A stretch of 62,798 nucleotides of DNA, filler included, from Dugesia japonica (taxonomy: Eukaryota): assembly GCA_001938525.1 (NCBI GenBank). It is 4 parts of 4 records of this genome, joined end to end, with 100 filler letters (N's around TTAATTAATTAA, not from the genome) between each part and the next. Parts side by side here need not be neighbours in the genome. Positions count along the whole stretch, not along the records: positions 1 to 14,846 come from MQRL01642590.1; positions 14,947 to 25,331 come from MQRL01548672.1; positions 25,432 to 52,065 come from MQRL01532797.1; 1 more part is not named here. One strand, 5' to 3'. Positions within the stretch are counted from its first letter, which is position 1. The number at the start of each line of letters is the position of its first letter. Below the pieces are notes generated by a model. It worked only from the letters and a program-made list of their open reading frames with translations, was not told the origin of the DNA and searched no databases. The position numbers and the translations under genes are program-made. Shown one piece after another: positions 1-62,798 of the stretch.

Positions 1-129
1 GAAAACAGCGAACAAAAGAAAAACAATTACAGTCGACATGCTGAAAAGCATAATAAAAGACCTTGCTAAAAACTATTCGTTGAAGATATATCAAATAATG
101 CAAAAAAAATAAATAATGGATAGATCCGG

Positions 130-280
130 AATGAAAAGTCAAATATATAAATTATTATTGGGGATGCATCCTTTACTCAACTTGAAATATCACAAAAAAT
201 GTCCATGGACGGGGCTGAAATACCTAAAAGCAGTGTATGTTGCATTCTAAAAGAAATAGATTTTACTAGGAAACGACCAG
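130..280 (+). pseudogene. Tc1/IS630-like transposase HTH remnant
   Basis: Manual translation IIGDASFTQLEISQKMSMDGAEIPKSSVCCILKEIDFTRKRP resembles the winged HTH plus 'TRKR' linker of IS630/Tc1 transposases; surrounded by stops. Confidence 0.45.
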
Positions 281-384
281 TTTTAAATATATTTTGAAAA
301 AGTTTAAATATATTTTCAAACTTTTTAAATAAATTACTGCAAAAACCTGTATTATGACACGAGAAAATGTTAAGATTTTACTAC

Positions 385-1406
385 TTTCAACCAGTAATCT
401 TCGCTCATAAATGTAATCGATGCTCCTGAATACCATTACATTTTTAATTTTACTCTAATAAATTCCATTCTGTTACGCAATCTTCTGTCATCTTTCTCAT
501 ACATTTCTATTCTGTATTCATCATTTTCAAACGGCTGATCTCTTATTGTGCAACTCCACTGACGAAATGTATGCAATGGAGTTGTCCTGGGTTTTATTTG
601 ATAATGTCAAGCATAGCAAAATTGTCTTCATCTTACGTCTGTATCAATTACTTCTCCTGGATGCATATTTTTTTATTTCCGCTATTCACTCAAACTTTCA
701 AAAATAACGTTGTGTTCAGTTTGCGGCATATCAAACATGTCGTTTAATAGTAACGAATGAGTTCATGTTCACCACAACAGTTATTGTTTAATAAACCCTG
801 TCGTAATATTTCTTTTCGTGATAATAGTAATACTATTATTCCAGTAAGATGAAATCTTGAAAAATATTTCATCAAAACGGTCAGTTTTACTCTCAAATTA
901 CACAGTCTCTTCTACGAAATAACCTATTGTCATATTCTCTCGTATTTTCATGATATGCTTACATTTCTGTTCGTGCTTGTCCGTATCGTAGTTCTTGACT
1001 GTCTTGAGCTATTATCTCATCACTACTACGGTAGCTTTTAACTCATTTGAATAACTCTTCATCTGTACTATATAAATCTCAATATATGTACTTTACATAT
1101 CTTCATCGCCAATAACGCGTTGAAAAGTTTTATAACTTTACACAAAGTTTAATACGTCAGATTTTTAAACAAAACTTGTATTATATTATATAACAAATGT
1201 TGTACAACATTTTCGAAATATGCACCAAAACTATTGATACAATTATGCCATCTTAATGGCAACAAGTTTATTTTAGCAGCAAAAACGTCTGGTGATATAG
1301 TAACTATAAAATCACAAAAAGAGTTTTTTGCATTATATTTTTTCTGTTGACATTAATTAAATCCTGAGTCTTCTTTGTTACGGCTTCTACGATAATATAA
1401 TATTCT
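385..1406 (-). mobile_element. Degenerate Ty3/gypsy gag-protease remnant, probably continuing at 3658-3710 beyond the mini-Polinton
   Basis: Minus strand shows TCLICRKL (eroded zinc knuckle, ~720-742) and SGASITFMSEDYW (aspartic protease-like, ~392-430), paralleling CLICGKEGH and DSGSFVSVMSEEIW in the gypsy at 10.8-12.3 kb. PBS-like AACTGGCA on minus at 3701-3708. Confidence 0.4.
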
Positions 1407-1878
1407 AGTAGGTGGTTAGGTGCAGACACGATATGAAGTGACGCAATCACCGTTCACGCCTCTTTGTGTAAACAATAATAGGTGTGAATTTTCATACCTT
1501 TGAGGTTAATTTTCACGCCTTTAAATAAACAATTTATTATTTTTTTAGTGCGAATTTTATATTATTTTTTATGTTTTTTTAAATGTGATAATTTCAAGCA
1601 TTGTGCATTTTGCATAAATTTATAAAAACATTATTGTTATTATTTAAATGTTTTTGTTCAAACTTCACACATTATTTTTATGGGCGTGTTAAATTTCACA
1701 ACTTATTATTTTTTATTAACGTTTGAATTTTCACACTTCAAAAGCATATAATTATTATTAATATTACTATTATTGAATTTTGGTTGTTTTTTGAATGTGT
1801 GAAACGTTACACCTTCAGCTTGAACTTTCACATCCAAATCTAAATATTTTTTTGTAGCGTAAATTTTCACACTTTAAT
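1407..1878 (+). repeat. Left TIR (~470 bp) of mini-Polinton
   Basis: Near-identical reverse complement of 3206-3657; many TTCACAC/GTGTGAA sub-repeats. Confidence 0.9.
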
Positions 1879-1888
1879 GTAAGCCCTT

Positions 1889-2200
1889 TTGAAGCTTCAC
1901 ATTCTATTCAAAGAAGCATCATTAACACTAAATAATGTAAAGGTTGAAGATACAAATGATACGTATATGCAAAAGGCGGTAATTGAAGCTGCATTGAAAT
2001 TTGGATTGGATACAAAAAACACTTTTCTTGAAACCATTCATAAAGAAGATGACAAGAGGAAAGGTTGGATTAAAACGTCTGCAAAGCTAATGCTCTGTGC
2101 ACTTAATTTGGATTTCTTTGACCAACCAAAGTATTTATTGCCGGGAATCAATTTGACAATCAAATTGACGAGAAATGTTGGTTCGGAAATTTACAAATAA
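1889..2200 (+). pseudogene. Polinton major capsid protein fragment
   Basis: LNLDFFDQPKYLLPGINLTIKLTRN matches the Polinton MCP motif (LhxDlFxQxkyLlnGvdlxlxLxR); internally deleted. Confidence 0.7.
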
Positions 2201-2224
2201 ACCAAGGGTACTGAAACAATTGAG

Positions 2225-2512
2225 ATGAATCCACAACCGTATATTATAGACTTTTTACAAAATGGATGCTATGTGATCAATACGCATACATCGAATTTGG
2301 ATGGTGAGCATTGGATTGCTATACAGGTTAAACCAAATATTATTCGTGTATTTGATCTAATGAGTGTGTTTTATACAACATTGCTGGTAACAAAATTAGA
2401 GCATGTACAACAGCGTGTCGAATAAAATCAAATTATGTATCAGAATCCATTGACATTTCTATGTAGACAATATTGTATTGAATGGCTTAAAAGCCACTAT
2501 AAACAATGTTAA
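2225..2512 (+). pseudogene. Adenain-like cysteine protease of Polinton
   Basis: YVINTHTSNLDGEHWIAI...VFD, then after an in-frame stop YQNPLTFLCRQYC (His, Asp and Gln/Cys motifs of adenain-type proteases). Confidence 0.8.
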
Positions 2513-2536
2513 TGTGATTATCAATAAATATTCCAA

Positions 2537-3015
2537 ATGCCTGTGATTTTTATTGATTTTGAAGCCTTTCTGGATAATAATGGTGACTATTTAATTAAAG
2601 AATTATGTATAATGGATGTGGATAATATTCTTCAACCGTTTTATTACATGTTTTCCATGACGGAATCAATGGGTCGTTTACCAAGATCTGCTCAAACAAC
2701 TAATGAGTACTTACGGCTCTAGTGTCATCATCTCAGGTGGATTGATGGAGATTGTAAATTTGATCCATCTGAATACTTAATGACTTGAAAGCCATTTCAA
2801 ACGATGCGCTGTTTTATGTGAATGATCAGGTAAATAAAAAGAAAATAAATACTCTCAAACATATTTTTCGAATCGTCAAATTGTCAATTATAACTCTGAA
2901 GAGCCTCCTCATATAAATATACCGGTTAATATTTTTTGTCCACATTATAATCATGGATATTATTGTACTTTATCTGTGTGTATTAACTGTGTGTACATTA
3001 TCTGTCGTCATGTAA
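2537..3015 (+). pseudogene. Polinton-associated DEDD/exonuclease-like ORF, disrupted
   Basis: IFIDFEAF...YLIKELC...TNEYL...HHLRWIDGD and a C-terminal CPHYNHGYYC. This pattern recurs in Polinton accessory ORFs; stop at 2720-2722. Confidence 0.55.
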
Positions 3016-3045
3016 ATAAATATTTCTTTCAGTTTTTTGATATTG

Positions 3046-3081
<36 letters not shown>

Positions 3082-3205
3082 GTGAATTATATGAGAAAAT
3101 ACAATAGTATGATTAAAACAAATAAATATTTGAGGCTCATCATTTTTTAAAAAATATTTTAAAAGTTAAAGTTAGCGTCAAAGTTGTCAAAGTTCACAGT
3201 TTAAT

Positions 3206-3657
3206 ATTAAAGTGTGAAAATTTACGCTACAAAAAAAAATATTTAGATTTGGATGTGAAAGTTAAAGCCAAAGGTGTGAACCAAAATTCAATAATAATAA
3301 TATTAATAATAATTATATGCTTTTGAAGTGTGAAAATTCAAACGTTAATAAAAAATAATAAGTTGTGAAATTTACCACGCCATAAAAAAATAATGTGTGA
3401 AGTTTAAACAAAAACATTTAAATAATAACAATAATGTTTTTATATATTTATGCAAAATGCACAATGCTTGAAGTTATCACAGTTAAAAAAACATAAAAAA
3501 TAATATAAAATTCGCACTAAAAAAATAATCAATTGTTTATTTAAAGGCGTGAAAATAAACCTCAAAGGATGAAAATTCACACCTATTATTTTTTACACAA
3601 AGAGGCGTGAACGGTGATTGCGTCACTTCATATCGTGTCTGCACCTAACCACCTACT
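3206..3657 (-). repeat. Right TIR of mini-Polinton
   Basis: Reverse complement of 1407-1878; preceded by (AAT)n at ~3047-3080. Confidence 0.9.
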
Positions 3658-4530
3658 TCTGCTGTTAGTATGTCACAAACATCGACATTTTCAGCGTATT
3701 TGCCAGTTACGTTACTTTCATAATCTAATTTCATTAAATAAATTCTAAACTGCATTTAAAGTTAAATAATAATAATGAATTACTTTTGATTGTTTTGAAA
3801 TCACTAGTCTGGTTTGGTCTGATTTTATAAATTTCGGCTAAATCATAAAAATAATATGATAAAGAATCAAATCAAAATGAAAGAACGTCATTTAACTAAA
3901 TATTTATTTGCTGTAATTAATTTTGACGAAATAACGGTCATCGTCATGCAATTAATGATTATTAAATAAAACTATTTAAAAAGTTTAGATGATTATATAA
4001 TTTTAATTATGCAATCACAATAAATAATTAATAAAATAATTTTAAGAGCAATATTGAATCCGTAAACTAAACATTGATTTTGGAATATAATCCCCTTATC
4101 AACAAAGCTTCACACATCACTCTCTTACAATAATTATTAAAGCCCCTGCATAAGATTTTAATATCAGACAGCCTATTGAATTTATACATTTTAATTAAAT
4201 AAAATTATCATATTATTTTCTTTATTACTGTGGTAAAATAAGTTTTACGTGAGATGAATTTTTAATAAAATCTACAGCAATTTTGTTGAGAAGTTTACAA
4301 ATTTCACGGAAATATCTATAATTTTTAATAACTTTACTAAAATATAGCATTTTTATACAAATTGTATGCTGTTCTTATTGATATGCATTGATTCTATAAT
4401 AATAAAATATTGATTTTACCCGTATGTATGTTGCGATTGATGTGACCCGTATGATTATTGTTAATTANATAATATATTTCTCGAATCATGGCATCACTTA
4501 TATACCCCATNTTTAAGAAAGCAATTAGTG

Positions 4531-4649
4531 TGTAATTATCACTTATTATAATATAATTTTATTAAATTCGATTTAGGTAAATTTATAGATACTATAAATT
4601 TACCTAAATCGAATTTAATAAAATTATATTATAATAAGTGATAATTACA
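4531..4649. repeat. Perfect palindrome, 58-bp arms, 3-nt loop
   Basis: 4531-4588 is the exact reverse complement of 4592-4649; loop ATA. Confidence 0.95.
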
Positions 4650-5466
4650 TAGCGACCGTTTCTAAGATAACTATTGCGTACAGTATTTTTTTTATTGTGA
4701 TCATTGTAAAAATTATAAATAGACAAATTTTCAGTCATTATTTTTCTCAAAATTTCAAACATTATTCAATCAATAGTTTGCGAAAATTATAGATATTGCC
4801 AATCACAAATTCATGATGACTGTCATGAAATGATCGATCTATATTACAAGCTTAAGATAAAAAAGAAATGTATTTTATGTTTTCCCGATTTGCAAGACAG
4901 CAGAAGTGAGTTTTTATATGGCCTTTTACTAGAGGCATAAGCATTATCTAGTAGCGTTTAAAGTTTCAAATAAATCAAAGTCAAAAATGAGTGACAAGAG
5001 TATAAAATACTTTGAAAAATACAATCAAGATGAACTAATTAATCAAATGACAAATAATCACGATGAATCCGTGAATCGAATTCTATGTAATCAAGTTAAA
5101 TCAATGTATCAAATAATTTAACAAGAAAAATAATATAAATTTCTTTAAAACCATCCAAGCGCAACTACAAGTGTCAAAAGATGACACGTATCATGAATGT
5201 AAGTCATATGGAGATCCGTTTCGATATGAACAGAAACAATACTAGAAAGATCATGCTTCCATATAGTTTTTTGAATAAAGTAGATGTGACGAAGCTAAAA
5301 AACTCTAGCATTGTAAAGTGTCCATGGACTAAAGATACAGTTAGAAAATCCTGATGGTAAAACAAAATAGTGGTATATTTTACATAAGGCGGTGGAATAC
5401 AATCCAGATTTTATTGATGCACTTTCTCCAATATTAGTAAAGAAGATAGAGAATTATACTCAGATA

Positions 5467-5820
5467 GGAAGTTGATGGAAAATAGTCAAAGTACTTCAAT
5501 ATTATCTTAAGGTATGCAGGATTAGTCCAATACCATATCTTTATGGACGAAGTTATATGAAATCGCCAGAATCATATGAAAAATTGAATTCAAAAATCAA
5601 TGTCCAGAATAAAGACAAATTGTGGTTTTTTTTCAGTATCCTAGCTGTAAAAAATTATTCAAATATAACAAATGGCTGAAAAAGTGTCAGCAAACATGTG
5701 TCATATTTACCAGATCTCAATTATTCCACAGAAAATATGTCAATGAAGATCAAAAACATTCCCTCATTAGAGAGAAATAATCCAAAATGTGCATTCACTA
5801 TCTTCACATACAAAAATAAT
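5467..5820 (+). pseudogene. Protein-primed DNA polymerase B, N-terminal region
   Basis: GS*WKIVKVLQLYLKVCRISP...GRSYMKSP...INVQNKDKLWFFFSILA and LNYSTENMSMKIKNIPSLERNN match Polinton pPolB motifs (GSGW...GSSY...INVQNxDxxCFxWSILA; KDIPKFEKxN). Confidence 0.75.
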
Positions 5821-5947
5821 ACAGACATATTTCCTGGAGCATCAGAACCATTTTTATTATTGATTTCAATATATATTTCATTTATTCAAATGAATAATAA
5901 TTATATACAAAAATAATATAAATAAAATCAACAAAATTAAATTTTTT

Positions 5948-6090
5948 CAATTACAATTATTCCGAGAATAATTGTTGGACGTAACCATTTTTCGTTTTTC
6001 TCAATTCATTAAAAAAAAGCTTCAATCAAAATTTGTTTATTTTAAAAAATAATTCAAAATAATTTTGATCGAAGCTTTTACTTTAAAAAT
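5948..6090. repeat. Foldback family copy A (short palindrome, no hammerhead)
   Basis: Tail CAATTACAATTATTCCGAGAATAATTGTTGGACGTAACC followed by arms AAAAGCTTCAATCAAAATT / AATTTTGATCGAAGCTTTT. Confidence 0.8.
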
Positions 6091-6569
6091 TAAATTGTTA
6101 GAAATTCTAAATAACAATAACTTATAGATTTTATATTCCTGAAAATTGATGGATTATAAATATAATCTATTGTAATTATTAGGCGGAGCCCCTGAGACAA
6201 GGTGGCGTATCACCGGTTAGAAATTATTGCACTAGGTACAAATTAAATTTCATTGCTTCTTTTGGGTTACTAGACCTTTTGATGTTACGACAAATTACTA
6301 TCGTGATTGATGTTTCTTTTCATTATCATGGTTATCTTTTCTGTCTGGAGGATGATACCTAGTAACGACATAAATTTGCTTTGTTTTCGCTAGCAACACG
6401 ATCTACCATTCCCGAGTTCAGCGGGACAATACGGTATCCCGTCTTATGTTTTCAATTTTTTCTTCATCTAGCTCTCGATTCAAGAAAGGTGTTATTCGCT
6501 ATTTATTCATGTTTAAAATAAAAATTCCAAGAAACATTTCGTAAAAAATTTTATTTCTGGTGATAGTTT

Positions 6570-7425
6570 TTATTCATCTATATTGATTATATCATTTGGT
6601 TTATATGTTACGATCTCGTTTTCGGGCTTTAATGCTTGTGCTAAGGTTCGAACTGTTGCTATTATGACGCTCTCTCTATCCGCGTAGATCTTATTGATGT
6701 CGGCTATTGCCTGAGATGTCTGAGACAGTGAGAGGTCACGTTCATGTAACCTGGCATTCTTCTCGTGCAGGGCGGAGTTTTTTCGCTGTAATTCCACTAT
6801 CTCGCTTTGCAATTTTCTCTGGATGGAGCTCCACTTCTTCCTGATGTCCTTGAGTGAGGTATCGGTTAATTTTCTAGGGTTTGACTCTGAAATTATTAAT
6901 GAATGGCATTCCGGTAATGTTAGTATAATGCATTTATATTATCTATCCACTTTATATTATTTTATGAACAATGCAATTAAAAATTAAGTAATATGATTAA
7001 TTACATAAGCCAATTTAAATAATAAAAGATCATAAATATAAAACTATATTATATTTCAATAAAGATGGAATCACACAATATGTTCAATAATATCAGTATA
7101 ATCGAATGATGTAAGCACCTGTTGTAGATAATCGCTCCGATAACTTCGTATATTTTTCTGCTTTCAATTAGGTCGATCTCATTGATTAAATGACATGCTA
7201 CTGGTGATTAGCTAGTTCTGTCGTTCGTATTAGAAGTTTTACAAGCTCTGTTTTTCGTTCTTCTTGATACTGAGTGAACTCGGCTAGTTGCTGATGGTAA
7301 CATTGTTCCTGTTGGTCGACTTTAAGTTCCAAATTCTCAATGGTCTTAAACTTTTGTTGGAGCGCATCTTTCTGATGAGCCATTTGCTTCTTCAAATCAA
7401 TGATTTGTAACTTCTTCTGTCGCAC
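6570..7425 (-). pseudogene. Unknown coiled-coil protein, possibly spliced, inside Polinton remnant
   Basis: Two Q/E/K/L-rich heptad-like ORFs (7198-7425; 6570 to ~6875) separated by an AT-rich spacer with a CCCTAG acceptor on the minus strand; stop overlaps AATAAA. Confidence 0.4.
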
Positions 7426-8433
7426 TTAATCTTGCGTGATCCACCATGGATCTGTATCGCTTCCAAATTTGCCAATAGAATTTAATTTTTCAGGCATGTT
7501 CATACATAGATCTGCTGAGAAGTAACATCCTTAATCTTTCAACAACTTGAAGTCATTGCTTTAGTTAAATACCTGGTCATTTTTGATAATATTTCAATTT
7601 TATTTTGCTAATCATATCTTCTTCAATTAATTTAATCCTTTCAACATTCATATTTCTTAATAATTCAATTTCGGCTTTATTTAACTTCTCATCTATTTTA
7701 AAATTTATTCGCTTGATCAATTGATTTGTCTAATTTCTATTTTAACAATCAATTAATTCATGGATGATTTAATCGTATTTATTCTTTCTGCATTATTTCT
7801 TTTTCGGTTCTGATTTTATTATGTTTTCGTTGTTTTTCAAAGTTTTTTTCTCATGATTTACTCATTTTATTTAGAGCTATCTTTTTCTTACTGGGCTGTT
7901 TCAGCCCAACTAATTACTGGAGGCCCACAAAAAATTAGCACCGGAATTTCTTCAAATTCCTTTGGTTCCGTGCCATTTTATTTCATCATTTATTCTTACT
8001 TGATTTACTTTTTAAACTCGCCTTTCTCGTATGTGGTAGTGATTGAAAAATATTCTATCAGACAAGACTTCTGGTTGGTCATACAGAAAGGTAACTAAAG
8101 AAATAAGCAAATTGTTAACATACTTTTACTATAAATATTTATTAGCAAATTTAACCAATTCAAATGGTCACAAATTACCAAATTATTGTCAGCTGGATCA
8201 CATTTTGCACGAAATTAAAGTCTATAATTAATGTTACTAAATTTCTTACTCAAGAACTCGCATTTTGTCGAAGAGAATTGTCACAGATATGCTCTCGGAC
8301 AACCGCGATATTGGGTTCTGATGGGAAAATTTTGTTGAGTTATAGGATAGCCGAGATTTTGCTACTTGGAAATTGAAATATTTATGATATCAATGCAGAG
8401 CAGCCTGGATTGTATGATCGTAATTTAAACTAT

Positions 8434-9060
8434 TCATGAGTTGGAGATCAGATACATGACTATGGTTTGTCTCGTGTTGAATTTCGAGATTTGAAAGACT
8501 TCATCACTCCAATAATTATTAAAGTTATTAATGAATAGTGTAGTGCCAATTCGAGAAATCCGTACATGTTGACCAATTAAATGTTTTGGTTTTAGTTTTT
8601 TATTGATGAAATACTGTGTATAATCATCAACATCTGTAACATGTTCAGATTTTGTTCCTCCAATACCTCTTTGCTCAAAATGGTTGCATGCATAAATCAT
8701 TTTTGGTAAAACCTGTATCCATTTTTTGTTACTTTGTTTGGTAAAGAACTTGTTTAATTGTGTGCGTAATGTTCGATTAAATCGCTCAACTAGAGCAGCC
8801 CTGTACTGATAAAATACTAAATAGTGCAGTATACTATATAGTTTCAGTAATGATTGAACCTGAATATTGTAAAACTTTTTACCCAAATCGTTTGAATAGC
8901 TTTCGGATGAAAATCTTAGAAAATTGCCCTCAAAGCCAACAACATAATTTTACCAGATTTTTGTTTAACTTGAACTGCACTGGCAAATCTACTTAATACA
9001 TCAACACATGTTAAAATATATCTATAATCATTATTTATGCTTGCATATATAATTAGTCCA
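8434..9060 (-). pseudogene. Polinton retroviral-like (rve) integrase
   Basis: YRYILTCVDVLSRFASAVQVKQKSG, GKKFYN, AALVERFNRTL, KKWIQVLPKMIYACN, IGQHVRIS...NYWSDEVFQI; frameshifted. Confidence 0.85.
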
Positions 9061-9099
9061 TCTAAACCACTTGTCATAGTTTGTTAACTCCGGCAACAA

Positions 9100-9610
9100 T
9101 ATATTTGCGTGTTGGAAACTGTTGGAGATTACTTAAATTATACATAAAGCTGGGAACTCAGGTAACAACTGTCCATAGGATAATCAGATTCCAGGAGACG
9201 GAAATATTTGCTAATTATATCAATGCGAATTCAGCAAGAAGAGCGGTATCACATACAAAATTTGAAAAGGACTTTTATAAATTGTTGAGCAATGCGCTCT
9301 ATGGAAAGACGGTGGCGAATCTGAAGAAAATAATGAATCTTCTGCTACAGTTTTAAGAAAGAAGATGATGATGCATCAACGAAGGCAAAGGGAATCAGTT
9401 TAAAGCAAACTGATATACAACATCAAAATTACTTGTATTCATATAACAATGAAGACGGTGGAGGAGATATAAAAGTTAATCAGACCAGTTTCCGGTCAAT
9501 CAACCATCAATTATTTACGGTGGAAAGAAACGTTCGTTATCATGTCTGGATGACAAACGTTTTTGGATTGAAAAAAGTAAGAGTATGGCCTATGGTCACT
9601 ATGAAATTAA
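9100..9610 (+). pseudogene. pPolB palm (motif B) and C-terminus fragments
   Basis: LKLYIKLG...HRIIRF...FEKDFYKLLSNALYGKTVAN (KxxxNxxYGK), then KAKGI...FRSINHQLFTVE...DDKRFWI...AYGHY. Confidence 0.9.
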
Positions 9611-9989
9611 TAATTAATTAATCAAATGTTAATTAATAAAATAAAAATAATCACTGTTTTATATGAACTGCTGAGCTCAGAATCCAATCCAGAAAAAAAA
9701 TATAACATTGTTGTTGTTATAATTGTGTATATTGAAAAAAATGTTTTTGTCATTTTATTTGTTGTCTTTTATTTATTGATTTTGATATATTTTGAGAAAA
9801 ATATAATATTTGATTTAATGAAAGTTCTTTAATATCTAAAAAAGGAATATGAGTAGAAAAGACTTCTTTTAAATAATATATTAGAATCTTTATTAAATAT
9901 TAAGTGTTTTAAATAATAAAACTTTTAGAGGTAATGATAATAATTATATTATTGATAATTATAATTAGTATTTCTTTTGATAAAAGTTT

Positions 9990-9990
9990 A

Positions 9991-10042
<52 letters not shown>

Positions 10043-10092
10043 NNNNNNNNNNNNNNNNNNNNNNNNNNNNNNNNNNNNNNNNNNNNNNNNNN

Positions 10093-10164
<72 letters not shown>

Positions 10165-10170
10165 TAATAA
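9990..10170. repeat. (AAT)n microsatellite spanning a gap
   Basis: Direct reading; N run inside. Confidence 0.9.
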
Positions 10171-10795
10171 TATTAATAATTTCATATAGATAAAAAAAAC
10201 TATTTGAGGCTCATCATATTATCATGTAAAAATTTTAAAGTTGGGGTGTGAAAGTTCACGCCAAAGGCGCGAAAACTCACCTTTTTCATTAAAGTGTGAA
10301 AGTTCACACCTTAAAAAGTATAATTAAATAATAACAATGAGGTTTTTTTTAATATTCCTACATCAATACAAATGATTAAGATTTGAAAGTTCATGCCAAA
10401 AGTGTAAAAATTCACACCTATAAAAAATTTTTAATAATAATAATAAATTTACACACCGATAAAAAATCATTGTTTACAATTAGGTGTGAAAATTGACGCT
10501 AAAAAAGTGAAAATTAACACATAAAAATATTTTAAATAAGAATAATGTATTTTATAAAGCTCAATGTGTCATGCTTTTAATTTTTAATAAATAAATAATA
10601 AATGAAATATTTTATTGTTAATTAAAACAAAACAAAAAAATAATTTGAGGTCAATTGAGTGTCAATTTATATGTTTATATTAAGGTGTGAAAGTTCACAC
10701 CAAAGGTGTCGATTTCACAGTTTACATTACGGTGTAAAATTTAACACCTCCGATAATGTAAACATCTTGATCTAGAAACCACCTAACCACCTACT

Positions 10796-12316
10796 TTTAT
10801 AACATCTTTTGGATCTATGAAATTGATCTCTTTTAATCCCATTCCAAACGCTTACATTATATCGATATCACCAATAAAATTTGGTCAAATGTCTTTAACA
10901 ATAATTATTTTTTTCTCAATATGCTTTTTATTCAAAAATAATTTAATTCTAGCTTTTCCTATACATTTTTCACTTTTCTCAGAAAATACTCTAGCTAGCA
11001 TTACATTAGATGAACCAATCTTCTTCCAAATTTCCTCACTCATCACTGAGACAAACGATCCAGAATCCTATAAAATCTCTACACTAAATCCATTACACTG
11101 CTCCAATTTTCTACCATCAAGTTTTTAATGCATCAGTTTAACATCAGGTCTCCTATCAATATCTTGATTTTCCTGTTTAAAATTATTTAATGCAACTTCA
11201 CTAGTGAGATGGACACAGCGGGTTGCTGGACATTTTTTTTATTATTTCCTAAGATATTTATTGCATCATGTTCAAAATCAATTACGGAGTCACATTCATT
11301 TAAGGATTCTTCCCTTTCTTGTTCTGCTATTCATAATATTCTTTGGTTATTGTGCCCTTTTTGTAATAATGCATAATTTCTGAAAGCGTGGCCTTCTTTA
11401 CCGCATATTAAACACATATTTTTGAAAGGATAGTTTATTCTTTTATGGTGTGTTTCTTCAAAGCAAAAACAAGCACCATGCTGTAGGAATTCTACTCTTG
11501 GAGGAGCTTTACTATGAGATCTATTATAAATGTTTGTTGCTACATATTTCAGAGAATTCTTTGGAAATTATCTTCTTTGTTCTACATTTATATCTTTTAT
11601 TTGTTGCATATTATTACCAATTCTTGAATCGTTTGTCGGTTTTCTAGATATTGTAGAATATTTTCTTTGTGATGAAAATATTGTCCTCTAATCATTTTCC
11701 AATTTATTAAATTTAGGTTCAAAACTTGATATCTTAACTGCACTTGCAAAGCTTTCGTTGACAACATTTACATTGCTTTTCGTACAAATTTATCAAGATT
11801 TGCAGCCAATTCTCGACGTTTTTCATCATTTAATTCTAGTTTGAGTGCAAAGGATTCTTTAAAATTCTCACTTCTTAAACCATTCAGAATAAAAACTCTT
11901 GATATTTTCTCTGGTGATCTTTTGCTTTCAAATATATCGTGAACAAGCTTTGTTACTCTTATTTCGAAATTCCGATATTTTTCATCAATTCTTTGTTTAA
12001 CTGATGATAGATCTAAAATTTTGTCAACCAGAGATTTTTCATTATTAAATGTTTATTGAAACCAACTTTCGCACGTTTCATTTGAATTGAGATCCTCGTT
12101 TTTGTTCGTTTCTTGCCACAATTCCTTGGCATCGTTCATAATAGCATATCAAATGCAAAAGAAATCCCAATTTGATTAAATATGGCAAATTCCTTAGTGG
12201 TTTGCATCCAATCTTCTGCAGTATCTGATGAACTATCAAAAAATGTATGCTTTGGAATCAGCATTACTTGCGTAGCTTGTGAAAGATTTTTAAAAATATT
12301 TTGTCGATGGTCGCCA
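10796..12316 (-). mobile_element. Ty3/gypsy 5' remnant (PBS, gag, protease)
   Basis: PBS-like TGGCGACC on minus (12309-12316); zinc knuckle CLICGKEGHAFRN (~11380-11415); protease DSGSFVSVMSEEIWKKIG (~11015-11068). Confidence 0.7.
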
Positions 12317-14680
12317 GTTAGATTTTATAATTCAAAAGTAGACATTTTCAAAGTTTATTAATATATAAAAAACAATAATATTTAAACAAATATGTTTAAA
12401 TACTATATCTAACAGTAACAATAGAATATCTAGAAAGTTGAAATCGCATGGTATTGCAGTCATAAAGTTTCTAGATGTTCTCAATAAATTATTAAATATT
12501 AAAAAACAATAATAATATTTGTAATTATTAATATATTTAATAAATTGACGTCCATCGTATCATATTGATAAAGTTTGTTGATTATTGCAATAAACGGATA
12601 GATAGTATAATACAATTTAACTTAAATTGATTTAAACAAAAATTATAATAATTCGAACTCATTTAAACAAAAATGTCATAAAAATCAATTAATTAAAGCA
12701 AAAATGATTATTACGTAACCAATATATAACCATAACGCCATAAACACACACACATAAACATTAAGACTAATCAAATTACCGAAAACGAGTGTTTGGTCAA
12801 TCAAATTGAATCCCCTAAACCTTTTCTACTTACGGGTGGGGGTGGCCCCATGCGCTACTATCCATATATTACTCATTATAATTGAAATGAAACAAATTTA
12901 TTTATAAATAACTTTTGTAACTTAACATGAATGAATCAGAGAAGCAATACCTAATGACAAAAATTAGAGACGTAATCGAAATTTGTAATGATTTACGCTT
13001 TTAACTTATAATTAAGACGTTAGGATTTCAGTTTAAGCCTGAAAAGAAATAATTTCTTGATTCACTTGATTAGTTTTGGTGAAATAAAAATAACAACTAA
13101 GATCGTATTATTATAGATGTCTATAAATTATTGATAAAAATATTTTGAAATCACAATTTGAGTAACTACTTTAATTTGATATTTTAAAATATTCATATGA
13201 TTAGTTGAAATTATATAAATGAATTAACTTTGACTTTGTTGTACTACTGATAATTTATCAAAATTAATTGGAAATCAATCAATATATTCATCAATAATTT
13301 ATCTAATATTCCATGTGATTATTAGTTAAATAGCATTAATAGATTTATTATAAATCGTTTTACTAATCTATTTTGAAAATCTTATAATAAAATAAACTTA
13401 ATAGAAAATACAACTTTTTACCAGTTAATAACGAAAAATTATTTTCATTAAGACAATAGTCAAAAATTTGAACAGCTAAAAACTAAGAAAAAAAATTGAT
13501 TGAAGTTTTTAATTTAACTTAATAAGTATAATTGTATTTATCAATTTATCAAATAAAATTTAAAATATTATAAAGTAACATAAAATAAATAATACTTTTG
13601 AGCATCTTTAAAATATCCGTTAACACTGAATAAATATGGCAATATTGATTTAGATAATATAAAATTAATAACTAACTAGGCAATGTGTAATTCGATGAAG
13701 GACATTCTGGAATAATACAAAAATCAATATTTTAACAATCATTTTTATATTACGCTGACAAGCATTAATAATATTATCGCATCGTTCATCTCCTACACAA
13801 GTTTCGATTAAGAATCAACTGAATTTATAATATTACAACCTTTTTTTACACAAACTTCTTCAAAATTACTACAAGTTGAATCGAATAATATAAATGGATT
13901 ATTTCTATGACATTTTGACAAAGGATTTTCACAATGAGAAATATCAATAAAAAACAAAAAATGTATAAATATGAATTTATTGAAATTAATAACAATCATA
14001 AATTCTTTGCAAAACGAATTATTGGAGGTCAATATTGATCAGTTAAAACAAATTGTATCCACGTTAAAAATTTTAATTGCAAATTATTTCAAACTAAGTT
14101 TTTCTAAAAAATTTTCAAATAAGCTGCTTTATTTTATATTTTATTTAATGCAAAACTTTTCCAATGATTTATAGACAATTTATTGTTTTAGTAAGTGAAA
14201 AGCTAATAATCAATTGCAAATATTGATTTATAATTGATTACATTTGTTTAGCAGAAAATTTGTCAACTTCCTTATTTTTTCTTCCGTTTGTAGACTTTTC
14301 CTAATATCAATTCCACTATAGTTACTCATATTAAAAGCTTTTACTCTCGGAATTTGACAATTTAATTAACTTTTTACCAACCCATACAGATTCCTTCTTA
14401 GAGTAAGAGTTTTAAAGTTATTCATTACAATACAAATAATTCGATCTCAACCAATTTCTGGTTTTTCTCTTACAATATTTATTATCAATTCTGTCACATT
14501 TCTTTATTGAACTTTTATTTCTTTTTATTTCTATTTCATCTATGTTTTCCATTGTATACCTTGATTTATTAAAAATTTTAGTAATATAATTATTTATTTA
14601 TTTGAATGCGATCCAATACACAGGATTTAAACAAATATTTACTGATCATTTCATACACATTCACATTTATAATCCATATA

Positions 14681-14846
14681 AGTAGTAGGATATGAGGACA
14701 CCAGGACAAAGTAGGTCAAAGGGGGGCGAGGGGTCCCCCGTTGCCACGGTAACCGTTGCCATGGCAACCAAGAAGTAGGTTAAGGTGATTGGTTACCATA
14801 AATTGTTTTTAACTTTAATTAATTTCAATTTAAAGAGATTTGACTG
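14681..14846 (+). repeat. GC-rich segment starting AGTAGT, possible Polinton terminus, with two RFX X-box-like palindromes
   Basis: AGTAGTAGG start; GTTGCCACGGTAAC (14740-14753) and GTTGCCATGGCAAC (14755-14768); truncated by a gap. Confidence 0.4.
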
Positions 14847-15438
14847 NNNNNNNNNNNNNNNNNNNNNNNNNNNNNNNNNNNNNNNNNNNNTTAATTAATT
14901 AANNNNNNNNNNNNNNNNNNNNNNNNNNNNNNNNNNNNNNNNNNNNAGATTTAATAAAAATTTTAGTAAAGTCGTAAAAATTGAATAATATGATTTTAAT
15001 TTCTCTATTTGAATAATTATACAATTTAGAGTAAAATGTTTAATGACCTTAAATTAAATTTTGACTAAGGACTCAATCAAAATTTTCGACTATTAGAGAT
15101 ATCTATTTCTGCATATACTAAACTAAATATAAATTTTATATTATATTTATTTATTATTTTCATATTAAAAAATTACCTTTCAACCGGAGTTCGGTGGTGA
15201 CCGCCAAAATTTTATATTTGAGAAATATTCCCGACAACTAAAAAAGGCTGCCTACCCCTTGTTTATATGTTATAAGTATTTTAACTTTAATGAAAAATAA
15301 TTAATTTAGTGTATAATAAAGTTGTTAATGATCTAAGGATTATATACAAGATTTTACCTACGTTTTCGTGATGATGTATTAAAATTAAATATTTAAAGTT
15401 TAATTTCAACTTTCTGATTTTTTTTCAACAAAAAAAAT

Positions 15439-15592
15439 GAATTCATTAAATAAAAGCTTCGAACAAAATTTGTTTTTTTGGTTTTTGATATTATCTTAAC
15501 AAATTTTGATCAAAGCTTTTATTTTAATGAATTCTGAAAAACTATCAATGGTTACGGCCAACAATTATTCTTGCAATAATTGCAATTGTAAA
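15439..15592. repeat. Foldback family copy B (opposite orientation, short palindrome)
   Basis: Arms 15439-15474 / 15498-15534, then the reverse-complement tail ...GGTTACGGCCAACAATTATTCTTGCAATAATTGCAATTGTAA. Confidence 0.8.
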
Positions 15593-18079
15593 AAATAAAT
15601 AAATGAAGTTTAATGAACAATTGCAATACAAAAATTGCAAACATGCATATTTTCAGACACTTACGTCTTGCTGTTTCACAAAATAAATTTCAAAAAACTT
15701 TAGCAGTGAATTTTTTAAGAGAAATAGTACATCGACCAACATTTTAATATTTTTGTTATATCATAAGGTTATTTTTATGATATAGCATCCATCACTTTTA
15801 CTTTTTTTCAAGACTTCCATCTTTATTATAGAAAAAAACCATTAAAAAGGAAAGACATTCGACCATATTTTGAAATATCAGTCTTGCTTTAATTCTCTTG
15901 AAGAGCTTTAACTAATCTTTGACTCGTCCATTGTCAAAAAGTAGGTAAATACTGTAGCACTACTGCACACCTTCTTCCTCCTCACGGGAACAGATACCAA
16001 GTAAGGAACAGAATGTAACATGTTTTCGTGTTGGAAAAATGTATTTTGTTTTAATTATTAAAAAATGTTAAATCAGATCAATTAAAAAAACAATGCTTTT
16101 GTTCTAATCGGATCGGGAACGGTATCCATGCACATGGAAAGTACAGGTGCACAATTTGGTGCCATTTTTATTTTGATGTGCCAAATTTAGTAATCGATAT
16201 TCATGAAAAATCGTTTACATACTCATTGCATTGTGCACTTATTGATTCTCACTATTTTGAAGAGATTATGTTATGAATTGAGGTCAGACCAAAAAACTGT
16301 TTCTACATTGCCTAAAGGACTTTTGTTGAAATATGTTCGGTTCTCAATATAAATGGAACTGGCGCTATAACTTAGCTGATGATGGTAGTAATAATAATTC
16401 GATTGTTGTAAATTTGATGTTGTTAGAATGGGAATGAAATGGTAAATAAGTCTAAGTTATTAAAAAAAAATTTTATCAATGTTTTAATTAATAATTATCA
16501 AAATCGTTATAAAACATTGTATAGAGAAATTTTTACATTACATTATTTATTTTTTGATTTTATCAAAGGTGTGATTAAAAATCATGAATATAATATTTAA
16601 AAGAATGTTTTTTAAAAAATATTTCTTCCCTTAAAAAAGAATTTTAAAAAGAATTTTAAATTTTTTTTAAAACATCTTGTACATCCATCAATTTTAGAAA
16701 ATATAGATTTGAATCCTACACCATTAAAGTTGCAATGAAACACTGAATATTCATTGTCTAAAGGACTAGTAAAGAAAAATGTTTTCCTCCCATCGAAAAG
16801 CATATAAAAACAGATATGTGAAAACATATATGATACTATTGAATATATACTTTTTTGTTTTAATGCGAATTTTGAAAGAATTGATCTATTGTCTGTAACT
16901 ATTATCCGTTTGGGTCAGGTTTGAAATTTTTGGATGCGTAATGAGATGACAGATAATACTGTTATTTATAAAAATAAAAATTATTTTTGCAAATGTTTTT
17001 TTCTATGCATATTCTTTGATCACAGGGTGGCTTCCCGCTCATAAAATACCTAGTTAATTTAAATATATAAACCTTGGTAAATATATTAAACAAGGATTGG
17101 TGATTATGTTTATAAAAAATAAGGTTCTTATAATTTTTTAAGGGATTTGATCACAAATCGTCTTTTGAAAATAGAAGTTTTAAAAGTGAGTGTGCGACCA
17201 ATGAAAATCACTTTAGCTAAAAAATTGTTTTTGGTAGACTTTAGAGTGTAAAAACCATCTTGAAAACTTTTTATTTGCGTACATATTTTAAAGGTTTTCT
17301 TTTTTTCAGGTGTATGTATTAATTTTAAATAGATTTTCTTAATAATACTAAATTATATTGATCAAAATTTTTGCAATCCTCCAGTCAAATAAACATTGTC
17401 TAACTATAGTTTTCAATAAGTTTCAATTAATAATAATATAACTTATATATTTTTAGTATTTATTATGTCGAAATTTGTACTAACAAAACGCAATTTGCGG
17501 GAAGCAAATATTTGTAATTATATATAATCTTAATAATAAACCCCCAATTCACTCACTAACTCACTCTGGAACACATCAGTGAAACAAAATGTTCTAAATC
17601 TTAAGCTTATGTTGGGCTGGAACAGCCACAAATTTACAAGAAGTAGAAAGCAACAATTGCGTGAAAGAATTAAATAAAGATCTTGAAAATCAAATGTTCA
17701 AACAAATTTAGTGCATTAATGATAATAATCGAAAGAATCCATAAGAAAATATTAACAAAATTGTTTAGAAATAATTAATAAAATATTACTCAGGGATAAA
17801 AGAAAAAAAGATATATTCAATTGGAAATTAACAAGAACTAAGGAAATAAAATAAAACAGAGAAATTTATAAATTAAATACTGATACCGAAAAAAAGGAAA
17901 AGAAATAAAATAATAAAGTACAACGCACATGATGGATTATTAATCAAACGAATTAATTAAAATAGATTTAAACATGAAATACCAACAAAATTCACATAAT
18001 TTAATAAAAAAATTGAAAAGAGAATTAAAATAAAAACGTTGAAATGGAAAACTGGGCCGAAATAATATAACAGATTAGT

Positions 18080-18520
18080 ATTAGGGGTATGCATAAGTTC
18101 ACATAGCTGATGTATATGTTGAATTTAAGTAATATTAATAATAATATAACATCTAAAAATTTGTATTTTGTTTAAATAAGTCAATATTAATTATTTTTAT
18201 AGCATTAATTTGATAATTAATTTAAGTTTATCAAATCATTTGCAGAAATTATAATGGAAGTAGATAAAATGCATATAGGCCACTGCATGTTGTTTCTGTT
18301 TAATCAGAACAAAACATCAGCTGAAGCAATTAGAATCATTTGCAATACATATGGTGATGGAGCAATAGCCGAGAGCTCATGTCGTCAATGGCTTCGACGC
18401 TTCAAAAGTCGTGATTTTGATTTGAACGATAAAGAACGCATTGGGCGGCCACATGAGATGAGTTTGGATGACTTGAAAGCACTTTTGAAAGAAAATTCTA
18501 AAAGTTTTTCAACAATATAG
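18080..18520 (+). mobile_element. Mariner transposon 5' remnant (HTH domain)
   Basis: ORF 18254-18520 MLFLFNQNKTSAEAIRIICNTYGDGAIAESSCRQWLRRFKSRDFDLNDKERIGRP (Mos1-type HTH); TIR-like TTAGGGGTATGCATAAGTT near 18081. Confidence 0.85.
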
Positions 18521-20066
18521 ACAGCTAATGTATTGGATGAGCACTGTGTCTTGTCAGTAAAATAATAATTAAATAATCTGTAAAAATGAAATGACACACG
18601 GTCAATCATAAAATTCATAAAGTAGAAAAAACAAAACTAAAGTAGTATCTACTGATTATTTGTCAAAAATTGACGATACAGTAGGATATATAAGGAAACA
18701 CAAGAATCACAGAATTAATCTCTCATTTTTTCTCTAAAAATTTGAAATTTTGAGAATAAAAGATATTGTGACCATTTATATCGCTACCATGATTGGAAAG
18801 AAAAGTAAACTTATTATTGATTATTTCTTTGCATAATTTGAAAATAATAATTGAGATGCGTGAATAATGGTGTTCATGAATTGTAAGTTATATTGGCAAC
18901 GACAATTTCCCTGTTCTATCGGCATTCTTCGAGATCATCCACTGAATGAACATTACCTGAGTAGTAAAAAAATATTAAATGAAAATTAATTGAGTATAAG
19001 ATAAATACTGAATGAACATTACATAAGTGTTAGACGAACATTAAATGAATATGAAATAAGTATGAACATCACATGAGCATCAGACGAATNNNNNNNNNNN
19101 NNNNNNNNNNNNNNNNNNNNNNNNNNNNNNNNNNNNNNNNNNNNNNNNNNNNNNNNNNNNNNNNATAAAGGTAAATCAAATCGTAATAAGAAATGAGTTG
19201 ATTATGCTATAAAATCTACAACAATGCTATTCTTTACGATGAACTTTAAGTATCGAGTAAGAAAAAGTTATTTAATAAAAGAGTGGAAGGATAGAATTTA
19301 GGTTATGGTTAAGTTCATCCTAATTCTCTAAATGAATTATATTAATTTTATGGCATTATGTTATGATAATTTACAATGATTGAAACCTATTAGCTCTTTT
19401 ATCTTTTATAACCTTTGCAAAAATTTTATGACTTTATTTGAAAATATCACTATTAATTCATCATGCTGTGTTTATTTTTGTTAATTGTTTTATCGGAATC
19501 ATAATATTAATATATTTATAATTCATTTTAATTAGTTGATATATCACCACTTGAATTTTTATTATAATCCCTTTATATTCTCATCATTTCAATTATCGAT
19601 TTACAATTTGGCTGTGTTATAATTATAATGTTATAATGTTAATTTATTCATTAATGTTATAAACTTATTAGTATCTTTAGTTTAATGTTTATGTTCTTGA
19701 ATAATGTGTTTTTAATTAAATCAGGTTTTACTAACACGAGTTGAAATAGTAAAGAGAAGAGCAATGAAGACGAATCTTCCTCGTGAATAAATTAATAGCA
19801 ATGGTTTCTTTGTAATATGTCGATGTGATGGTCTTCGAATGATACGATAATCATTTAGATAGTCATTCGCCATACTTATAACGTTGGATATATCTTTTGT
19901 TTATGAATTTCAGAACTAAATTAAAGCAAATAACTAAAAAGAAATTTAAATGATAAAAAATTAAAGAAAATATGATTGAAGAACCCTCTTTAATTTTGAT
20001 TGTGACTAGTGAGTAGACAACTAGCTTATACCTGTTAAATTTCTTACCGAAACTTGCATGTTGAAG

Positions 20067-20616
20067 TGAAATATAAATAAAACTTTAGTTATGTATGTTG
20101 TTTTAAGAGCATGTAACAATGAGCAACAATGAAATANATAAGTCGATATAATAGGTATAGAAAGATGGAACTGTAGCCACAAAGATGAAATTTCAAGGCG
20201 GGATACCGCATAGTCCTGTGTGGACTCATGATAGATGTCACAATGCACGAGGTATTGTCAAATTTCTGCCAACTTCGGAGTATATACCCCTAGAATTTCT
20301 AAAAATAGAGAACACATAAAGAAGGACAGATTAAATATAAATATAAATGAAATATAAATAAAACTTTAGTTATGTATGTTGTTTTAAGAGCATGTAACAA
20401 TGAGCAACAATGAAATAAATAAGTCGATATAATAGGTATAGAAAGATGGAACTGTAGCCACAAAGATGAAATTTCAAGGCGGGATACCGCATAGTCCTGT
20501 GTGGACTCATGATAGATGTCACAATGCACGAGGTATTGTCAAATTTCTGCCAACTTCGGAGTATATACCCCTAGAATTTCTAAAAATAGAGAACACATAA
20601 AGAAGGACAGATTAAA
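20067..20616. repeat. Tandem direct duplication (~269 bp unit, period 281)
   Basis: 20067-20335 equals 20348-20616 apart from one N. Confidence 0.9.
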
Positions 20617-20789
20617 GAATAAAAGCAAAGAAAAAGTGTCTAGAAAGAATTATTAACTTTAAAACGTCGAAGCCCAACACTAATAAATCTTAAGCGTATA
20701 AATTTTTTGCGTTATCATAAGCTTATAGATTTTAAGCTTATAAAGTTGGAAATTTTGAGCTTATAAATCTTAATTTATATGCTTGAAAT

Positions 20790-20895
20790 TTTCCAGTAAT
20801 CGTGGCATTCTCTATGACCATTCATAAGACCCAAGACCAATCATTTGATAAGGTTGGCATGTATTTGCTTGAATCAGTTTTCGCTCATGGTCGAG
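20790..20895 (+). pseudogene. Helitron PIF1-type helicase fragment
   Basis: FPVIVAFSMTIHKTQDQSFDKVGMYLLESVFAHG matches the PIF1/Helitron motif FPxxxAFAMTINKSQGQxFxxVGxYLxxxVFSHGQ. Confidence 0.8.
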
Positions 20896-23288
20896 TCCAC
20901 TTTGATGATACTTAAGTTAAATAAATTTTCGGGCAAATATTATTGGTATGTAGTACTGCAAAAAAAGGAATTTTCGTAATTAAATTATATTACTTTTAAT
21001 AATCTCGTAATAATAACCTTATTTTCGACCAAATGATGAGTCAAAATTAATACGGATCCCAAAAAATAGCAGGAATACGGATAATTATCAGAATAGCATT
21101 AATAGCGTCAGTAATGATAACAATCTTAATAAGAGTGGTAATGGTAACTATGTAGATAATGATCCTAATAGTTAAACTGGTAGGAATAGTCATCCTAAAA
21201 ATAATCATATAGGAGCAATAAATTAACGACTTAATAATGTATTACCGCCCAGTATGGAGGTAGTTAAGCAGTGCCGGAAATTTCTTGAAAGGGTACTAAG
21301 TTCCTTGATGAAATACATTTAACTCAATAATATGTGGTTAGAACTAATCAATGGGCATCATGAATTGAGGGAACGTAATCCATAATTAGTTCTTGACTGA
21401 CTTATCAGAAGACGATCGATTTAGTTACAGACAAAGTCGATGAATGCTAAAATGGATAAGTAATCATTGAAAATAACTAAATAGATGCATTGCACCAAAG
21501 AGAACAATATTGAAATAAGAACCTGAACCAAAGAGATACGACCATACACTCGAACTATGGGTTGCGAGTCCCCAAATCTATTTTGAAGATATAGATTAGA
21601 ATCGCTAAATTAAATTCTTTGTGTGGTTTTACCAGTCCATTTTACTCAATGACATTGATTAAAATTGAGCTGCTTAAGTTTAATCTTAACAATATTTTGA
21701 ATTTGGGCAAATTGTTATGGATTCACTTAGTTTTGATGATTTATATATTCAAAAAAATATATAAAATGGCTAATAAAAAAATGTTTATTATATCTTTAAA
21801 CTAGTATTTGTTGAGACAACAATGTCATCTTCCTAGACTTATAAACAAAATAGATATAATTGCTTATATATTTGAAACATGCAACTATAGCATAATACGT
21901 AAAACGTATTAGCCAAATAAGTTTTAATCTAAACGACCAATTGATAAAAGATTTTTATTTTTCAATCAAAATTTATTTTCTTGGGTTGGTTCAATGTGAA
22001 TGTGAATCTGCATTTGTATGCATAAAAGTAATAAAATTTCAACTCCTCACTAGCCTTACAAATGATCATTTAGAAAAATGTTTAAGAAATGATTAAGAAA
22101 AATAAAGTCTTAGTTTTGATAATCGCACATGAATTACGTTGTGGTCTGCTGTAAATGAAATTGAATTAAATCAGTGATTTTGTGAATTTAAAATTAATCA
22201 TTTATTTTAATCATTAAATATTGTTTTTCAAGGATAGTCGATCCTGACTAAAATTTCTATGACAAAATAAATCACTTTTAAAATATTTAGTTCAGACCTG
22301 TTATTCGAATCATTTAAAAAATTTAACGTGGTTCTAGAACAAAGTGAACTATTAATTACACTTTATATACTATTCTTGTTAAAATTTATGTTCAATCTGT
22401 TGGATAACAATAAATCATATCGATTATATTGATGAAAATTTATGACACTTTATGATAAGAATATCAAAGCACGAAGTAAATCAGTACACATAATTAGTAT
22501 AATTGTCTTCTTTTGTTGATATTACGTTAGTTTCTCGATAATTATTACATTTTCCATTCGAGATCGATTGTTTCAGTGCCAAAATCATCATAGTTTTTAC
22601 ATAGCAAACTTATTATATACTTAAATAATTTTCTTTGCAATTTAGTATATTTAATCTATTAAATTATTCAGAAAAATTATGTCATCAATTAATTATGTCA
22701 TCAAAACAAATTTCCAAAATTAGTAATTACTAATGTTTTCTTTAACTGGGATATCAAAATAATTTACAACACGAAATTAAACACGTGCTTATTATTTACA
22801 TAAGCTATTTCATAATCAGTCCTTTCCTGAATTTCATCAAGGAAACCAGGAATATATTTACTATTTCGAATTGCACACATAAGAACCAACACCTCATTCA
22901 TCTTACACTACAATTATTTGAGACAAAAACAGCCTCACTGTTTCAGTCATTTGACACTTATGTCAACAAACTAAGAGTTCGTACACACAAATGTGTCCCG
23001 CGTTTTATTCGAAGTAACTATAGAAACGATTGTTGTTTCATTGGCATTGTGTATTGAAAGAAGACATATGCCTCAAAAACAAAAACGAAAACAATCGGCG
23101 ATGTTTATTCAATTAATTTATTACAAAGGAAATCAATATTATAATTCCACGAATATGATGAATTAAAACAACTTTTATTTCAATTATAACAATTCAAGTA
23201 TTGAAAGATAATTCTAAATATCAATTGATTGGCAATATAAAATGACTAAACATAGAAATTATGATTTTTTATGTAATATTTCAAGTTC

Positions 23289-23332
<44 letters not shown>

Positions 23333-26300
23333 CAAAATGTATTTATCAAACAAAATTTTAACATTAACATAAACCATTTGATAAGTATACATAAAATGGC
23401 AAATAAAAATATGGAGTGCACATCATCAATTCAAATTGGTTTGTACATAACTGTTGATACAAATTTCTGTCGATACCTTGCAATTGCACTTAATACAATT
23501 ACTCCATCCTAAAAATAAAAACGTAGACAAATTAAAATAGAATAGAATCCCTTATTCTTATATTAATAATGAAACATTGAAAAGATATGATGTACAATAT
23601 CAACATCCGCAATTATTAATTTTTCGATATTTCTCAAATAAAACTAAAAAATTCCCATATGTAGATTTTTACGGAAGCAGCCGTACAAAATAGGATTTCT
23701 AATTAGTAACCCGGCAAAATTAATCAATCCTTAATACAGTAGAGCCCAAAGTAATTTTGAGATCGATCAAGTAAAATAGGTTATAAGAAAACATATTCCA
23801 AGAGTTGACTTCATTCACCAAATTCTTGCATGAAAACAAAAAGTAAAGACTTAGAAAAATATCTTAAAATAATAATGAGTTATATAACAGTTTGTATGGT
23901 TAAATAACCGTGTATCACCAGTGATACAATGAGCTATGCTGGGTTTAAATAAATCTCGACTCGCTAAATTTAACAAAAAATTAACATTTTTTTAAAATAT
24001 ACAAAAAGAATCAAATTTATGAAAACAGATAAAAGTAGTCATGAAAATAAAATTAAAAAGAATAAAGGCCAAAGAAAGGTTTGTCTTATGAATTAGAAGT
24101 ATTTTCTAAATAGTAAAAGAAAAGAAACAAACACAAATTTTCAACATGATTAGGAAATATGCTTTAGGTATTAATATTTTTTTAATGTTAAATTGTGCGT
24201 TAGAAATTGGATGTAGAAGTGGATTGAAAAATTTCGAACTCTAATTTCTGTAACAAGAAAAACTTAGAAGATAAAGAATGATTAGAGTAAAAAATTCAAA
24301 TGGATAATAAATACAAATGCTCATTATAAAAGAAAATACAAGAAATATGTCATTAATTAAAAATATGGAGGGAAATTTATTAACAGAAGTTTTGAATATA
24401 TTAGTTAGAAATTAAAGAAAATAATACGGAATATAAATGTTAGAAAAAATAGTTTATTTAGTATGTGATTAGTCAATAAATAGTATCGATTTGAATTTCA
24501 TTCTAACTCAATATAATTATGCATAAATTCCGAATAAATAAATATTTGATATAAAAAGTAATACTACAATGATCTATAACTGATTAATATTTTTCTAGAT
24601 ATTATTGATTAATTTACTATGTATATATTGATAATTAATTGATTATATTTGATTGAATTATATTTCTTTAACAAAACATTGATTAAAAGTGATTCAATCC
24701 GATGATAATTTCTTGTAATTTATTATTTGAATAATAAATTGATAAGATTACATGTTGAAATTGTGATATGAATCAGAGGTATATCGGGTTCTTTAAGATT
24801 ATTAGGAGTATAAAAGCCTGTACTAAGTGGAATGTATTGGACAGAGAAAGACAAATGAGAAACCAATTTTATAAATAACCATAAATATTCCAGTAAAAAT
24901 ATTTGATTGATATTATTAATTTGGCAACCAGCGACAATGAAATAACGATTTTCTATATTTATCGATGTAATTATTTTAGTAATTAAAGCTGATATTACAC
25001 TTTTATCTAAAAAAAATCTTAATAAAAACTGCATCCTCATAATCCAATATAGTATTCGTAATATGCGAAAGGATTTTGGTTTTTTTTNNNNNNNNNNNNN
25101 NNNNNNNNGATTTTGTCTAGATATCGTTGTAATAAATCCAACAATTTACCATAAGTAAAATTGTTTTGTTTGATTTTAATAAAAATCTCTAAAAAATATT
25201 AGTGTTAGATATAATATTTAAAAATATTATTTATTTAAATATTATTGATTTATTTAATTTTAATAAACTTTGAAAATGTCTACTTTTGTCATAGGTTCCA
25301 TTTTATTAATATCTAAAAAACTTTATAAAAANNNNNNNNNNNNNNNNNNNNNNNNNNNNNNNNNNNNNNNNNNNNTTAATTAATTAANNNNNNNNNNNNN
25401 NNNNNNNNNNNNNNNNNNNNNNNNNNNNNNNATTTAAAGTAACATAAATTATATATAAAAAAACACAAAATAAAATTTTTAAAAATTTTCAAAAAAAATA
25501 CAAAAATTTTAAAAAAATTCTAAGTATAATATATCTAAAATATCTAAAAGACGTTTCTGTATTAATTAAAAAAAAATTTTTGAAATTTTTTGAGTTGATT
25601 TAAAAATAAAAATTAAAATCCATAATTAAAATNNNNNNNNNNNNNNNNNNNNNNNNNNNNNNNNNNNNNNNNNNNNNNNNNNNNNNNNNNNNNNNNNNNN
25701 NNNNNNNNNNNNNNNNNNNNNNNNNNNNNNNNNNNNNNNNNNNCTTTTAACAAATACATTTTATATTGATCGAAGCTTTTTCTTATTTTAATGAAACAAC
25801 ATTTAAAAGGATTTTAACAATCTATTTGTTTGTAATAGAGTTCTATTCTGAGAATATTAATTTTAATCAATGAAATATACTTCATCAAAATGAAATGAAA
25901 ATCAGATAGTTATAACCACAATCAATAAATAAAAGAACCTTTGTAAGTTAATTTCATCGAAAAATTTGAATGTCGAATATTTACAAGTATTTTTCACGAA
26001 ACAAATTAAAATACTTAATACGTGTGTGTCATTTAAACTTTAAATGCAATATTTTTTTAACTTTAAAATCTTCTGACAAAAGTTTCCCAATATTTTTTTC
26101 TTTGAAGTGTGTTTCAATATCTAGAATTGGCACGGATCATTTAATAATTCGAAATTTTTTAAAAATTAATCTTATAAAATAACTTTTTTCATTGGCACAT
26201 TTTTGTAACTCAATAGAAAGAATTAATTTTTGTCTAGTTTAAAATTTCTTTTAGATGTTTTTTATCTATTTCAACTAAATCACTTATTAGTAGTTCATTC

Positions 26301-27184
26301 CACACTAGTTCCTGGAATATGTTGTTTATAAATTTAGATTTATAACAATACAATACAAAAATGGGAAATATTCAACTGGCTTATTTATTTAATTAAATTT
26401 TAAATAAACTTTAAAATTTTTTTTGTTAATTACTAAAATTAAAGGAAATTTCTGTCATTAACAGAAATTTAGTTTATTCGTTGCTGTTATTTGAAATTTT
26501 TTTTCTACTAGTTCGGCGCTTATTTCATTTATTTTCTGTTTATGGTTGTTTACAATTTTTGAAAAATTGTACTGACATTTGCTATCAGAATTAATTGATT
26601 TTGGATATTTTATAATTAAAAAGAATTTTCATCTTTTTCTATTATCTCAGTGCAAATATTTTATTTAATGTATTATAATAAAAAATCATTCACAAAAATA
26701 TTTATCGAAATAAAGATGTTAAATTTTTAAATAATCTTTGCAAATTAGTTTTACTATGATTGTTCTAGAAATGACTTAATTTGTTATNATATTTTTTTAA
26801 AAAATATTATTGGAGTAGGGAGATACTGACGCACTGGAACAACACACATTCAACTGACAGTTAAGGCATATTTATCAAAAGTAATTATTCAGTAAGAACC
26901 ACAAAGAATCACTTAGAGATATTGATTCAATCCATTCCATAAAATAGTACAGATCAAAGTGCATATCACAGTCTACAAATGCAATTACAAAATTAATTAC
27001 GACTTCAAATGCAACACTACTATATCAACTTTAATTCTTTTAAATATAATTAATCGAAACTTTCTCAAATACTATTGATAACAATTTTAAATTACAAAAA
27101 AATACCAATAAATAGGAGCATACTGGTGCCCTGGAACAGCACACATTCAATACCCCACCCCCGCTGACTTAACTTAAACCTGAG

Positions 27185-28080
27185 ATCATTTGAAATTTAC
27201 TGAAATTTGGATTAACATTCGATGTTGTTTAAATAAAATGAAAATTTTTAAATCAATTTTTATGGGAATCCGGGGAAACATCCCAAATTTTGAAAATTGT
27301 TTATCGAGAATTTTACATCAATCGATTCAGAATGACCCGGGATCATTTCTAGCTAAAAATATTTTTTCAAAAAATATTTTGTTCTAAAATTTAATTATAA
27401 ACTAGTCTAATCGATAAAGAATTTTTCGCTGATCATGACTGACCAAGTTAATAATCGCCAAATCATGTCTGGAGCTGAGAAAAATTGGATAAACCCGATA
27501 ATTTTTTATTTTCAAATCATATTAAAATATACATCGTTCGATAGAGAACTTTTCACTGATCAAAAAATACTTCATCTAAAATCATGAAACCTAATTTTGA
27601 CTGAGAAAAATTGAAAAAACAAGGTGAAAATCCCGAGGATGCTCAACCGACGCAAATAAAAAATTATTTTTTATAATTTTCATCCACATTCCATGATTAA
27701 TGTACTTTTAGTTAGAAAATTTTACGCTTATCAAGAATATATACGATAGAAACTTGTCAAATCAAATTACTTAAAAAAAAATTAAAATTTTTTAATTCTA
27801 AATAATTAAATAAAAATAAAAATTTTCTCAAATTTCATTATAAACAAGTCTATTTGATAGAGAATTTTACATTAATTCCAACTATATTAACTTAAAATCA
27901 CCAAACCTTATATATAAAAAGTTGTTTTGAAAAAACAAGTACTTCATTTGTGAGTCTCTCGAGAAACCATCGAATTTTGAAAAAATAAAAGGTAACTCAA
28001 ATTTGAACATCGAAGTATCTATTAGATAGATAATTTTATGCTGAGTAAGAAAAACATGGTTAAAAATCGATTATCTTTAT
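27185..28080. repeat. Non-coding interspersed repeat with diverged internal sub-repeats; inverted relative at ~39560-40135
   Basis: Recurring T(C/T)GATAGAGAATTTTxCGCTGAT-like core at ~27410, 27538, 27708, 27853, 28021; the head region is homologous to the reverse complement of 39960-40135. Confidence 0.65.
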
Positions 28081-28139
28081 CTCTGATGAAATAAATAGAA
28101 AAATAAGTACTTTCTTTTTTTTGAATATCTGAAACAAAA

Positions 28140-28275
28140 AGAAAGTGAAGTCTTCAAACACTTTCATCGCAAACATAAAATTTCACCAGAACAACATCAC
28201 TTAACATGGAAAAACACTAGGTACAGGCTACATTTCTACACTTCATAGAAAAAAACATGAAGAATTACTAATTAA
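28140..28275. repeat. Interspersed repeat (inverted copies at ~38460-38550 and ~45390-45530)
   Basis: Shared core CTGTTCCTAATGTTTTCCATGT..TATGATGTT...GTGAAA. Confidence 0.7.
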
Positions 28276-29665
28276 AGTAGTAGTAGTGGTAGTAGTAGAT
28301 GTAGTAGTAATAGTAGTAGTATTATAATTATAATTACGATGCTTTAATATCCAACATCAAACTTTTATGAAAGGTTTTATAAATTTCTTAAATAGTTTTA
28401 TACATTTAATTATTTATTTATTTGAGTTTCAAATTGATAATAACTATAATTATAAGATAGTTATATAATATTCTACGTTCGTAGTTATCCAAAATGTCAT
28501 CTAATGGTAATATATACAAGCGTAATGGAAACATAAAATATTTACTTATTAGATTTATGAACAGATTCTACCTTTCAAATTCTTATTGAGCTTAAGTCAA
28601 CTAATACATAATTAACAATAAGAATTTAGGTTTTTGATAAAATAAAAATGGTTTTAATTTTAACTAATTAAAATAGATTTTATACTATTTTAATATATCT
28701 TAAATTAACAACTGTTTTTCTACTTTTCCAAAACTAAAATTGTTAGGAGAGTTTGGAAAACTCCTCGAATCATTAAATCATTAATCATTTCAATTCCATA
28801 AAATTTATTTCAAATACAAACTATATCCATCATTATTCGTTCAAACAAACAAATTAAAACTCAATGCTCTAATCGGCAATTATTTTTCAAAAATTTAAAA
28901 ATTTAGATTTCAATTAATTTGATAATTTTACAGAAAATAATTATTTTTTAATAACGCATCATTGTAAAATTTTCATAAACTTTTTAAACAAAAATAAATG
29001 ATGATTTGTTTTAACATATAATTTAAAAATTTTTACAAAATTTTAAAACCAAAAAAAACTGATTATTTGTTAAAAAAAATTTCATAAAATTTCAAAACAA
29101 AAAATGATCATTTGTAATATCTTTTAAAATTTTCACAAAACTTTCATAAAATTTTCAAAAAATCACTTGTTATTAAATTATCATTTTAAAATCTTCCGAA
29201 CTTTCAAAACAAAATTGACATTTCCAAAAATTTTAATTTATTTTAATTTCTTAATTAATTTATGATTTTGAATCTTTTTTTAAAAAAGATTTTTTTTAAA
29301 ACATAATCTCCAACCAGAGCACCAAAAATTTTAATTCTCTTCTAAACTATTCACAAAAATAATTAATTTTTGATATTTCTAGATACATATTTGATAGTAA
29401 GTCTAAATTCACATGTTCGATAAATGTAAAATTATTTTGTTTCAATGATCATTTAACCAAATATACGATTGTAGTTTTAATTATTAATCTTTCATGGGAA
29501 TATATTTTTTGGAAACATCTTGCAGTCGGGATTATAAATCAATTTTGATTGATTTTTACTGAATTTTATTACAGGAAATCCTTTAAAAACAAGTAAAAAT
29601 CTGCCAAATTCGTATTTTAGTTTCAAAAATATTAATTCATGTAAAAGATAAACGAACAAAGATTT

Positions 29666-29667
<2 letters not shown>

Positions 29668-29731
<64 letters not shown>
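29668..29731. repeat. (AAT)n microsatellite
   Basis: Direct reading; runs into a gap. Confidence 0.9.
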
Positions 29732-30559
29732 NNNNNNNNNNNNNNNNNNNNNNNNNNNNNNNNNNNNNNNNNNNNNNNNNNNNNNNNNNNNNNNNNNNNN
29801 NNNNNNNNNNNNNNNNNNNNNNNNNNNNNNNNNNNNNNNNNNNNNNNNNNNNNNNNNNNNNNNNNNNNNNNNNNNNNNNNNNATTTCTTAAAGATTTGAT
29901 ATTTTTATTTTACATTCTTTTCGAAGTATTTTTAAACAATCGCAAATAAATTACTTAATAATAATTCTGTGTATGATTCAAATTGCTTTAATGAAAATAT
30001 TTCATTGAATTGAAAGAAATATCTCATTAATCAATATGTCTATTCGTTTTTAGATATTAATATAAAATAATAAATTGTTTTTATTGATACATTGAAAATA
30101 TATTACTCAATATTGTTTACTTATGAAAAATATAACTTTATTGTTGAGAATGTCATGAAAATATTATGATAAATTTGTTTAGTCACTTTGTTTTTAAATT
30201 ACACAATTTAATAATTAACACAATACTTTATATTAATTCTTTTAAATTCTTTTTAATTTAAATATTTAGAATTAAATATATATATACATAAAGAACCACT
30301 GTAAATATAAATTTAGAGAAAAATCAATTTTATATACTCTATTAATAAATTGAATAATCATTGTAATTGTTCCTTATTAAAAATATTTGCATAAAATTCA
30401 TTGGTAAATAATTGAAATTTTATGTTTCCGTTTAGTCAGATACTGAATTTTTGTTTTTAAAATAATTCTTCTAATAATAGTATTTTCTTAATACTAACAA
30501 TTTAAAATTTTCATTAACACAATATTTATTCTGATTTTATTTCATTATTTAAACGTTAT

Positions 30560-31312
30560 TGTGATATATTTGAGATATATTGTGGTTTTAATAATATAAG
30601 TAATAAGTGTAAATTTTAAATACATATTTAGTGAACTAATTTTTCCTAATAGCATGGCGTCACGATCATTGCTGGAGGAATTAATCTATTGGTGTGTGAT
30701 GCAGTGTGCTATTATCTATCTACTGTAATGGGTTGATAGAACGTATTTGGAATAGCCAAAAACAAATTATATTCATCTTGTAAGTCACATAACCTATCGC
30801 GTGTTAAAACAATTCCTTTTGTGGAACTAAATATAAGATAATAAAATAAAAACAATTGAGGTTTCACCGTATGAAATGTTATTTGGAAAAACATGAATTT
30901 GACGCTGGATATTTTGACTATAAATGTAGAAATTGATAAGATGGATTTTCCTAATAACTTTTAAAAACAAAAAGAGAGAATTACAGAAAGAAGAAGATCG
31001 CTTCCAAAAGAAAATAAAGCAGAAAATAAGAACACTACAATAAAGATTTAAGATTTGGTAATGGGTAAAGCAGATATACAGAACCGTGAATAGTAAGCCG
31101 ATTTCTCATTATTTAGAATTAGTTGACGGAAGTAAAGTAATTCGTCGAAATGTTCACCAACCTATACGATTATATGGAAAATTCGCAGACCACAAAGAAA
31201 CGGTTGATGAATTAATTATTAGTGCTCCATTTTTTCCAGTTAAAATCTCATGTTATAGGCAACTCAGAACAATGCAAAATGCGATATCTAACGAGAGAGA
31301 GAGAGAGAGAGA

Positions 31313-31350
<38 letters not shown>

Positions 31351-31487
31351 GCCAAATCCAAAATATACAACCAACTCTTAAAAGAAAGTGGATTATGATA
31401 TATTTGAGATATATTGTTATTTGAAACATAGAAGTACTATGTGTAAATTTTAAACACATTTAGTGAACTAATTTGTTCCTAATAACA
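30560..31487 (+). mobile_element. Miniature LTR retroelement (TRIM-like or deleted gypsy)
   Basis: ~95-bp LTRs 30560-30654 (TG...CA) and 31394-31487; PBS TGGCGTCACGA at 30655; purine tract before the 3' LTR; 5-bp TSD GTTAT (30555-30559, 31488-31492); integrase C-terminal-like SHYLELVDGSKVIRRNV. Confidence 0.85.
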
Positions 31488-32453
31488 GTTATTATTAATT
31501 ATTATATTTTTGTTTCAGTTATCATGAATGACTTTTTATACCAATATTTTTAGTTAAATGAACCTCATAGTAAGTTATTGTCACATGGAAATAAGAATTG
31601 CATGTTATAATGATTTATGAAATTTGTGATTTATGTAATAATTTTACAAAGTATTTTTTTAATTATTTTTATTTCTAAATAAAAATCAAATCAATGTTAA
31701 GATATATTTAGAAGTCGTACATATAGATATTTCAAGAAATGATTGTTTATGAAACATTAATACCGTTCAAAAATTCTTTTATTTTAATTTAATTATTAAA
31801 ATAAAGTTTTAATATTTTTGTGTTAAAAATTATTTTAAAAATAATTATTGATAATAATTAGGTAGATTTTTTACTAATTTTTGCTACTTTTAAATTATAA
31901 ATGCTACTTTAAAATTTTTATGTTGTTCGATGCGTATTTTAGTTAGTTTAGCTAATTTTTTATGTGTTTAAATGGTTAAATAAATTTGATAAATGCTGCT
32001 TTTTAATTTATAACTGCTACTTTTAAATCTCCCTAATGATAATTTTTGTTTCATAATGTGTACCTTACGTACAAAACAAAAATTTTTAAAAGGTTCTTAT
32101 TTTTATTTTAGCTCTTTTATATTTTGATTCTTTGAAGCTGAGATAAGACTATATCCCAGTGATAAAATTAGAAATAAGAATTTCAGCTTTTAAAAACATA
32201 ATAGTTTTAATCTTAATTTAGAAAATAAAACAGAAACCAATAAAGATAAATATTTACCTAAACTGCTGAAAAGTTCTAAAAATAATCGATTCATCTGAAG
32301 TTTGGTCTTATTATTTTCAATAATGTTTAGAGATTTGTAATTGTTGAGTAAAATTTATTTTTCATGCATACTCAAAATAATCTGGGTAAAATGGGTTACA
32401 TTTATTTATTAAATTAATAATCAATGATTTCAAGTTAGAAAATATTTAAGTAA

Positions 32454-32800
32454 GGAGCCATTTATAAAGTAAGTGACGCTCAGGGGGAGTTCTAAGAAAG
32501 TCTGACAGTTTGTGACACGGAGAAGGTGGGTAAAGATCATATGTGACGTAACACATTTTTTAAGTATAAATATAAACCTGAAATTGGCAGTGATGTTTAA
32601 CTTTTTGTTGAGATGGACGTATTCTGGCCGAATATGTTACTAGCGTAGTGTTTTAGATTTACTTTTAATGAGTAGTTAATTTTTAAAATAATTTTTTAAT
32701 TCCAGAATGTGACGTACTTTCAAGGGGTCAGATTGTAACAAGAGGAGAGGGGGTAAAAATTGTAAAAAAAAATAGCGTGACATACTTTATGGACGGTCCT
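32454..32800. mobile_element. PIF/Harbinger-type MITE
   Basis: Imperfect TIRs GGAGCCATTTATAAAGTAAGTGACGCT / AGCGTGACATACTTTATGGACGGTCCT; TAA TSD on both sides. Confidence 0.8.
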
Positions 32801-33948
32801 TAATATGATATTTAAAATGAGTAATTATTAAATTTCACAAATAAATTGTAAAATATCATGGAATTTATATTTCTCTGTCATCTACATTTCGAATAATAAC
32901 TGTATTATGATAGTATTATAACTGAATTATAATTGTGTATTTATTGATTCTAATATCCCAAATTCATCCATTAAACCGATATTACAAAATTATAATAATG
33001 GAATATATTTAGATATTAAACCATTTTCAGTGGCAATTTCATTAATTATTCAAGATTTATATGAAACGCTTTTTTAAATTGGGTTTAATTATAAATTGAC
33101 ATGACATAGTAAATCATTGTGGTTTGATTTTAATTATATAATGAGTCGTCTTTGAGAGATTTACTTTCATTTTTTTCTCGAATTTTTATTAAAATTATTT
33201 TTTCATTTTATGAATTAGTAAAATTAAAAAATATTTAATTTTATTTGAGCACATTCTAATCTCTCGTATTAAATTGCCATTTTTATTGAATTTATGAAAA
33301 AAAAATTAAGTTTTTATATAATATATGTGTATAAATGTTATAATCGATCAAATCAATAACGAAATATTATTTTAATTTTTTTGTGGTGCTTTTTATCTGT
33401 TATATGAAATTAATTATTTAAATTAATTTTTTTGGACGATTTTTTTTATATAACGCACAAACCAAATCTCATTTAAAAGACCGCAAAAAAACAGGTTTTA
33501 CTGTAATTATAATTATGACATAATATCAAATATTATTCTTCGGTATTTGAGTTGTTAAATTTCTTCATAGATTCAGCTATATTGGTTTGATGATGATTCT
33601 GTGTTTCTGTCAAATAATCGGTATATTTTTGCATGCTATTCAGATATGTGGACCGCATTGTCCTTCATTAGCTGAAGCCAAAGGCTTTTAACTTCTTGGA
33701 AGTGCTCATCTTGATGTTGGAGAGCGTTTCTTTTAACTGAATTTCAACATAGTTCCGTAGGCTTATCATTTTAAGGGCATTGGCTAAAATGGTTGGCACT
33801 GTTTCTTATTTCTCTTAACGAAATTCACTGATTAATATTTTCTGTTAAAAATTTAACAAGTATTTATGTATAGTTAAAGTTATGCCAAACAATTAACTCA
33901 ATAATTCTTTTAAATAATTTTTTATTCAATAACATATAAGTTAATTTT

Positions 33949-34706
33949 GGGGCCATCCATAAAGTATGTCACGCTATTTTTTACAATTTTTACCCCCCCC
34001 TCCGTTGTCACATTCTGTCACAAATCTCTGATCGCCTCTGAAAGTACGTCACATTCTGGAACTAAAAAATTATTATAAAAATTAACTACTTATTACAACT
34101 AAATCTAAAACACACTTCACTATTAAACTGTATTAAATTTATAAAATTACAATTATTGCGTCGTTTTTCAGAATTCATTAAAATAAAAATAAAAGCTTTG
34201 ATCAAAAGTTTTTGTTTTGTTTTTGATAATAATTCTAATTTTTTGACTTTGTCTTCGTCAGGAATTAACTTTTTTGATTTATTCAAAATTTATGTATTTA
34301 ATGGAAATATTTTTTTGAATTGATTTCAGTAAATTAAATTAATTCAAAAAAATATTTCCATTAAAAACATAAATCTAGAATAAATCAAAAAAGCCCATTC
34401 CTGACGAAGACAAATTTGAAAATTAGAGTTATTATCAAAACCAAAAAAAAATGTTGATTGAAGCTTGTATTTTTATTTTAATAACTTTATAAAATTTTAA
34501 CTTTAACTTTAACTTAATTGAGATTTAAAATTCCATATAGTGTCATAATTACTAAACGCTAGTGACATTCTGTTAGAAAACGTCAATCACAACAGAAAGT
34601 TAAACATCACTGTCAATTTCAGGGTTTTATATGTATGATAAAAAATAAAAATTTGTAACATCACACATAATCTTTAACCTCCCTCTCCTATTTTATGGAT
34701 GGCTCC
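33949..34706. mobile_element. Second copy of the Harbinger MITE (inverted) with a nested ~440-bp insertion
   Basis: GGGGCCATCCATAAAGTATGTCACGCT ... TATGGATGGCTCC; TTT flanks; colinear with the reverse complement of 32454-32800 except 34114-34552. Confidence 0.8.
34144..34480. repeat. Foldback family copy C (long palindrome with two degenerate hammerhead motifs)
   Basis: Arms of ~140 bp centred near 34330. Plus strand CATTC-CTGACGA-AGACAAATTT-GAAA-ATTA-GAGTT (34396-34430); minus strand AATTC-CTGACGA-AGACAAAGTC-AAAA-AATTA-GAATT (34231-34266). Confidence 0.8.
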
Positions 34707-34719
34707 TTTTCAGGGAACT

Positions 34720-35060
34720 GGTATGGGTGTCTTTGTCCATCATAACCGGTCTGGTTGGCATTAAATTCCGAAGTTCTGCGATATTACTTGCTTGGTTTCT
34801 CGTCCAGCCGACTGAAGCAGAAACTCTAAAAACAGTAGTTTGGACCTTCCAGATTCTCTCCTGCCCAGTTGCAAGTTCTACTTGCTGTCTATAATCATAA
34901 CAGCTTTTCTTGTATAGTTTAATTCGGGAATTGGCGTTTACTGTCTCTACCGTTCATTGTTTTACACCCAGTCTCTATAATTCCCAGAAAATCTTGATAT
35001 TGACACTGTTCTATTTAATTTATGGGAGCTACAGAGTTCTTTCGATATTGAACCACTGAA
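34720..35060 (-). mobile_element. Possible non-LTR retrotransposon (RLE-type) 3' remnant
   Basis: Weak resemblance: NIKIFWE recalls the KILWD motif preceding restriction-like endonuclease domains; heavily disrupted. Confidence 0.25.
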
Positions 35061-35702
35061 AAGATTATTCTTTGTACAGATAACATTGAAAACAATTATT
35101 AATGACAAATTAACAGTTGAAAACATTATTACTTTCATAACAAATAAATAAATTAATCAAGGGTCAAAAACGGCAACGATTATTTATTAAGAATTACAAT
35201 ACTAGATGTTATTGGATAATTTATAAGGAATTTCATCTATATAATATGTCACCGGATTTTGAGGTTCCGGGATTCTGAGGTTCTGAAATTTTTATTGGAT
35301 ATTTTTAATAATATAGTATATTTAATAATATATTTATAATAATTTACAATATTTATAATATATTTACAATAATATATTTAACTAACGAATGATTTTTTGC
35401 CTTAAAGTTATTGTTCAAGCATTATTTTATAAAAAAAATTGTATAAAAGGGGGGCATAAGTCCCTGACACAGAATTATAGGGGCGGCCAAATAAATGTCA
35501 ATTTATTTTGAAAAAAATCATAATATTTAGAAAGATAAGCAAAAAGTGGTTATGGACTGGTAAAGTCAAATCGTATATCTTTTCACAGCTTTCTCTCAAT
35601 AATAATAAATTACAATTGATTCTATATGTCGAAAGTGTAATTATAAAGACAAATTTCTATAGTTTAATTTAGTTGAAAGTTCCCGAGTACACAAAACCCT
35701 TA

Positions 35703-36385
35703 TTCTCTGAATCAATTCTCTCGCTTCGTCGGCAGTAAATCGGAAAAAAATCCAAAACCTATCGACATGTCTTGTATAAAGTCTGATTGGATGAGCAGTT
35801 TGCGCATTAACATCTTCAAACTGACAAAATGAAATTGGTTCATTCGGTGGACCAGCCATATCTGTTGCTCTTGACAAACCCAACACCAATAAATCGAGAA
35901 CAAGACCGTAATATTGGGTAATAAATGAAGCGAATTGTAATCCTCTGATAATTCCAAAAGAATGAGTATGCTGCATATCTTTAAACGATATTCTGACGTT
36001 ATTTTTCGCTGACATAATCGGCAATGTTGTGATCCATAATTAAACGTAATAAACGTAAAGATTTTCTCAAAAATAGTTTCTAAGTGTACATTGCATTCGC
36101 CATCTGCAGTAACCCAGACATTCTCGAGATTGTTAATTTCTTGGCCCTATTTGTAAACCAATTGCGGTGGTGGTTCTTTATCACTAGGCTTGATCCAGGC
36201 TGGAAATAGATTTCTCTTCTCAGATTTGTACCAACAGTACTGGTCAAAATAAGCATCTGTAATTTTCTCCAACGCATCGATCTCATACACTGGAACAATA
36301 TGACTGTAAAGATCCATAAACTCGATTTTTTCTACCTCTTCGAAATTCCTCAAAGTTAACAAATGTCTTTTAATTCTGTTCAATA
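35703..36385 (-). pseudogene. PRPF8: PRP8 (spliceosomal U5 protein) intronless pseudogene fragment
   Basis: RIKRHLLT...EFMDLYSH...[11 protein letters not shown]...[19 protein letters not shown]...GECNV...[14 protein letters not shown]...[29 protein letters not shown]...HPIRLY.R..DR...[15 protein letters not shown]; TAG in place of Trp, a deletion and frameshifts. Confidence 0.92.
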
Positions 36386-37275
36386 AAATCTTAAAACTAA
36401 CTGATTTCACTGCTACTTTTATAAGGTTTAGAACCACACCATCCATATTCTTATCGGTTAAACATTTAAAATTTGATTTTACTGGTTTCTATTGGTTTTC
36501 GCATTATGTGAACTTTTCTCATTGGTATTTCTCTTTTTGTATTTCTCTTGATCGTAAAGTTTTTTGGTGGTTCTCCCTTTTTAGCTAATCTTTACTTTAC
36601 CTATGTCAAAGGTGTTAAATCTTCTTTTTGAGTTAACTGGTTTTAAATAATTCTGTATTTCCTAGTTTATTTTACTGCAGATTTTTCCGGCGTTTGGTTG
36701 AAAACAAAGCCCAATTAATGTTTTTAATTAATGATCAATTATAATTTTGGATTTAAAATAAATTATTTTATTTATTTTTCTATTAATTGAGGTTTTTATT
36801 ATTTTCTCTGATTCTGAATTATTTCTAATTTCAATTTAATAAAACTTAATTTATTGATTTTTAAAAAATCTAAATTACAATAATTTTAATGGGTTTATTA
36901 TTTTTAGGAATTTAACCTTAATTAGCTACCTATTTTCTTTTTCTAGTGTAATTTTGATGTTTGTATAAAGGTTTTTTAATTACTAAATGCTTTACCCAAA
37001 CAGATTTATAAATCTTCATTTTTAAATGAAGTGAAAACTAATAGTTTCTTTATGAACCATAATCTCGTCTTCAGTAATATTATAGTAAATGCATACAGGG
37101 CCGGTCCCAACAAAAGCGGGTACGGTGCAAAGTTACCTCACTGGCCTTGAAATAAATTTCATACAAAAAATAATAATCGTTATTTTAGTTTTACTATATA
37201 CATATACATATTAATATTACACCAAAAAAACTTTTATTAATATAATTATGTTTTAAATTATTATAAAGTTATTTA

Positions 37276-37420
37276 TTTACAATTACAATTATTGCGAGAA
37301 TAATTCTTGAACTTAACAATTGATCGCATTTGAAATTTCATTGAAATAATAGTTTCGATCAAATTGTTGTTTTGTAGATATTCGAATTTTCAACTATTGT
37401 CTTCTTCCAGAATATAACTT
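37276..37420. repeat. Foldback family copy D (single arm, degenerate hammerhead on minus)
   Basis: Tail TTACAATTACAATTATTGCGAGAATAATT; minus strand ATATTC-TGGAAGA-AGACAATAGTT-GAAA-ATTC-GAATAT (37378-37415). Confidence 0.7.
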
Positions 37421-38969
37421 TTTGCAGATTTAATTGATATTAGAAAATTTTTCATAATTTTTTGTATTTTATTAAACTTTTGATCATTTTAATCAAAATT
37501 AAATTAAATTAAAATTTAGATTTTATTTTAAATTTAATTTTAAAAATCTAATTTAATTGAAATTTTTAAATGTTTTATTAAATTGTATTTTTATTTTAAA
37601 AATTTTCAAAATTTTTCGATTTATAGAAGTTTATTTTAATTATAATTATCATAAACTACATTAATTTATTCAATTAAAAAAAGAAAAAATATATATATTT
37701 GTATTATTAAATATTATATTTTTTTATTATTTTTAACATTATTTAAAATTTTTAATTATTTATGTGTATGTTTATGTTTATGTTTATGTTTATGTTTCAT
37801 GTTTTATGTTTTATTTATGTTTTTATAAATGTTTAATGTTTTATTTATGTTTTTATTTTATGTTTTATTTATTTTTTTATAAATGTTTAATGTTTTTTTT
37901 ATGTTTTCATTTTATGTTTTATTTATGCTATAATTAATGTGAATATAAGTATAAATTACATTAATTTTTTTAAAATTAAATTTAAAAACTTTTAAAAAAC
38001 TTTTAAAAATAAATTTAATTTATTTATGTTTATTTTAATTACTATTGTAAGAGCAATTCATAGATAATGCATATTTTACGGAATTTTTTAATTTAAATAT
38101 TGTGGTATATATTATATAGTATTATATTAAAATTAATTCTTGAAATATTTTTAAAAATTATTTAGAATATTTTATATTAAAAAAAGTAAATTAGAGATTT
38201 TAGAAATGAAGACATTTTTTGTCGAATTTTTTTTTGAAAATTTATTTTGGTTTAAATATTTTATATATTGTATTGTAAAAAAATTATTTGGAATAAAAAT
38301 ATCTTTTAAATTATGGTAGTAATGTTTTGTGAAATATTTATAGTAAGAAAAATATTACCGATTTTTTTACTACTTTAAAAAAATTGGTAATATTTATTAT
38401 AATAAGGATAATTAGTATAAACTACATTGATTTCAGGTTTATTTTCTTTCATCAATATTTCTTAATGTTTCTTCTATGAAGTGTATAAATGCAGCCCTGT
38501 TCCTAATGTTTTCCATGTAATATGATGTTTTTCTAGTGAAAGTGTTTAAAGTGTTAATGCGTCGTAATATGTGGAAAATCAGGCAAACGTTCACTGAGTA
38601 GTCATCCATTTTATTTTCTTGCTAATATCATTGTTTTCATATTTGATGATTTTTTTGTTACTAATAAAAGTTTATTAAAAAGTGTAAATGAAATTACGGT
38701 TGAAAGAATTTCTCATTTTGAAAAGAAATGATGTTTTGGCCTGTGTATAAAATATAAAGAAAATGAATGGAGTAGATCAATAAATTTTATATAAACAAAT
38801 GAAACTTTTCTTAGAAATTTAAAATAACAGAAAATGTTTTGTTACTTTATTATTTAGTCTTTCTCTGCAATTTCTTTTATTTTTCAAAAGCATTTATTAT
38901 ATTGTCATTTAAAATTTTGTTTGAAATATTAATTTCATTATATAAAATTTAGATATTATATAATTTTAG

Positions 38970-39083
38970 ATATTGCGTCGACATCTTGGATTCTTCCCTT
39001 AGTCATATCATTAATTGTTATTGTGATTATTGTAGTGATGATACTGTACTTCTGCCTACGTGGTTCCGGTGAAACATACAATG
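38970..39083 (+). CDS. L1CAM/neuroglian-family receptor, transmembrane exon
   Basis: AG/GT bounded; IASTSWILPLVISLIVIVIIVVMILYFCLRGSGETYN; phase-compatible with the downstream exons. Confidence 0.85.
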
Positions 39084-39421
39084 GTGAGAATAATAGTTAT
39101 TTATTTAAACATTTATTTGTTTATTTAAACACTACAATAATGATTAAACTCTTAATTAGCCATTTATGGTAACTTGGTTTCCATTAATTATTTATTCTAA
39201 CAAATTATTCTTTATTTTTTAATCTTAAGTTTTATGTAAATTTTAATTATAATTATTTGTATTGAATTTTCTAATAATAAAAATTATAAATGGATTTTTA
39301 TTTCATATTAATTTTATTTTCGAAATAAAAACATCTTAAAATAACAAGACGTCAATTTATAAGATTTTTTTATATCTTTAGCCGAAATTTTTTTGATCTA
39401 TATGCATAAAATATTGTTTTG

Positions 39422-39475
39422 AAATTACAATTATTGCGAGAATAATTGTTGGACGTAACAATTGATCGTTTTTTA
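39422..39475. repeat. Foldback family copy E (tail only)
   Basis: AATTACAATTATTGCGAGAATAATTGTTGGACGTAACAATTGATCGTTTTT. Confidence 0.75.
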
Positions 39476-40499
39476 TGTTCCTTATGCCAGACTCCCAAAT
39501 TAAGTACATGATTTCCTATATAACTTTTTATCTATAAGGTTTGACGATTTTAGGTTTACATATTCTTACTCTCCGTAAAGTCCTCTATCGAATAGATACT
39601 TTAATGTTCAAATTTGAGTTACTTTTATTTTTTCCGAAAAAAATTGCCAAATCCGTTAGGAAACATTTTGGTGAGACGATATTTTAACTTTATCCAGTCA
39701 CTTTTTCATCCTGAGTTCAATGAGGCCAAATATGTAATTATACAAGTTATCTGCAAACAGAGAATTGAGCGCTAAATACTGAAATTGGAGATTTTTCGAG
39801 ATAAAACCTCATCTATTTTAACCGATCTAAAGTTTGGTGATTTTAGGTTAACATATTTAGACTCAGCGAAAAATTGTCTATCGAATAGAACCTTTGTTGA
39901 CCAATTTTGAGAAGAAAATAAACGTTTTGGAACAATTCTGTAAAATACTCGAAAAAACCAAAAATGATCCCCGTAAAATTCTGAATAGATTGATGTAAAA
40001 ATATCCATGTTAAAAAATTGAAAAAATTATTTTTGAAAATTTTGGATGTTCACCCGGATTTCATAAAAAATTTGATAGAAAAAATTTTTAATTTTCATAT
40101 TATTTAAAAACATGGACTGTTAACCCGTATTTCCGTAAAAAATCTCATAAATTTTTTTTCCCAACTAAAAACATAAGAAAAATTCTATACCACTTAATCC
40201 GATTACATAAAATCTCGACGATGAGATTAATCTAATTACATAATTTATGTGCAAAATATTTTTCCCAACTAAAAATATAAGAAAAATTCTATACCACTTA
40301 ATCTGATTACCTAATATGATGTTATTTTTAAATTCCCAACTAAAACACAGGGATTATGTTTCATTATATCACGAATCCAGCGGGGATTCGCACACAAAGT
40401 AGTACAGCGCGCTAATATCCCGCTACTAATTTTACAAACAGTCTTGGTTCAGGTCTCAAATGAAATCGAAAATTGAGACTCGTCATAAGAAGCCTATGA

Positions 40500-41008
40500 G
40501 AATTTAAGGGTGTTCTGTTCCTGTCAAGGAACCGAATATTCAATTTGGAAATGTACTGTCAATAATTGAATAGTTTGAACGAATCTATCATCCAGAAACG
40601 CCCAGAGCTTGTTAATCGTAAAGGAGTTTTATTGCATCACGACAATGTGAAACCAAATACAAGTTTAATCACCTATCGAAAAATATTGGAGCTTGGATGG
40701 TATGTACTGCCACACCCATCATACTCAAGTGATCTTGTACCGTCAGACTTTCATTTATTTCGCTCTCTTCAAAACTCCTTGTGTCGTGTAACGTTCAATT
40801 CAGACGGGGCTATAAATCAGTGCCTTATTCAGTTTTTTGCCAATAAAAATAAGTCCTTCTGTCATCGAGAAATTATGAATCTCTCTGAAAGATANNNNNN
40901 NNNNNNNNNNNNNNNNNAACAATATATTATTGATTTATATAAATTTATTTAAATAAATATATTCTTTTAAAAACAGAAAAATGCGTCATGACTTTTCGAC
41001 AACTTAAT
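40500..41008 (+). mobile_element. Mariner transposase C-terminal (DD34D-type) remnant with 3' TIR-like end
   Basis: LLHHDNVKP...LELGWYVLPHPSYSSDLVPSDFHLFRSLQNSL; end ...CATGACTTTTCGACAACTTAATA. Confidence 0.88.
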
Positions 41009-41212
41009 AATAGTAATCTCATCATGGTCCCCCTGTAACTGCTTCGTAGTCTTTTATATGACCACGGACCTCAGTTTGAAAACGACTGTATTAGATAATG
41101 AAATGAAATTTATAAACAAATTTTTAAAATAAATAATTGAGTTCAATGAATTCAATCTTAAGACATTTATGCTTTCAGTTTAAATTGCAATTCAATTTTC
41201 TTATATTTTCAG

Positions 41213-41294
41213 TTGACCAAAAAGAAAGGGCTCATGGTCATGATCCAGAAAAAGAAATACGAGATAATGAAATTTTTCAACCCTATGAACGGGA
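41213..41294 (+). CDS. L1CAM/neuroglian-family receptor, cytoplasmic exon
   Basis: AG/GT bounded; (V)DQKERAHGHDPEKEIRDNEIFQPYER, like the L1-family YxVxEKE...DPE...FxEY segment; phases 1/2 consistent. Confidence 0.85.
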
Positions 41295-43845
41295 GTAAGC
41301 AGCTTAATCTGATTTTTAATTATTTTTTATGTATAATGGTAACATTAATACTTCAGCATTTCTGGTAAATTTGTAATTAAATATTTTCGATTTGTATCTG
41401 TATGTACCATTTCAATTGATGTTAATAAAAAATATAATTAATCATAGTTTTTATATTAATTGTTATTTTATTATTTATAGTGTCATGTATAAGATATTTT
41501 TAAGTTTTCATTAAAAAACGTCTAAACGTTTCCTAATGCTTTCTAATTGAAGTCATTTTATATTTTTCACAATTTTGTATTAATTTAATTTAATTTAAAT
41601 TGTCCGCCAATAATTAATGAATTTAAACCAAACAATTCAATTTGCCCACCAATTAATTGTAATACAATAAAAAACAGTTAATTCGTTTTACCCGTATAAA
41701 ATAATGTCATATTACTAAAATAAATTTTTTCTATCTGTCGGTGAGGCTTTTTTCGAATGTAGAATTTCGCGATAACCGATCATATAGCTATTAATGCTGC
41801 ACTTTCTTTTCTGTCTATCTGTATGGCTAATTTTCCTATCGATTATTACTACTTACAATGAAAATAATTGGTAAGTAGCTAAATAATTAGTCGAACGTGA
41901 CACTTACATACCACAAGAAGCAATAAATTACTCAATGCTCGATTAAAACCAACACACGTATACGGTGAGAAAAGCGTATTTTTCAATAATTTGATTGCCA
42001 CTGATGAAAATCCATGCACTCTGATTGGTTAATAATGAACCATACACACATACACAGTTAGCCGGTAAAGTTTATGAATAAACTAGATTGCAAGAATGGA
42101 AAACCAAAAACATTTCTACTCCCGGGAAGGGTTAGGTACTTTTAACTTACTCTGAACCAAAATTTTGTTTGATTGAAAATCCTTTTGAATATTACGTTTT
42201 ATTAATTAAATATTGTCGATAGTTTCAGTAAAAAGAAGTTTTTATAAAGTTATAACTTTTTTATTTAAAAACTTAAATTTATTTTCTTACAATCTTTTGA
42301 ACGAAAAGACCATGAAAAGTATTTCAAATCAGGAGTCTCAATTAAGACTATTGAGGTGGCGGCCCTAATTTTCATCTGATATATAAATTAATAAAATAAT
42401 AATACAAAGGATGCAAGATCAATGGTACACAAAAGATTAACGACTATTTTATTGATTTAAAGATAATATTTAGATTTTACCGATGTTTTGTTGGTATATT
42501 TATTGGTAAAGTTTTATCAAAATAATATTGAAGTTTTTTTCAGAAAATTATTAAATGGAATGTATTTCAGCTTCTTGAAATTTATTGTTCAAATGTATTT
42601 TGTTATGGAAACTAAAACAAAGATCATATCAAAATAACCATTTTTAGTAAATGATCCGTTGAAAAACAAAACTATTTTTTTAATGGTGCTTGATAACCGT
42701 CAAAGATTTAATATTATCAAACTACCTATGATATAAAGTATAGATGCATATTTTTAAAATAACTTTACTTTTGTTTAAATATTGTTTTGATTGTTTTTTT
42801 AGATTGGAATTATTGAATAGATTTTTTAATAGAATTTAAGACTTATGATTTAACTGTCGATTCATCACAGCTGAACCCAATTACTCATAGCCAGGGAACC
42901 AAAGCAAACGGAATTTATGAAGCTTTGTCTAAGGAGTCCATAGAATTATTAACCCCTAAAATTACGAAAGTTTTTGGAAAATATGATGACGATCGAACAA
43001 AATAGCCTAGTGAAATTAAAATCTTTGCAGAATCAAATAATGTTGATTTTTTCTCAACTTTTAATTTTCTAATAGATGGTTACGCAAAAGATCTGTGGCT
43101 AGCATTTAAGAGTTGGCAGAATGTCTTCGATAAAATGGCTAAATTTTTAAACGAAAGATTTCTCCGAATTATTGAAAAATATCGTGGAATTCGACAAAAA
43201 GAAAATTAAGTTTTTGAAAACTTCGAATTAAGATTTTTGAGATCGATCAAAGAAATATTTGAATCAGGATTGAATGTGGGTGAAAATGTTTTGCAAATCA
43301 TCAAGGAAAGAGTTAGTTTCGAAGATCTAAAAAAGATATTTGCTTTCAAACCAGAAATGAATCTAGATGAAATGCGGTAAGTGGTTGAAATTTTTTAGAA
43401 AAATGTAGAAACTTTTGTGGGTCACAAATAAATAATGATTTACTCAGAAGTGGCAGCTAGAAATTACAGACCAAGAATTAAGAAGACTGGTTTAAAAGTA
43501 TTCAAATACTATAAATCCAGGTATAATGAAACAGACGAGAAATTTCTGAAGAAATCAACGATTCCGAAAACATCAAAAAAGGTCATTTTAGAAACATGCC
43601 AACAGTTTCCATGAAATTTAATGTGAAGAAATTGTAAAATAAATCAGAAAGACTCCCTTCTCCAAGTGAAGAACAATTAAAAAGGCCTATGTTTTTGCTG
43701 CAAAATCATGGGCTTCTTAACTGCTGGCTTAAATCTTGTTTTACAATTACAATTATTGTGAGAATGATTGTTATACGTAACCATTGATCGTTTTTCAAAA
43801 TTCATTTAAAATCGATCAAAATTTGCTATTTTGGTTTATGATAAC

Positions 43846-43880
43846 AATTCTATTTTTCGACTTTGTCTTCGTCAGGAATG
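43846..43880 (-). ncRNA. Minimal type-I hammerhead ribozyme motif
   Basis: CATTC-CTGACGA-A-GAC AAA GTC-GAAA-AA-TA-GAATT: catalytic core CUGAnGA/GAAA/UH, 3-bp stem II, stem I ATTC/GAAT. Confidence 0.65.
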
Positions 43881-43901
43881 GACTTTTTAATTTCAAAAGT
43901 C

Positions 43902-43936
43902 AATTCCTGATGAAGACAAAGTCGAAATATAGAATT
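43902..43936 (+). ncRNA. Minimal type-I hammerhead ribozyme motif
   Basis: AATTC-CTGATGA-A-GAC AAA GTC-GAAA-TA-TA-GAATT; stem I AATTC/GAATT perfectly paired; predicted cleavage after A43931. Confidence 0.72.
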
Positions 43937-46299
43937 ATTTTCAAAAATCAGAAAAAATATTTTGATCGAAGCTTTTATTTTAAACGAATTTTAAATCTTG
44001 TTGTTTAATTTGTGTTTAATTCAAAATTTTAATGTTTAATTTGTGTTAAAGCTTCAGAAACTACCAATTACTCGAAAATTATCAATAATTAACAATTATT
44101 AGAAGAAGCTTACAGTAAGGAAAAGAGAGACGAAGATTGAAAGATGATCAACAATGACGTGAGCTTTTTAAATTTAAGAGACTCCATTGCTTTAATTTCA
44201 TCGATTGAGTCAATGCAATGAAAACTGAAAATCGGAATTTTGCTTCTAATTGTGATATGTATTAGACGAAAGTTTGAAGAATTTGGAGCATAGTCAAAGT
44301 AAAATAGTAAATGATCGAAATCTTGTAGGACACGGGTGCTTCAATATCAGTGATGGAAAGAGTGTGGATATTTTTCACTAGATAGATTCATTATTAAGTT
44401 AAGTGATACATTTTCAAAAGAATTGAAATCGGTAATGTGAAAAGAATAATATATATTGTGATTGTGTATGGAATAAATTCAGAATTTATTGGTGAGATAG
44501 ATATGTTTAATGCNTTTAATATTCAATTAAAAAGACTTAATAGATTAGATTCAGGAAATATTCACAGTAAATTCACTGATGAAGATCGCTTTAAAGCATG
44601 ATTACCAGCTTTTAAACCGAAAGATAATTTCAAATAAATGTTTCTAGAATTGTCAAAGCAATTTACGACAGATACTTTTAATCTTGTAAAAACGCATGTT
44701 GTAAAACATTTCATGTCAACAGTTGAGGATACTATTATAGACAAAATTCGATGTCAAATATATATGAATTGATTGAGCAACTAATTGAAAGCGATATTAT
44801 CGATGAATGCAGAAGTCCTTGGAATTTTCTAATGGTAATTATTGGTTAAAAGAATGGTGCGATTAGATTGTGCCAAGACTTTAGAATAAGAAATTATTTT
44901 ACAAATAAGTTTTCATTCCTCCTGCCAGATCCACAAACCTTGTTTGATTACCTTTATGTACTATCTTTTCAACATTGGTTGCGAGACAAGTTTATTATCA
45001 AGTAGAATTAAACGAAAAAGATATATTTAAAATGGCATTTTCAATAAAGAAGGAACAATATTCCTATAACCGCATACTATTAGGGTTATCTACTGCTCCA
45101 GCTTCATTTCATACAGTTTTGGATGGGATTTTATTTTGAGGTGTAGTTTTATATATTAATGACATTTTAATATTCCCAAAAAGTCGATCAGAAAAAAATT
45201 AAATACTTGAAATTTTATTAAATCATTAAATTATTATATATAATAATAATATGCAAATGGACTTTTAATTTATTCAATATTTAATGTTTAAAATAGAAAT
45301 ATATTTGAAATTAATTTTATTTCATTGAATTTTAATTGGTTAATTTATTTAATTATTGTAAATTACATTAATTTTAGGTTTATGTTTTTGAATTAGTAAT
45401 TCTTCATGTTTTTTTCTGTGAAGTGTAGAAATATAGTCTGTTCCTAATGTTTTCCATGTTATATGATGTTGTTCTGGTGAAATTTTATGTTTGTGTTGAA
45501 AGTATTTGAAAACTTCACTTTCTTTTTGCTTGAGGTATTCCTTAATTCTTGTTCGATTCTTTTCGTTTAATCACAAGAGATTTATTTTTTTTATTCGTTT
45601 ATTATACAGAGTGGTTTGGAAAAATCGCAATGTAAATAGGCGATGAGTAAAATTTATGTGCGATCACAATTAATTACAGTGTTTGTTTTAGCCCCATCAA
45701 AAATTTTGTTATTATTATTATTAATATATTATTTTATGATATCATATTTTATATAATATAACTTTATTATATTTTATTTTATATTAATATATTATTATTA
45801 ATATATTATTATTAATATATTATTATTAATATATTACTATTAATATATTATTAATAATATAATAAAATAAATATAATAAAGAGAATTATTTAACTTTTAA
45901 TGAAGTTCATTAAAATTATCGCCAGAATAGGAGACAAAGTTTTACCCATTTCCAGACCACCTTTTTGTTTAAAAGGTTGTTCACTGATAAAAATGCTATC
46001 AGAGACAAGGCATGTGTAGTTTTCAATTGCCTACTCAATAGTATCAAATTCAAGTCTTGGTGATAAAAATTTAAGGCGGGGTGCGGTTTTTAAACTTTAA
46101 AATTTCAAATCTTTAATAACTCTTGACTAACATATCAGATTGATATTTTGAGGAAGCAGTTATGGTCATCAAGCTTTTACGAGTCCAACGATAAGAAGTT
46201 TGTCATCATAGCATGTATCTAATCGTTTTAATTGTAATTTTAAAATTGATGTATTTCATGTTGGCTGATGTGCCATTATCTTCCTACTCTCATGTCTAT

Positions 46300-47560
46300 C
46301 ATTTTTCGCCATGAAGAAAACATTTTTCATCTTAAGTCAATGTATAGATGGTTTTCGATTCTCATCTCATTGATGATAGTTTCAACTCAAATAATTGAAA
46401 TCGCTCACTGTTAAGTCAAAAGTTTAGTTTTATCAATTTCACCGTTAGGAAAATATTTGCCAAAACAAATTAAACATTTCAATATACACTAAAAGTGTCT
46501 GATAAAGCACAACTTGCTTCATACGAAATAGCTCAACTTATTTCATAAAAAAGCGATACCTCATTCAATTGCAAAAATGTTGGTCAGTCTTGCTTGTTGT
46601 ATCATGGTGAAATATATGTTTGGTCAAAATCTAGAATCTTAAATAAATAAAATTCCTCTTTCAAACAGTACTATTAATAGGCGAATAATTGATATGTCGG
46701 AATGGTCAAATTTTTGCTCTGCAAATTGATAACTATTGTATATCAATGTGAAAGCAAAATTAATAGGATTTTTCGATTTATTAATGGAGATATTGCCAGG
46801 AAGAACAACAGAACGAGAAATAATTAATATTGTGGATAATATTTTGGAAAAAAAGCAGTTAATTTGGAATTTTTGTACAGGTATTTGTACAGATAGTACT
46901 TCATCAATGGTCGGACACAAAAAATGTTTTTTATGAAGTTTGCAAAGCAAAAAACTTCCAATCTGATTTCTACACATTTTATTATTCATCGAGAAGCTTA
47001 AGTATTTACAACTCTTCTAACAAAATTAAGCATTGTTCTAATTTGGGTAAAAAAATTATTTAATCATATTAAAAGCAGACCTTTAAAATCATGAATTTTT
47101 AAAGAATTGTGGACAGCATGGAAGCTAACTATAATGATTTATTACTGCATAATGATGTTCGTTGGCTTTCCAGAGGAAAGGTTTTAACCCGTGTATTTGA
47201 ATTGAAAGCAGAATTTTATATGTTTTTTGAAAATGAAGTATGTAAAATGACAATATTCTAACGATAATACAAAGATTTTATGATTACAGAACAAGCCGAA
47301 CTGATTTTTATCATCTGATGAAACATTAAGAATTAAACATTCGAATTTTTTTGGATACTTTTTGTATTTCAATGAAAGATGAATATCCAAAATTATCTAA
47401 GAAAGTAATAAGTATTTTAATGCAATTTTCTGTCATATTCATATTTAATTTAAATATTCATGTGAGCTAGAATGTTCACTCTCACTAATATGAAAACTAA
47501 AAAACGATCAAGAATGAAAAATCTGGTAGATGAACTGATAGTTCCTCTGTCTGAAATTAG
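46300..47560 (+). mobile_element. hAT (Buster/Charlie, ZBED5/SCAND3-like) transposase remnant
   Basis: KAQLASYEIAQLI, KIPLSNSTINRRIIDMS, LPGRTT...GICTDSTSSMVG, HFIIHREA, IKSRPLKS, LLLHNDVRWLSRGKVLTRVFELK. Confidence 0.88.
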
Positions 47561-47786
47561 AAATAATAAAGCATTGTCAATCACTTATTTCACATTAACT
47601 GTCAATAACTGGAGTAATATATATTTTCTTTCGGTATGGTTCATTAATAAAATTTAATTTATTTTAAAGTTTACAGTATCGCGTTCTAATTTAATGTATA
47701 TTCTCTATTATAAATAAATTNNATTCCTTATTGTCAATAAACGAATAGAACAGTAATCAATCTGAAGTTCTAAATATTTATAAATT

Positions 47787-47938
47787 CAGTGTATTAATTT
47801 ACTAACGACTAAAATTAATTAATTAATTAAATTATAACCAAGAAATCGATTATATAATATAATATATAATCATATATAATCGATTTCTTGGTTATAATTT
47901 AATTAATTAATTTTAGTCGTTAGTAAACTAATACTCTG
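47787..47938. repeat. Near-perfect palindrome (~66-70 bp arms)
   Basis: 47787-47856 versus reverse complement of 47873-47938: 2 mismatches and one 4-nt indel. Confidence 0.9.
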
Positions 47939-48327
47939 AGAAACCATTAATAAACAAATCAAATTGGTAATTTTCAAGTTATTATAAAATACAAATAGAA
48001 TGTTATAAATATGAATTATGTTGTAAATGTCATTGAAAGTATATTTTCATTAAACTTGTAATTAATAGTTTACCATTTACTATATAAATGCTGAAAATGG
48101 TATGTATTTGGCGAAATTCAACCCATTACTGTAATTAAAGACAATGTAGTCGAAAGTATCATATTCAGTGAAACCTATTTTGGACTATAATAACATTTGG
48201 TATCATTATTTTTAAATTATATTTTCACTAATTCATTTAATTAAATTAACTTAACTACATTTGCTGATAAATATCTAAAAACATACGTTAAATAAAACTA
48301 AGAAATGAATAATATTGATTTTTTCAG

Positions 48328-48434
48328 TCACGAAACCAATGTTGTGCAACCAAGTCATTTATCGTTTAATGATGATGACAGTGTCGGAGTAGGAAGCGAT
48401 GATGGAGAACTAGATGTTTATGATATAGACCCAG
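48328..48434 (+). CDS. L1CAM/neuroglian-family receptor, penultimate exon
   Basis: AG/GT bounded; HETNVVQPSHLSFNDDDSVGVGSDDGELDVYDIDP; phases 2/1 consistent. Confidence 0.88.
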
Positions 48435-48534
48435 GTACAATCTTATTACAAGCTATCAATATTTACATGAATTAATTTTTGTTTAGCTTAAATAGTTTAA
48501 TTAAACAATATTTTATTTAATTTATCACATTTAG

Positions 48535-48614
48535 GCAAATTCAATGAAGAGGGTTCTTTTATTGGACAATATGCATCAGATCCTAGGCGAAATAAAATAA
48601 ACCACACACAATGA
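48535..48614 (+). CDS. L1CAM/neuroglian-family receptor, last exon with ankyrin-binding FIGQY
   Basis: (G)KFNEEGSFIGQYASDPRRNKINHTQ*; FNExGSFIGQY is diagnostic for the L1 family. Confidence 0.93.
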
Positions 48615-49309
48615 GAATTATCAAATCTTTAAACATTTTTTGAATTTTAGAATATTAGAAATTTAATATTATTGNGTCTAATTCATTTTTGTGTTACAAA
48701 TTGTCCATTCAGTCTCGGTGAAACAATTTCCGAATAGGTTTTTCATTATATGTCATTTTAATGAAAATCATTAAGAAATAATATGTTATGAACATAAAAT
48801 TAAAATCTTTGAAGTTCCATTCTGATTATATTCTTTTAAATGGACTATTTACTTTGTACTAGATTAATGAATGACATCTTTTATCGAAAATCTAAAATTG
48901 TAGATTTTCTTATAATTTTTTTCTTTTTCTGTATATTTATATTCTTTGTAACCATATTTTATTGTTAATATTATCGCATTTTACTCCAACGGTATATTAA
49001 AATAATTTTATTTAATTACTGTTTTAAGCAATAATTTGATTTTAAAGATATATGTTGTTCTTCACATTGTTATTATGTATATAATTAAAATTTTCTGATT
49101 TTTGTATCTTTTTTTATAATTTGTGAATTATTAATTAAATTTTAAAATCAGTGGTGTAGCTATGGTTTGTACGTCCCGGGCAATCATTAACTTCGCGGTC
49201 CTCATGAAACTATCTAATAAAAATTTTAACCTTCCTAAAAATCTAGCTTTAACTAAGTCTTTAACGTGGAAAANNNNNNNNNNNNNNNNNNNNNNNNNNN
49301 NNNNNNATT

Positions 49310-52065
49310 TCCGCTACATACCCTTCGCATATTATTTTGAATCTAAACGTCTCTTTTCTGATGGATGTATCTGCAAATCCAATATCTTATCCGAGCAATA
49401 TCCACCTAATTTATTCTTTTGGTTATAATAATATTGCTCGTCCTCTTTAGATTTCCAAGGGTATTTTGGTGAAAAACAAAGCATCATTATTAGGCAATTT
49501 TTTATCTTTTAGCTTGGTGTATATTGTTGAAGTTTTTTGAACAGGTATATTCTGCTTATTCCAACATTCTTCTATTTCTTGTTCTAAGGCATGCAAAAAT
49601 TTGCTTTTCACTTACCAACATAGGCATTTGATGTGGGCTGATAAATTTTAATATTTCAAAAGGACTTTCATATCTGTATCCATTTTTCTTTAAATTTCGA
49701 GGTTCTACCTTCACTAGAACTTCTTCCCCTTCAACAAAATTCCGGTGTACTCTTTTATCTGATTCATCATTTAATTTCAGTGCNGCATTTTTCAAATTTT
49801 TATCAAATAATTCTCTAACTTCTCCATTACTTGTATTGTCATTTAGTAATGGTCCATGAATCATAATTCAAACGGTAATACTCCAAGTTGCCTTTTGTTG
49901 TGTTGCATTTATTGAAAATTGAATTCGAGGTAATAGCTTATCCCAACTAACTTCTTCATATCCACTTTTTATTGTAGTGACATTCATATCACGTAGAGTC
50001 CTGATTGTTCTTTCTGTCAATCTGTTTGATTGATGTTGGTACGGAGACGAAAATTCTTGGGTAATTTCAAATTTCTGAGTCACTCTTTTCATCAATTTTC
50101 CTTCAAATATCTTGCCTCTATCTGTCAGTATGGATTTGGATTTGCCGAATATATATATATATATATATATCCAATTCTCTTTTATTGAGTCAACTACAGA
50201 TTTTTCATCTTGTTTTGCAATGGGTGATAGGCTAACAAGTTTGCTGTATCAATCTATAATAACTAAAACATACATTTTCTTTAACTTTGATTCATCAAAT
50301 TAAGCTATATCAATGACAATTTGTTCTAACGCTCCAAATTCGGTTCGAGGTAATAAAAATTATTTTGTTTTGCCTATATATGTTTTCCCAAGTGACATAA
50401 TTCTTCATGAATGTAATTTATTAAATCGACCACTGATTTATCTGCTAAAACAATCCTCTTTGTATTTTTATCAACAAACAGTAATACATCTTCTTCCATA
50501 ACAAATTTATTAATATCTCTAAAGTATTTACTTTTTTTAAATTTTTACTAACTTGTAAACTTTTATCTTTAATATATTCAATTATTTCTTTGGTAATATG
50601 ATCATTACTATGAATTTTTATGATACTTTCTTTATCATAATTTGAACTTTGTACAATATTTATTCTTTTAACTCTAGATTTTCATCTTTTGCATCGTGAT
50701 GAGTCGTCAAACATTGAGCACACAAACTTTCTCCTATTCTTGATAATCCATCAGCATTACCATGATCAATGTCTTTACGAAATTGAAGATCAAAATCAAA
50801 TTCTGCTAGGTTTGTAATTCACGCCTAGAACTGTGAACTAATTGGTTTACTTGTTTTCTTCATAAACCCTAATGCCTTATGGTCAGTTCTGGCTATGAAC
50901 TTTTTTCCGTAAAGGTAATGCTTAAAATGAATAATAAATTCGTGTAACGCCAATAGTTCTTTTCTGGTTACACAATAANNNNNNNNNNNNNNNNNNNNNN
51001 NNNNNNATGCATAATTAATAACAGTTTCCACACCATCTCTAGACAATTGACTCAAAACAGCACCAATTGCAATGAAACTTGCATCTCTATTTAATATCAT
51101 TTTGCTTTGAGGATTTGCAAATGCCAAGATTGGAGAATTACATAATTTTCTTTTAGTAGTTTAAAGTTGCTATCACATTCTTCAGTCCACTATACGACTT
51201 CTTTTGATCCAGTTATTGCTGCATATAATGGACTGGGATTTGTTGTGTAATCTTTAATAAACCTACGATAATAATTTGTCAATCCCAAGAAGGTTCGAAT
51301 TTGGGTTGCACATTTTGAAATAACAGCATTTTTTACTTTATTAATAATGTCATCATTTGTTTCAACACTTTTAGAACTGATTGTATGACCAAAAATTTGA
51401 GTTTTGATACACTAAATATATATTTTTCAGGATTAATTTTGAGACCAGATTGCTCAATTAGTTCCAATACATTTCTTGTTTCTGACCAAAAATTAAAATG
51501 CTATTAAGATAAACAAGCACTCCAGTAAATAACATCTTGTTGAAAATTTTATGGATTAATTCTTGAAATGTTGCAGGAGCAGTGCATAATCCAGACGATG
51601 TGCGATTGAAACAAAATTGTCCCATATTCGTGCTGAAAGCTGTTTTTAATTTTGACTTATCAGTTAATTCAATTTGGTAATATGCCTGTTCTAGATCAAT
51701 TGATGAGAAAAACATAGANNNNNNNNNNNNNNNNNNNNNNATATTTATATCTGGAACAGGAAATGAATATTTTTCAGTTACTGAATTCAATTTCCTAAAA
51801 TCAAGGCACATTCTGAGAGTAAAATCTTTTCTTGGAACAATTATTAATGGAGAATTCCATGGACTTCGACAAGGTTTTATAACATTTGCTGATAATAGAT
51901 TTTGTATTAACTCGTGTATCTTGCATTCTAAATGCATAGGTTGCCTTCTTGGATTTATAAATACGGATTCTCCTTTAGTTTCTATGTTATGGATTGTCAT
52001 ATTTGTTAACCCTACATCAAATTTTGAATTCATAAAAATGTGGCCATATTTATCAAGTAATTCAA
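49310..52065 (-). mobile_element. Ty3/gypsy pol remnant (RT, RNase H, integrase)
   Basis: SPWNSPL...LRMCLDFRKLN...YYQI...KTAF...TAPATFQ; DASFIAIGAVLSQ...YCVTRKELLA...RTDHKAL; SSPYQHQSNRLTERTIRTL. Confidence 0.92.
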
Positions 52066-52685
52066 NNNNNNNNNNNNNNNNNNNNNNNNNNNNNNNNNNN
52101 NNNNNNNNNTTAATTAATTAANNNNNNNNNNNNNNNNNNNNNNNNNNNNNNNNNNNNNNNNNNNNTTTATTTTTATTCTAATGATTTTTTTAATTAATTT
52201 TTGAAAAAATTTATTTTTTGCAATTTCTCTTGTTTGATCATCGGTCGGTCACAAATTATAACTACACAATTGGTAATTTATTAATGAGCGTAAAATGAAT
52301 TTTTTTAAGAAACAAATGATTTAATCAAGATTGTTAGTGAAATTATTGATTATTTTAAAGAAATCAATAGTTAGNNNNNNNNNNNNNNNNNNNNNNNNNN
52401 NNNNNNNNNNNNNNNNNNNNNNNNNNNNNNNNNNNNNNNNNNNNNNNNNNNNNNNNNNNNNNNNNNNNNNNNNNNNNNNNNNNNNNNNNNNNNNNNNNNN
52501 NNNNNNNNNNNNNNNNNNNNNNNNNNNNNNNNNNNNNNNNNNNNNNNNNNNNNNNNNNNNNNTATTATAAATCTAAAATATTTTTAATAGACGTATAATG
52601 AATAAAAATTTTTAATAAAATGATAATTTTATGTATACATCTTTTTAGATTGCATTAAGATCATGAAAAAATTTATTGTACTAAC

Positions 52686-53147
52686 CTATGTACAAGACCA
52701 TTTTCGTGAATATAACTTAATCCTTTAAGAACATCTTTCATAATTGTAGCAATAGTGTTTTCATCAAGAACACCGGAACTAATATCACGTTTATTTTGAG
52801 TAGCTTTTATAATATCTAATAAAGAACCTATTTCCACCAATAACATTTTAATATTTAACGAAAATAGTAACCTCTTTGACATAAATCCATGAGTATACAA
52901 AGTTCAGTACCAGCTACAAACGAAGCGTAATAAGTTACTATATTTTCATTTTTTAAATTTCTCATTCCCCTGATTTCTTTCTATTATAGAAAATTTGATT
53001 TGTTATTTTTAAAAATATAAATAACTTTAATTTCATCTAATAATGTTGAACTACTACATTTCTCTAAATTTATTATTTTCATAGCACATTTTCTATCATT
53101 TAAAATAGGACAAGAAGCTTCAAATACCGTTGATGTAGCACCTTGAC
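52686..53147 (-). CDS. SPAK/OSR1 (STK39/OXSR1, GCK-VI) STE20 kinase, partial; exons 53026-53147, 52872-52980, 52686-52827
   Basis: Spliced translation GQGATSTVFEASC...KCAMKIINLEKC...KEIRGM...NIVTYYASFV..TELCILMDLCQRGSLLDIIK...SGVLDENTIATIMKDVLKGLSYIHENGLVHR; GT-AG introns of 45 and 44 bp. Confidence 0.9.
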
Positions 53148-54834
53148 CTAAAATATCGATAAGTTAAAAATTATGATTTTGAATATAATATTTGATTTTT
53201 TATAGAAAAATTTTTTGAAATTTTAGAAAACTTATTAAAAAGTTGCTCCTTTGAACATCAACTAGCCAGTTTTTTGTTTGAATATAATTTCTTTAAATAA
53301 TTTCAATCTTGATATATTAGAAATAGTAAAATGTTTTATTTATCTTTGATTCAAAGAAACTAAAAGTTATTATAAATTATTACAATTCAAGGATAAAATT
53401 CAGTTTTAACCTCGCCAAATTTAGGTTCGAGTTCAAAATAAAACAAAAAATTTTTGAAATTTATTATTGTTATGAAAAATGTTTTGGATACAATTTTTTA
53501 CAATATTGCTGTAATTGTAACACTTTCATACATTGATCGTAATTTAAATCATTTTTTTGGGTTAAATACATTGGTTTCATGGATATATTATTGTATAGGT
53601 ATATAATTTTTTTTGAACATGAACCTGTTAAAATATCTAGTTCAGCATTCAGGGCTCGGGATCGATAAGGTTCGCCCCTCAGATTATTATTATTGAAAGT
53701 GAAATTCGTTTTAGTTATAAAATTAAACACGAAAATCCAATAATATTAAAGTTTAATAAAAAAAAATTATTTTTTTAAAAAGTATAGTTGTTATATAAAG
53801 CTACAATATTATGTAAACTTTTACATAAAAAATTTTTCTTTTATTATTTAAGACTAGGTTAGAAATTATTGAAAAAATTAGATATATATACCTATTATGT
53901 GTAGTTGAAATTAGAATTTACTTTTGGAAAAGCATTGACAATGAGAATAATGATTTTCCTTTGATAATGATGGTTGTAATTAATAGAAAGCATAAAATAT
54001 TTTCAAGGAATTTATCTCAAAAAGAAAATTCCCACTATAGTTAAAGCTAAGTTTCATTGTGTTTTATTCACCAACAGTAAGCTTTTAAATAAATAATTTA
54101 TTCAGCATAAAACGGTTAAATCGAAGATTTTTTATAACGAAGCCCTTTTTAGAAAATCAATATTAAAAAATAAATTTTATAAAATTATTTTAATTTTTAG
54201 TGGTACTTTCGTGATGATAGAAATGAAATACTTCGGACAAAATCAATTCAAACCACTTTACTTGACGTTGGATTTCAATCGTTAAAGAAAGATGATTGAA
54301 TATTTTATCGTTTATTTAGAAGAATAATGTATTGATATTTTAATGGTTTATATTGGATATAAAATATCGCTAATAATTATAATTTTGTTTATGACGAAAT
54401 TTCTTAGTACCAAAATTTTCGCTATAAGCCTTCTGCACTGTTTGTTTCAAGAATTTTTCAATGTTTTTAGAAAAGACCTTCAAATTCTAATTTACAACTT
54501 TTTAATGTCAGATAAAAAAATTAGAAAATTACACAACTTTTAATTTATAATCAGAATATAATTTAACCAAATTTAGAAAAACAGATTTCAAATAAATTAA
54601 ATTTATTAAATATTAGTCATATCTATATTTCAATAAGTTTATTTCCTCTTATTAATATTTAAACATTACCAATTTTAGGAACAATTTTAATTGAATTCAG
54701 TTATCATATTCTTTACTGATGATGGAAAGATAACATATTTTTCACTATCTTATATAGTAAAATTTCGAAATTAAAAGTATATTGAAATATTTTTCAATAA
54801 TTATTATTAAAACAAAAAAAAATAAAATTGATAA

Positions 54835-54907
54835 TACGATAAAACCTTGATATAACGACAGTTTGTATCAATCCATATGGGTGTCGTTATATCTAGATTA
54901 GACTGTA
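54835..54907. mobile_element. Tiny pogo/Tigger-like MITE
   Basis: Imperfect TIRs TACGATAAAACCTTGATATAACGAC / GTCGTTATATCTAGATTAGACTGTA with TA ends. Confidence 0.55.
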
Positions 54908-56776
54908 GCTTGATAAAACTTTTAATGCAACTGTGATTTTAATGTTTCAGGCCTTTTGAAAGCCCCTTTAACAAAGTTATTGTAAACAAATAACGTATTA
55001 TTAAACCATTGAAATACGTTTCTTTGTGGCCAAACCATTAACTTAGCAACAAAAACGAACAATATAATAGCCAAGTGTAACTAAAGTTTGATTGTGGTGC
55101 TTTGTTAAATTTGCAAATTGTTGCCATATAATTAAAATAATAGATTACATCTACAAGCAGAAATAAAACAAAGGTTTGAAGATTTTAATCATTCTAAAAT
55201 CCAAATATAATATTAAATTTATAATCTAGAATTAACTAAAGCATATTGATAACGGATCATATTTAAATAATTTATAAGCAAGCCCTAAGAATAAAAATGC
55301 GAACATTTAGAATTAATGGGGGTAATATAATAGTTAATATTATTCTAACAATACAGAAATGGAATCCCAGGATCCCTTTAAGAATCTGATGTTAAGCTAA
55401 TTAGTCAATTATTGATTAAATTGACCAGGTTTATCTTTTGATTATTATGTAGTTAATACATTTAGGATATAATTACTTATTTGGCCATGATATATTAATA
55501 GAATATATAGATAATATACTAAGCAATTGAACACTTCATTTGAAAACTTTAATGCATGAATGATTCTTTTTAATATAAGCAAAATTTATTGGTTCGATGA
55601 TTACGAGATCATTATGTCAGAATGTGTCATCTAAAACCAACAGCTACTTCTAGAGATTTCTTATATTAACGATATGCAATATTATTTCTAATTCACCTTG
55701 AAAAAGATGTTAATAATAGAATTTAGCCTGTTTACTATTAACAGCAATAAAGTGATTCCAAATTGATATATTGTCGTGTTTAATTTTCATTAGGCTCTAA
55801 CAAGCCAGATTATAGAAATATTTATTATTGTGGATTAATCGGAAATCAAAGGAACCCGATATGTTTTAACACTCTTGTGGGGAAAGTTAATAATCTAAAA
55901 CAAATTTATTGCATTTATCGTGTCAGTATAAAATATAACAAATTCAATTCTTCTAGAAGATATCGTTTTTAGCACTCTCGAAAAGTATTCTATGAGAAAT
56001 CACAATTTTGTTTTGATANTTTCAAGCTCCTGTAGAATGCATATTTCATCTAGTTCATAATTGATGATTTTAAGATTAGAGTAATTCGAAAGTAGACTTA
56101 TAATAGCTTCAATAAAAGTTGTTACCATAAAAAAAGACGATTAGATAAAATTTTGTAAATATTTGATCTCCTTCCAGTTGTAATATTAACCAAATGGTCA
56201 TCTTGGTTGATGGCTGCTTTTTATTATAGCGATAATGTGGTTGAAATAAAAAGAATCGTTGGTGAATTAAATGAAGAGGGAATTCGGATGAAAAAATGTA
56301 AATGAATTACTAAACAACGTGCGAATATTTAACAATCTTATCGAAATTAAAATAAATTGTAGTACCTATATCGAAATTTTCAAACTATTTCATAGAAACT
56401 GAATATGTGACTCGTGAAAACCTATAATTTATGCTGATTCGTGCAATTTACAAGATTAAATATCGACAGNNNNNNNNNNNNNNNNNNNNNNNNNNNNNNN
56501 NNNNNNNNNNNNNNNNNNNNNNNNNNNNNNNNNNNNNNNNNNNNNNNNNNNNNNNNNNNNNNNNNNNNNNNNNNNNNNNNNNNNNNNNNNNNNNNNNNNN
56601 NNNNNNNNNNNNNNNNNNNNNNNNNNNNNNNNNNNNNNNNNNTATTGATATTTAATTAATTGTAATCACTTATATTTTTATCTTATCAAACATATGTTGT
56701 AGTAGTGAAATAAATGATGTTTAAAAATATATGTTGTGATTTGGAAAATGAATTACCAATTGAAGATTTACCTAAC

Positions 56777-57628
56777 ATGGCGGCAGCAGTAAATACCGAT
56801 TCTATTACAGATAGGTTATTGCCGAATATTTTCTGCAGAAGAGAGAATATTGAGAAATTTATCAAGCAGCGCGAATTGTATTTGGAAGCTAAAAGCATCA
56901 CCTAGGTGAAACAACGTGAGAGATTAGTATCTTGTTTGTTAGATGATAATTTGTTGGAAGAATATGTAAAGACGTTGAAAAAAGTTGAATGTTTTCAGGC
57001 TCGTTTACGTATGGTATTTGAGAAAGATGTTATCAAATACTTTCAAAATTTGATTAAAAACAGTTAATGAAGAGATTCAAGTTTATTTTAAAAATGTAAA
57101 ATATTTAGTAAAAAGATTATTTACAAATAAAGATTTTACCGAGGAAGAAATGGTAGCAAAGATTTTAGTATATTTTTCAGATAACAAAAAATTAATATAA
57201 GTGACTTTGTGAAAACTACAGAATATAGAAGAAATTGAAGAAACAACGACGTTAGTAGATCGAGTAGAGAAAAACAGAGATCAATTTTATGCAGTTAGAG
57301 GTTACGCGACAGTTACAAGTCAAAATTATTAGAAACCTGTAAATCATACAGTGAATAGACATGTGGATCAAAGAAAAGAAAAACAAATATTGAATGTTGG
57401 TTATGCTATAAGATCGGTCATAAAGCAAATTGTCTGACAAAAAAGGTGGTAAAGTGGTGGAGTTGTCATAAAACAGGACATATAAGTCGAGATTGTCCAA
57501 ATAAAAAACCAACAAAATGTTTTGGTTGTGGAAAAATTGGCCATACTAGAAGGTTATGTCAAGAAGTAAGGTGTAAACGATGTGGTAATGGTGGACATAG
57601 GGAAGAAGAGTGCTACACAAATTTATAA
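56777..57628 (+). mobile_element. LTR retrotransposon gag remnant with multiple CCHC knuckles
   Basis: PBS-like TGGCGGCAGC after ...AACA (~56777); CWLCYKIGH, WWSCHKTGHISRDC, CFGCGKIGHTRRLC, CKRCGNGGHREEEC. Confidence 0.75.
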
Positions 57629-57699
57629 ATGAAAAAAAAAAGTGAGAAATTTAAACGAACTTTGGTTATAATAAAGCAAAATTTGTTTAAAGAAATTAT

Positions 57700-59506
57700 T
57701 TTCGTAGAACTTTTAAATTTTTGTAATTTACAGCCCAAAAAATGGTAAAGAAAAAAGTAATCACATCAACTCTGAAATCATAGCTTAAAACATTATGTGA
57801 AATTGACTTTGGCGTAAACCAGAATGACTTGGTAAAAAAGTATTAGTTTAGCAACAATTAACAGCATAAAAGCCCAACGAAATAGAGTAATAAATGGATT
57901 ATTCAAATAGATTTAGTACAACAAAAATTAAGAGATTCTTCCAATAACGTAAAAACCGAAAACGGTTCAGTTGGTTTATTATCCAAAGAAAGAACCCTGT
58001 CATTGAGTGGCCATATCCTTTCTGTGAAAGCCGATGAGATTGTTGAACTAAACAATATTCAGATATTTTCGATCCAACTTTGAGTGAAAGATTGCTAAAA
58101 GGCACTCAATCACATTTAAAACTATTAATGTAGAGTCCAAAGCAGTTAATCAATCAATTGTTGATAATTGTCTACCAAACGAATGACCATATATTACTGC
58201 AGAATATGATGATAAAGATCTTTTAATACGGAGATAGGTGTGTTTATTAAGGCGTTACTCAGTAAAACTCTAGCTATCAAAAATGAATCATGTCGAGGAT
58301 AAAATGTCTAACGTAAAACTTACAGCGCCTCTGTGCAAGTGTAACTGATGAAAACGAGCATCTGTTATTATTGAAAAATTTTTAAGGATAAGATACTTCA
58401 AGAATTAAAATTTGAATGATNNNNNNNNNNNNNNNNNNNNNNNNNNNNNNNNNNNNNNNNNNNNNNNNNNTTGTCTACCAAACGAATGGCCATATATTAC
58501 TGCAGAATATGATGATAAAGATCTTTTAATACGGAGATAGGTGTTTCTAAGGCGTTACTCAGTAAAACTCTAGCTATCAAAAATGAATCATGTCGAGGAT
58601 AATATGTCTAACGTAAAACTTACAGCACCTCTGTGCAAGTGTAACCGATGAAAACGAGCATCTGTTATTATTGAAAAATTTTTAAGGATAAGATACTTCA
58701 AGAATTAAAATTTGAATGATTTATATTATCAAACTAATAAAAATTCATTTATGAAAAGCAACTTTTTAAAGCTAGAATTGGCAAAGTTGGATAAAGAATT
58801 AACAGTAAGAAAGATAAATTTTGATCAACAGATAACCTACACATCCGGATAATAATGAATTTCTAACAAACAAAAACACTACAAGTATTTTGGAACCAAT
58901 AGAAACAGGGGCTGTAAGGAATTTTAAAATAAAATATCGAAAATCATTAATTCTCGAGATGATATGAACACTTGATAAAAGAGATGGATTCAAACACTAG
59001 TTTCGATGCCAAACAAATCAATGATGTTTCATGAAAAAAAGGTTTCTCTTTTAACAATTAAAAATTATTTCCATCATTCAAGTAGAAACTAATACCAATA
59101 TAAGTAATGAATTGATTGGATTTTTCAAATTTTTTCATATCCAAGCAAGAATTTATTGCGATTGATGAAAATGTTAATGCTGATTGTGCTGAAGAAATTG
59201 ATAACATCTTAAATAAAGATGTACCTTGCAACACGATTAGTAATATAGATAATAGAAATTATTGTAGAGGCACTGGGTGCTGTGAAAATTATGAAAGATT
59301 ATTATTGGAGCAATAACAACAATGATGATATATACCACAACATTCTCAAAATTGAAGAAAATCTGCACAATATACTCTGTAAAAAGAAATCGAGACAAAG
59401 AAAAATTACAGAATATTTAACCAATAAATATTTTTTATTGTTATTTATAGTCGGTTATAGAGAAATTCATAGTCCCAAAAACATCCCTATAACCGGTTCT
59501 TACCGT
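57700..59506 (+). mobile_element. pogo/Tigger transposase remnant
   Basis: LSGHILSVKA (CENP-B HTH-like), KLTAPLCAS, NTTSILEPIETGAVRNFKIKYRK (DDE_1 'NTTSxLQPxDxG' motif); 3' end ...CCCTATAACCGGTTCTTACCGTA. Confidence 0.7.
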
Positions 59507-61206
59507 ATTTTAATTAGACTTTATAAAAATTAGAAAAATAAAAATTGTATGTGCTATCAATCAAATAAGGATTTTTAATTTACATATCATTTTTTCTGAA
59601 ATATCTATTATAATTCCAAATTGAATTATACCAAAATTTTCGTATTTTCAATATTAATTATTAGAAGCAATACTTTCATTCGACAAATTGAAATATAAAT
59701 TTTATCAATAACTAAACAGCTAAACTTTATTTTTAAACTTAAAAATTCAAAGGTTAAAAAACATAGCAACTCAAATTAAAAATTTACAATTACATATGCT
59801 AGCATGCATATCAGCTTAATTAATAAAAAATAGATTACTTATTAATAAAATTTAAAACATTGACAATATATATTTTTTTAATAAAATGTCTTAAATGGAT
59901 TATTATAATTAAATATAAGCGAGAAATAATTTTAGCAGATAATAAAATTGTTTTCACTTCTTAAATTTCATTCTTACTAAAATGAAAAAAAATCATTTTA
60001 AAAATATCAGCAGTTCAAGAATTTACAAATATGATGATAATAATTTAAATAACAATTGAAAGTCGCAGAGGAATATTAGTAAATCTATTATCATCAATAT
60101 CCTAACAATAGAAACCATAGGTAGCGATTCATATCGATAAAACTATCAAAAAATAGTTTACCATTAATTAGTTGTCTTATCGGGATTTCAATTATAAAGG
60201 TAATATTAATATTCTTTAAAATGAAAAAATAAAAAAAATTTAACTTTGGCTTTTTAAACTCATAAAAGCATGCATTATCTTACTCAAAATATTATAATTA
60301 AATAAAAATTACAAAATTTGTTAGAAAATCAGTTTTCCACTTATATATAATGACTAACAGGTAGCAGAGCTATTTTTTCGATTAAATGCACACAAATCTA
60401 TTCATAAGTCATTATATTTAAAGTGTATCATTACAAAAAGTATAAGAAAAATTGTTAGTATGTAATTTCTGGTATGAATCCAATTTTCATGGTTTTAGAT
60501 ATTAGAAACTAATATATAAAAATTAAAAATTATTCACTAATTTTACTTACAAATAAATATAATTTATAAATGCCATGTATATAATTAAAATCTTGTAATT
60601 TTAGAAATAATAATAAGCAAATTAACAAATAATTTAATTTTACAAGAACTAAAAACAATGATTTGCTAAAAAATTAAATAAAATAAATTTAAACGAAACT
60701 CACCAACTGATCTTTTAATAACATAGTCACTTTTATTATTCGGCCATTGTACGATCGGGTGCGGGGCGTCAGAAGTAGAACCATCTAACATTACTAAAAT
60801 AATTTTAGAATTTATCATATAACTAAAAACAAATTTTAAGATTTTACAATTAAATTTAAATTCATATAATTAAAAAAAATAGTTTTCTTAATAAATAAAA
60901 TTAAAATAATGTTAGGCATTATCAAATTTATCATAATTTAACTTTATTTAAACAATCGACAGATTTTATTGAAAAACAAGGTCGATTATTTAACAAATAA
61001 AAAATTCCAAAATTTCCTATTTAAAATTCTTTAATTTCGTTTTTTTAATTAACATTAGTTAAAAATGCTAAATTTATGATCTTTTTAATACAAAATTAAA
61101 AATAAATTTTAAAAATTCTGACNNNNNNNNNNNNNNNNNNNNNNNNNNNNNNNNNNNNNNNNNNNNNNNNNNNNNNNNNTTTTTAATCACCTTCATAATT
61201 CAAATA

Positions 61207-61377
61207 CAGTGAACTCTGTTTAACGAGAACATCGGCGTTATTGACGATTTTTTTCTATGTAAGCGTAGTGTTTTCCAAGAAGAGTATTTTGTATGCAAAC
61301 TTTTCAAATTGCACAAACCTGGACCGAAAATATTCTCTTTAATCTTTAAGAATCTTGCTTTTACATGGAGTTTACTG
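61207..61377. mobile_element. Tc1/mariner-pogo-type MITE
   Basis: TIRs CAGTGAACTC / GAGTTTACTG flanked by TA on both sides. Confidence 0.65.
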
Positions 61378-62349
61378 TATTTAGAAGTATTTGTAGAACT
61401 TCCAGATTATGATAAATTATGATACTTTCCAAACATCTTTTTTCATTACAATTATATTGAGAAGTCTTTAGAATTTTTGAAAAAACAAATCAACCGTTGC
61501 GTAATTTTAGAAATAATTAAAATTATTTAAAATCCAGTTACGGTCGCATATTATGTGAAAACAAAGGTTTCATAATCGTGTCTACTTTCTAAATAATCCA
61601 GTCATTTATTATGTAAAGGCCGCTTATTATGTGCATCTTGATGTGTTGTAATGTAGTTTTATATTTTAATGTGCTTTATATGCGCATGAGAATTATAAAC
61701 ACATTAACTCGTAGTGGAAATTATTATGGGTCTTTATTAAGAATTCATCAAAGAGACTGCATAGACTATCATTTTATCATCATATCTAAACGAAAACGTA
61801 TCTCTCTTTGAAAGAAAAGATTGCAATTAGTGTGCATATGATTCTCTTTGTGATATCGCTGAAAAATATAAAGTTCATAAAAATACAGTAACAAACTGTT
61901 GGAAGATGCTCTCCAAAAACAAAAGCTAAGGCATATAACCACATTTTATTTGGTTTTCTAAAATTTCATTAATTTCTTTAGAATGCTTTTGGAAGGTGCC
62001 AACACGATGATAAAGTGCAAAAGAACAGGAAAAGCTCCCAATGTGGAAGAAAAGTACTTCGATTTTATCAAACAAGGCCGTAATGGAAATTTCATTCTTT
62101 GTCATTGGTTCTTATGTGATGCCGCTGATTGTGTGCAAAACAAGTTTTAATGTCGATGTCATAATAAGCAGTGGAGACTGTATTTAAATTTTTAAATATA
62201 ATGATAAATATTGCCTTACACCTTAAATTAAATTATAAATCANNNNNNNNNNNNNNNNNNNNNNNNNNNNNNNNNNNNNNNNNNNNNNNNNNNNNNNNNN
62301 NNNNNNNNNNNNNNNNNNNNNNNNNNNNNNNNNNNNNNNNNNNNNNNNN

Positions 62350-62696
62350 ATGATGAATAGTATAAGCAAATTGATGGAGTTTCTATGGGTTCACCTCTTT
62401 TGCTTACTCCTGCTTCATTATTTCTTTCAAATATAAGCGTTTCATTATATAAGCGTTATGTAGATGATATTTTCTTGGTGTTTAGTAATCAATCCCATAT
62501 AGAATCTTTTTTAAATTATATGACTTATTTCCACTCGAATATAAAGTTCATAACTGAAATAGAACGTAGTAGTAAACTTCCATTTCTTGTTTTATTAATA
62601 GAACGAAAATCTCCCCATTATGAGACAGAAATCTTTCGAAAGCCAACTGATACTGTTTTTTATACAACACCTGGTAGTTTCTGTGAATCTCCGTAA
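62350..62696 (+). pseudogene. Penelope-like element reverse transcriptase fragment
   Basis: YKQIDGVSMGSPL...RYVDDIF...FLNYM...HSNIKFITEIE...LPFL...IFRKPTDT is the characteristic PLE RT/thumb pattern. Confidence 0.88.
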
Positions 62697-62798
62697 ATTT
62701 AATATGAAGAAAGGTTTATTATATATGTTGGGGTTTTGCCCTAGGTGGGTTGAATTCTTGTATGATTTAAATCTAGGGGGGTCGAACTTTATATAAAA

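Follow-up and report, generated by a model that had tools for sequence, protein, structure and literature searches.

Six hairpin repeats with a single tail

What kind of element leaves hairpin-shaped repeats that share a tail on one side only, and how do their two arms arise? The question is raised by six dispersed foldback repeats, copies A to F, in a window of Dugesia japonica DNA (assembly GCA_001938525.1); by window we mean the whole stretch analysed, 62,798 nucleotides including filler. Judged by their sequence, the six copies are the ends of an abundant endonuclease-bearing (EN+) Penelope-like retroelement (PLE); the family is real and its architecture already known. Its abundance amounts to 3,643 exact 28-mer matches. 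The first-pass annotation had reported six copies with a common one-sided tail at roughly these places, and a 60-nt tail query indeed matched every one of them at E 8e-22 to 7e-4, whereas 20 out of 20 shuffled windows gave no match. Palindromes were likewise recovered for copies A, B, C and F, and none was found within 1.5 kb of D and E. The arm lengths first given for these four copies as about 20, 36, 140 and 90 had to be corrected to about 32–36 nt (A), 50 nt for the tail-less versus about 36 nt for the tailed arm (B), about 150 nt (C) and about 95–100 nt (F). The features are listed by position and strand (TSD, target site duplication; pLTR, pseudo-LTR):

5933..5943, no strand: left TSD of copy A, 11 bp, identical to 6086-6096
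5944..6085, minus: copy A; tail, tailed arm to about ref 96-117, tail-less inverted arm of about 32–36 nt, no hammerhead core
6086..6096, no strand: right TSD of copy A
15441..15593, plus: copy B; tail at the right end
28123..28280, plus: further GIY-YIG fragment of the same PLE family
33949..34706, no strand: TIR-bounded repeat hosting copy C, 18 bp TIR (16/18)
34134..34148, no strand: left TSD of copy C, 14/15 identical to 34482-34496
34149..34481, minus: copy C; tail partly deleted, arms reaching about ref 207 and 215, each with a degenerate hammerhead
34482..34496, no strand: right TSD of copy C
37275..38541, minus: copy D; 5'-truncated body piece with GIY-YIG C-terminus, long AT-rich 3' UTR, pLTR and tail
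38417..38533, minus: broken GIY-YIG endonuclease C-terminus in copy D, 56% to P0001 residues 803-841 (tblastn)
39413..39475, minus: copy E; tail only, ending close to the inner start site
43729..43740, no strand: left TSD of copy F, 12 bp, exact with 43991-44002; last 2-5 nt possibly tail
43739..43990, minus: copy F; tail plus two arms reaching about ref 155 and 160, which meet at the upstream stop
43739..43800, minus: tail of copy F, about 60 nt between two fixed outer ends; the minus strand gives the first ORF codons
43846..43880, minus: minimal type I hammerhead motif in the tailed arm of F (descriptor match); helix III no longer palindromic
43902..43936, plus: minimal type I hammerhead motif in the tail-less arm of F (descriptor match); predicted cut 43931/43932
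43991..44002, no strand: right TSD of copy F
45254..46012, minus: further body fragment of the same PLE family, comprising an RT piece, the GIY-YIG end and 3' UTR; it lacks the pLTR and stops at about ref 144-153

The body fragment at 45254..46012 is absent from the first-pass list. TSDs, whose existence had been left as a question, are exact for A and F and nearly so for C, whose target sequence occurs once at an empty paralogous site; for copy B the TSD is ambiguous, and for copy E none was seen. In copy B the tail-less arm (to ref 110-120) exceeds the tailed arm (to ref 92-97), at a weak support of 6.5 bits. The proposal that the copies post-date the elements around them holds for copy C, which lies within a multi-copy TIR element of about 760 bp, putatively a Harbinger. 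Polinton-type pPolB and integrase remnants lie 2.3-3.5 kb away from copy A; none of the 42 hits checked spans both flanks of this copy, so that these remnants do not establish a location within a Polinton. About 770 bp to the right of copy F a gypsy-type RT remnant begins, which likewise does not establish that F is contained in it.

The repeats are continuous with an RT and GIY-YIG reading frame

By the same sequence comparison, the hairpin-shaped repeats are short head-to-head pLTR insertions of an endonuclease-bearing PLE. Their arms are the element's pLTR with a minimal hammerhead, the tail codes for the N-terminus of an RT plus GIY-YIG ORF, and pLTR and tail are continuous with GIY-YIG and RT sequence in ORF fragments. 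Read-through from tail to ORF was found at 32 loci, the read-through copies matching P0001 from residue 2. This relative (843 aa, 72% identity) gave profile hits to RVT_1 at the cut-off and to GIY-YIG slightly below it. One locus retains a frame of 295 aa from an RT motif through to the endonuclease. No intact copy of the element was found in this assembly, and among six genomic ORF fragments the sole Pfam match was GIY-YIG below cut-off, in one of the six. The pLTR is present both 3' of the ORF and 5' of the ORF start as a partial tandem, two loci (L317 and L319) each giving the order endonuclease, pLTR, tail, ORF start. A single ORF with RT followed by GIY-YIG, continuous with the repeat, is one of the features that mark an EN+ PLE, together with the partial tandem, an inverted 5'-truncated copy with the tail on one side, a minimal hammerhead in the pLTR and short TSDs of variable length; all of these are seen here. 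Copy D, described at first as an armless stub, turns out to be the 3' end of a body piece 1.27 kb long that extends to the GIY-YIG C-terminus; this also answers whether any copy enters the PLE reading frame. The tail is coding sequence and runs on into the ORF; it is therefore internal to the RNA and not the fixed RNA 3' end for which it had been taken.

Before the endonuclease there is a cysteine linker, C-x3-C-x-C-x5-C, and the endonuclease itself contains a CxxC and two His; the spacing is unlike that of the canonical Neptune/Nematis motif (CX2-5CxxC linker plus CCHH). Assignment to the Hydra clade of PLEs (DKT, CxCX5C linker, CCHH absent) was tried and rejected: DKT and CxCX5C are present, but so is the CxxC of CCHH.

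Target duplications are of variable length, 7-14 bp, and exact over at least 8 bp in 36 of 70 insertions (mean 2.8 and maximum 6 in 40 shuffles). The two outer ends of every insertion are fixed: one carries the tail, the other lacks it, and their positions in the element differ by about 60 nt. Two tails were seen in none of 70 tail-anchored palindromes, and all eight evaluable arm-anchored palindromes carry exactly one; a borderline score for two tails came from one (L342) of 35 scorable junction loci. The earlier assignment to the inverted pLTR-plus-tail structure of PLEs, as opposed to a MITE with the tail at both ends and a TSD of fixed length, is thus borne out by the ORF link, the variable TSD and the single tail. 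A MITE or Mutator-type foldback, with the same terminus at both ends and a fixed-length TSD, was rejected on the one-sided tail and the variable TSD. A Helentron/HINE, expected to have subTIRs of 12-15 bp, to insert into TT and to have non-coding ends in common with a Rep/Helicase partner, was likewise rejected, the arms here being 25-300 nt long, the TSD 7-14 bp and the ends common to the RT plus GIY-YIG ORF.

Arms stop at two sites

The first-pass annotation had envisaged variable truncation, with a variable palindrome centre. Genome-wide, the centres instead pile up at two sites, one just upstream of the ribozyme and one at its predicted cut. At the upstream stop the longer arm ends at ref 149-162 in 30 of 71 copies, versus 8 and 4 in the flanking windows. 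Junctions across the genome numbered 375 at the upstream stop, 63 near the cut and 0 at ref ~180-190. Long palindromes are under-assembled, 38 of 180 loci being interrupted by a gap or contig end, and three palindromes (L156, L222, L291) below the arm threshold were counted as having no second arm.

The second stop is precise to the base: 26 of 80 arms end at the predicted cut, one at +1 and none at +2. An A directly follows the stop in 25 of these 26 arms, against a background of 1 in 58 run-through arms. In the tail-anchored sample the cluster at the cut was modest (12 versus 5 and 2), and for the tailed arms of this sample alone it was not significant (10 versus 7 and 8). AATT palindromes lie on both sides of the cut site.

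Descriptor searches gave 110 matches to a minimal hammerhead in the pLTR, with stem II paired in 89, stem I in 77 and a palindromic helix III in 100. In the centroid fold of the hammerhead in the tail-less arm of F, stems I and II form; its cut is presumably at the position given above, as we assume from the general hammerhead consensus. That many arms stop exactly at the predicted ribozyme cut suggests that the ribozyme cuts in the living organism. An Rfam search of 34000-44200 gave eight sub-threshold matches, with the hammerhead family absent and only miRNA hairpins among them. The tail hairpin was compared with shuffles in three folds (z 0.79, 0.88 and -1.79), with no support for a selected structure. 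RNA reads showed no pile-up of molecule starts at either stop; they occur in both orientations and 93-99% continue into unlike sequence, so that they show genomic copies and no start site. We also considered ref ~153 as an RNA 3' (poly(A)) end with a T-run template jump and found no support for it: among 55 endonuclease-anchored loci only the window fragment ends near there, 42 of the 55 being not evaluable owing to a divergent UTR.

Origin of the two arms

We consider it probable that each of the two nicked target strands primes a cDNA on the 5' part of the PLE RNA, and that the two cDNAs run off its 5' end and are joined. The endonuclease would cut both target strands with a stagger, and cDNA synthesis would begin at the tail end on one strand and at the inner site on its partner. 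The two cDNAs would then run off the RNA 5' end, which may be either the hammerhead cut or a site upstream, some 8 nt ahead of hammerhead stem I, where transcription likely starts. Untemplated As would be added to the cDNA ends, and the two ends would be joined via microhomology or short templated patches and then filled in. Initiation in the 5' pLTR copy would lead to mini hairpins, initiation in the 3' pLTR copy to longer ORF-bearing truncated copies such as copy D.

Alternatively, a single cDNA of the same PLE, begun at the tail end, might prime itself by folding back and copy itself, with the endonuclease resolving the product at the inner site and later deletion producing any asymmetry. 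This is the fold-back synthesis of the first-pass annotation, and it is close to published ideas of self-priming (PMC3846280) and endonuclease-mediated tail resolution (PMC8557442). The strict one-tail coupling would follow from it naturally, and it fits the 42 of 71 copies scored as near-symmetric or unresolved as well as the template variants common to both arms: the two arms of an insertion share minority alleles in 87 of 151 cases, compared with 18.5% after shuffling, which fits priming from both target strands as well. (Global arm-to-arm identity was too noisy as a test, the own arm being nearest in 8 of 32, and was replaced by this allele-sharing test.) Fold-back of a tailed cDNA is nevertheless disfavoured, and we regard it as unlikely, because it cannot yield a longer tail-less arm, nor a tail-less arm that ends at the cut and has an A added of its own. 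Of the 71 copies, 21 have the longer arm on the tail-less side and 8 on the tailed side, whereas none of 60 simulated fold-backs was scored as tail-less-longer. Seven of the 21 have an exact TSD of at least 9 bp; in L237 the tail-less arm extends into the endonuclease ORF, and its tailed partner goes no further than ref 115. Termination at the cut with an added A is as frequent among tail-less as among tailed arms (10 versus 11 of 34 each), and in 7 of the 10 tail-less cases the tailed partner is the shorter arm. That the tail is no RNA 3' end also speaks against self-priming from it.

An insertion's own arms are about 83% identical and the copies are old, so deletions after insertion can have shortened either arm. 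One arm was kept at the upstream stop in 17 of 29 asymmetric copies, a pattern that breakage at the hairpin tip could give as well. Templated patches occur at the junctions of L340 and L367, and some of the A runs may accordingly be slippage products.

A further possibility is that the hairpin is a non-autonomous unit copied as a whole, for instance a retrozyme-like family or a palindromic mini-element that the PLE enzyme mobilises. Such a unit would suit the abundance of copies and the 250-276 bp that F-like hits commonly measure, and PLE-derived non-autonomous retrozymes are reported (10.64898/2026.07.22.740005), but those are arranged in tandem and not head to head. The common size is accounted for by the shared stop, and the junction sequence varies from copy to copy (71 copies and two lists of 50), repeats being mostly apparent duplicate contigs; we regard copying as a whole as largely refuted and very improbable. 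A DNA element with asymmetric ends, either a Helentron/HINE or a Mutator-type foldback with a 9 bp TSD, is hardly credible: its one-sided 55-60 nt extension plus small hairpin would resemble HINE geometry (3' subTIR 38-60 bp from the end; PMC4067079), but it is refuted by the continuity with the RT plus GIY-YIG ORF, the extension being coding, and is opposed by the variable TSD, a tail hairpin no stabler than shuffles in two of three folds and the hammerhead motifs within the arms.

Returning to priming from both target strands, we lean towards reading the junctions as a base-precise fossil record of germ-line PLE insertion, in which the minimal hammerhead cuts the RNA in vivo, the cut RNA serves as template, and an asymmetric pair of reverse transcriptases at two internal start sites would share the same 5' run-off and add untemplated As.

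Comparison with known systems

In LINE-1 twin priming a second primer starts upstream on the same RNA and non-overlapping pieces result. Both target strands prime cDNA there too and the inversion junction shows microhomology, whereas here the two cDNAs would start at fixed sites and span one and the same short part of the RNA. Pen2a_Av of Adineta vaga (PMC3846280; overview in PMC8557442) resembles the present family in its head-to-head inverted pLTR, a tail at one end that overlaps the ORF N-terminus, TSDs of about 8-10 bp and AT-rich targets. Its tail is 30-40 nt long, compared with about 60 nt here, where most copies are just two pLTR pieces and thousands of them allow the inner ends to be mapped to two sites.

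The Poseidon element of Anolis carolinensis offers a precedent: in vitro, both target strands are cut and extended from two internal sites bounding the tail; neither start site favoured a particular strand, the reaction did not depend on ribozyme cleavage, and RNA-seq reads starting at the cut were absent (PMC11167929). The two start sites, the cutting and extension of both strands and a hammerhead just upstream are common to both elements. Unlike in that assay, the two sites in Dugesia japonica occur as strict pairs, each once in an insertion, and arms end where the ribozyme is predicted to cut; the strict one-tail coupling is left unexplained by the in vitro two-site assay. The Dugesia japonica element also has the cysteine linker, which Penelope and Poseidon are without. 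Compared with the minimal type I hammerheads of PLE pLTRs (PMC4209133), helix II is just 3 bp here. The same work notes no in vivo evidence of PLE hammerhead cleavage; dimeric cleavage of PLE hammerheads is the subject of PMC5785218, a reference cited in PMC6765202.

The literature treats as open both the way in which the inverted ends and tail of PLEs form and the question of hammerhead cleavage in vivo (PMC8557442, PMC4209133, PMC11167929). With thousands of mini insertions both become countable. The stops of the arms indicate which RNA ends should be sought, and a stop followed by an A on either arm separates twin priming from fold-back. For genome annotation, such hairpins are to be recorded as PLE ends and not as MITEs or miRNA precursors.

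The repeat family in the window and in the assembly

All six repeats of the first-pass annotation (copies A–F) carry the one-sided tail: the tail query matched 6 of 6, with no match in 20 shuffled windows. Beyond the tail, copies A, B, C and F form a palindrome and copies D and E do not. Copies are numerous in the assembly (854 Mb, the search space for genome-wide counts). Copy F as query gave 3,792 first-look candidates, two tail variants had 99 and 115 exact matches and a 28-mer of the arm end had 3,643; the reversed-pattern controls of the tail and the arm end gave none. Positions on the element (ref) refer to an in-script reference, numbered inwards with the tail end as its start:

ref 1–60: tail
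ref ~62: inner fixed end
ref 117/118: predicted ribozyme cut
ref ~143–148: 5' strand of stem I

The window contains further repeats and remnants:

1407–1785 and 3279–3657: inverted repeats of ~380 bp, 92–97% complementary with ~1.5 kb between them, a foldback or long-TIR element
4531–4649: perfect AT-rich palindrome (58 bp arms, 3 nt loop), unrelated to the Penelope-like element (PLE) family by blast
8434–9621: degenerate Polinton-type pieces, integrase-like and protein-primed PolB
35641–36488, minus strand: broken and frameshifted pieces of the splicing factor Prp8 (Pfam RRM_4 of Prp8, E 4e-30), ~800 bp past copy D's tail; they may be a decayed gene copy
40566–40952: frame that by eye we take to resemble a mariner transposase C-terminus; a Pfam search of this frame gave no hit
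44760–45175 and 49868–52060: gypsy-type remnants (RT, RNase H, integrase)
62352–62696: fragment of an RT from another, distantly related PLE-like family (34% to P0001, a longer relative of the L115 frame described below)

For the arm analysis 90 of the 99 and 90 of the 115 tail matches were sampled. These 180 loci comprised 73 clean palindromes, 49 single-arm copies, 38 copies interrupted at a gap or the end of a contig, 13 whose flank was too short, 5 duplicates and 2 running into the ORF. Removing L043 (second arm doubtful) and L183 (insertion in the tail) left 71 palindromes for arm statistics; at least three further palindromes fell below the arm threshold and are outside the 73.

Identity of the element

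In non-palindromic copies an AT-rich UTR follows the tail and arm, and beyond it lie a GIY-YIG C-terminus, a cysteine linker and RT motifs. In the window copy D extends into the PLE ORF, reaching the GIY-YIG C-terminus at 38417–38533. A 295 aa frame of locus L115 has 15 longer relatives, the best of which (P0001, 843 aa, 72% identity) matches the RVT_1 domain at the cut-off and the GIY-YIG domain just under it. That the family belongs to the PLEs is hardly in doubt. The tail had been proposed to be an RNA 3' end, which was not borne out: in 32 loci (some duplicates) it continues into the ORF, matching P0001 from residue 2, and it is therefore the start of the coding region, internal to the RNA. 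About 10 of these 32 copies start at ref 149–158.

The proteins of P0001, L103 and L115 carry the Hydra-clade marks DKT and CxCX5C, and their endonuclease also has an intact CxxC, said to be missing in that clade. The linker and the residues of CCHH type suggest a tentative affinity to the Neptune/Nematis kind, with DKT and CxCX5C shared with the Hydra clade. A second subfamily (L061, L066, L071, L087, L112) has an AT-rich 3' UTR of 0.7–1.1 kb between endonuclease and pseudo-LTR (pLTR), compared to ~110 nt in the main subfamily. Long inverted junctions lie within the RT region at L105:2450–4028 and L107:2450–4002, so the head-to-head structure also exists at kilobase scale.

Outer ends and target-site duplications

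Target-site duplications (TSDs) exist: exact TSDs of at least 8 bp were found in 36 of 70 palindromes with flanks, versus a mean of 2.8 and no more than 6 among 40 shuffled pairings. The lengths of exact duplications range from 7 to 14 bp without a single mode. For copy C a paralogous empty site carries the 15-mer once. A second tail was found in 0 of 70 tail-anchored palindromes. Among 30 arm-anchored loci 25 ends could be evaluated and 13 of them had the tail; each of the 8 palindromes readable at both ends had exactly one, so the two outer ends are coupled. One of 35 scorable cut-site junction loci was borderline for two tails. A conventional MITE, with a tail at both ends and a fixed-length TSD, is thus ruled out.

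Arm lengths and inner stop sites

The reach of each arm was taken from a joint alignment, calling an arm longer at a difference of >10 bits. The tail-less arm was longer in 21 of 71 copies and the tailed arm in 8, the remaining 42 being symmetric or unresolved. An exact TSD of at least 9 bp is kept in 7 of the 21. At L237 the tail-less arm extends into the endonuclease and the tailed arm ends at ref 115. In 60 simulated fold-backs no arm was miscalled as longer. Fold-back synthesis with later deletion, close to the mechanism first proposed, is unlikely.

Minority alleles were common to both arms of a copy in 87 of 151 cases, versus 18.5% (maximum 36.6%) in 1,000 shuffles; the arms of one copy thus derive mostly from one template lineage. 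Copying of the hairpin as a whole unit was rejected because junction sequences vary among copies.

The palindrome centre, described earlier as variable, concentrates at two sites. Longer arms end at ref 149–162 in 30 of 71 copies (equal flanking windows: 8 and 4) and at ref 112–122 in 12 (5 and 2). Genome-wide, head-to-head junction patterns gave 375 matches for the upstream site and 63 close to the cut, against none at ref ~180–190; these counts are no strict ratios since the patterns are unlike in composition and subfamily coverage. Tailed arms end at ref 47–76, near the inner start site, in 10 of 71 copies (L172, L206, L299, L178, L047, L199, L159, L045, L203, L268), which would fit synthesis being halted on a template common to both cDNAs, at the point where the second one starts.

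A minimal type I hammerhead motif lies in the arm (110 descriptor matches; stem II paired in 89, stem I in 77), its cut position being the one we presume from the hammerhead consensus. Helix III reads ATAT in 86 and AATT in 14, the two substitutions leaving it palindromic. An Rfam scan did not detect a hammerhead in the arm.

We fetched 40 of the 63 near-cut junction loci, which gave 80 arms (L353 and L355 are possibly the same locus). The base opposite the predicted scissile bond is the end of 26 arms; 1 ends at +1 and none at +2, another 9 extend beyond these positions and 44 stop 1–4 bases short. An A follows the exact stop in 25 of 26 arms and at least three As in 18; run-through arms have A at that position in 1 of 58. 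Two caveats apply: junctions L340 and L367 contain templated patches, so some A runs may come from slippage, and AATT palindromes lie on either side of the site. Five exact stops nevertheless have only 0–1 A, so the stop is independent of the A run. Stop plus A is alike on tailed (11/34) and tail-less (10/34) arms. At L343 and L346 one arm stops at the predicted cut and the other passes it by 3–7 nt, a hint of two differently processed RNA templates within one insertion.

RNA reads

Four raw RNA runs were mapped on L317:1355–1830. Read depth steps ~9–16 fold at the upstream stop in the three deeper runs and again at the tail end. Of the 14 opposite-strand joints listed, 12 have one side at 1407–1411 and one lies at the cut. 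Reads occur in both orientations and 93–99% continue into unlike sequence; they therefore confirm ends of other genomic copies within host transcripts and are no demonstration of a start site or cleavage.

Proposed insertion mechanism

Inverted pLTRs with a one-sided tail overlapping the ORF start are known from elements for which PMC3846280 proposes self-priming; TSDs there are 8–10 bp, here 7–14 bp. PMC8557442 terms the PLE insertion mechanism undefined. In vitro, according to PMC11167929, synthesis has two internal starts with both strands extended and ribozyme cleavage is dispensable; that study saw no RNA-seq reads beginning at the cut. No paper that places PLE junctions at the ribozyme cut, or that argues twin priming from genomic PLE copies, turned up in our literature search, which had most subscription journals outside its reach.

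Paired fixed outer ends, a variable TSD, two inner stops, either arm longer and stop-plus-A on either arm are established here. We consider twin-primed run-off the probable mechanism. Both target strands would be cut in a staggered manner, priming would occur at two internal RNA sites and the cDNAs would run off an RNA 5' end. Its weakest step is that the upstream stop would be the transcript start; PMC6765202 and PMC8557442 locate PLE transcript starts in the pLTR. Untemplated A would be added at the cDNA ends, which may then be joined through microhomology.

What the first reader, a model, noticed from the sequence alone, without database searches (positions are those of the whole stretch)
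43846..43936. Back-to-back minimal hammerhead ribozymes at the centre of a foldback element
Seen in sequence: the plus strand reads AATTC CTGATGA A GAC-AAA-GTC GAAA TA TA GAATT, with the hammerhead core (CUGAnGA, GAAA, UH), a 3-bp stem II, a perfect 5-bp stem I and almost no stem III. The mirror motif lies on the minus strand 21 bp away, so transcription in either direction passes a hammerhead. Degenerate versions occur at 34231-34266, 34396-34430 and 37378-37415, the last with a different but still paired stem I (ATATTC/GAATAT). Established: minimal type-I hammerheads with vestigial stem III occur in the terminal repeats of Penelope-like elements and are proposed to cleave as dimers. Inference: this is a non-coding ribozyme-bearing mobile family, and this copy lies in an intron of the L1CAM-like gene, so the plus-strand motif would be present in that pre-mRNA.
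Basis: partly seen in the sequence, partly recalled or inferred. Interest (0 to 1): 0.85.

Follow-up and report, generated by a model that had tools for sequence, protein, structure and literature searches.

The report
Penelope-like retroelement stubs carrying minimal hammerheads
The two mirror-image hammerhead ribozyme motifs are real, but the "foldback element" is the ordinary scar left when a Penelope-like retrotransposon inserts two short, inverted copies of its own 3' end; this is a known kind of feature, not a new mobile RNA family.

Summary
The sequence is as described. A 35-nt type-I minimal hammerhead lies at 43902-43936 (+). Its mirror lies at 43846-43880 (-). Weaker versions lie at 34.2, 34.4 and 37.4 kb. 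The motifs are not chance: 3 descriptor hits against 0.013 expected. They show the hallmarks published for Penelope-like-element (PLE) hammerheads.

The "foldback" at 43741-43990 is a single insertion flanked by a 12-bp target duplication. It consists of two head-to-head, 5'-truncated copies of one sequence. That sequence has a fixed 3' end, and an extra ~57-nt hairpin-bearing "tail" sits on one side only. It is the 3' UTR of a PLE: a degenerate RT/GIY-YIG remnant at 45352-46089 (-) runs straight into the stretch that precedes the hammerhead in the longer copies.

Related PLEs on metagenome contigs carry the same minimal hammerhead 70-100 nt after their stop codon. Both stems show compensatory changes there, and two contigs show the same inverted partner.

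In this copy the hammerhead is locked in a 62-bp hairpin, disfavoured by about 46 kcal/mol, and is probably inert. The L1CAM-intron claim could not be verified. This is a new member of a known kind, of low to moderate interest.

The parts
43741..43990 (.).
   Evidence: Self inverted repeat. A profile of the arms matches 43896-43742 (-) and 43887-43995 (+). The insertion is bounded by a 12-nt direct repeat.
43729..43740 (.). Left copy of the target-site duplication (TTAAATCTTGTT)
   Evidence: 12-nt exact direct repeat with 43991-44002. Only 0.3% of random window pairs do as well.
43991..44002 (.). Right copy of the target-site duplication
43741..43890 (-). Long arm: 5'-truncated element copy read on the minus strand, with the tail
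   Evidence: Alignment A2; nhmmer E 1.9e-40.
43741..43797 (-). About 57-nt 'tail', present on this side only. It holds a 9-bp hairpin at 43749-43771.
   Evidence: Absent from the right arm. Shared with the copies at 37278 and 39420 and, with an internal gap, with 34149. Three-way identity 85%.
43846..43880 (-). Minimal hammerhead motif on the minus strand: core intact, 4-bp stem I, vestigial helix III not palindromic
43881..43901 (.). 21-nt centre where the two truncated 5' ends meet; it forms the top of the hairpin
43892..43990 (+). Short arm: 5'-truncated element copy read on the plus strand, without the tail. It ends 59 nt after the predicted cut site.
   Evidence: Alignment A2; nhmmer E 4.2e-24.
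43902..43936 (+). Minimal type-I hammerhead motif, fully intact. It has a 5-bp stem I, a 3-bp helix II with an AAA loop and an AUAU vestigial helix III. The predicted cut is after 43931.
34149..34485 (.). Second inverted-pair insertion of the same family. Its arms reach about 70 nt further 5'. It is flanked by an 11-nt duplication (34138-34148 and 34486-34496). Hammerhead relics lie at 34231-34266 (-) and 34396-34430 (+); each fails the descriptor.
37278..37477 (-). Single-orientation copy with the tail and a broken hammerhead relic at 37378-37415. It lies about 930 nt downstream of a PLE endonuclease remnant on the same strand.
39420..39487 (-). Extreme 5'-truncated copy: the tail plus a few bases only
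   Evidence: nhmmer E 2.4e-16.
45352..46089 (-). Degenerate remnant of the PLE open reading frame. The RT piece matches P0025 residues 353-388. The GIY-YIG endonuclease C-terminus matches P0025 residues 639-704. The remnant is 5'-truncated and internally shortened.
45256..45348 (-). 3' UTR directly after the PLE stop codon. It is homologous to the stretch just upstream of the hammerhead in the 34-kb arms. The homology stops where stem I would begin.
   Evidence: 78% over 77 nt, E 1.9e-10, and 75% over 69 nt, E 9e-9. These were the best non-self hits.
38409..38541 (-). Second remnant of the same PLE endonuclease C-terminus
   Evidence: 82% to 45350-45482, E 1.5e-32.
28099..28324 (+). Third remnant of the same PLE endonuclease C-terminus
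   Evidence: 90% to 45388-45540, E 3.8e-55; ORFs listed.

Best explanation
The feature is the 3' terminal part of a Penelope-like retrotransposon (PLE), inserted as two inverted, heavily 5'-truncated copies.

In this PLE family the layout after the RT/GIY-YIG reading frame is about 95 nt of 3' UTR, then a 35-nt minimal type-I hammerhead, then about 60 nt, then an optional tail of about 50-57 nt that contains a stem-loop.

When such an element integrates, reverse transcription starts at one of two sites near the 3' end. This gives copies with or without the tail. It often stops early, which gives the 5' truncation. An inverted truncated partner copy is often laid down as well. The result here is a 250-bp palindrome-like scar with a hammerhead in each arm and a duplicated target site.

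The hammerhead belongs to the parent element's RNA. There it is thought to act in long or tandem PLE transcripts, pairing with a second copy through its palindromic vestigial helix III. In the stub at 43.9 kb it is a passenger. Any transcript across the stub folds into a 62-bp hairpin that sequesters both motifs.

Shown: the sequence anatomy, the homology to a PLE 3' UTR, the target duplications, and the stem covariation in relatives.

Inferred from the literature: the integration mechanism, cleavage as a dimer, and any catalytic activity.
For: (1) Motif. The core boxes, stems I and II and the UH site are at the stated coordinates. [quoted passage not shown]

(2) Ends. Read outward from the centre, all six arms in the piece share the outer (3') end and differ at the inner (5') end. 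The inner end lies 12 nt upstream of the hammerhead in one copy, about 70 nt upstream in two others, and one copy is tail only.

(3) Tail. It sits on one side only in both pairs. Two discrete 3' ends lie 59-60 nt and 106-110 nt after the cut site. In the anole PLE the corresponding distance is 85-92 nt, with two RT start sites in a stem-loop and extension of both DNA strands (PMC11167929). The published PLE scheme shows an inverted 5'-truncated copy and a tail at one end (PMC8557442).

(4) Target duplications of 12 and 11 nt, p about 0.003 and 0.004.

(5) Arm relatedness. Arms are more alike within a copy (83%) than between copies (74-79%), and they do not group by side.

(6) Link to a coding PLE. 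The 73-aa ORF at 45352-45570 (-) matches the C-terminus of RT plus GIY-YIG proteins (P0025 E 2.9e-12, P0024, P0036). An RT piece matches P0025 co-linearly. The UTR after its stop is homologous to the stretch upstream of the hammerhead in the 34-kb arms (E 1.9e-10).

(7) Relatives.
- L007 carries the same build of hammerhead about 98 nt after the stop, with different stem sequences.
- L005 has a hammerhead arm head-to-head with a PLE copy truncated in the endonuclease.
- L009 has both an inverted arm and the longer copy's own relic about 74 nt after the stop.

(8) Covariation on five sequences: 90% of cells paired, 7 of 8 pairs with double changes, 0 of 500 shuffles as good, and slid registers poor. 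The one free core position takes three different bases while the fixed core positions are unchanged in these five.

(9) Conservation. The hammerhead segment is the best-kept part of the arms apart from the tail: 78% against 63% in the flanks.
Against: No full-length PLE with this exact 3' end is present in the piece, and the genome itself could not be reached. The link rests on a 77-nt UTR homology and on short metagenome contigs.

The PLE remnant at 45.3 kb loses homology exactly where the hammerhead should begin.

Two related PLE contigs show no hammerhead core in the UTR available. L003 has 456 nt of UTR and L006 has 264 nt.

Both window pairs are truncated almost symmetrically. That would also fit snap-back copying, or central deletion in a pre-existing palindrome.

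Only five arms carry the motif in the window. The covariation signal is driven mainly by one distant sequence (L007).

No Rfam hammerhead model reaches threshold.

Catalysis was not tested.
Confidence: 0.85

Rival explanations
1. An independent non-coding foldback or MITE-like mobile family. Its long inverted repeats each carry a hammerhead, and it is moved as a unit.
For: Two copies (43.9 and 34.3 kb) are palindrome-like with target duplications, and both are truncated nearly symmetrically. There are at least four loci in 26.6 kb. No full-length coding parent with this 3' end lies in the piece.
Against: The outermost ends are not inverted repeats of each other, because one side carries an extra tail of about 57 nt. 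The copies at 37.3 and 39.4 kb have a single orientation and keep only the 3' part. Duplication lengths differ, 12 against 11 nt. The arms group by copy, not by side. The inner part of the longer arms is the UTR that follows a PLE stop codon. In L005 and L009 the partner of the arm is a PLE copy that still carries coding sequence.
Confidence: 0.08
2. A chance hammerhead-like string inside an AT-rich hairpin, mirrored only because the hairpin is a palindrome.
For: The core is short. Helix II has only 3 bp and helix III is absent. The isolated 41-nt RNA folds no better than shuffles (z -0.2). No Rfam hammerhead match was found. The mirror copy follows automatically from the inverted repeat.
Against: The descriptor is expected 0.013 times in the piece. 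The same build recurs at the same distance from the stop codon of related PLEs with compensatory stem changes. The motif region is better conserved than its flanks.
Confidence: 0.03
3. A hairpin RNA gene, such as a miRNA-like or endo-siRNA precursor, whose hammerhead letters are incidental to its present role.
For: The 125-nt hairpin is very stable: -64 kcal/mol, z -15.5. It draws sub-threshold matches to many miRNA precursor models.
Against: All those matches are far below the gathering scores (54 against 90 bits at best) and hit unrelated plant and animal families on both strands. That is typical of any long hairpin. The hairpin is explained by the inverted insertion. The second copy has a different centre.
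Confidence: 0.04

Closest known systems
Minimal hammerhead ribozymes (min-HHRs) in the pseudo-LTRs of Penelope-like elements (Cervera and de la Pena 2014, PMC4209133; dimer cleavage in Lunse et al. 2017, known here only as cited in PMC6765202)
   Same: Type-I topology. Short stem I (4-6 bp). [quoted passage not shown] G10.1-C11.1 pair. One-pair palindromic helix III. Location near the 3' end of a PLE. Many dispersed single motifs from truncated copies. The paper notes pairs of motifs on opposite strands.
   Different: Helix II is only 3 bp with a 3-nt loop here, and also in L005 and L007. The Schistosoma families in that paper have 7-8 bp. The two motifs here are 21 nt apart, against the 100-700 nt quoted. 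Activity is untested.
Canonical PLE insertion architecture (Craig et al. 2021, PMC8557442; anole Poseidon in vitro work, PMC11167929)
   Same: High 5' truncation. An inverted 5'-truncated partner forming inverted repeats. An extension ('tail') at one end only. Reverse transcription starting at two sites in or near a stem-loop tens of nt downstream of the hammerhead cut site. Insertion into AT-rich DNA.
   Different: The tail is about 50-57 nt here against the 30-40 bp described. In the anole element the hammerhead overlaps the start of the reading frame, whereas here it follows the stop codon by about 95 nt. Both window pairs are truncated nearly symmetrically.
Animal non-LTR retrozymes (tandem type-I hammerhead repeats; PMC7229834; preprint 10.64898/2026.07.22.740005)
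   Same: Non-coding sequences with type-I hammerheads, thought to derive from PLE pseudo-LTRs.
   Different: Retrozymes are head-to-tail tandem arrays with a hammerhead in each unit. No such array exists here. The copies here are inverted or single.
Rfam hammerhead families (clan CL00010)
   Same: The core boxes.
   Different: No match at gathering score in the piece. None at E up to 10 around the motif. The only match was a 16.8-bit Hammerhead_HH9 hit on the relative L007, against a gathering score of 52. These models expect a real helix III.

Membership tests
PLE-type minimal hammerhead (min-HHR) | Core boxes CUGANGA and GAAA plus a UH cleavage site in type-I order | tested here: met
   43902-43936 (+) and 43846-43880 (-). 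Also L005 54-88 (-) and L007 1197-1231 (+).
PLE-type minimal hammerhead (min-HHR) | Stems I and II base-paired and supported by covariation | tested here: met
   90% of cells paired. 7 of 8 pairs show double changes. 0 of 500 shuffles reach this, and slid registers give 7-50%. Caveat: five sequences, driven mainly by L007.
PLE-type minimal hammerhead (min-HHR) | [quoted passage not shown] | tested here: met
   An A in all five aligned sequences. The feature is described in PMC4209133.
PLE-type minimal hammerhead (min-HHR) | Conserved G10.1-C11.1 pair | tested here: met
   G-C in 4 of 5 sequences and G-U in one.
PLE-type minimal hammerhead (min-HHR) | Palindromic positions 15.2-16.2, the vestigial helix III that allows a dimer | tested here: met
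   AUAU at 43927-43930. AAUU in the 34.4-kb arm, L005 and L007. Not met by the minus-strand motif at 43846-43880.
PLE-type minimal hammerhead (min-HHR) | Lies in the terminal repeat or 3' region of a PLE | tested here: met
   The UTR after the PLE stop is homologous to the arm sequence upstream of the motif. L007 and L009 carry the motif 70-100 nt after the PLE stop.
PLE-type minimal hammerhead (min-HHR) | Self-cleavage, as a dimer | not testable with these tools
   Thermodynamic folding only. Monomer -3.3 kcal/mol, predicted homodimer -11.3 kcal/mol.
Rfam hammerhead families | Score at or above the family gathering threshold | tested here: not met
Penelope-like element insertion | Reading frame with RT followed by a C-terminal GIY-YIG endonuclease | tested here: met
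   Remnants only in the window. They match P0025 and P0036, which carry RVT_1 plus GIY-YIG.
Penelope-like element insertion | Fixed 3' end with variable 5' truncation | tested here: met
   Six arms in alignment A2.
Penelope-like element insertion | Inverted 5'-truncated partner copy and a tail at one end only | tested here: met
   Pairs at 43741-43990 and 34149-34485. Also L005 and L009.
Penelope-like element insertion | Target-site duplication | tested here: met
   12 and 11 nt.
MITE / foldback DNA transposon | Terminal inverted repeats reaching both outermost ends | tested here: not met
   One end carries about 57 nt with no counterpart at the other end.
MITE / foldback DNA transposon | Target duplication of one fixed length | tested here: inconclusive
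   12 against 11 nt, from two copies only, with boundaries good to about 1-2 nt.
Non-LTR retrozyme | Head-to-tail tandem units, each with a hammerhead | tested here: not met
   No tandem array at the loci. The arms are inverted.
miRNA precursor families of Rfam | Score at or above the gathering threshold | tested here: not met
   Best 54.1 bits against 90. Many unrelated families match on both strands.

The most novel reading that the evidence does not exclude
The head-to-head PLE stubs are more than scars. Because each forms a long perfect-stem hairpin containing the element's own hammerhead and 3' end, read-through transcripts could feed the host's small-RNA pathways. That would give sequence-specific silencing of the very region the element needs for processing and priming. 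A second option is that this PLE clade's unusually small hammerhead (3-bp helix II plus triloop, 35 nt) marks a distinct minimal catalytic solution.
Probability: 0.08. Interest if true: 0.45.

Novelty: new member of a known kind. Interest (0 to 1): 0.25.

Why it matters
It shows that a striking "double ribozyme palindrome" can be fully explained by the known insertion habits of Penelope-like elements. Scans that find mirrored hammerheads should therefore look first for a one-sided tail, a target duplication and a nearby RT/GIY-YIG remnant.

It also adds a PLE lineage from very AT-rich genomes. In that lineage the hammerhead is reduced to about 35 nt, yet its stems still covary across distant relatives. 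This supports the view that the motif is under selection in the parent element.

Tried and rejected
Rfam found nothing at gathering threshold over the whole piece. In E-value mode around the motif it gave only generic sub-threshold miRNA-hairpin matches.

Exact-pattern scans of metagenome, prokaryotic-genome and viral contig collections used an unbiased anchor from the tail and then the hammerhead core. They gave nothing except one chance match inside a bacterial coding region, L001.

A spurious ORF across the repeat was used as a protein query to fish out other copies. It found no candidates.

A gypsy-like RT ORF was searched to find the source genome.

An exact look-up of a PRP8-like ORF found nothing on record.

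P0022/L002 (65% G+C) was a spurious hit and was dropped.

L003 and L006 are related PLE contigs. Neither shows a hammerhead core in the UTR held.

A target duplication for the 37-kb copy was not significant.

About 30 ORFs picked by length and G+C between 39.5 and 48.5 kb gave no Ig or FN3 match.

Full report
OBSERVATION

The plus strand at 43902-43936 reads, in order:
- stem I 5' strand AATTC
- core box CTGATGA
- one extra A
- helix II GAC / AAA / GTC
- core box GAAA
- TA, then TA (the UH site; predicted cut after A43931)
- stem I 3' strand GAATT

The reverse complement of 43846-43880 gives the mirror motif, 21 nt away. The mirror has a 4-bp stem I, and the two bases between its GAAA box and its UH site are not palindromic.

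The pattern CTGANGA-N10-GAAA occurs 3 times in the window against 0.06 expected. My relaxed min-HHR descriptor requires stem I of at least 4 bp, an optional extra base, stem II of at least 3 bp and a UH site. It finds 3 sites against 0.013 expected in 300 dinucleotide shuffles. All three sites belong to one repeat family, so they are not independent events.

The 'degenerate versions' at 34231-34266, 34396-34430 and 37378-37415 are real relatives. None passes as an intact hammerhead. One has a core substitution plus an indel. One has a weakened helix II. One has a broken first core box.

WHAT SURROUNDS IT

Both motifs lie in a 62-nt-arm inverted repeat at 43829-43953. That repeat is part of a larger self-inverted stretch at 43794-43995.

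A BLAST search and a profile search of the piece find six arms of one family:
- 43896-43742 (-)
- 43887-43995 (+)
- 34337-34142 (-)
- 34323-34488 (+)
- 37477-37278 (-)
- 39487-39420 (-)

Aligned as read outward from each centre (A2), the arms show three properties:
- They share the outer end and differ at the inner end. The inner end is 12 nt upstream of the hammerhead at 43.9 kb, about 70 nt upstream at 34.3 kb, at least 60 nt upstream at 37.4 kb, and beyond the motif altogether at 39.4 kb.
- There are two discrete outer ends. One lies 59-60 nt after the predicted cut site. The other lies 106-110 nt after it.
- The extra segment, or tail, contains a 9-bp hairpin at 43749-43771. In each pair the tail is present on one side only.

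Each pair is flanked by a direct repeat. It is 12 nt at 43729-43740 and 43991-44002, and 11 nt at 34138-34148 and 34486-34496. Only 0.3-0.4% of random window pairs do as well.

Arms are 83% alike within a pair and 74-79% alike between pairs, and they do not group by side.

LINK TO A CODING ELEMENT

On the minus strand at 45352-46089 lie two short ORFs. One matches the RT of P0025, a 713-aa protein with Pfam RVT_1 and GIY-YIG, at residues 353-388. The other matches its C-terminal endonuclease at residues 639-704. Other hits (P0024, P0036) have the same two-domain build.

The remnant is 5'-truncated. It has at least one internal deletion. An AT-rich tandem-repeat block sits between the two pieces. 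I did not count stops and frameshifts exhaustively.

Two further remnants of the same endonuclease end lie at 38409-38541 (-) and 28099-28324 (+).

The roughly 95 nt that follow the stop codon (45348 down to 45256) are the best non-self match in the piece to the sequence just upstream of the hammerhead in the 34-kb arms. The matches are 78% over 77 nt (E 1.9e-10) and 75% over 69 nt (E 9e-9). So the 'foldback' arms are the 3' UTR of this PLE. In this particular remnant the homology ends where stem I should start.

RELATIVES ELSEWHERE

The source genome could not be reached. Contigs encoding related endonuclease ends were informative.
- L005 (583 bp, 24% G+C). A hammerhead arm on the minus strand (motif at 54-88) lies head-to-head with a PLE copy truncated inside the endonuclease on the plus strand.
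- L007. The same build of hammerhead lies at 1197-1231, about 98 nt after the stop. It has the extra A, a 3-bp helix II with a triloop, an AAUU vestigial helix III and a 6-bp stem I. Its stem sequences are entirely different.
- L009. A hammerhead relic lies about 74 nt after the stop. A second, inverted arm lies upstream of the truncated copy. The two arms are about 96% alike across the roughly 120 nt they share (77% over the whole alignment), and each has one lesion.

On the five descriptor-passing sequences (A6):
- 90% of cells pair.
- 7 of 8 pairs show changes on both sides.
- No shuffle out of 500 reaches this, and slid registers are poor.
- The fixed core positions are identical in all five.
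- The one free core position takes three different bases.

Within the window the hammerhead segment is 78% identical between arms, against 63% for its flanks. The tail is 85% identical.

L003 and L006, two other related PLE contigs, show no hammerhead core in the UTR they hold. The motif is therefore not universal in the clade, or it has decayed there.

COMPARISON WITH WHAT IS KNOWN

Cervera and de la Pena (PMC4209133) define PLE min-HHRs. They list as non-trivial hallmarks the extra nucleotide between 9 and 10.1, the G10.1-C11.1 pair and the palindromic 15.2-16.2. They also note pairs of motifs on opposite strands and many single motifs from truncated PLEs.

Craig et al. (PMC8557442) describe PLE insertions as highly 5'-truncated. 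They often have an inverted 5'-truncated copy that forms inverted repeats, and a tail often at one end only.

The anole Poseidon study (PMC11167929) shows four relevant things:
- The protein cleaves and extends both DNA strands.
- Reverse transcription starts at two nearby sites in a stem-loop, 85-92 nt downstream of the hammerhead cut.
- The tail is the stretch between these two sites.
- The ribozyme was active only with the protein present.

The window matches each of these points. The differences are of degree: a tail of about 57 nt, a hammerhead placed after the stop rather than at the ORF start, and a very short helix II.

HOW IT WORKS, AND WHAT IS INFERRED

Shown: the anatomy, the homology, the duplications and the covariation.

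Inferred: the two arms were laid down in one integration event. In the parent element's long or tandem transcripts the hammerhead cleaves as a dimer.

For the stub itself, forcing the hammerhead stems in the 125-nt transcript costs 46 kcal/mol relative to the hairpin, an equilibrium probability of about 1e-33. The isolated 41-nt motif folds no better than shuffles. I therefore consider the copy at 43.9 kb a passenger relic, whichever strand is transcribed.

THE HOST-GENE CLAIM

About 30 ORFs, picked by length and G+C between 39.5 and 48.5 kb, gave no Ig or FN3 match. The neighbourhood is largely transposon debris:
- a gypsy-like RT fragment at about 44.4-45.1 kb (+)
- the PLE remnant at 45.3-46.1 kb
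- a gypsy-like pol remnant at 49.6-52.0 kb (-)

The only host gene recognised is a PRP8-like exon (Pfam RRM_4, E 3.7e-30) at 35644-36039 (-). Whether 43.9 kb is intronic cannot be told from this piece.

VERDICT

The hammerhead call and its PLE affinity are supported. The 'foldback mobile family' reading is replaced by the standard PLE insertion scar. This is a new member of a known kind.

Noticed in passing
window 35644-36488 (-): PRP8-like coding exons. 35644-36039 matches Pfam RRM_4 of spliceosomal PrP8 (E 3.7e-30). A second ORF at 36150-36488 looks like more of the same gene by eye but gave no Pfam hit. The PLE stubs at 34.1-34.5 kb and 37.3-37.5 kb flank these exons and may sit in its introns.
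   Followed up: partly
window 49559-52033 (-) and 44407-45136 (+): Remnants of Ty3/gypsy-type LTR-retrotransposon pol genes (RVT_1 E 3.3e-9 and 1.6e-4). Both are split over several short ORFs and partly masked by N. The second lies between the PLE remnant and the 43.9-kb stub.
   Followed up: partly
window 40566-40952 (+): A 128-aa ORF that by eye resembles the C-terminal part of a mariner-type transposase. Pfam gave no hit for the unmasked part, so this is unconfirmed.
   Followed up: partly
window 45256-45348 (-) and onward to about 45150: In the PLE remnant, homology to the family stops exactly at the position where hammerhead stem I should begin, and AT-rich sequence follows. It is unclear whether this is a hammerhead-less variant, a later replacement or a deletion.
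   Followed up: no
L009 1-742 and L005 1-583 (metagenome contigs): Both show the same head-to-head junction: a short hammerhead-bearing arm against a longer PLE copy truncated in or before the endonuclease. In L009 the two arms are about 96% alike across the ~120 nt they share (77% over the whole alignment), which suggests a fairly recent event.
   Followed up: yes
window 34149-34200 (-): The tail of the 34-kb pair lacks about 27 nt present in the other three tails, yet keeps the terminal part. This could be a shorter tail variant or a later deletion.
   Followed up: no
window 37759-37927: A (TTTATG)n microsatellite of about 28 units in a stretch of 11% G+C. It lies between the 37-kb stub and the endonuclease remnant at 38.4-38.5 kb.
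   Followed up: no
window 46733-47258 (+): Two ORFs that by eye resemble a hAT-type or domesticated transposase fragment. There was no Pfam support at the thresholds used.
   Followed up: partly
L003, L004, L005 (ENA metagenome contigs, 24-27% G+C): The closest relatives of the window's PLE come from environmental, partly aquatic metagenome assemblies with the same extreme AT-richness. This hints that the source organism or its kin is a small aquatic animal. The organism was not identified.
   Followed up: no
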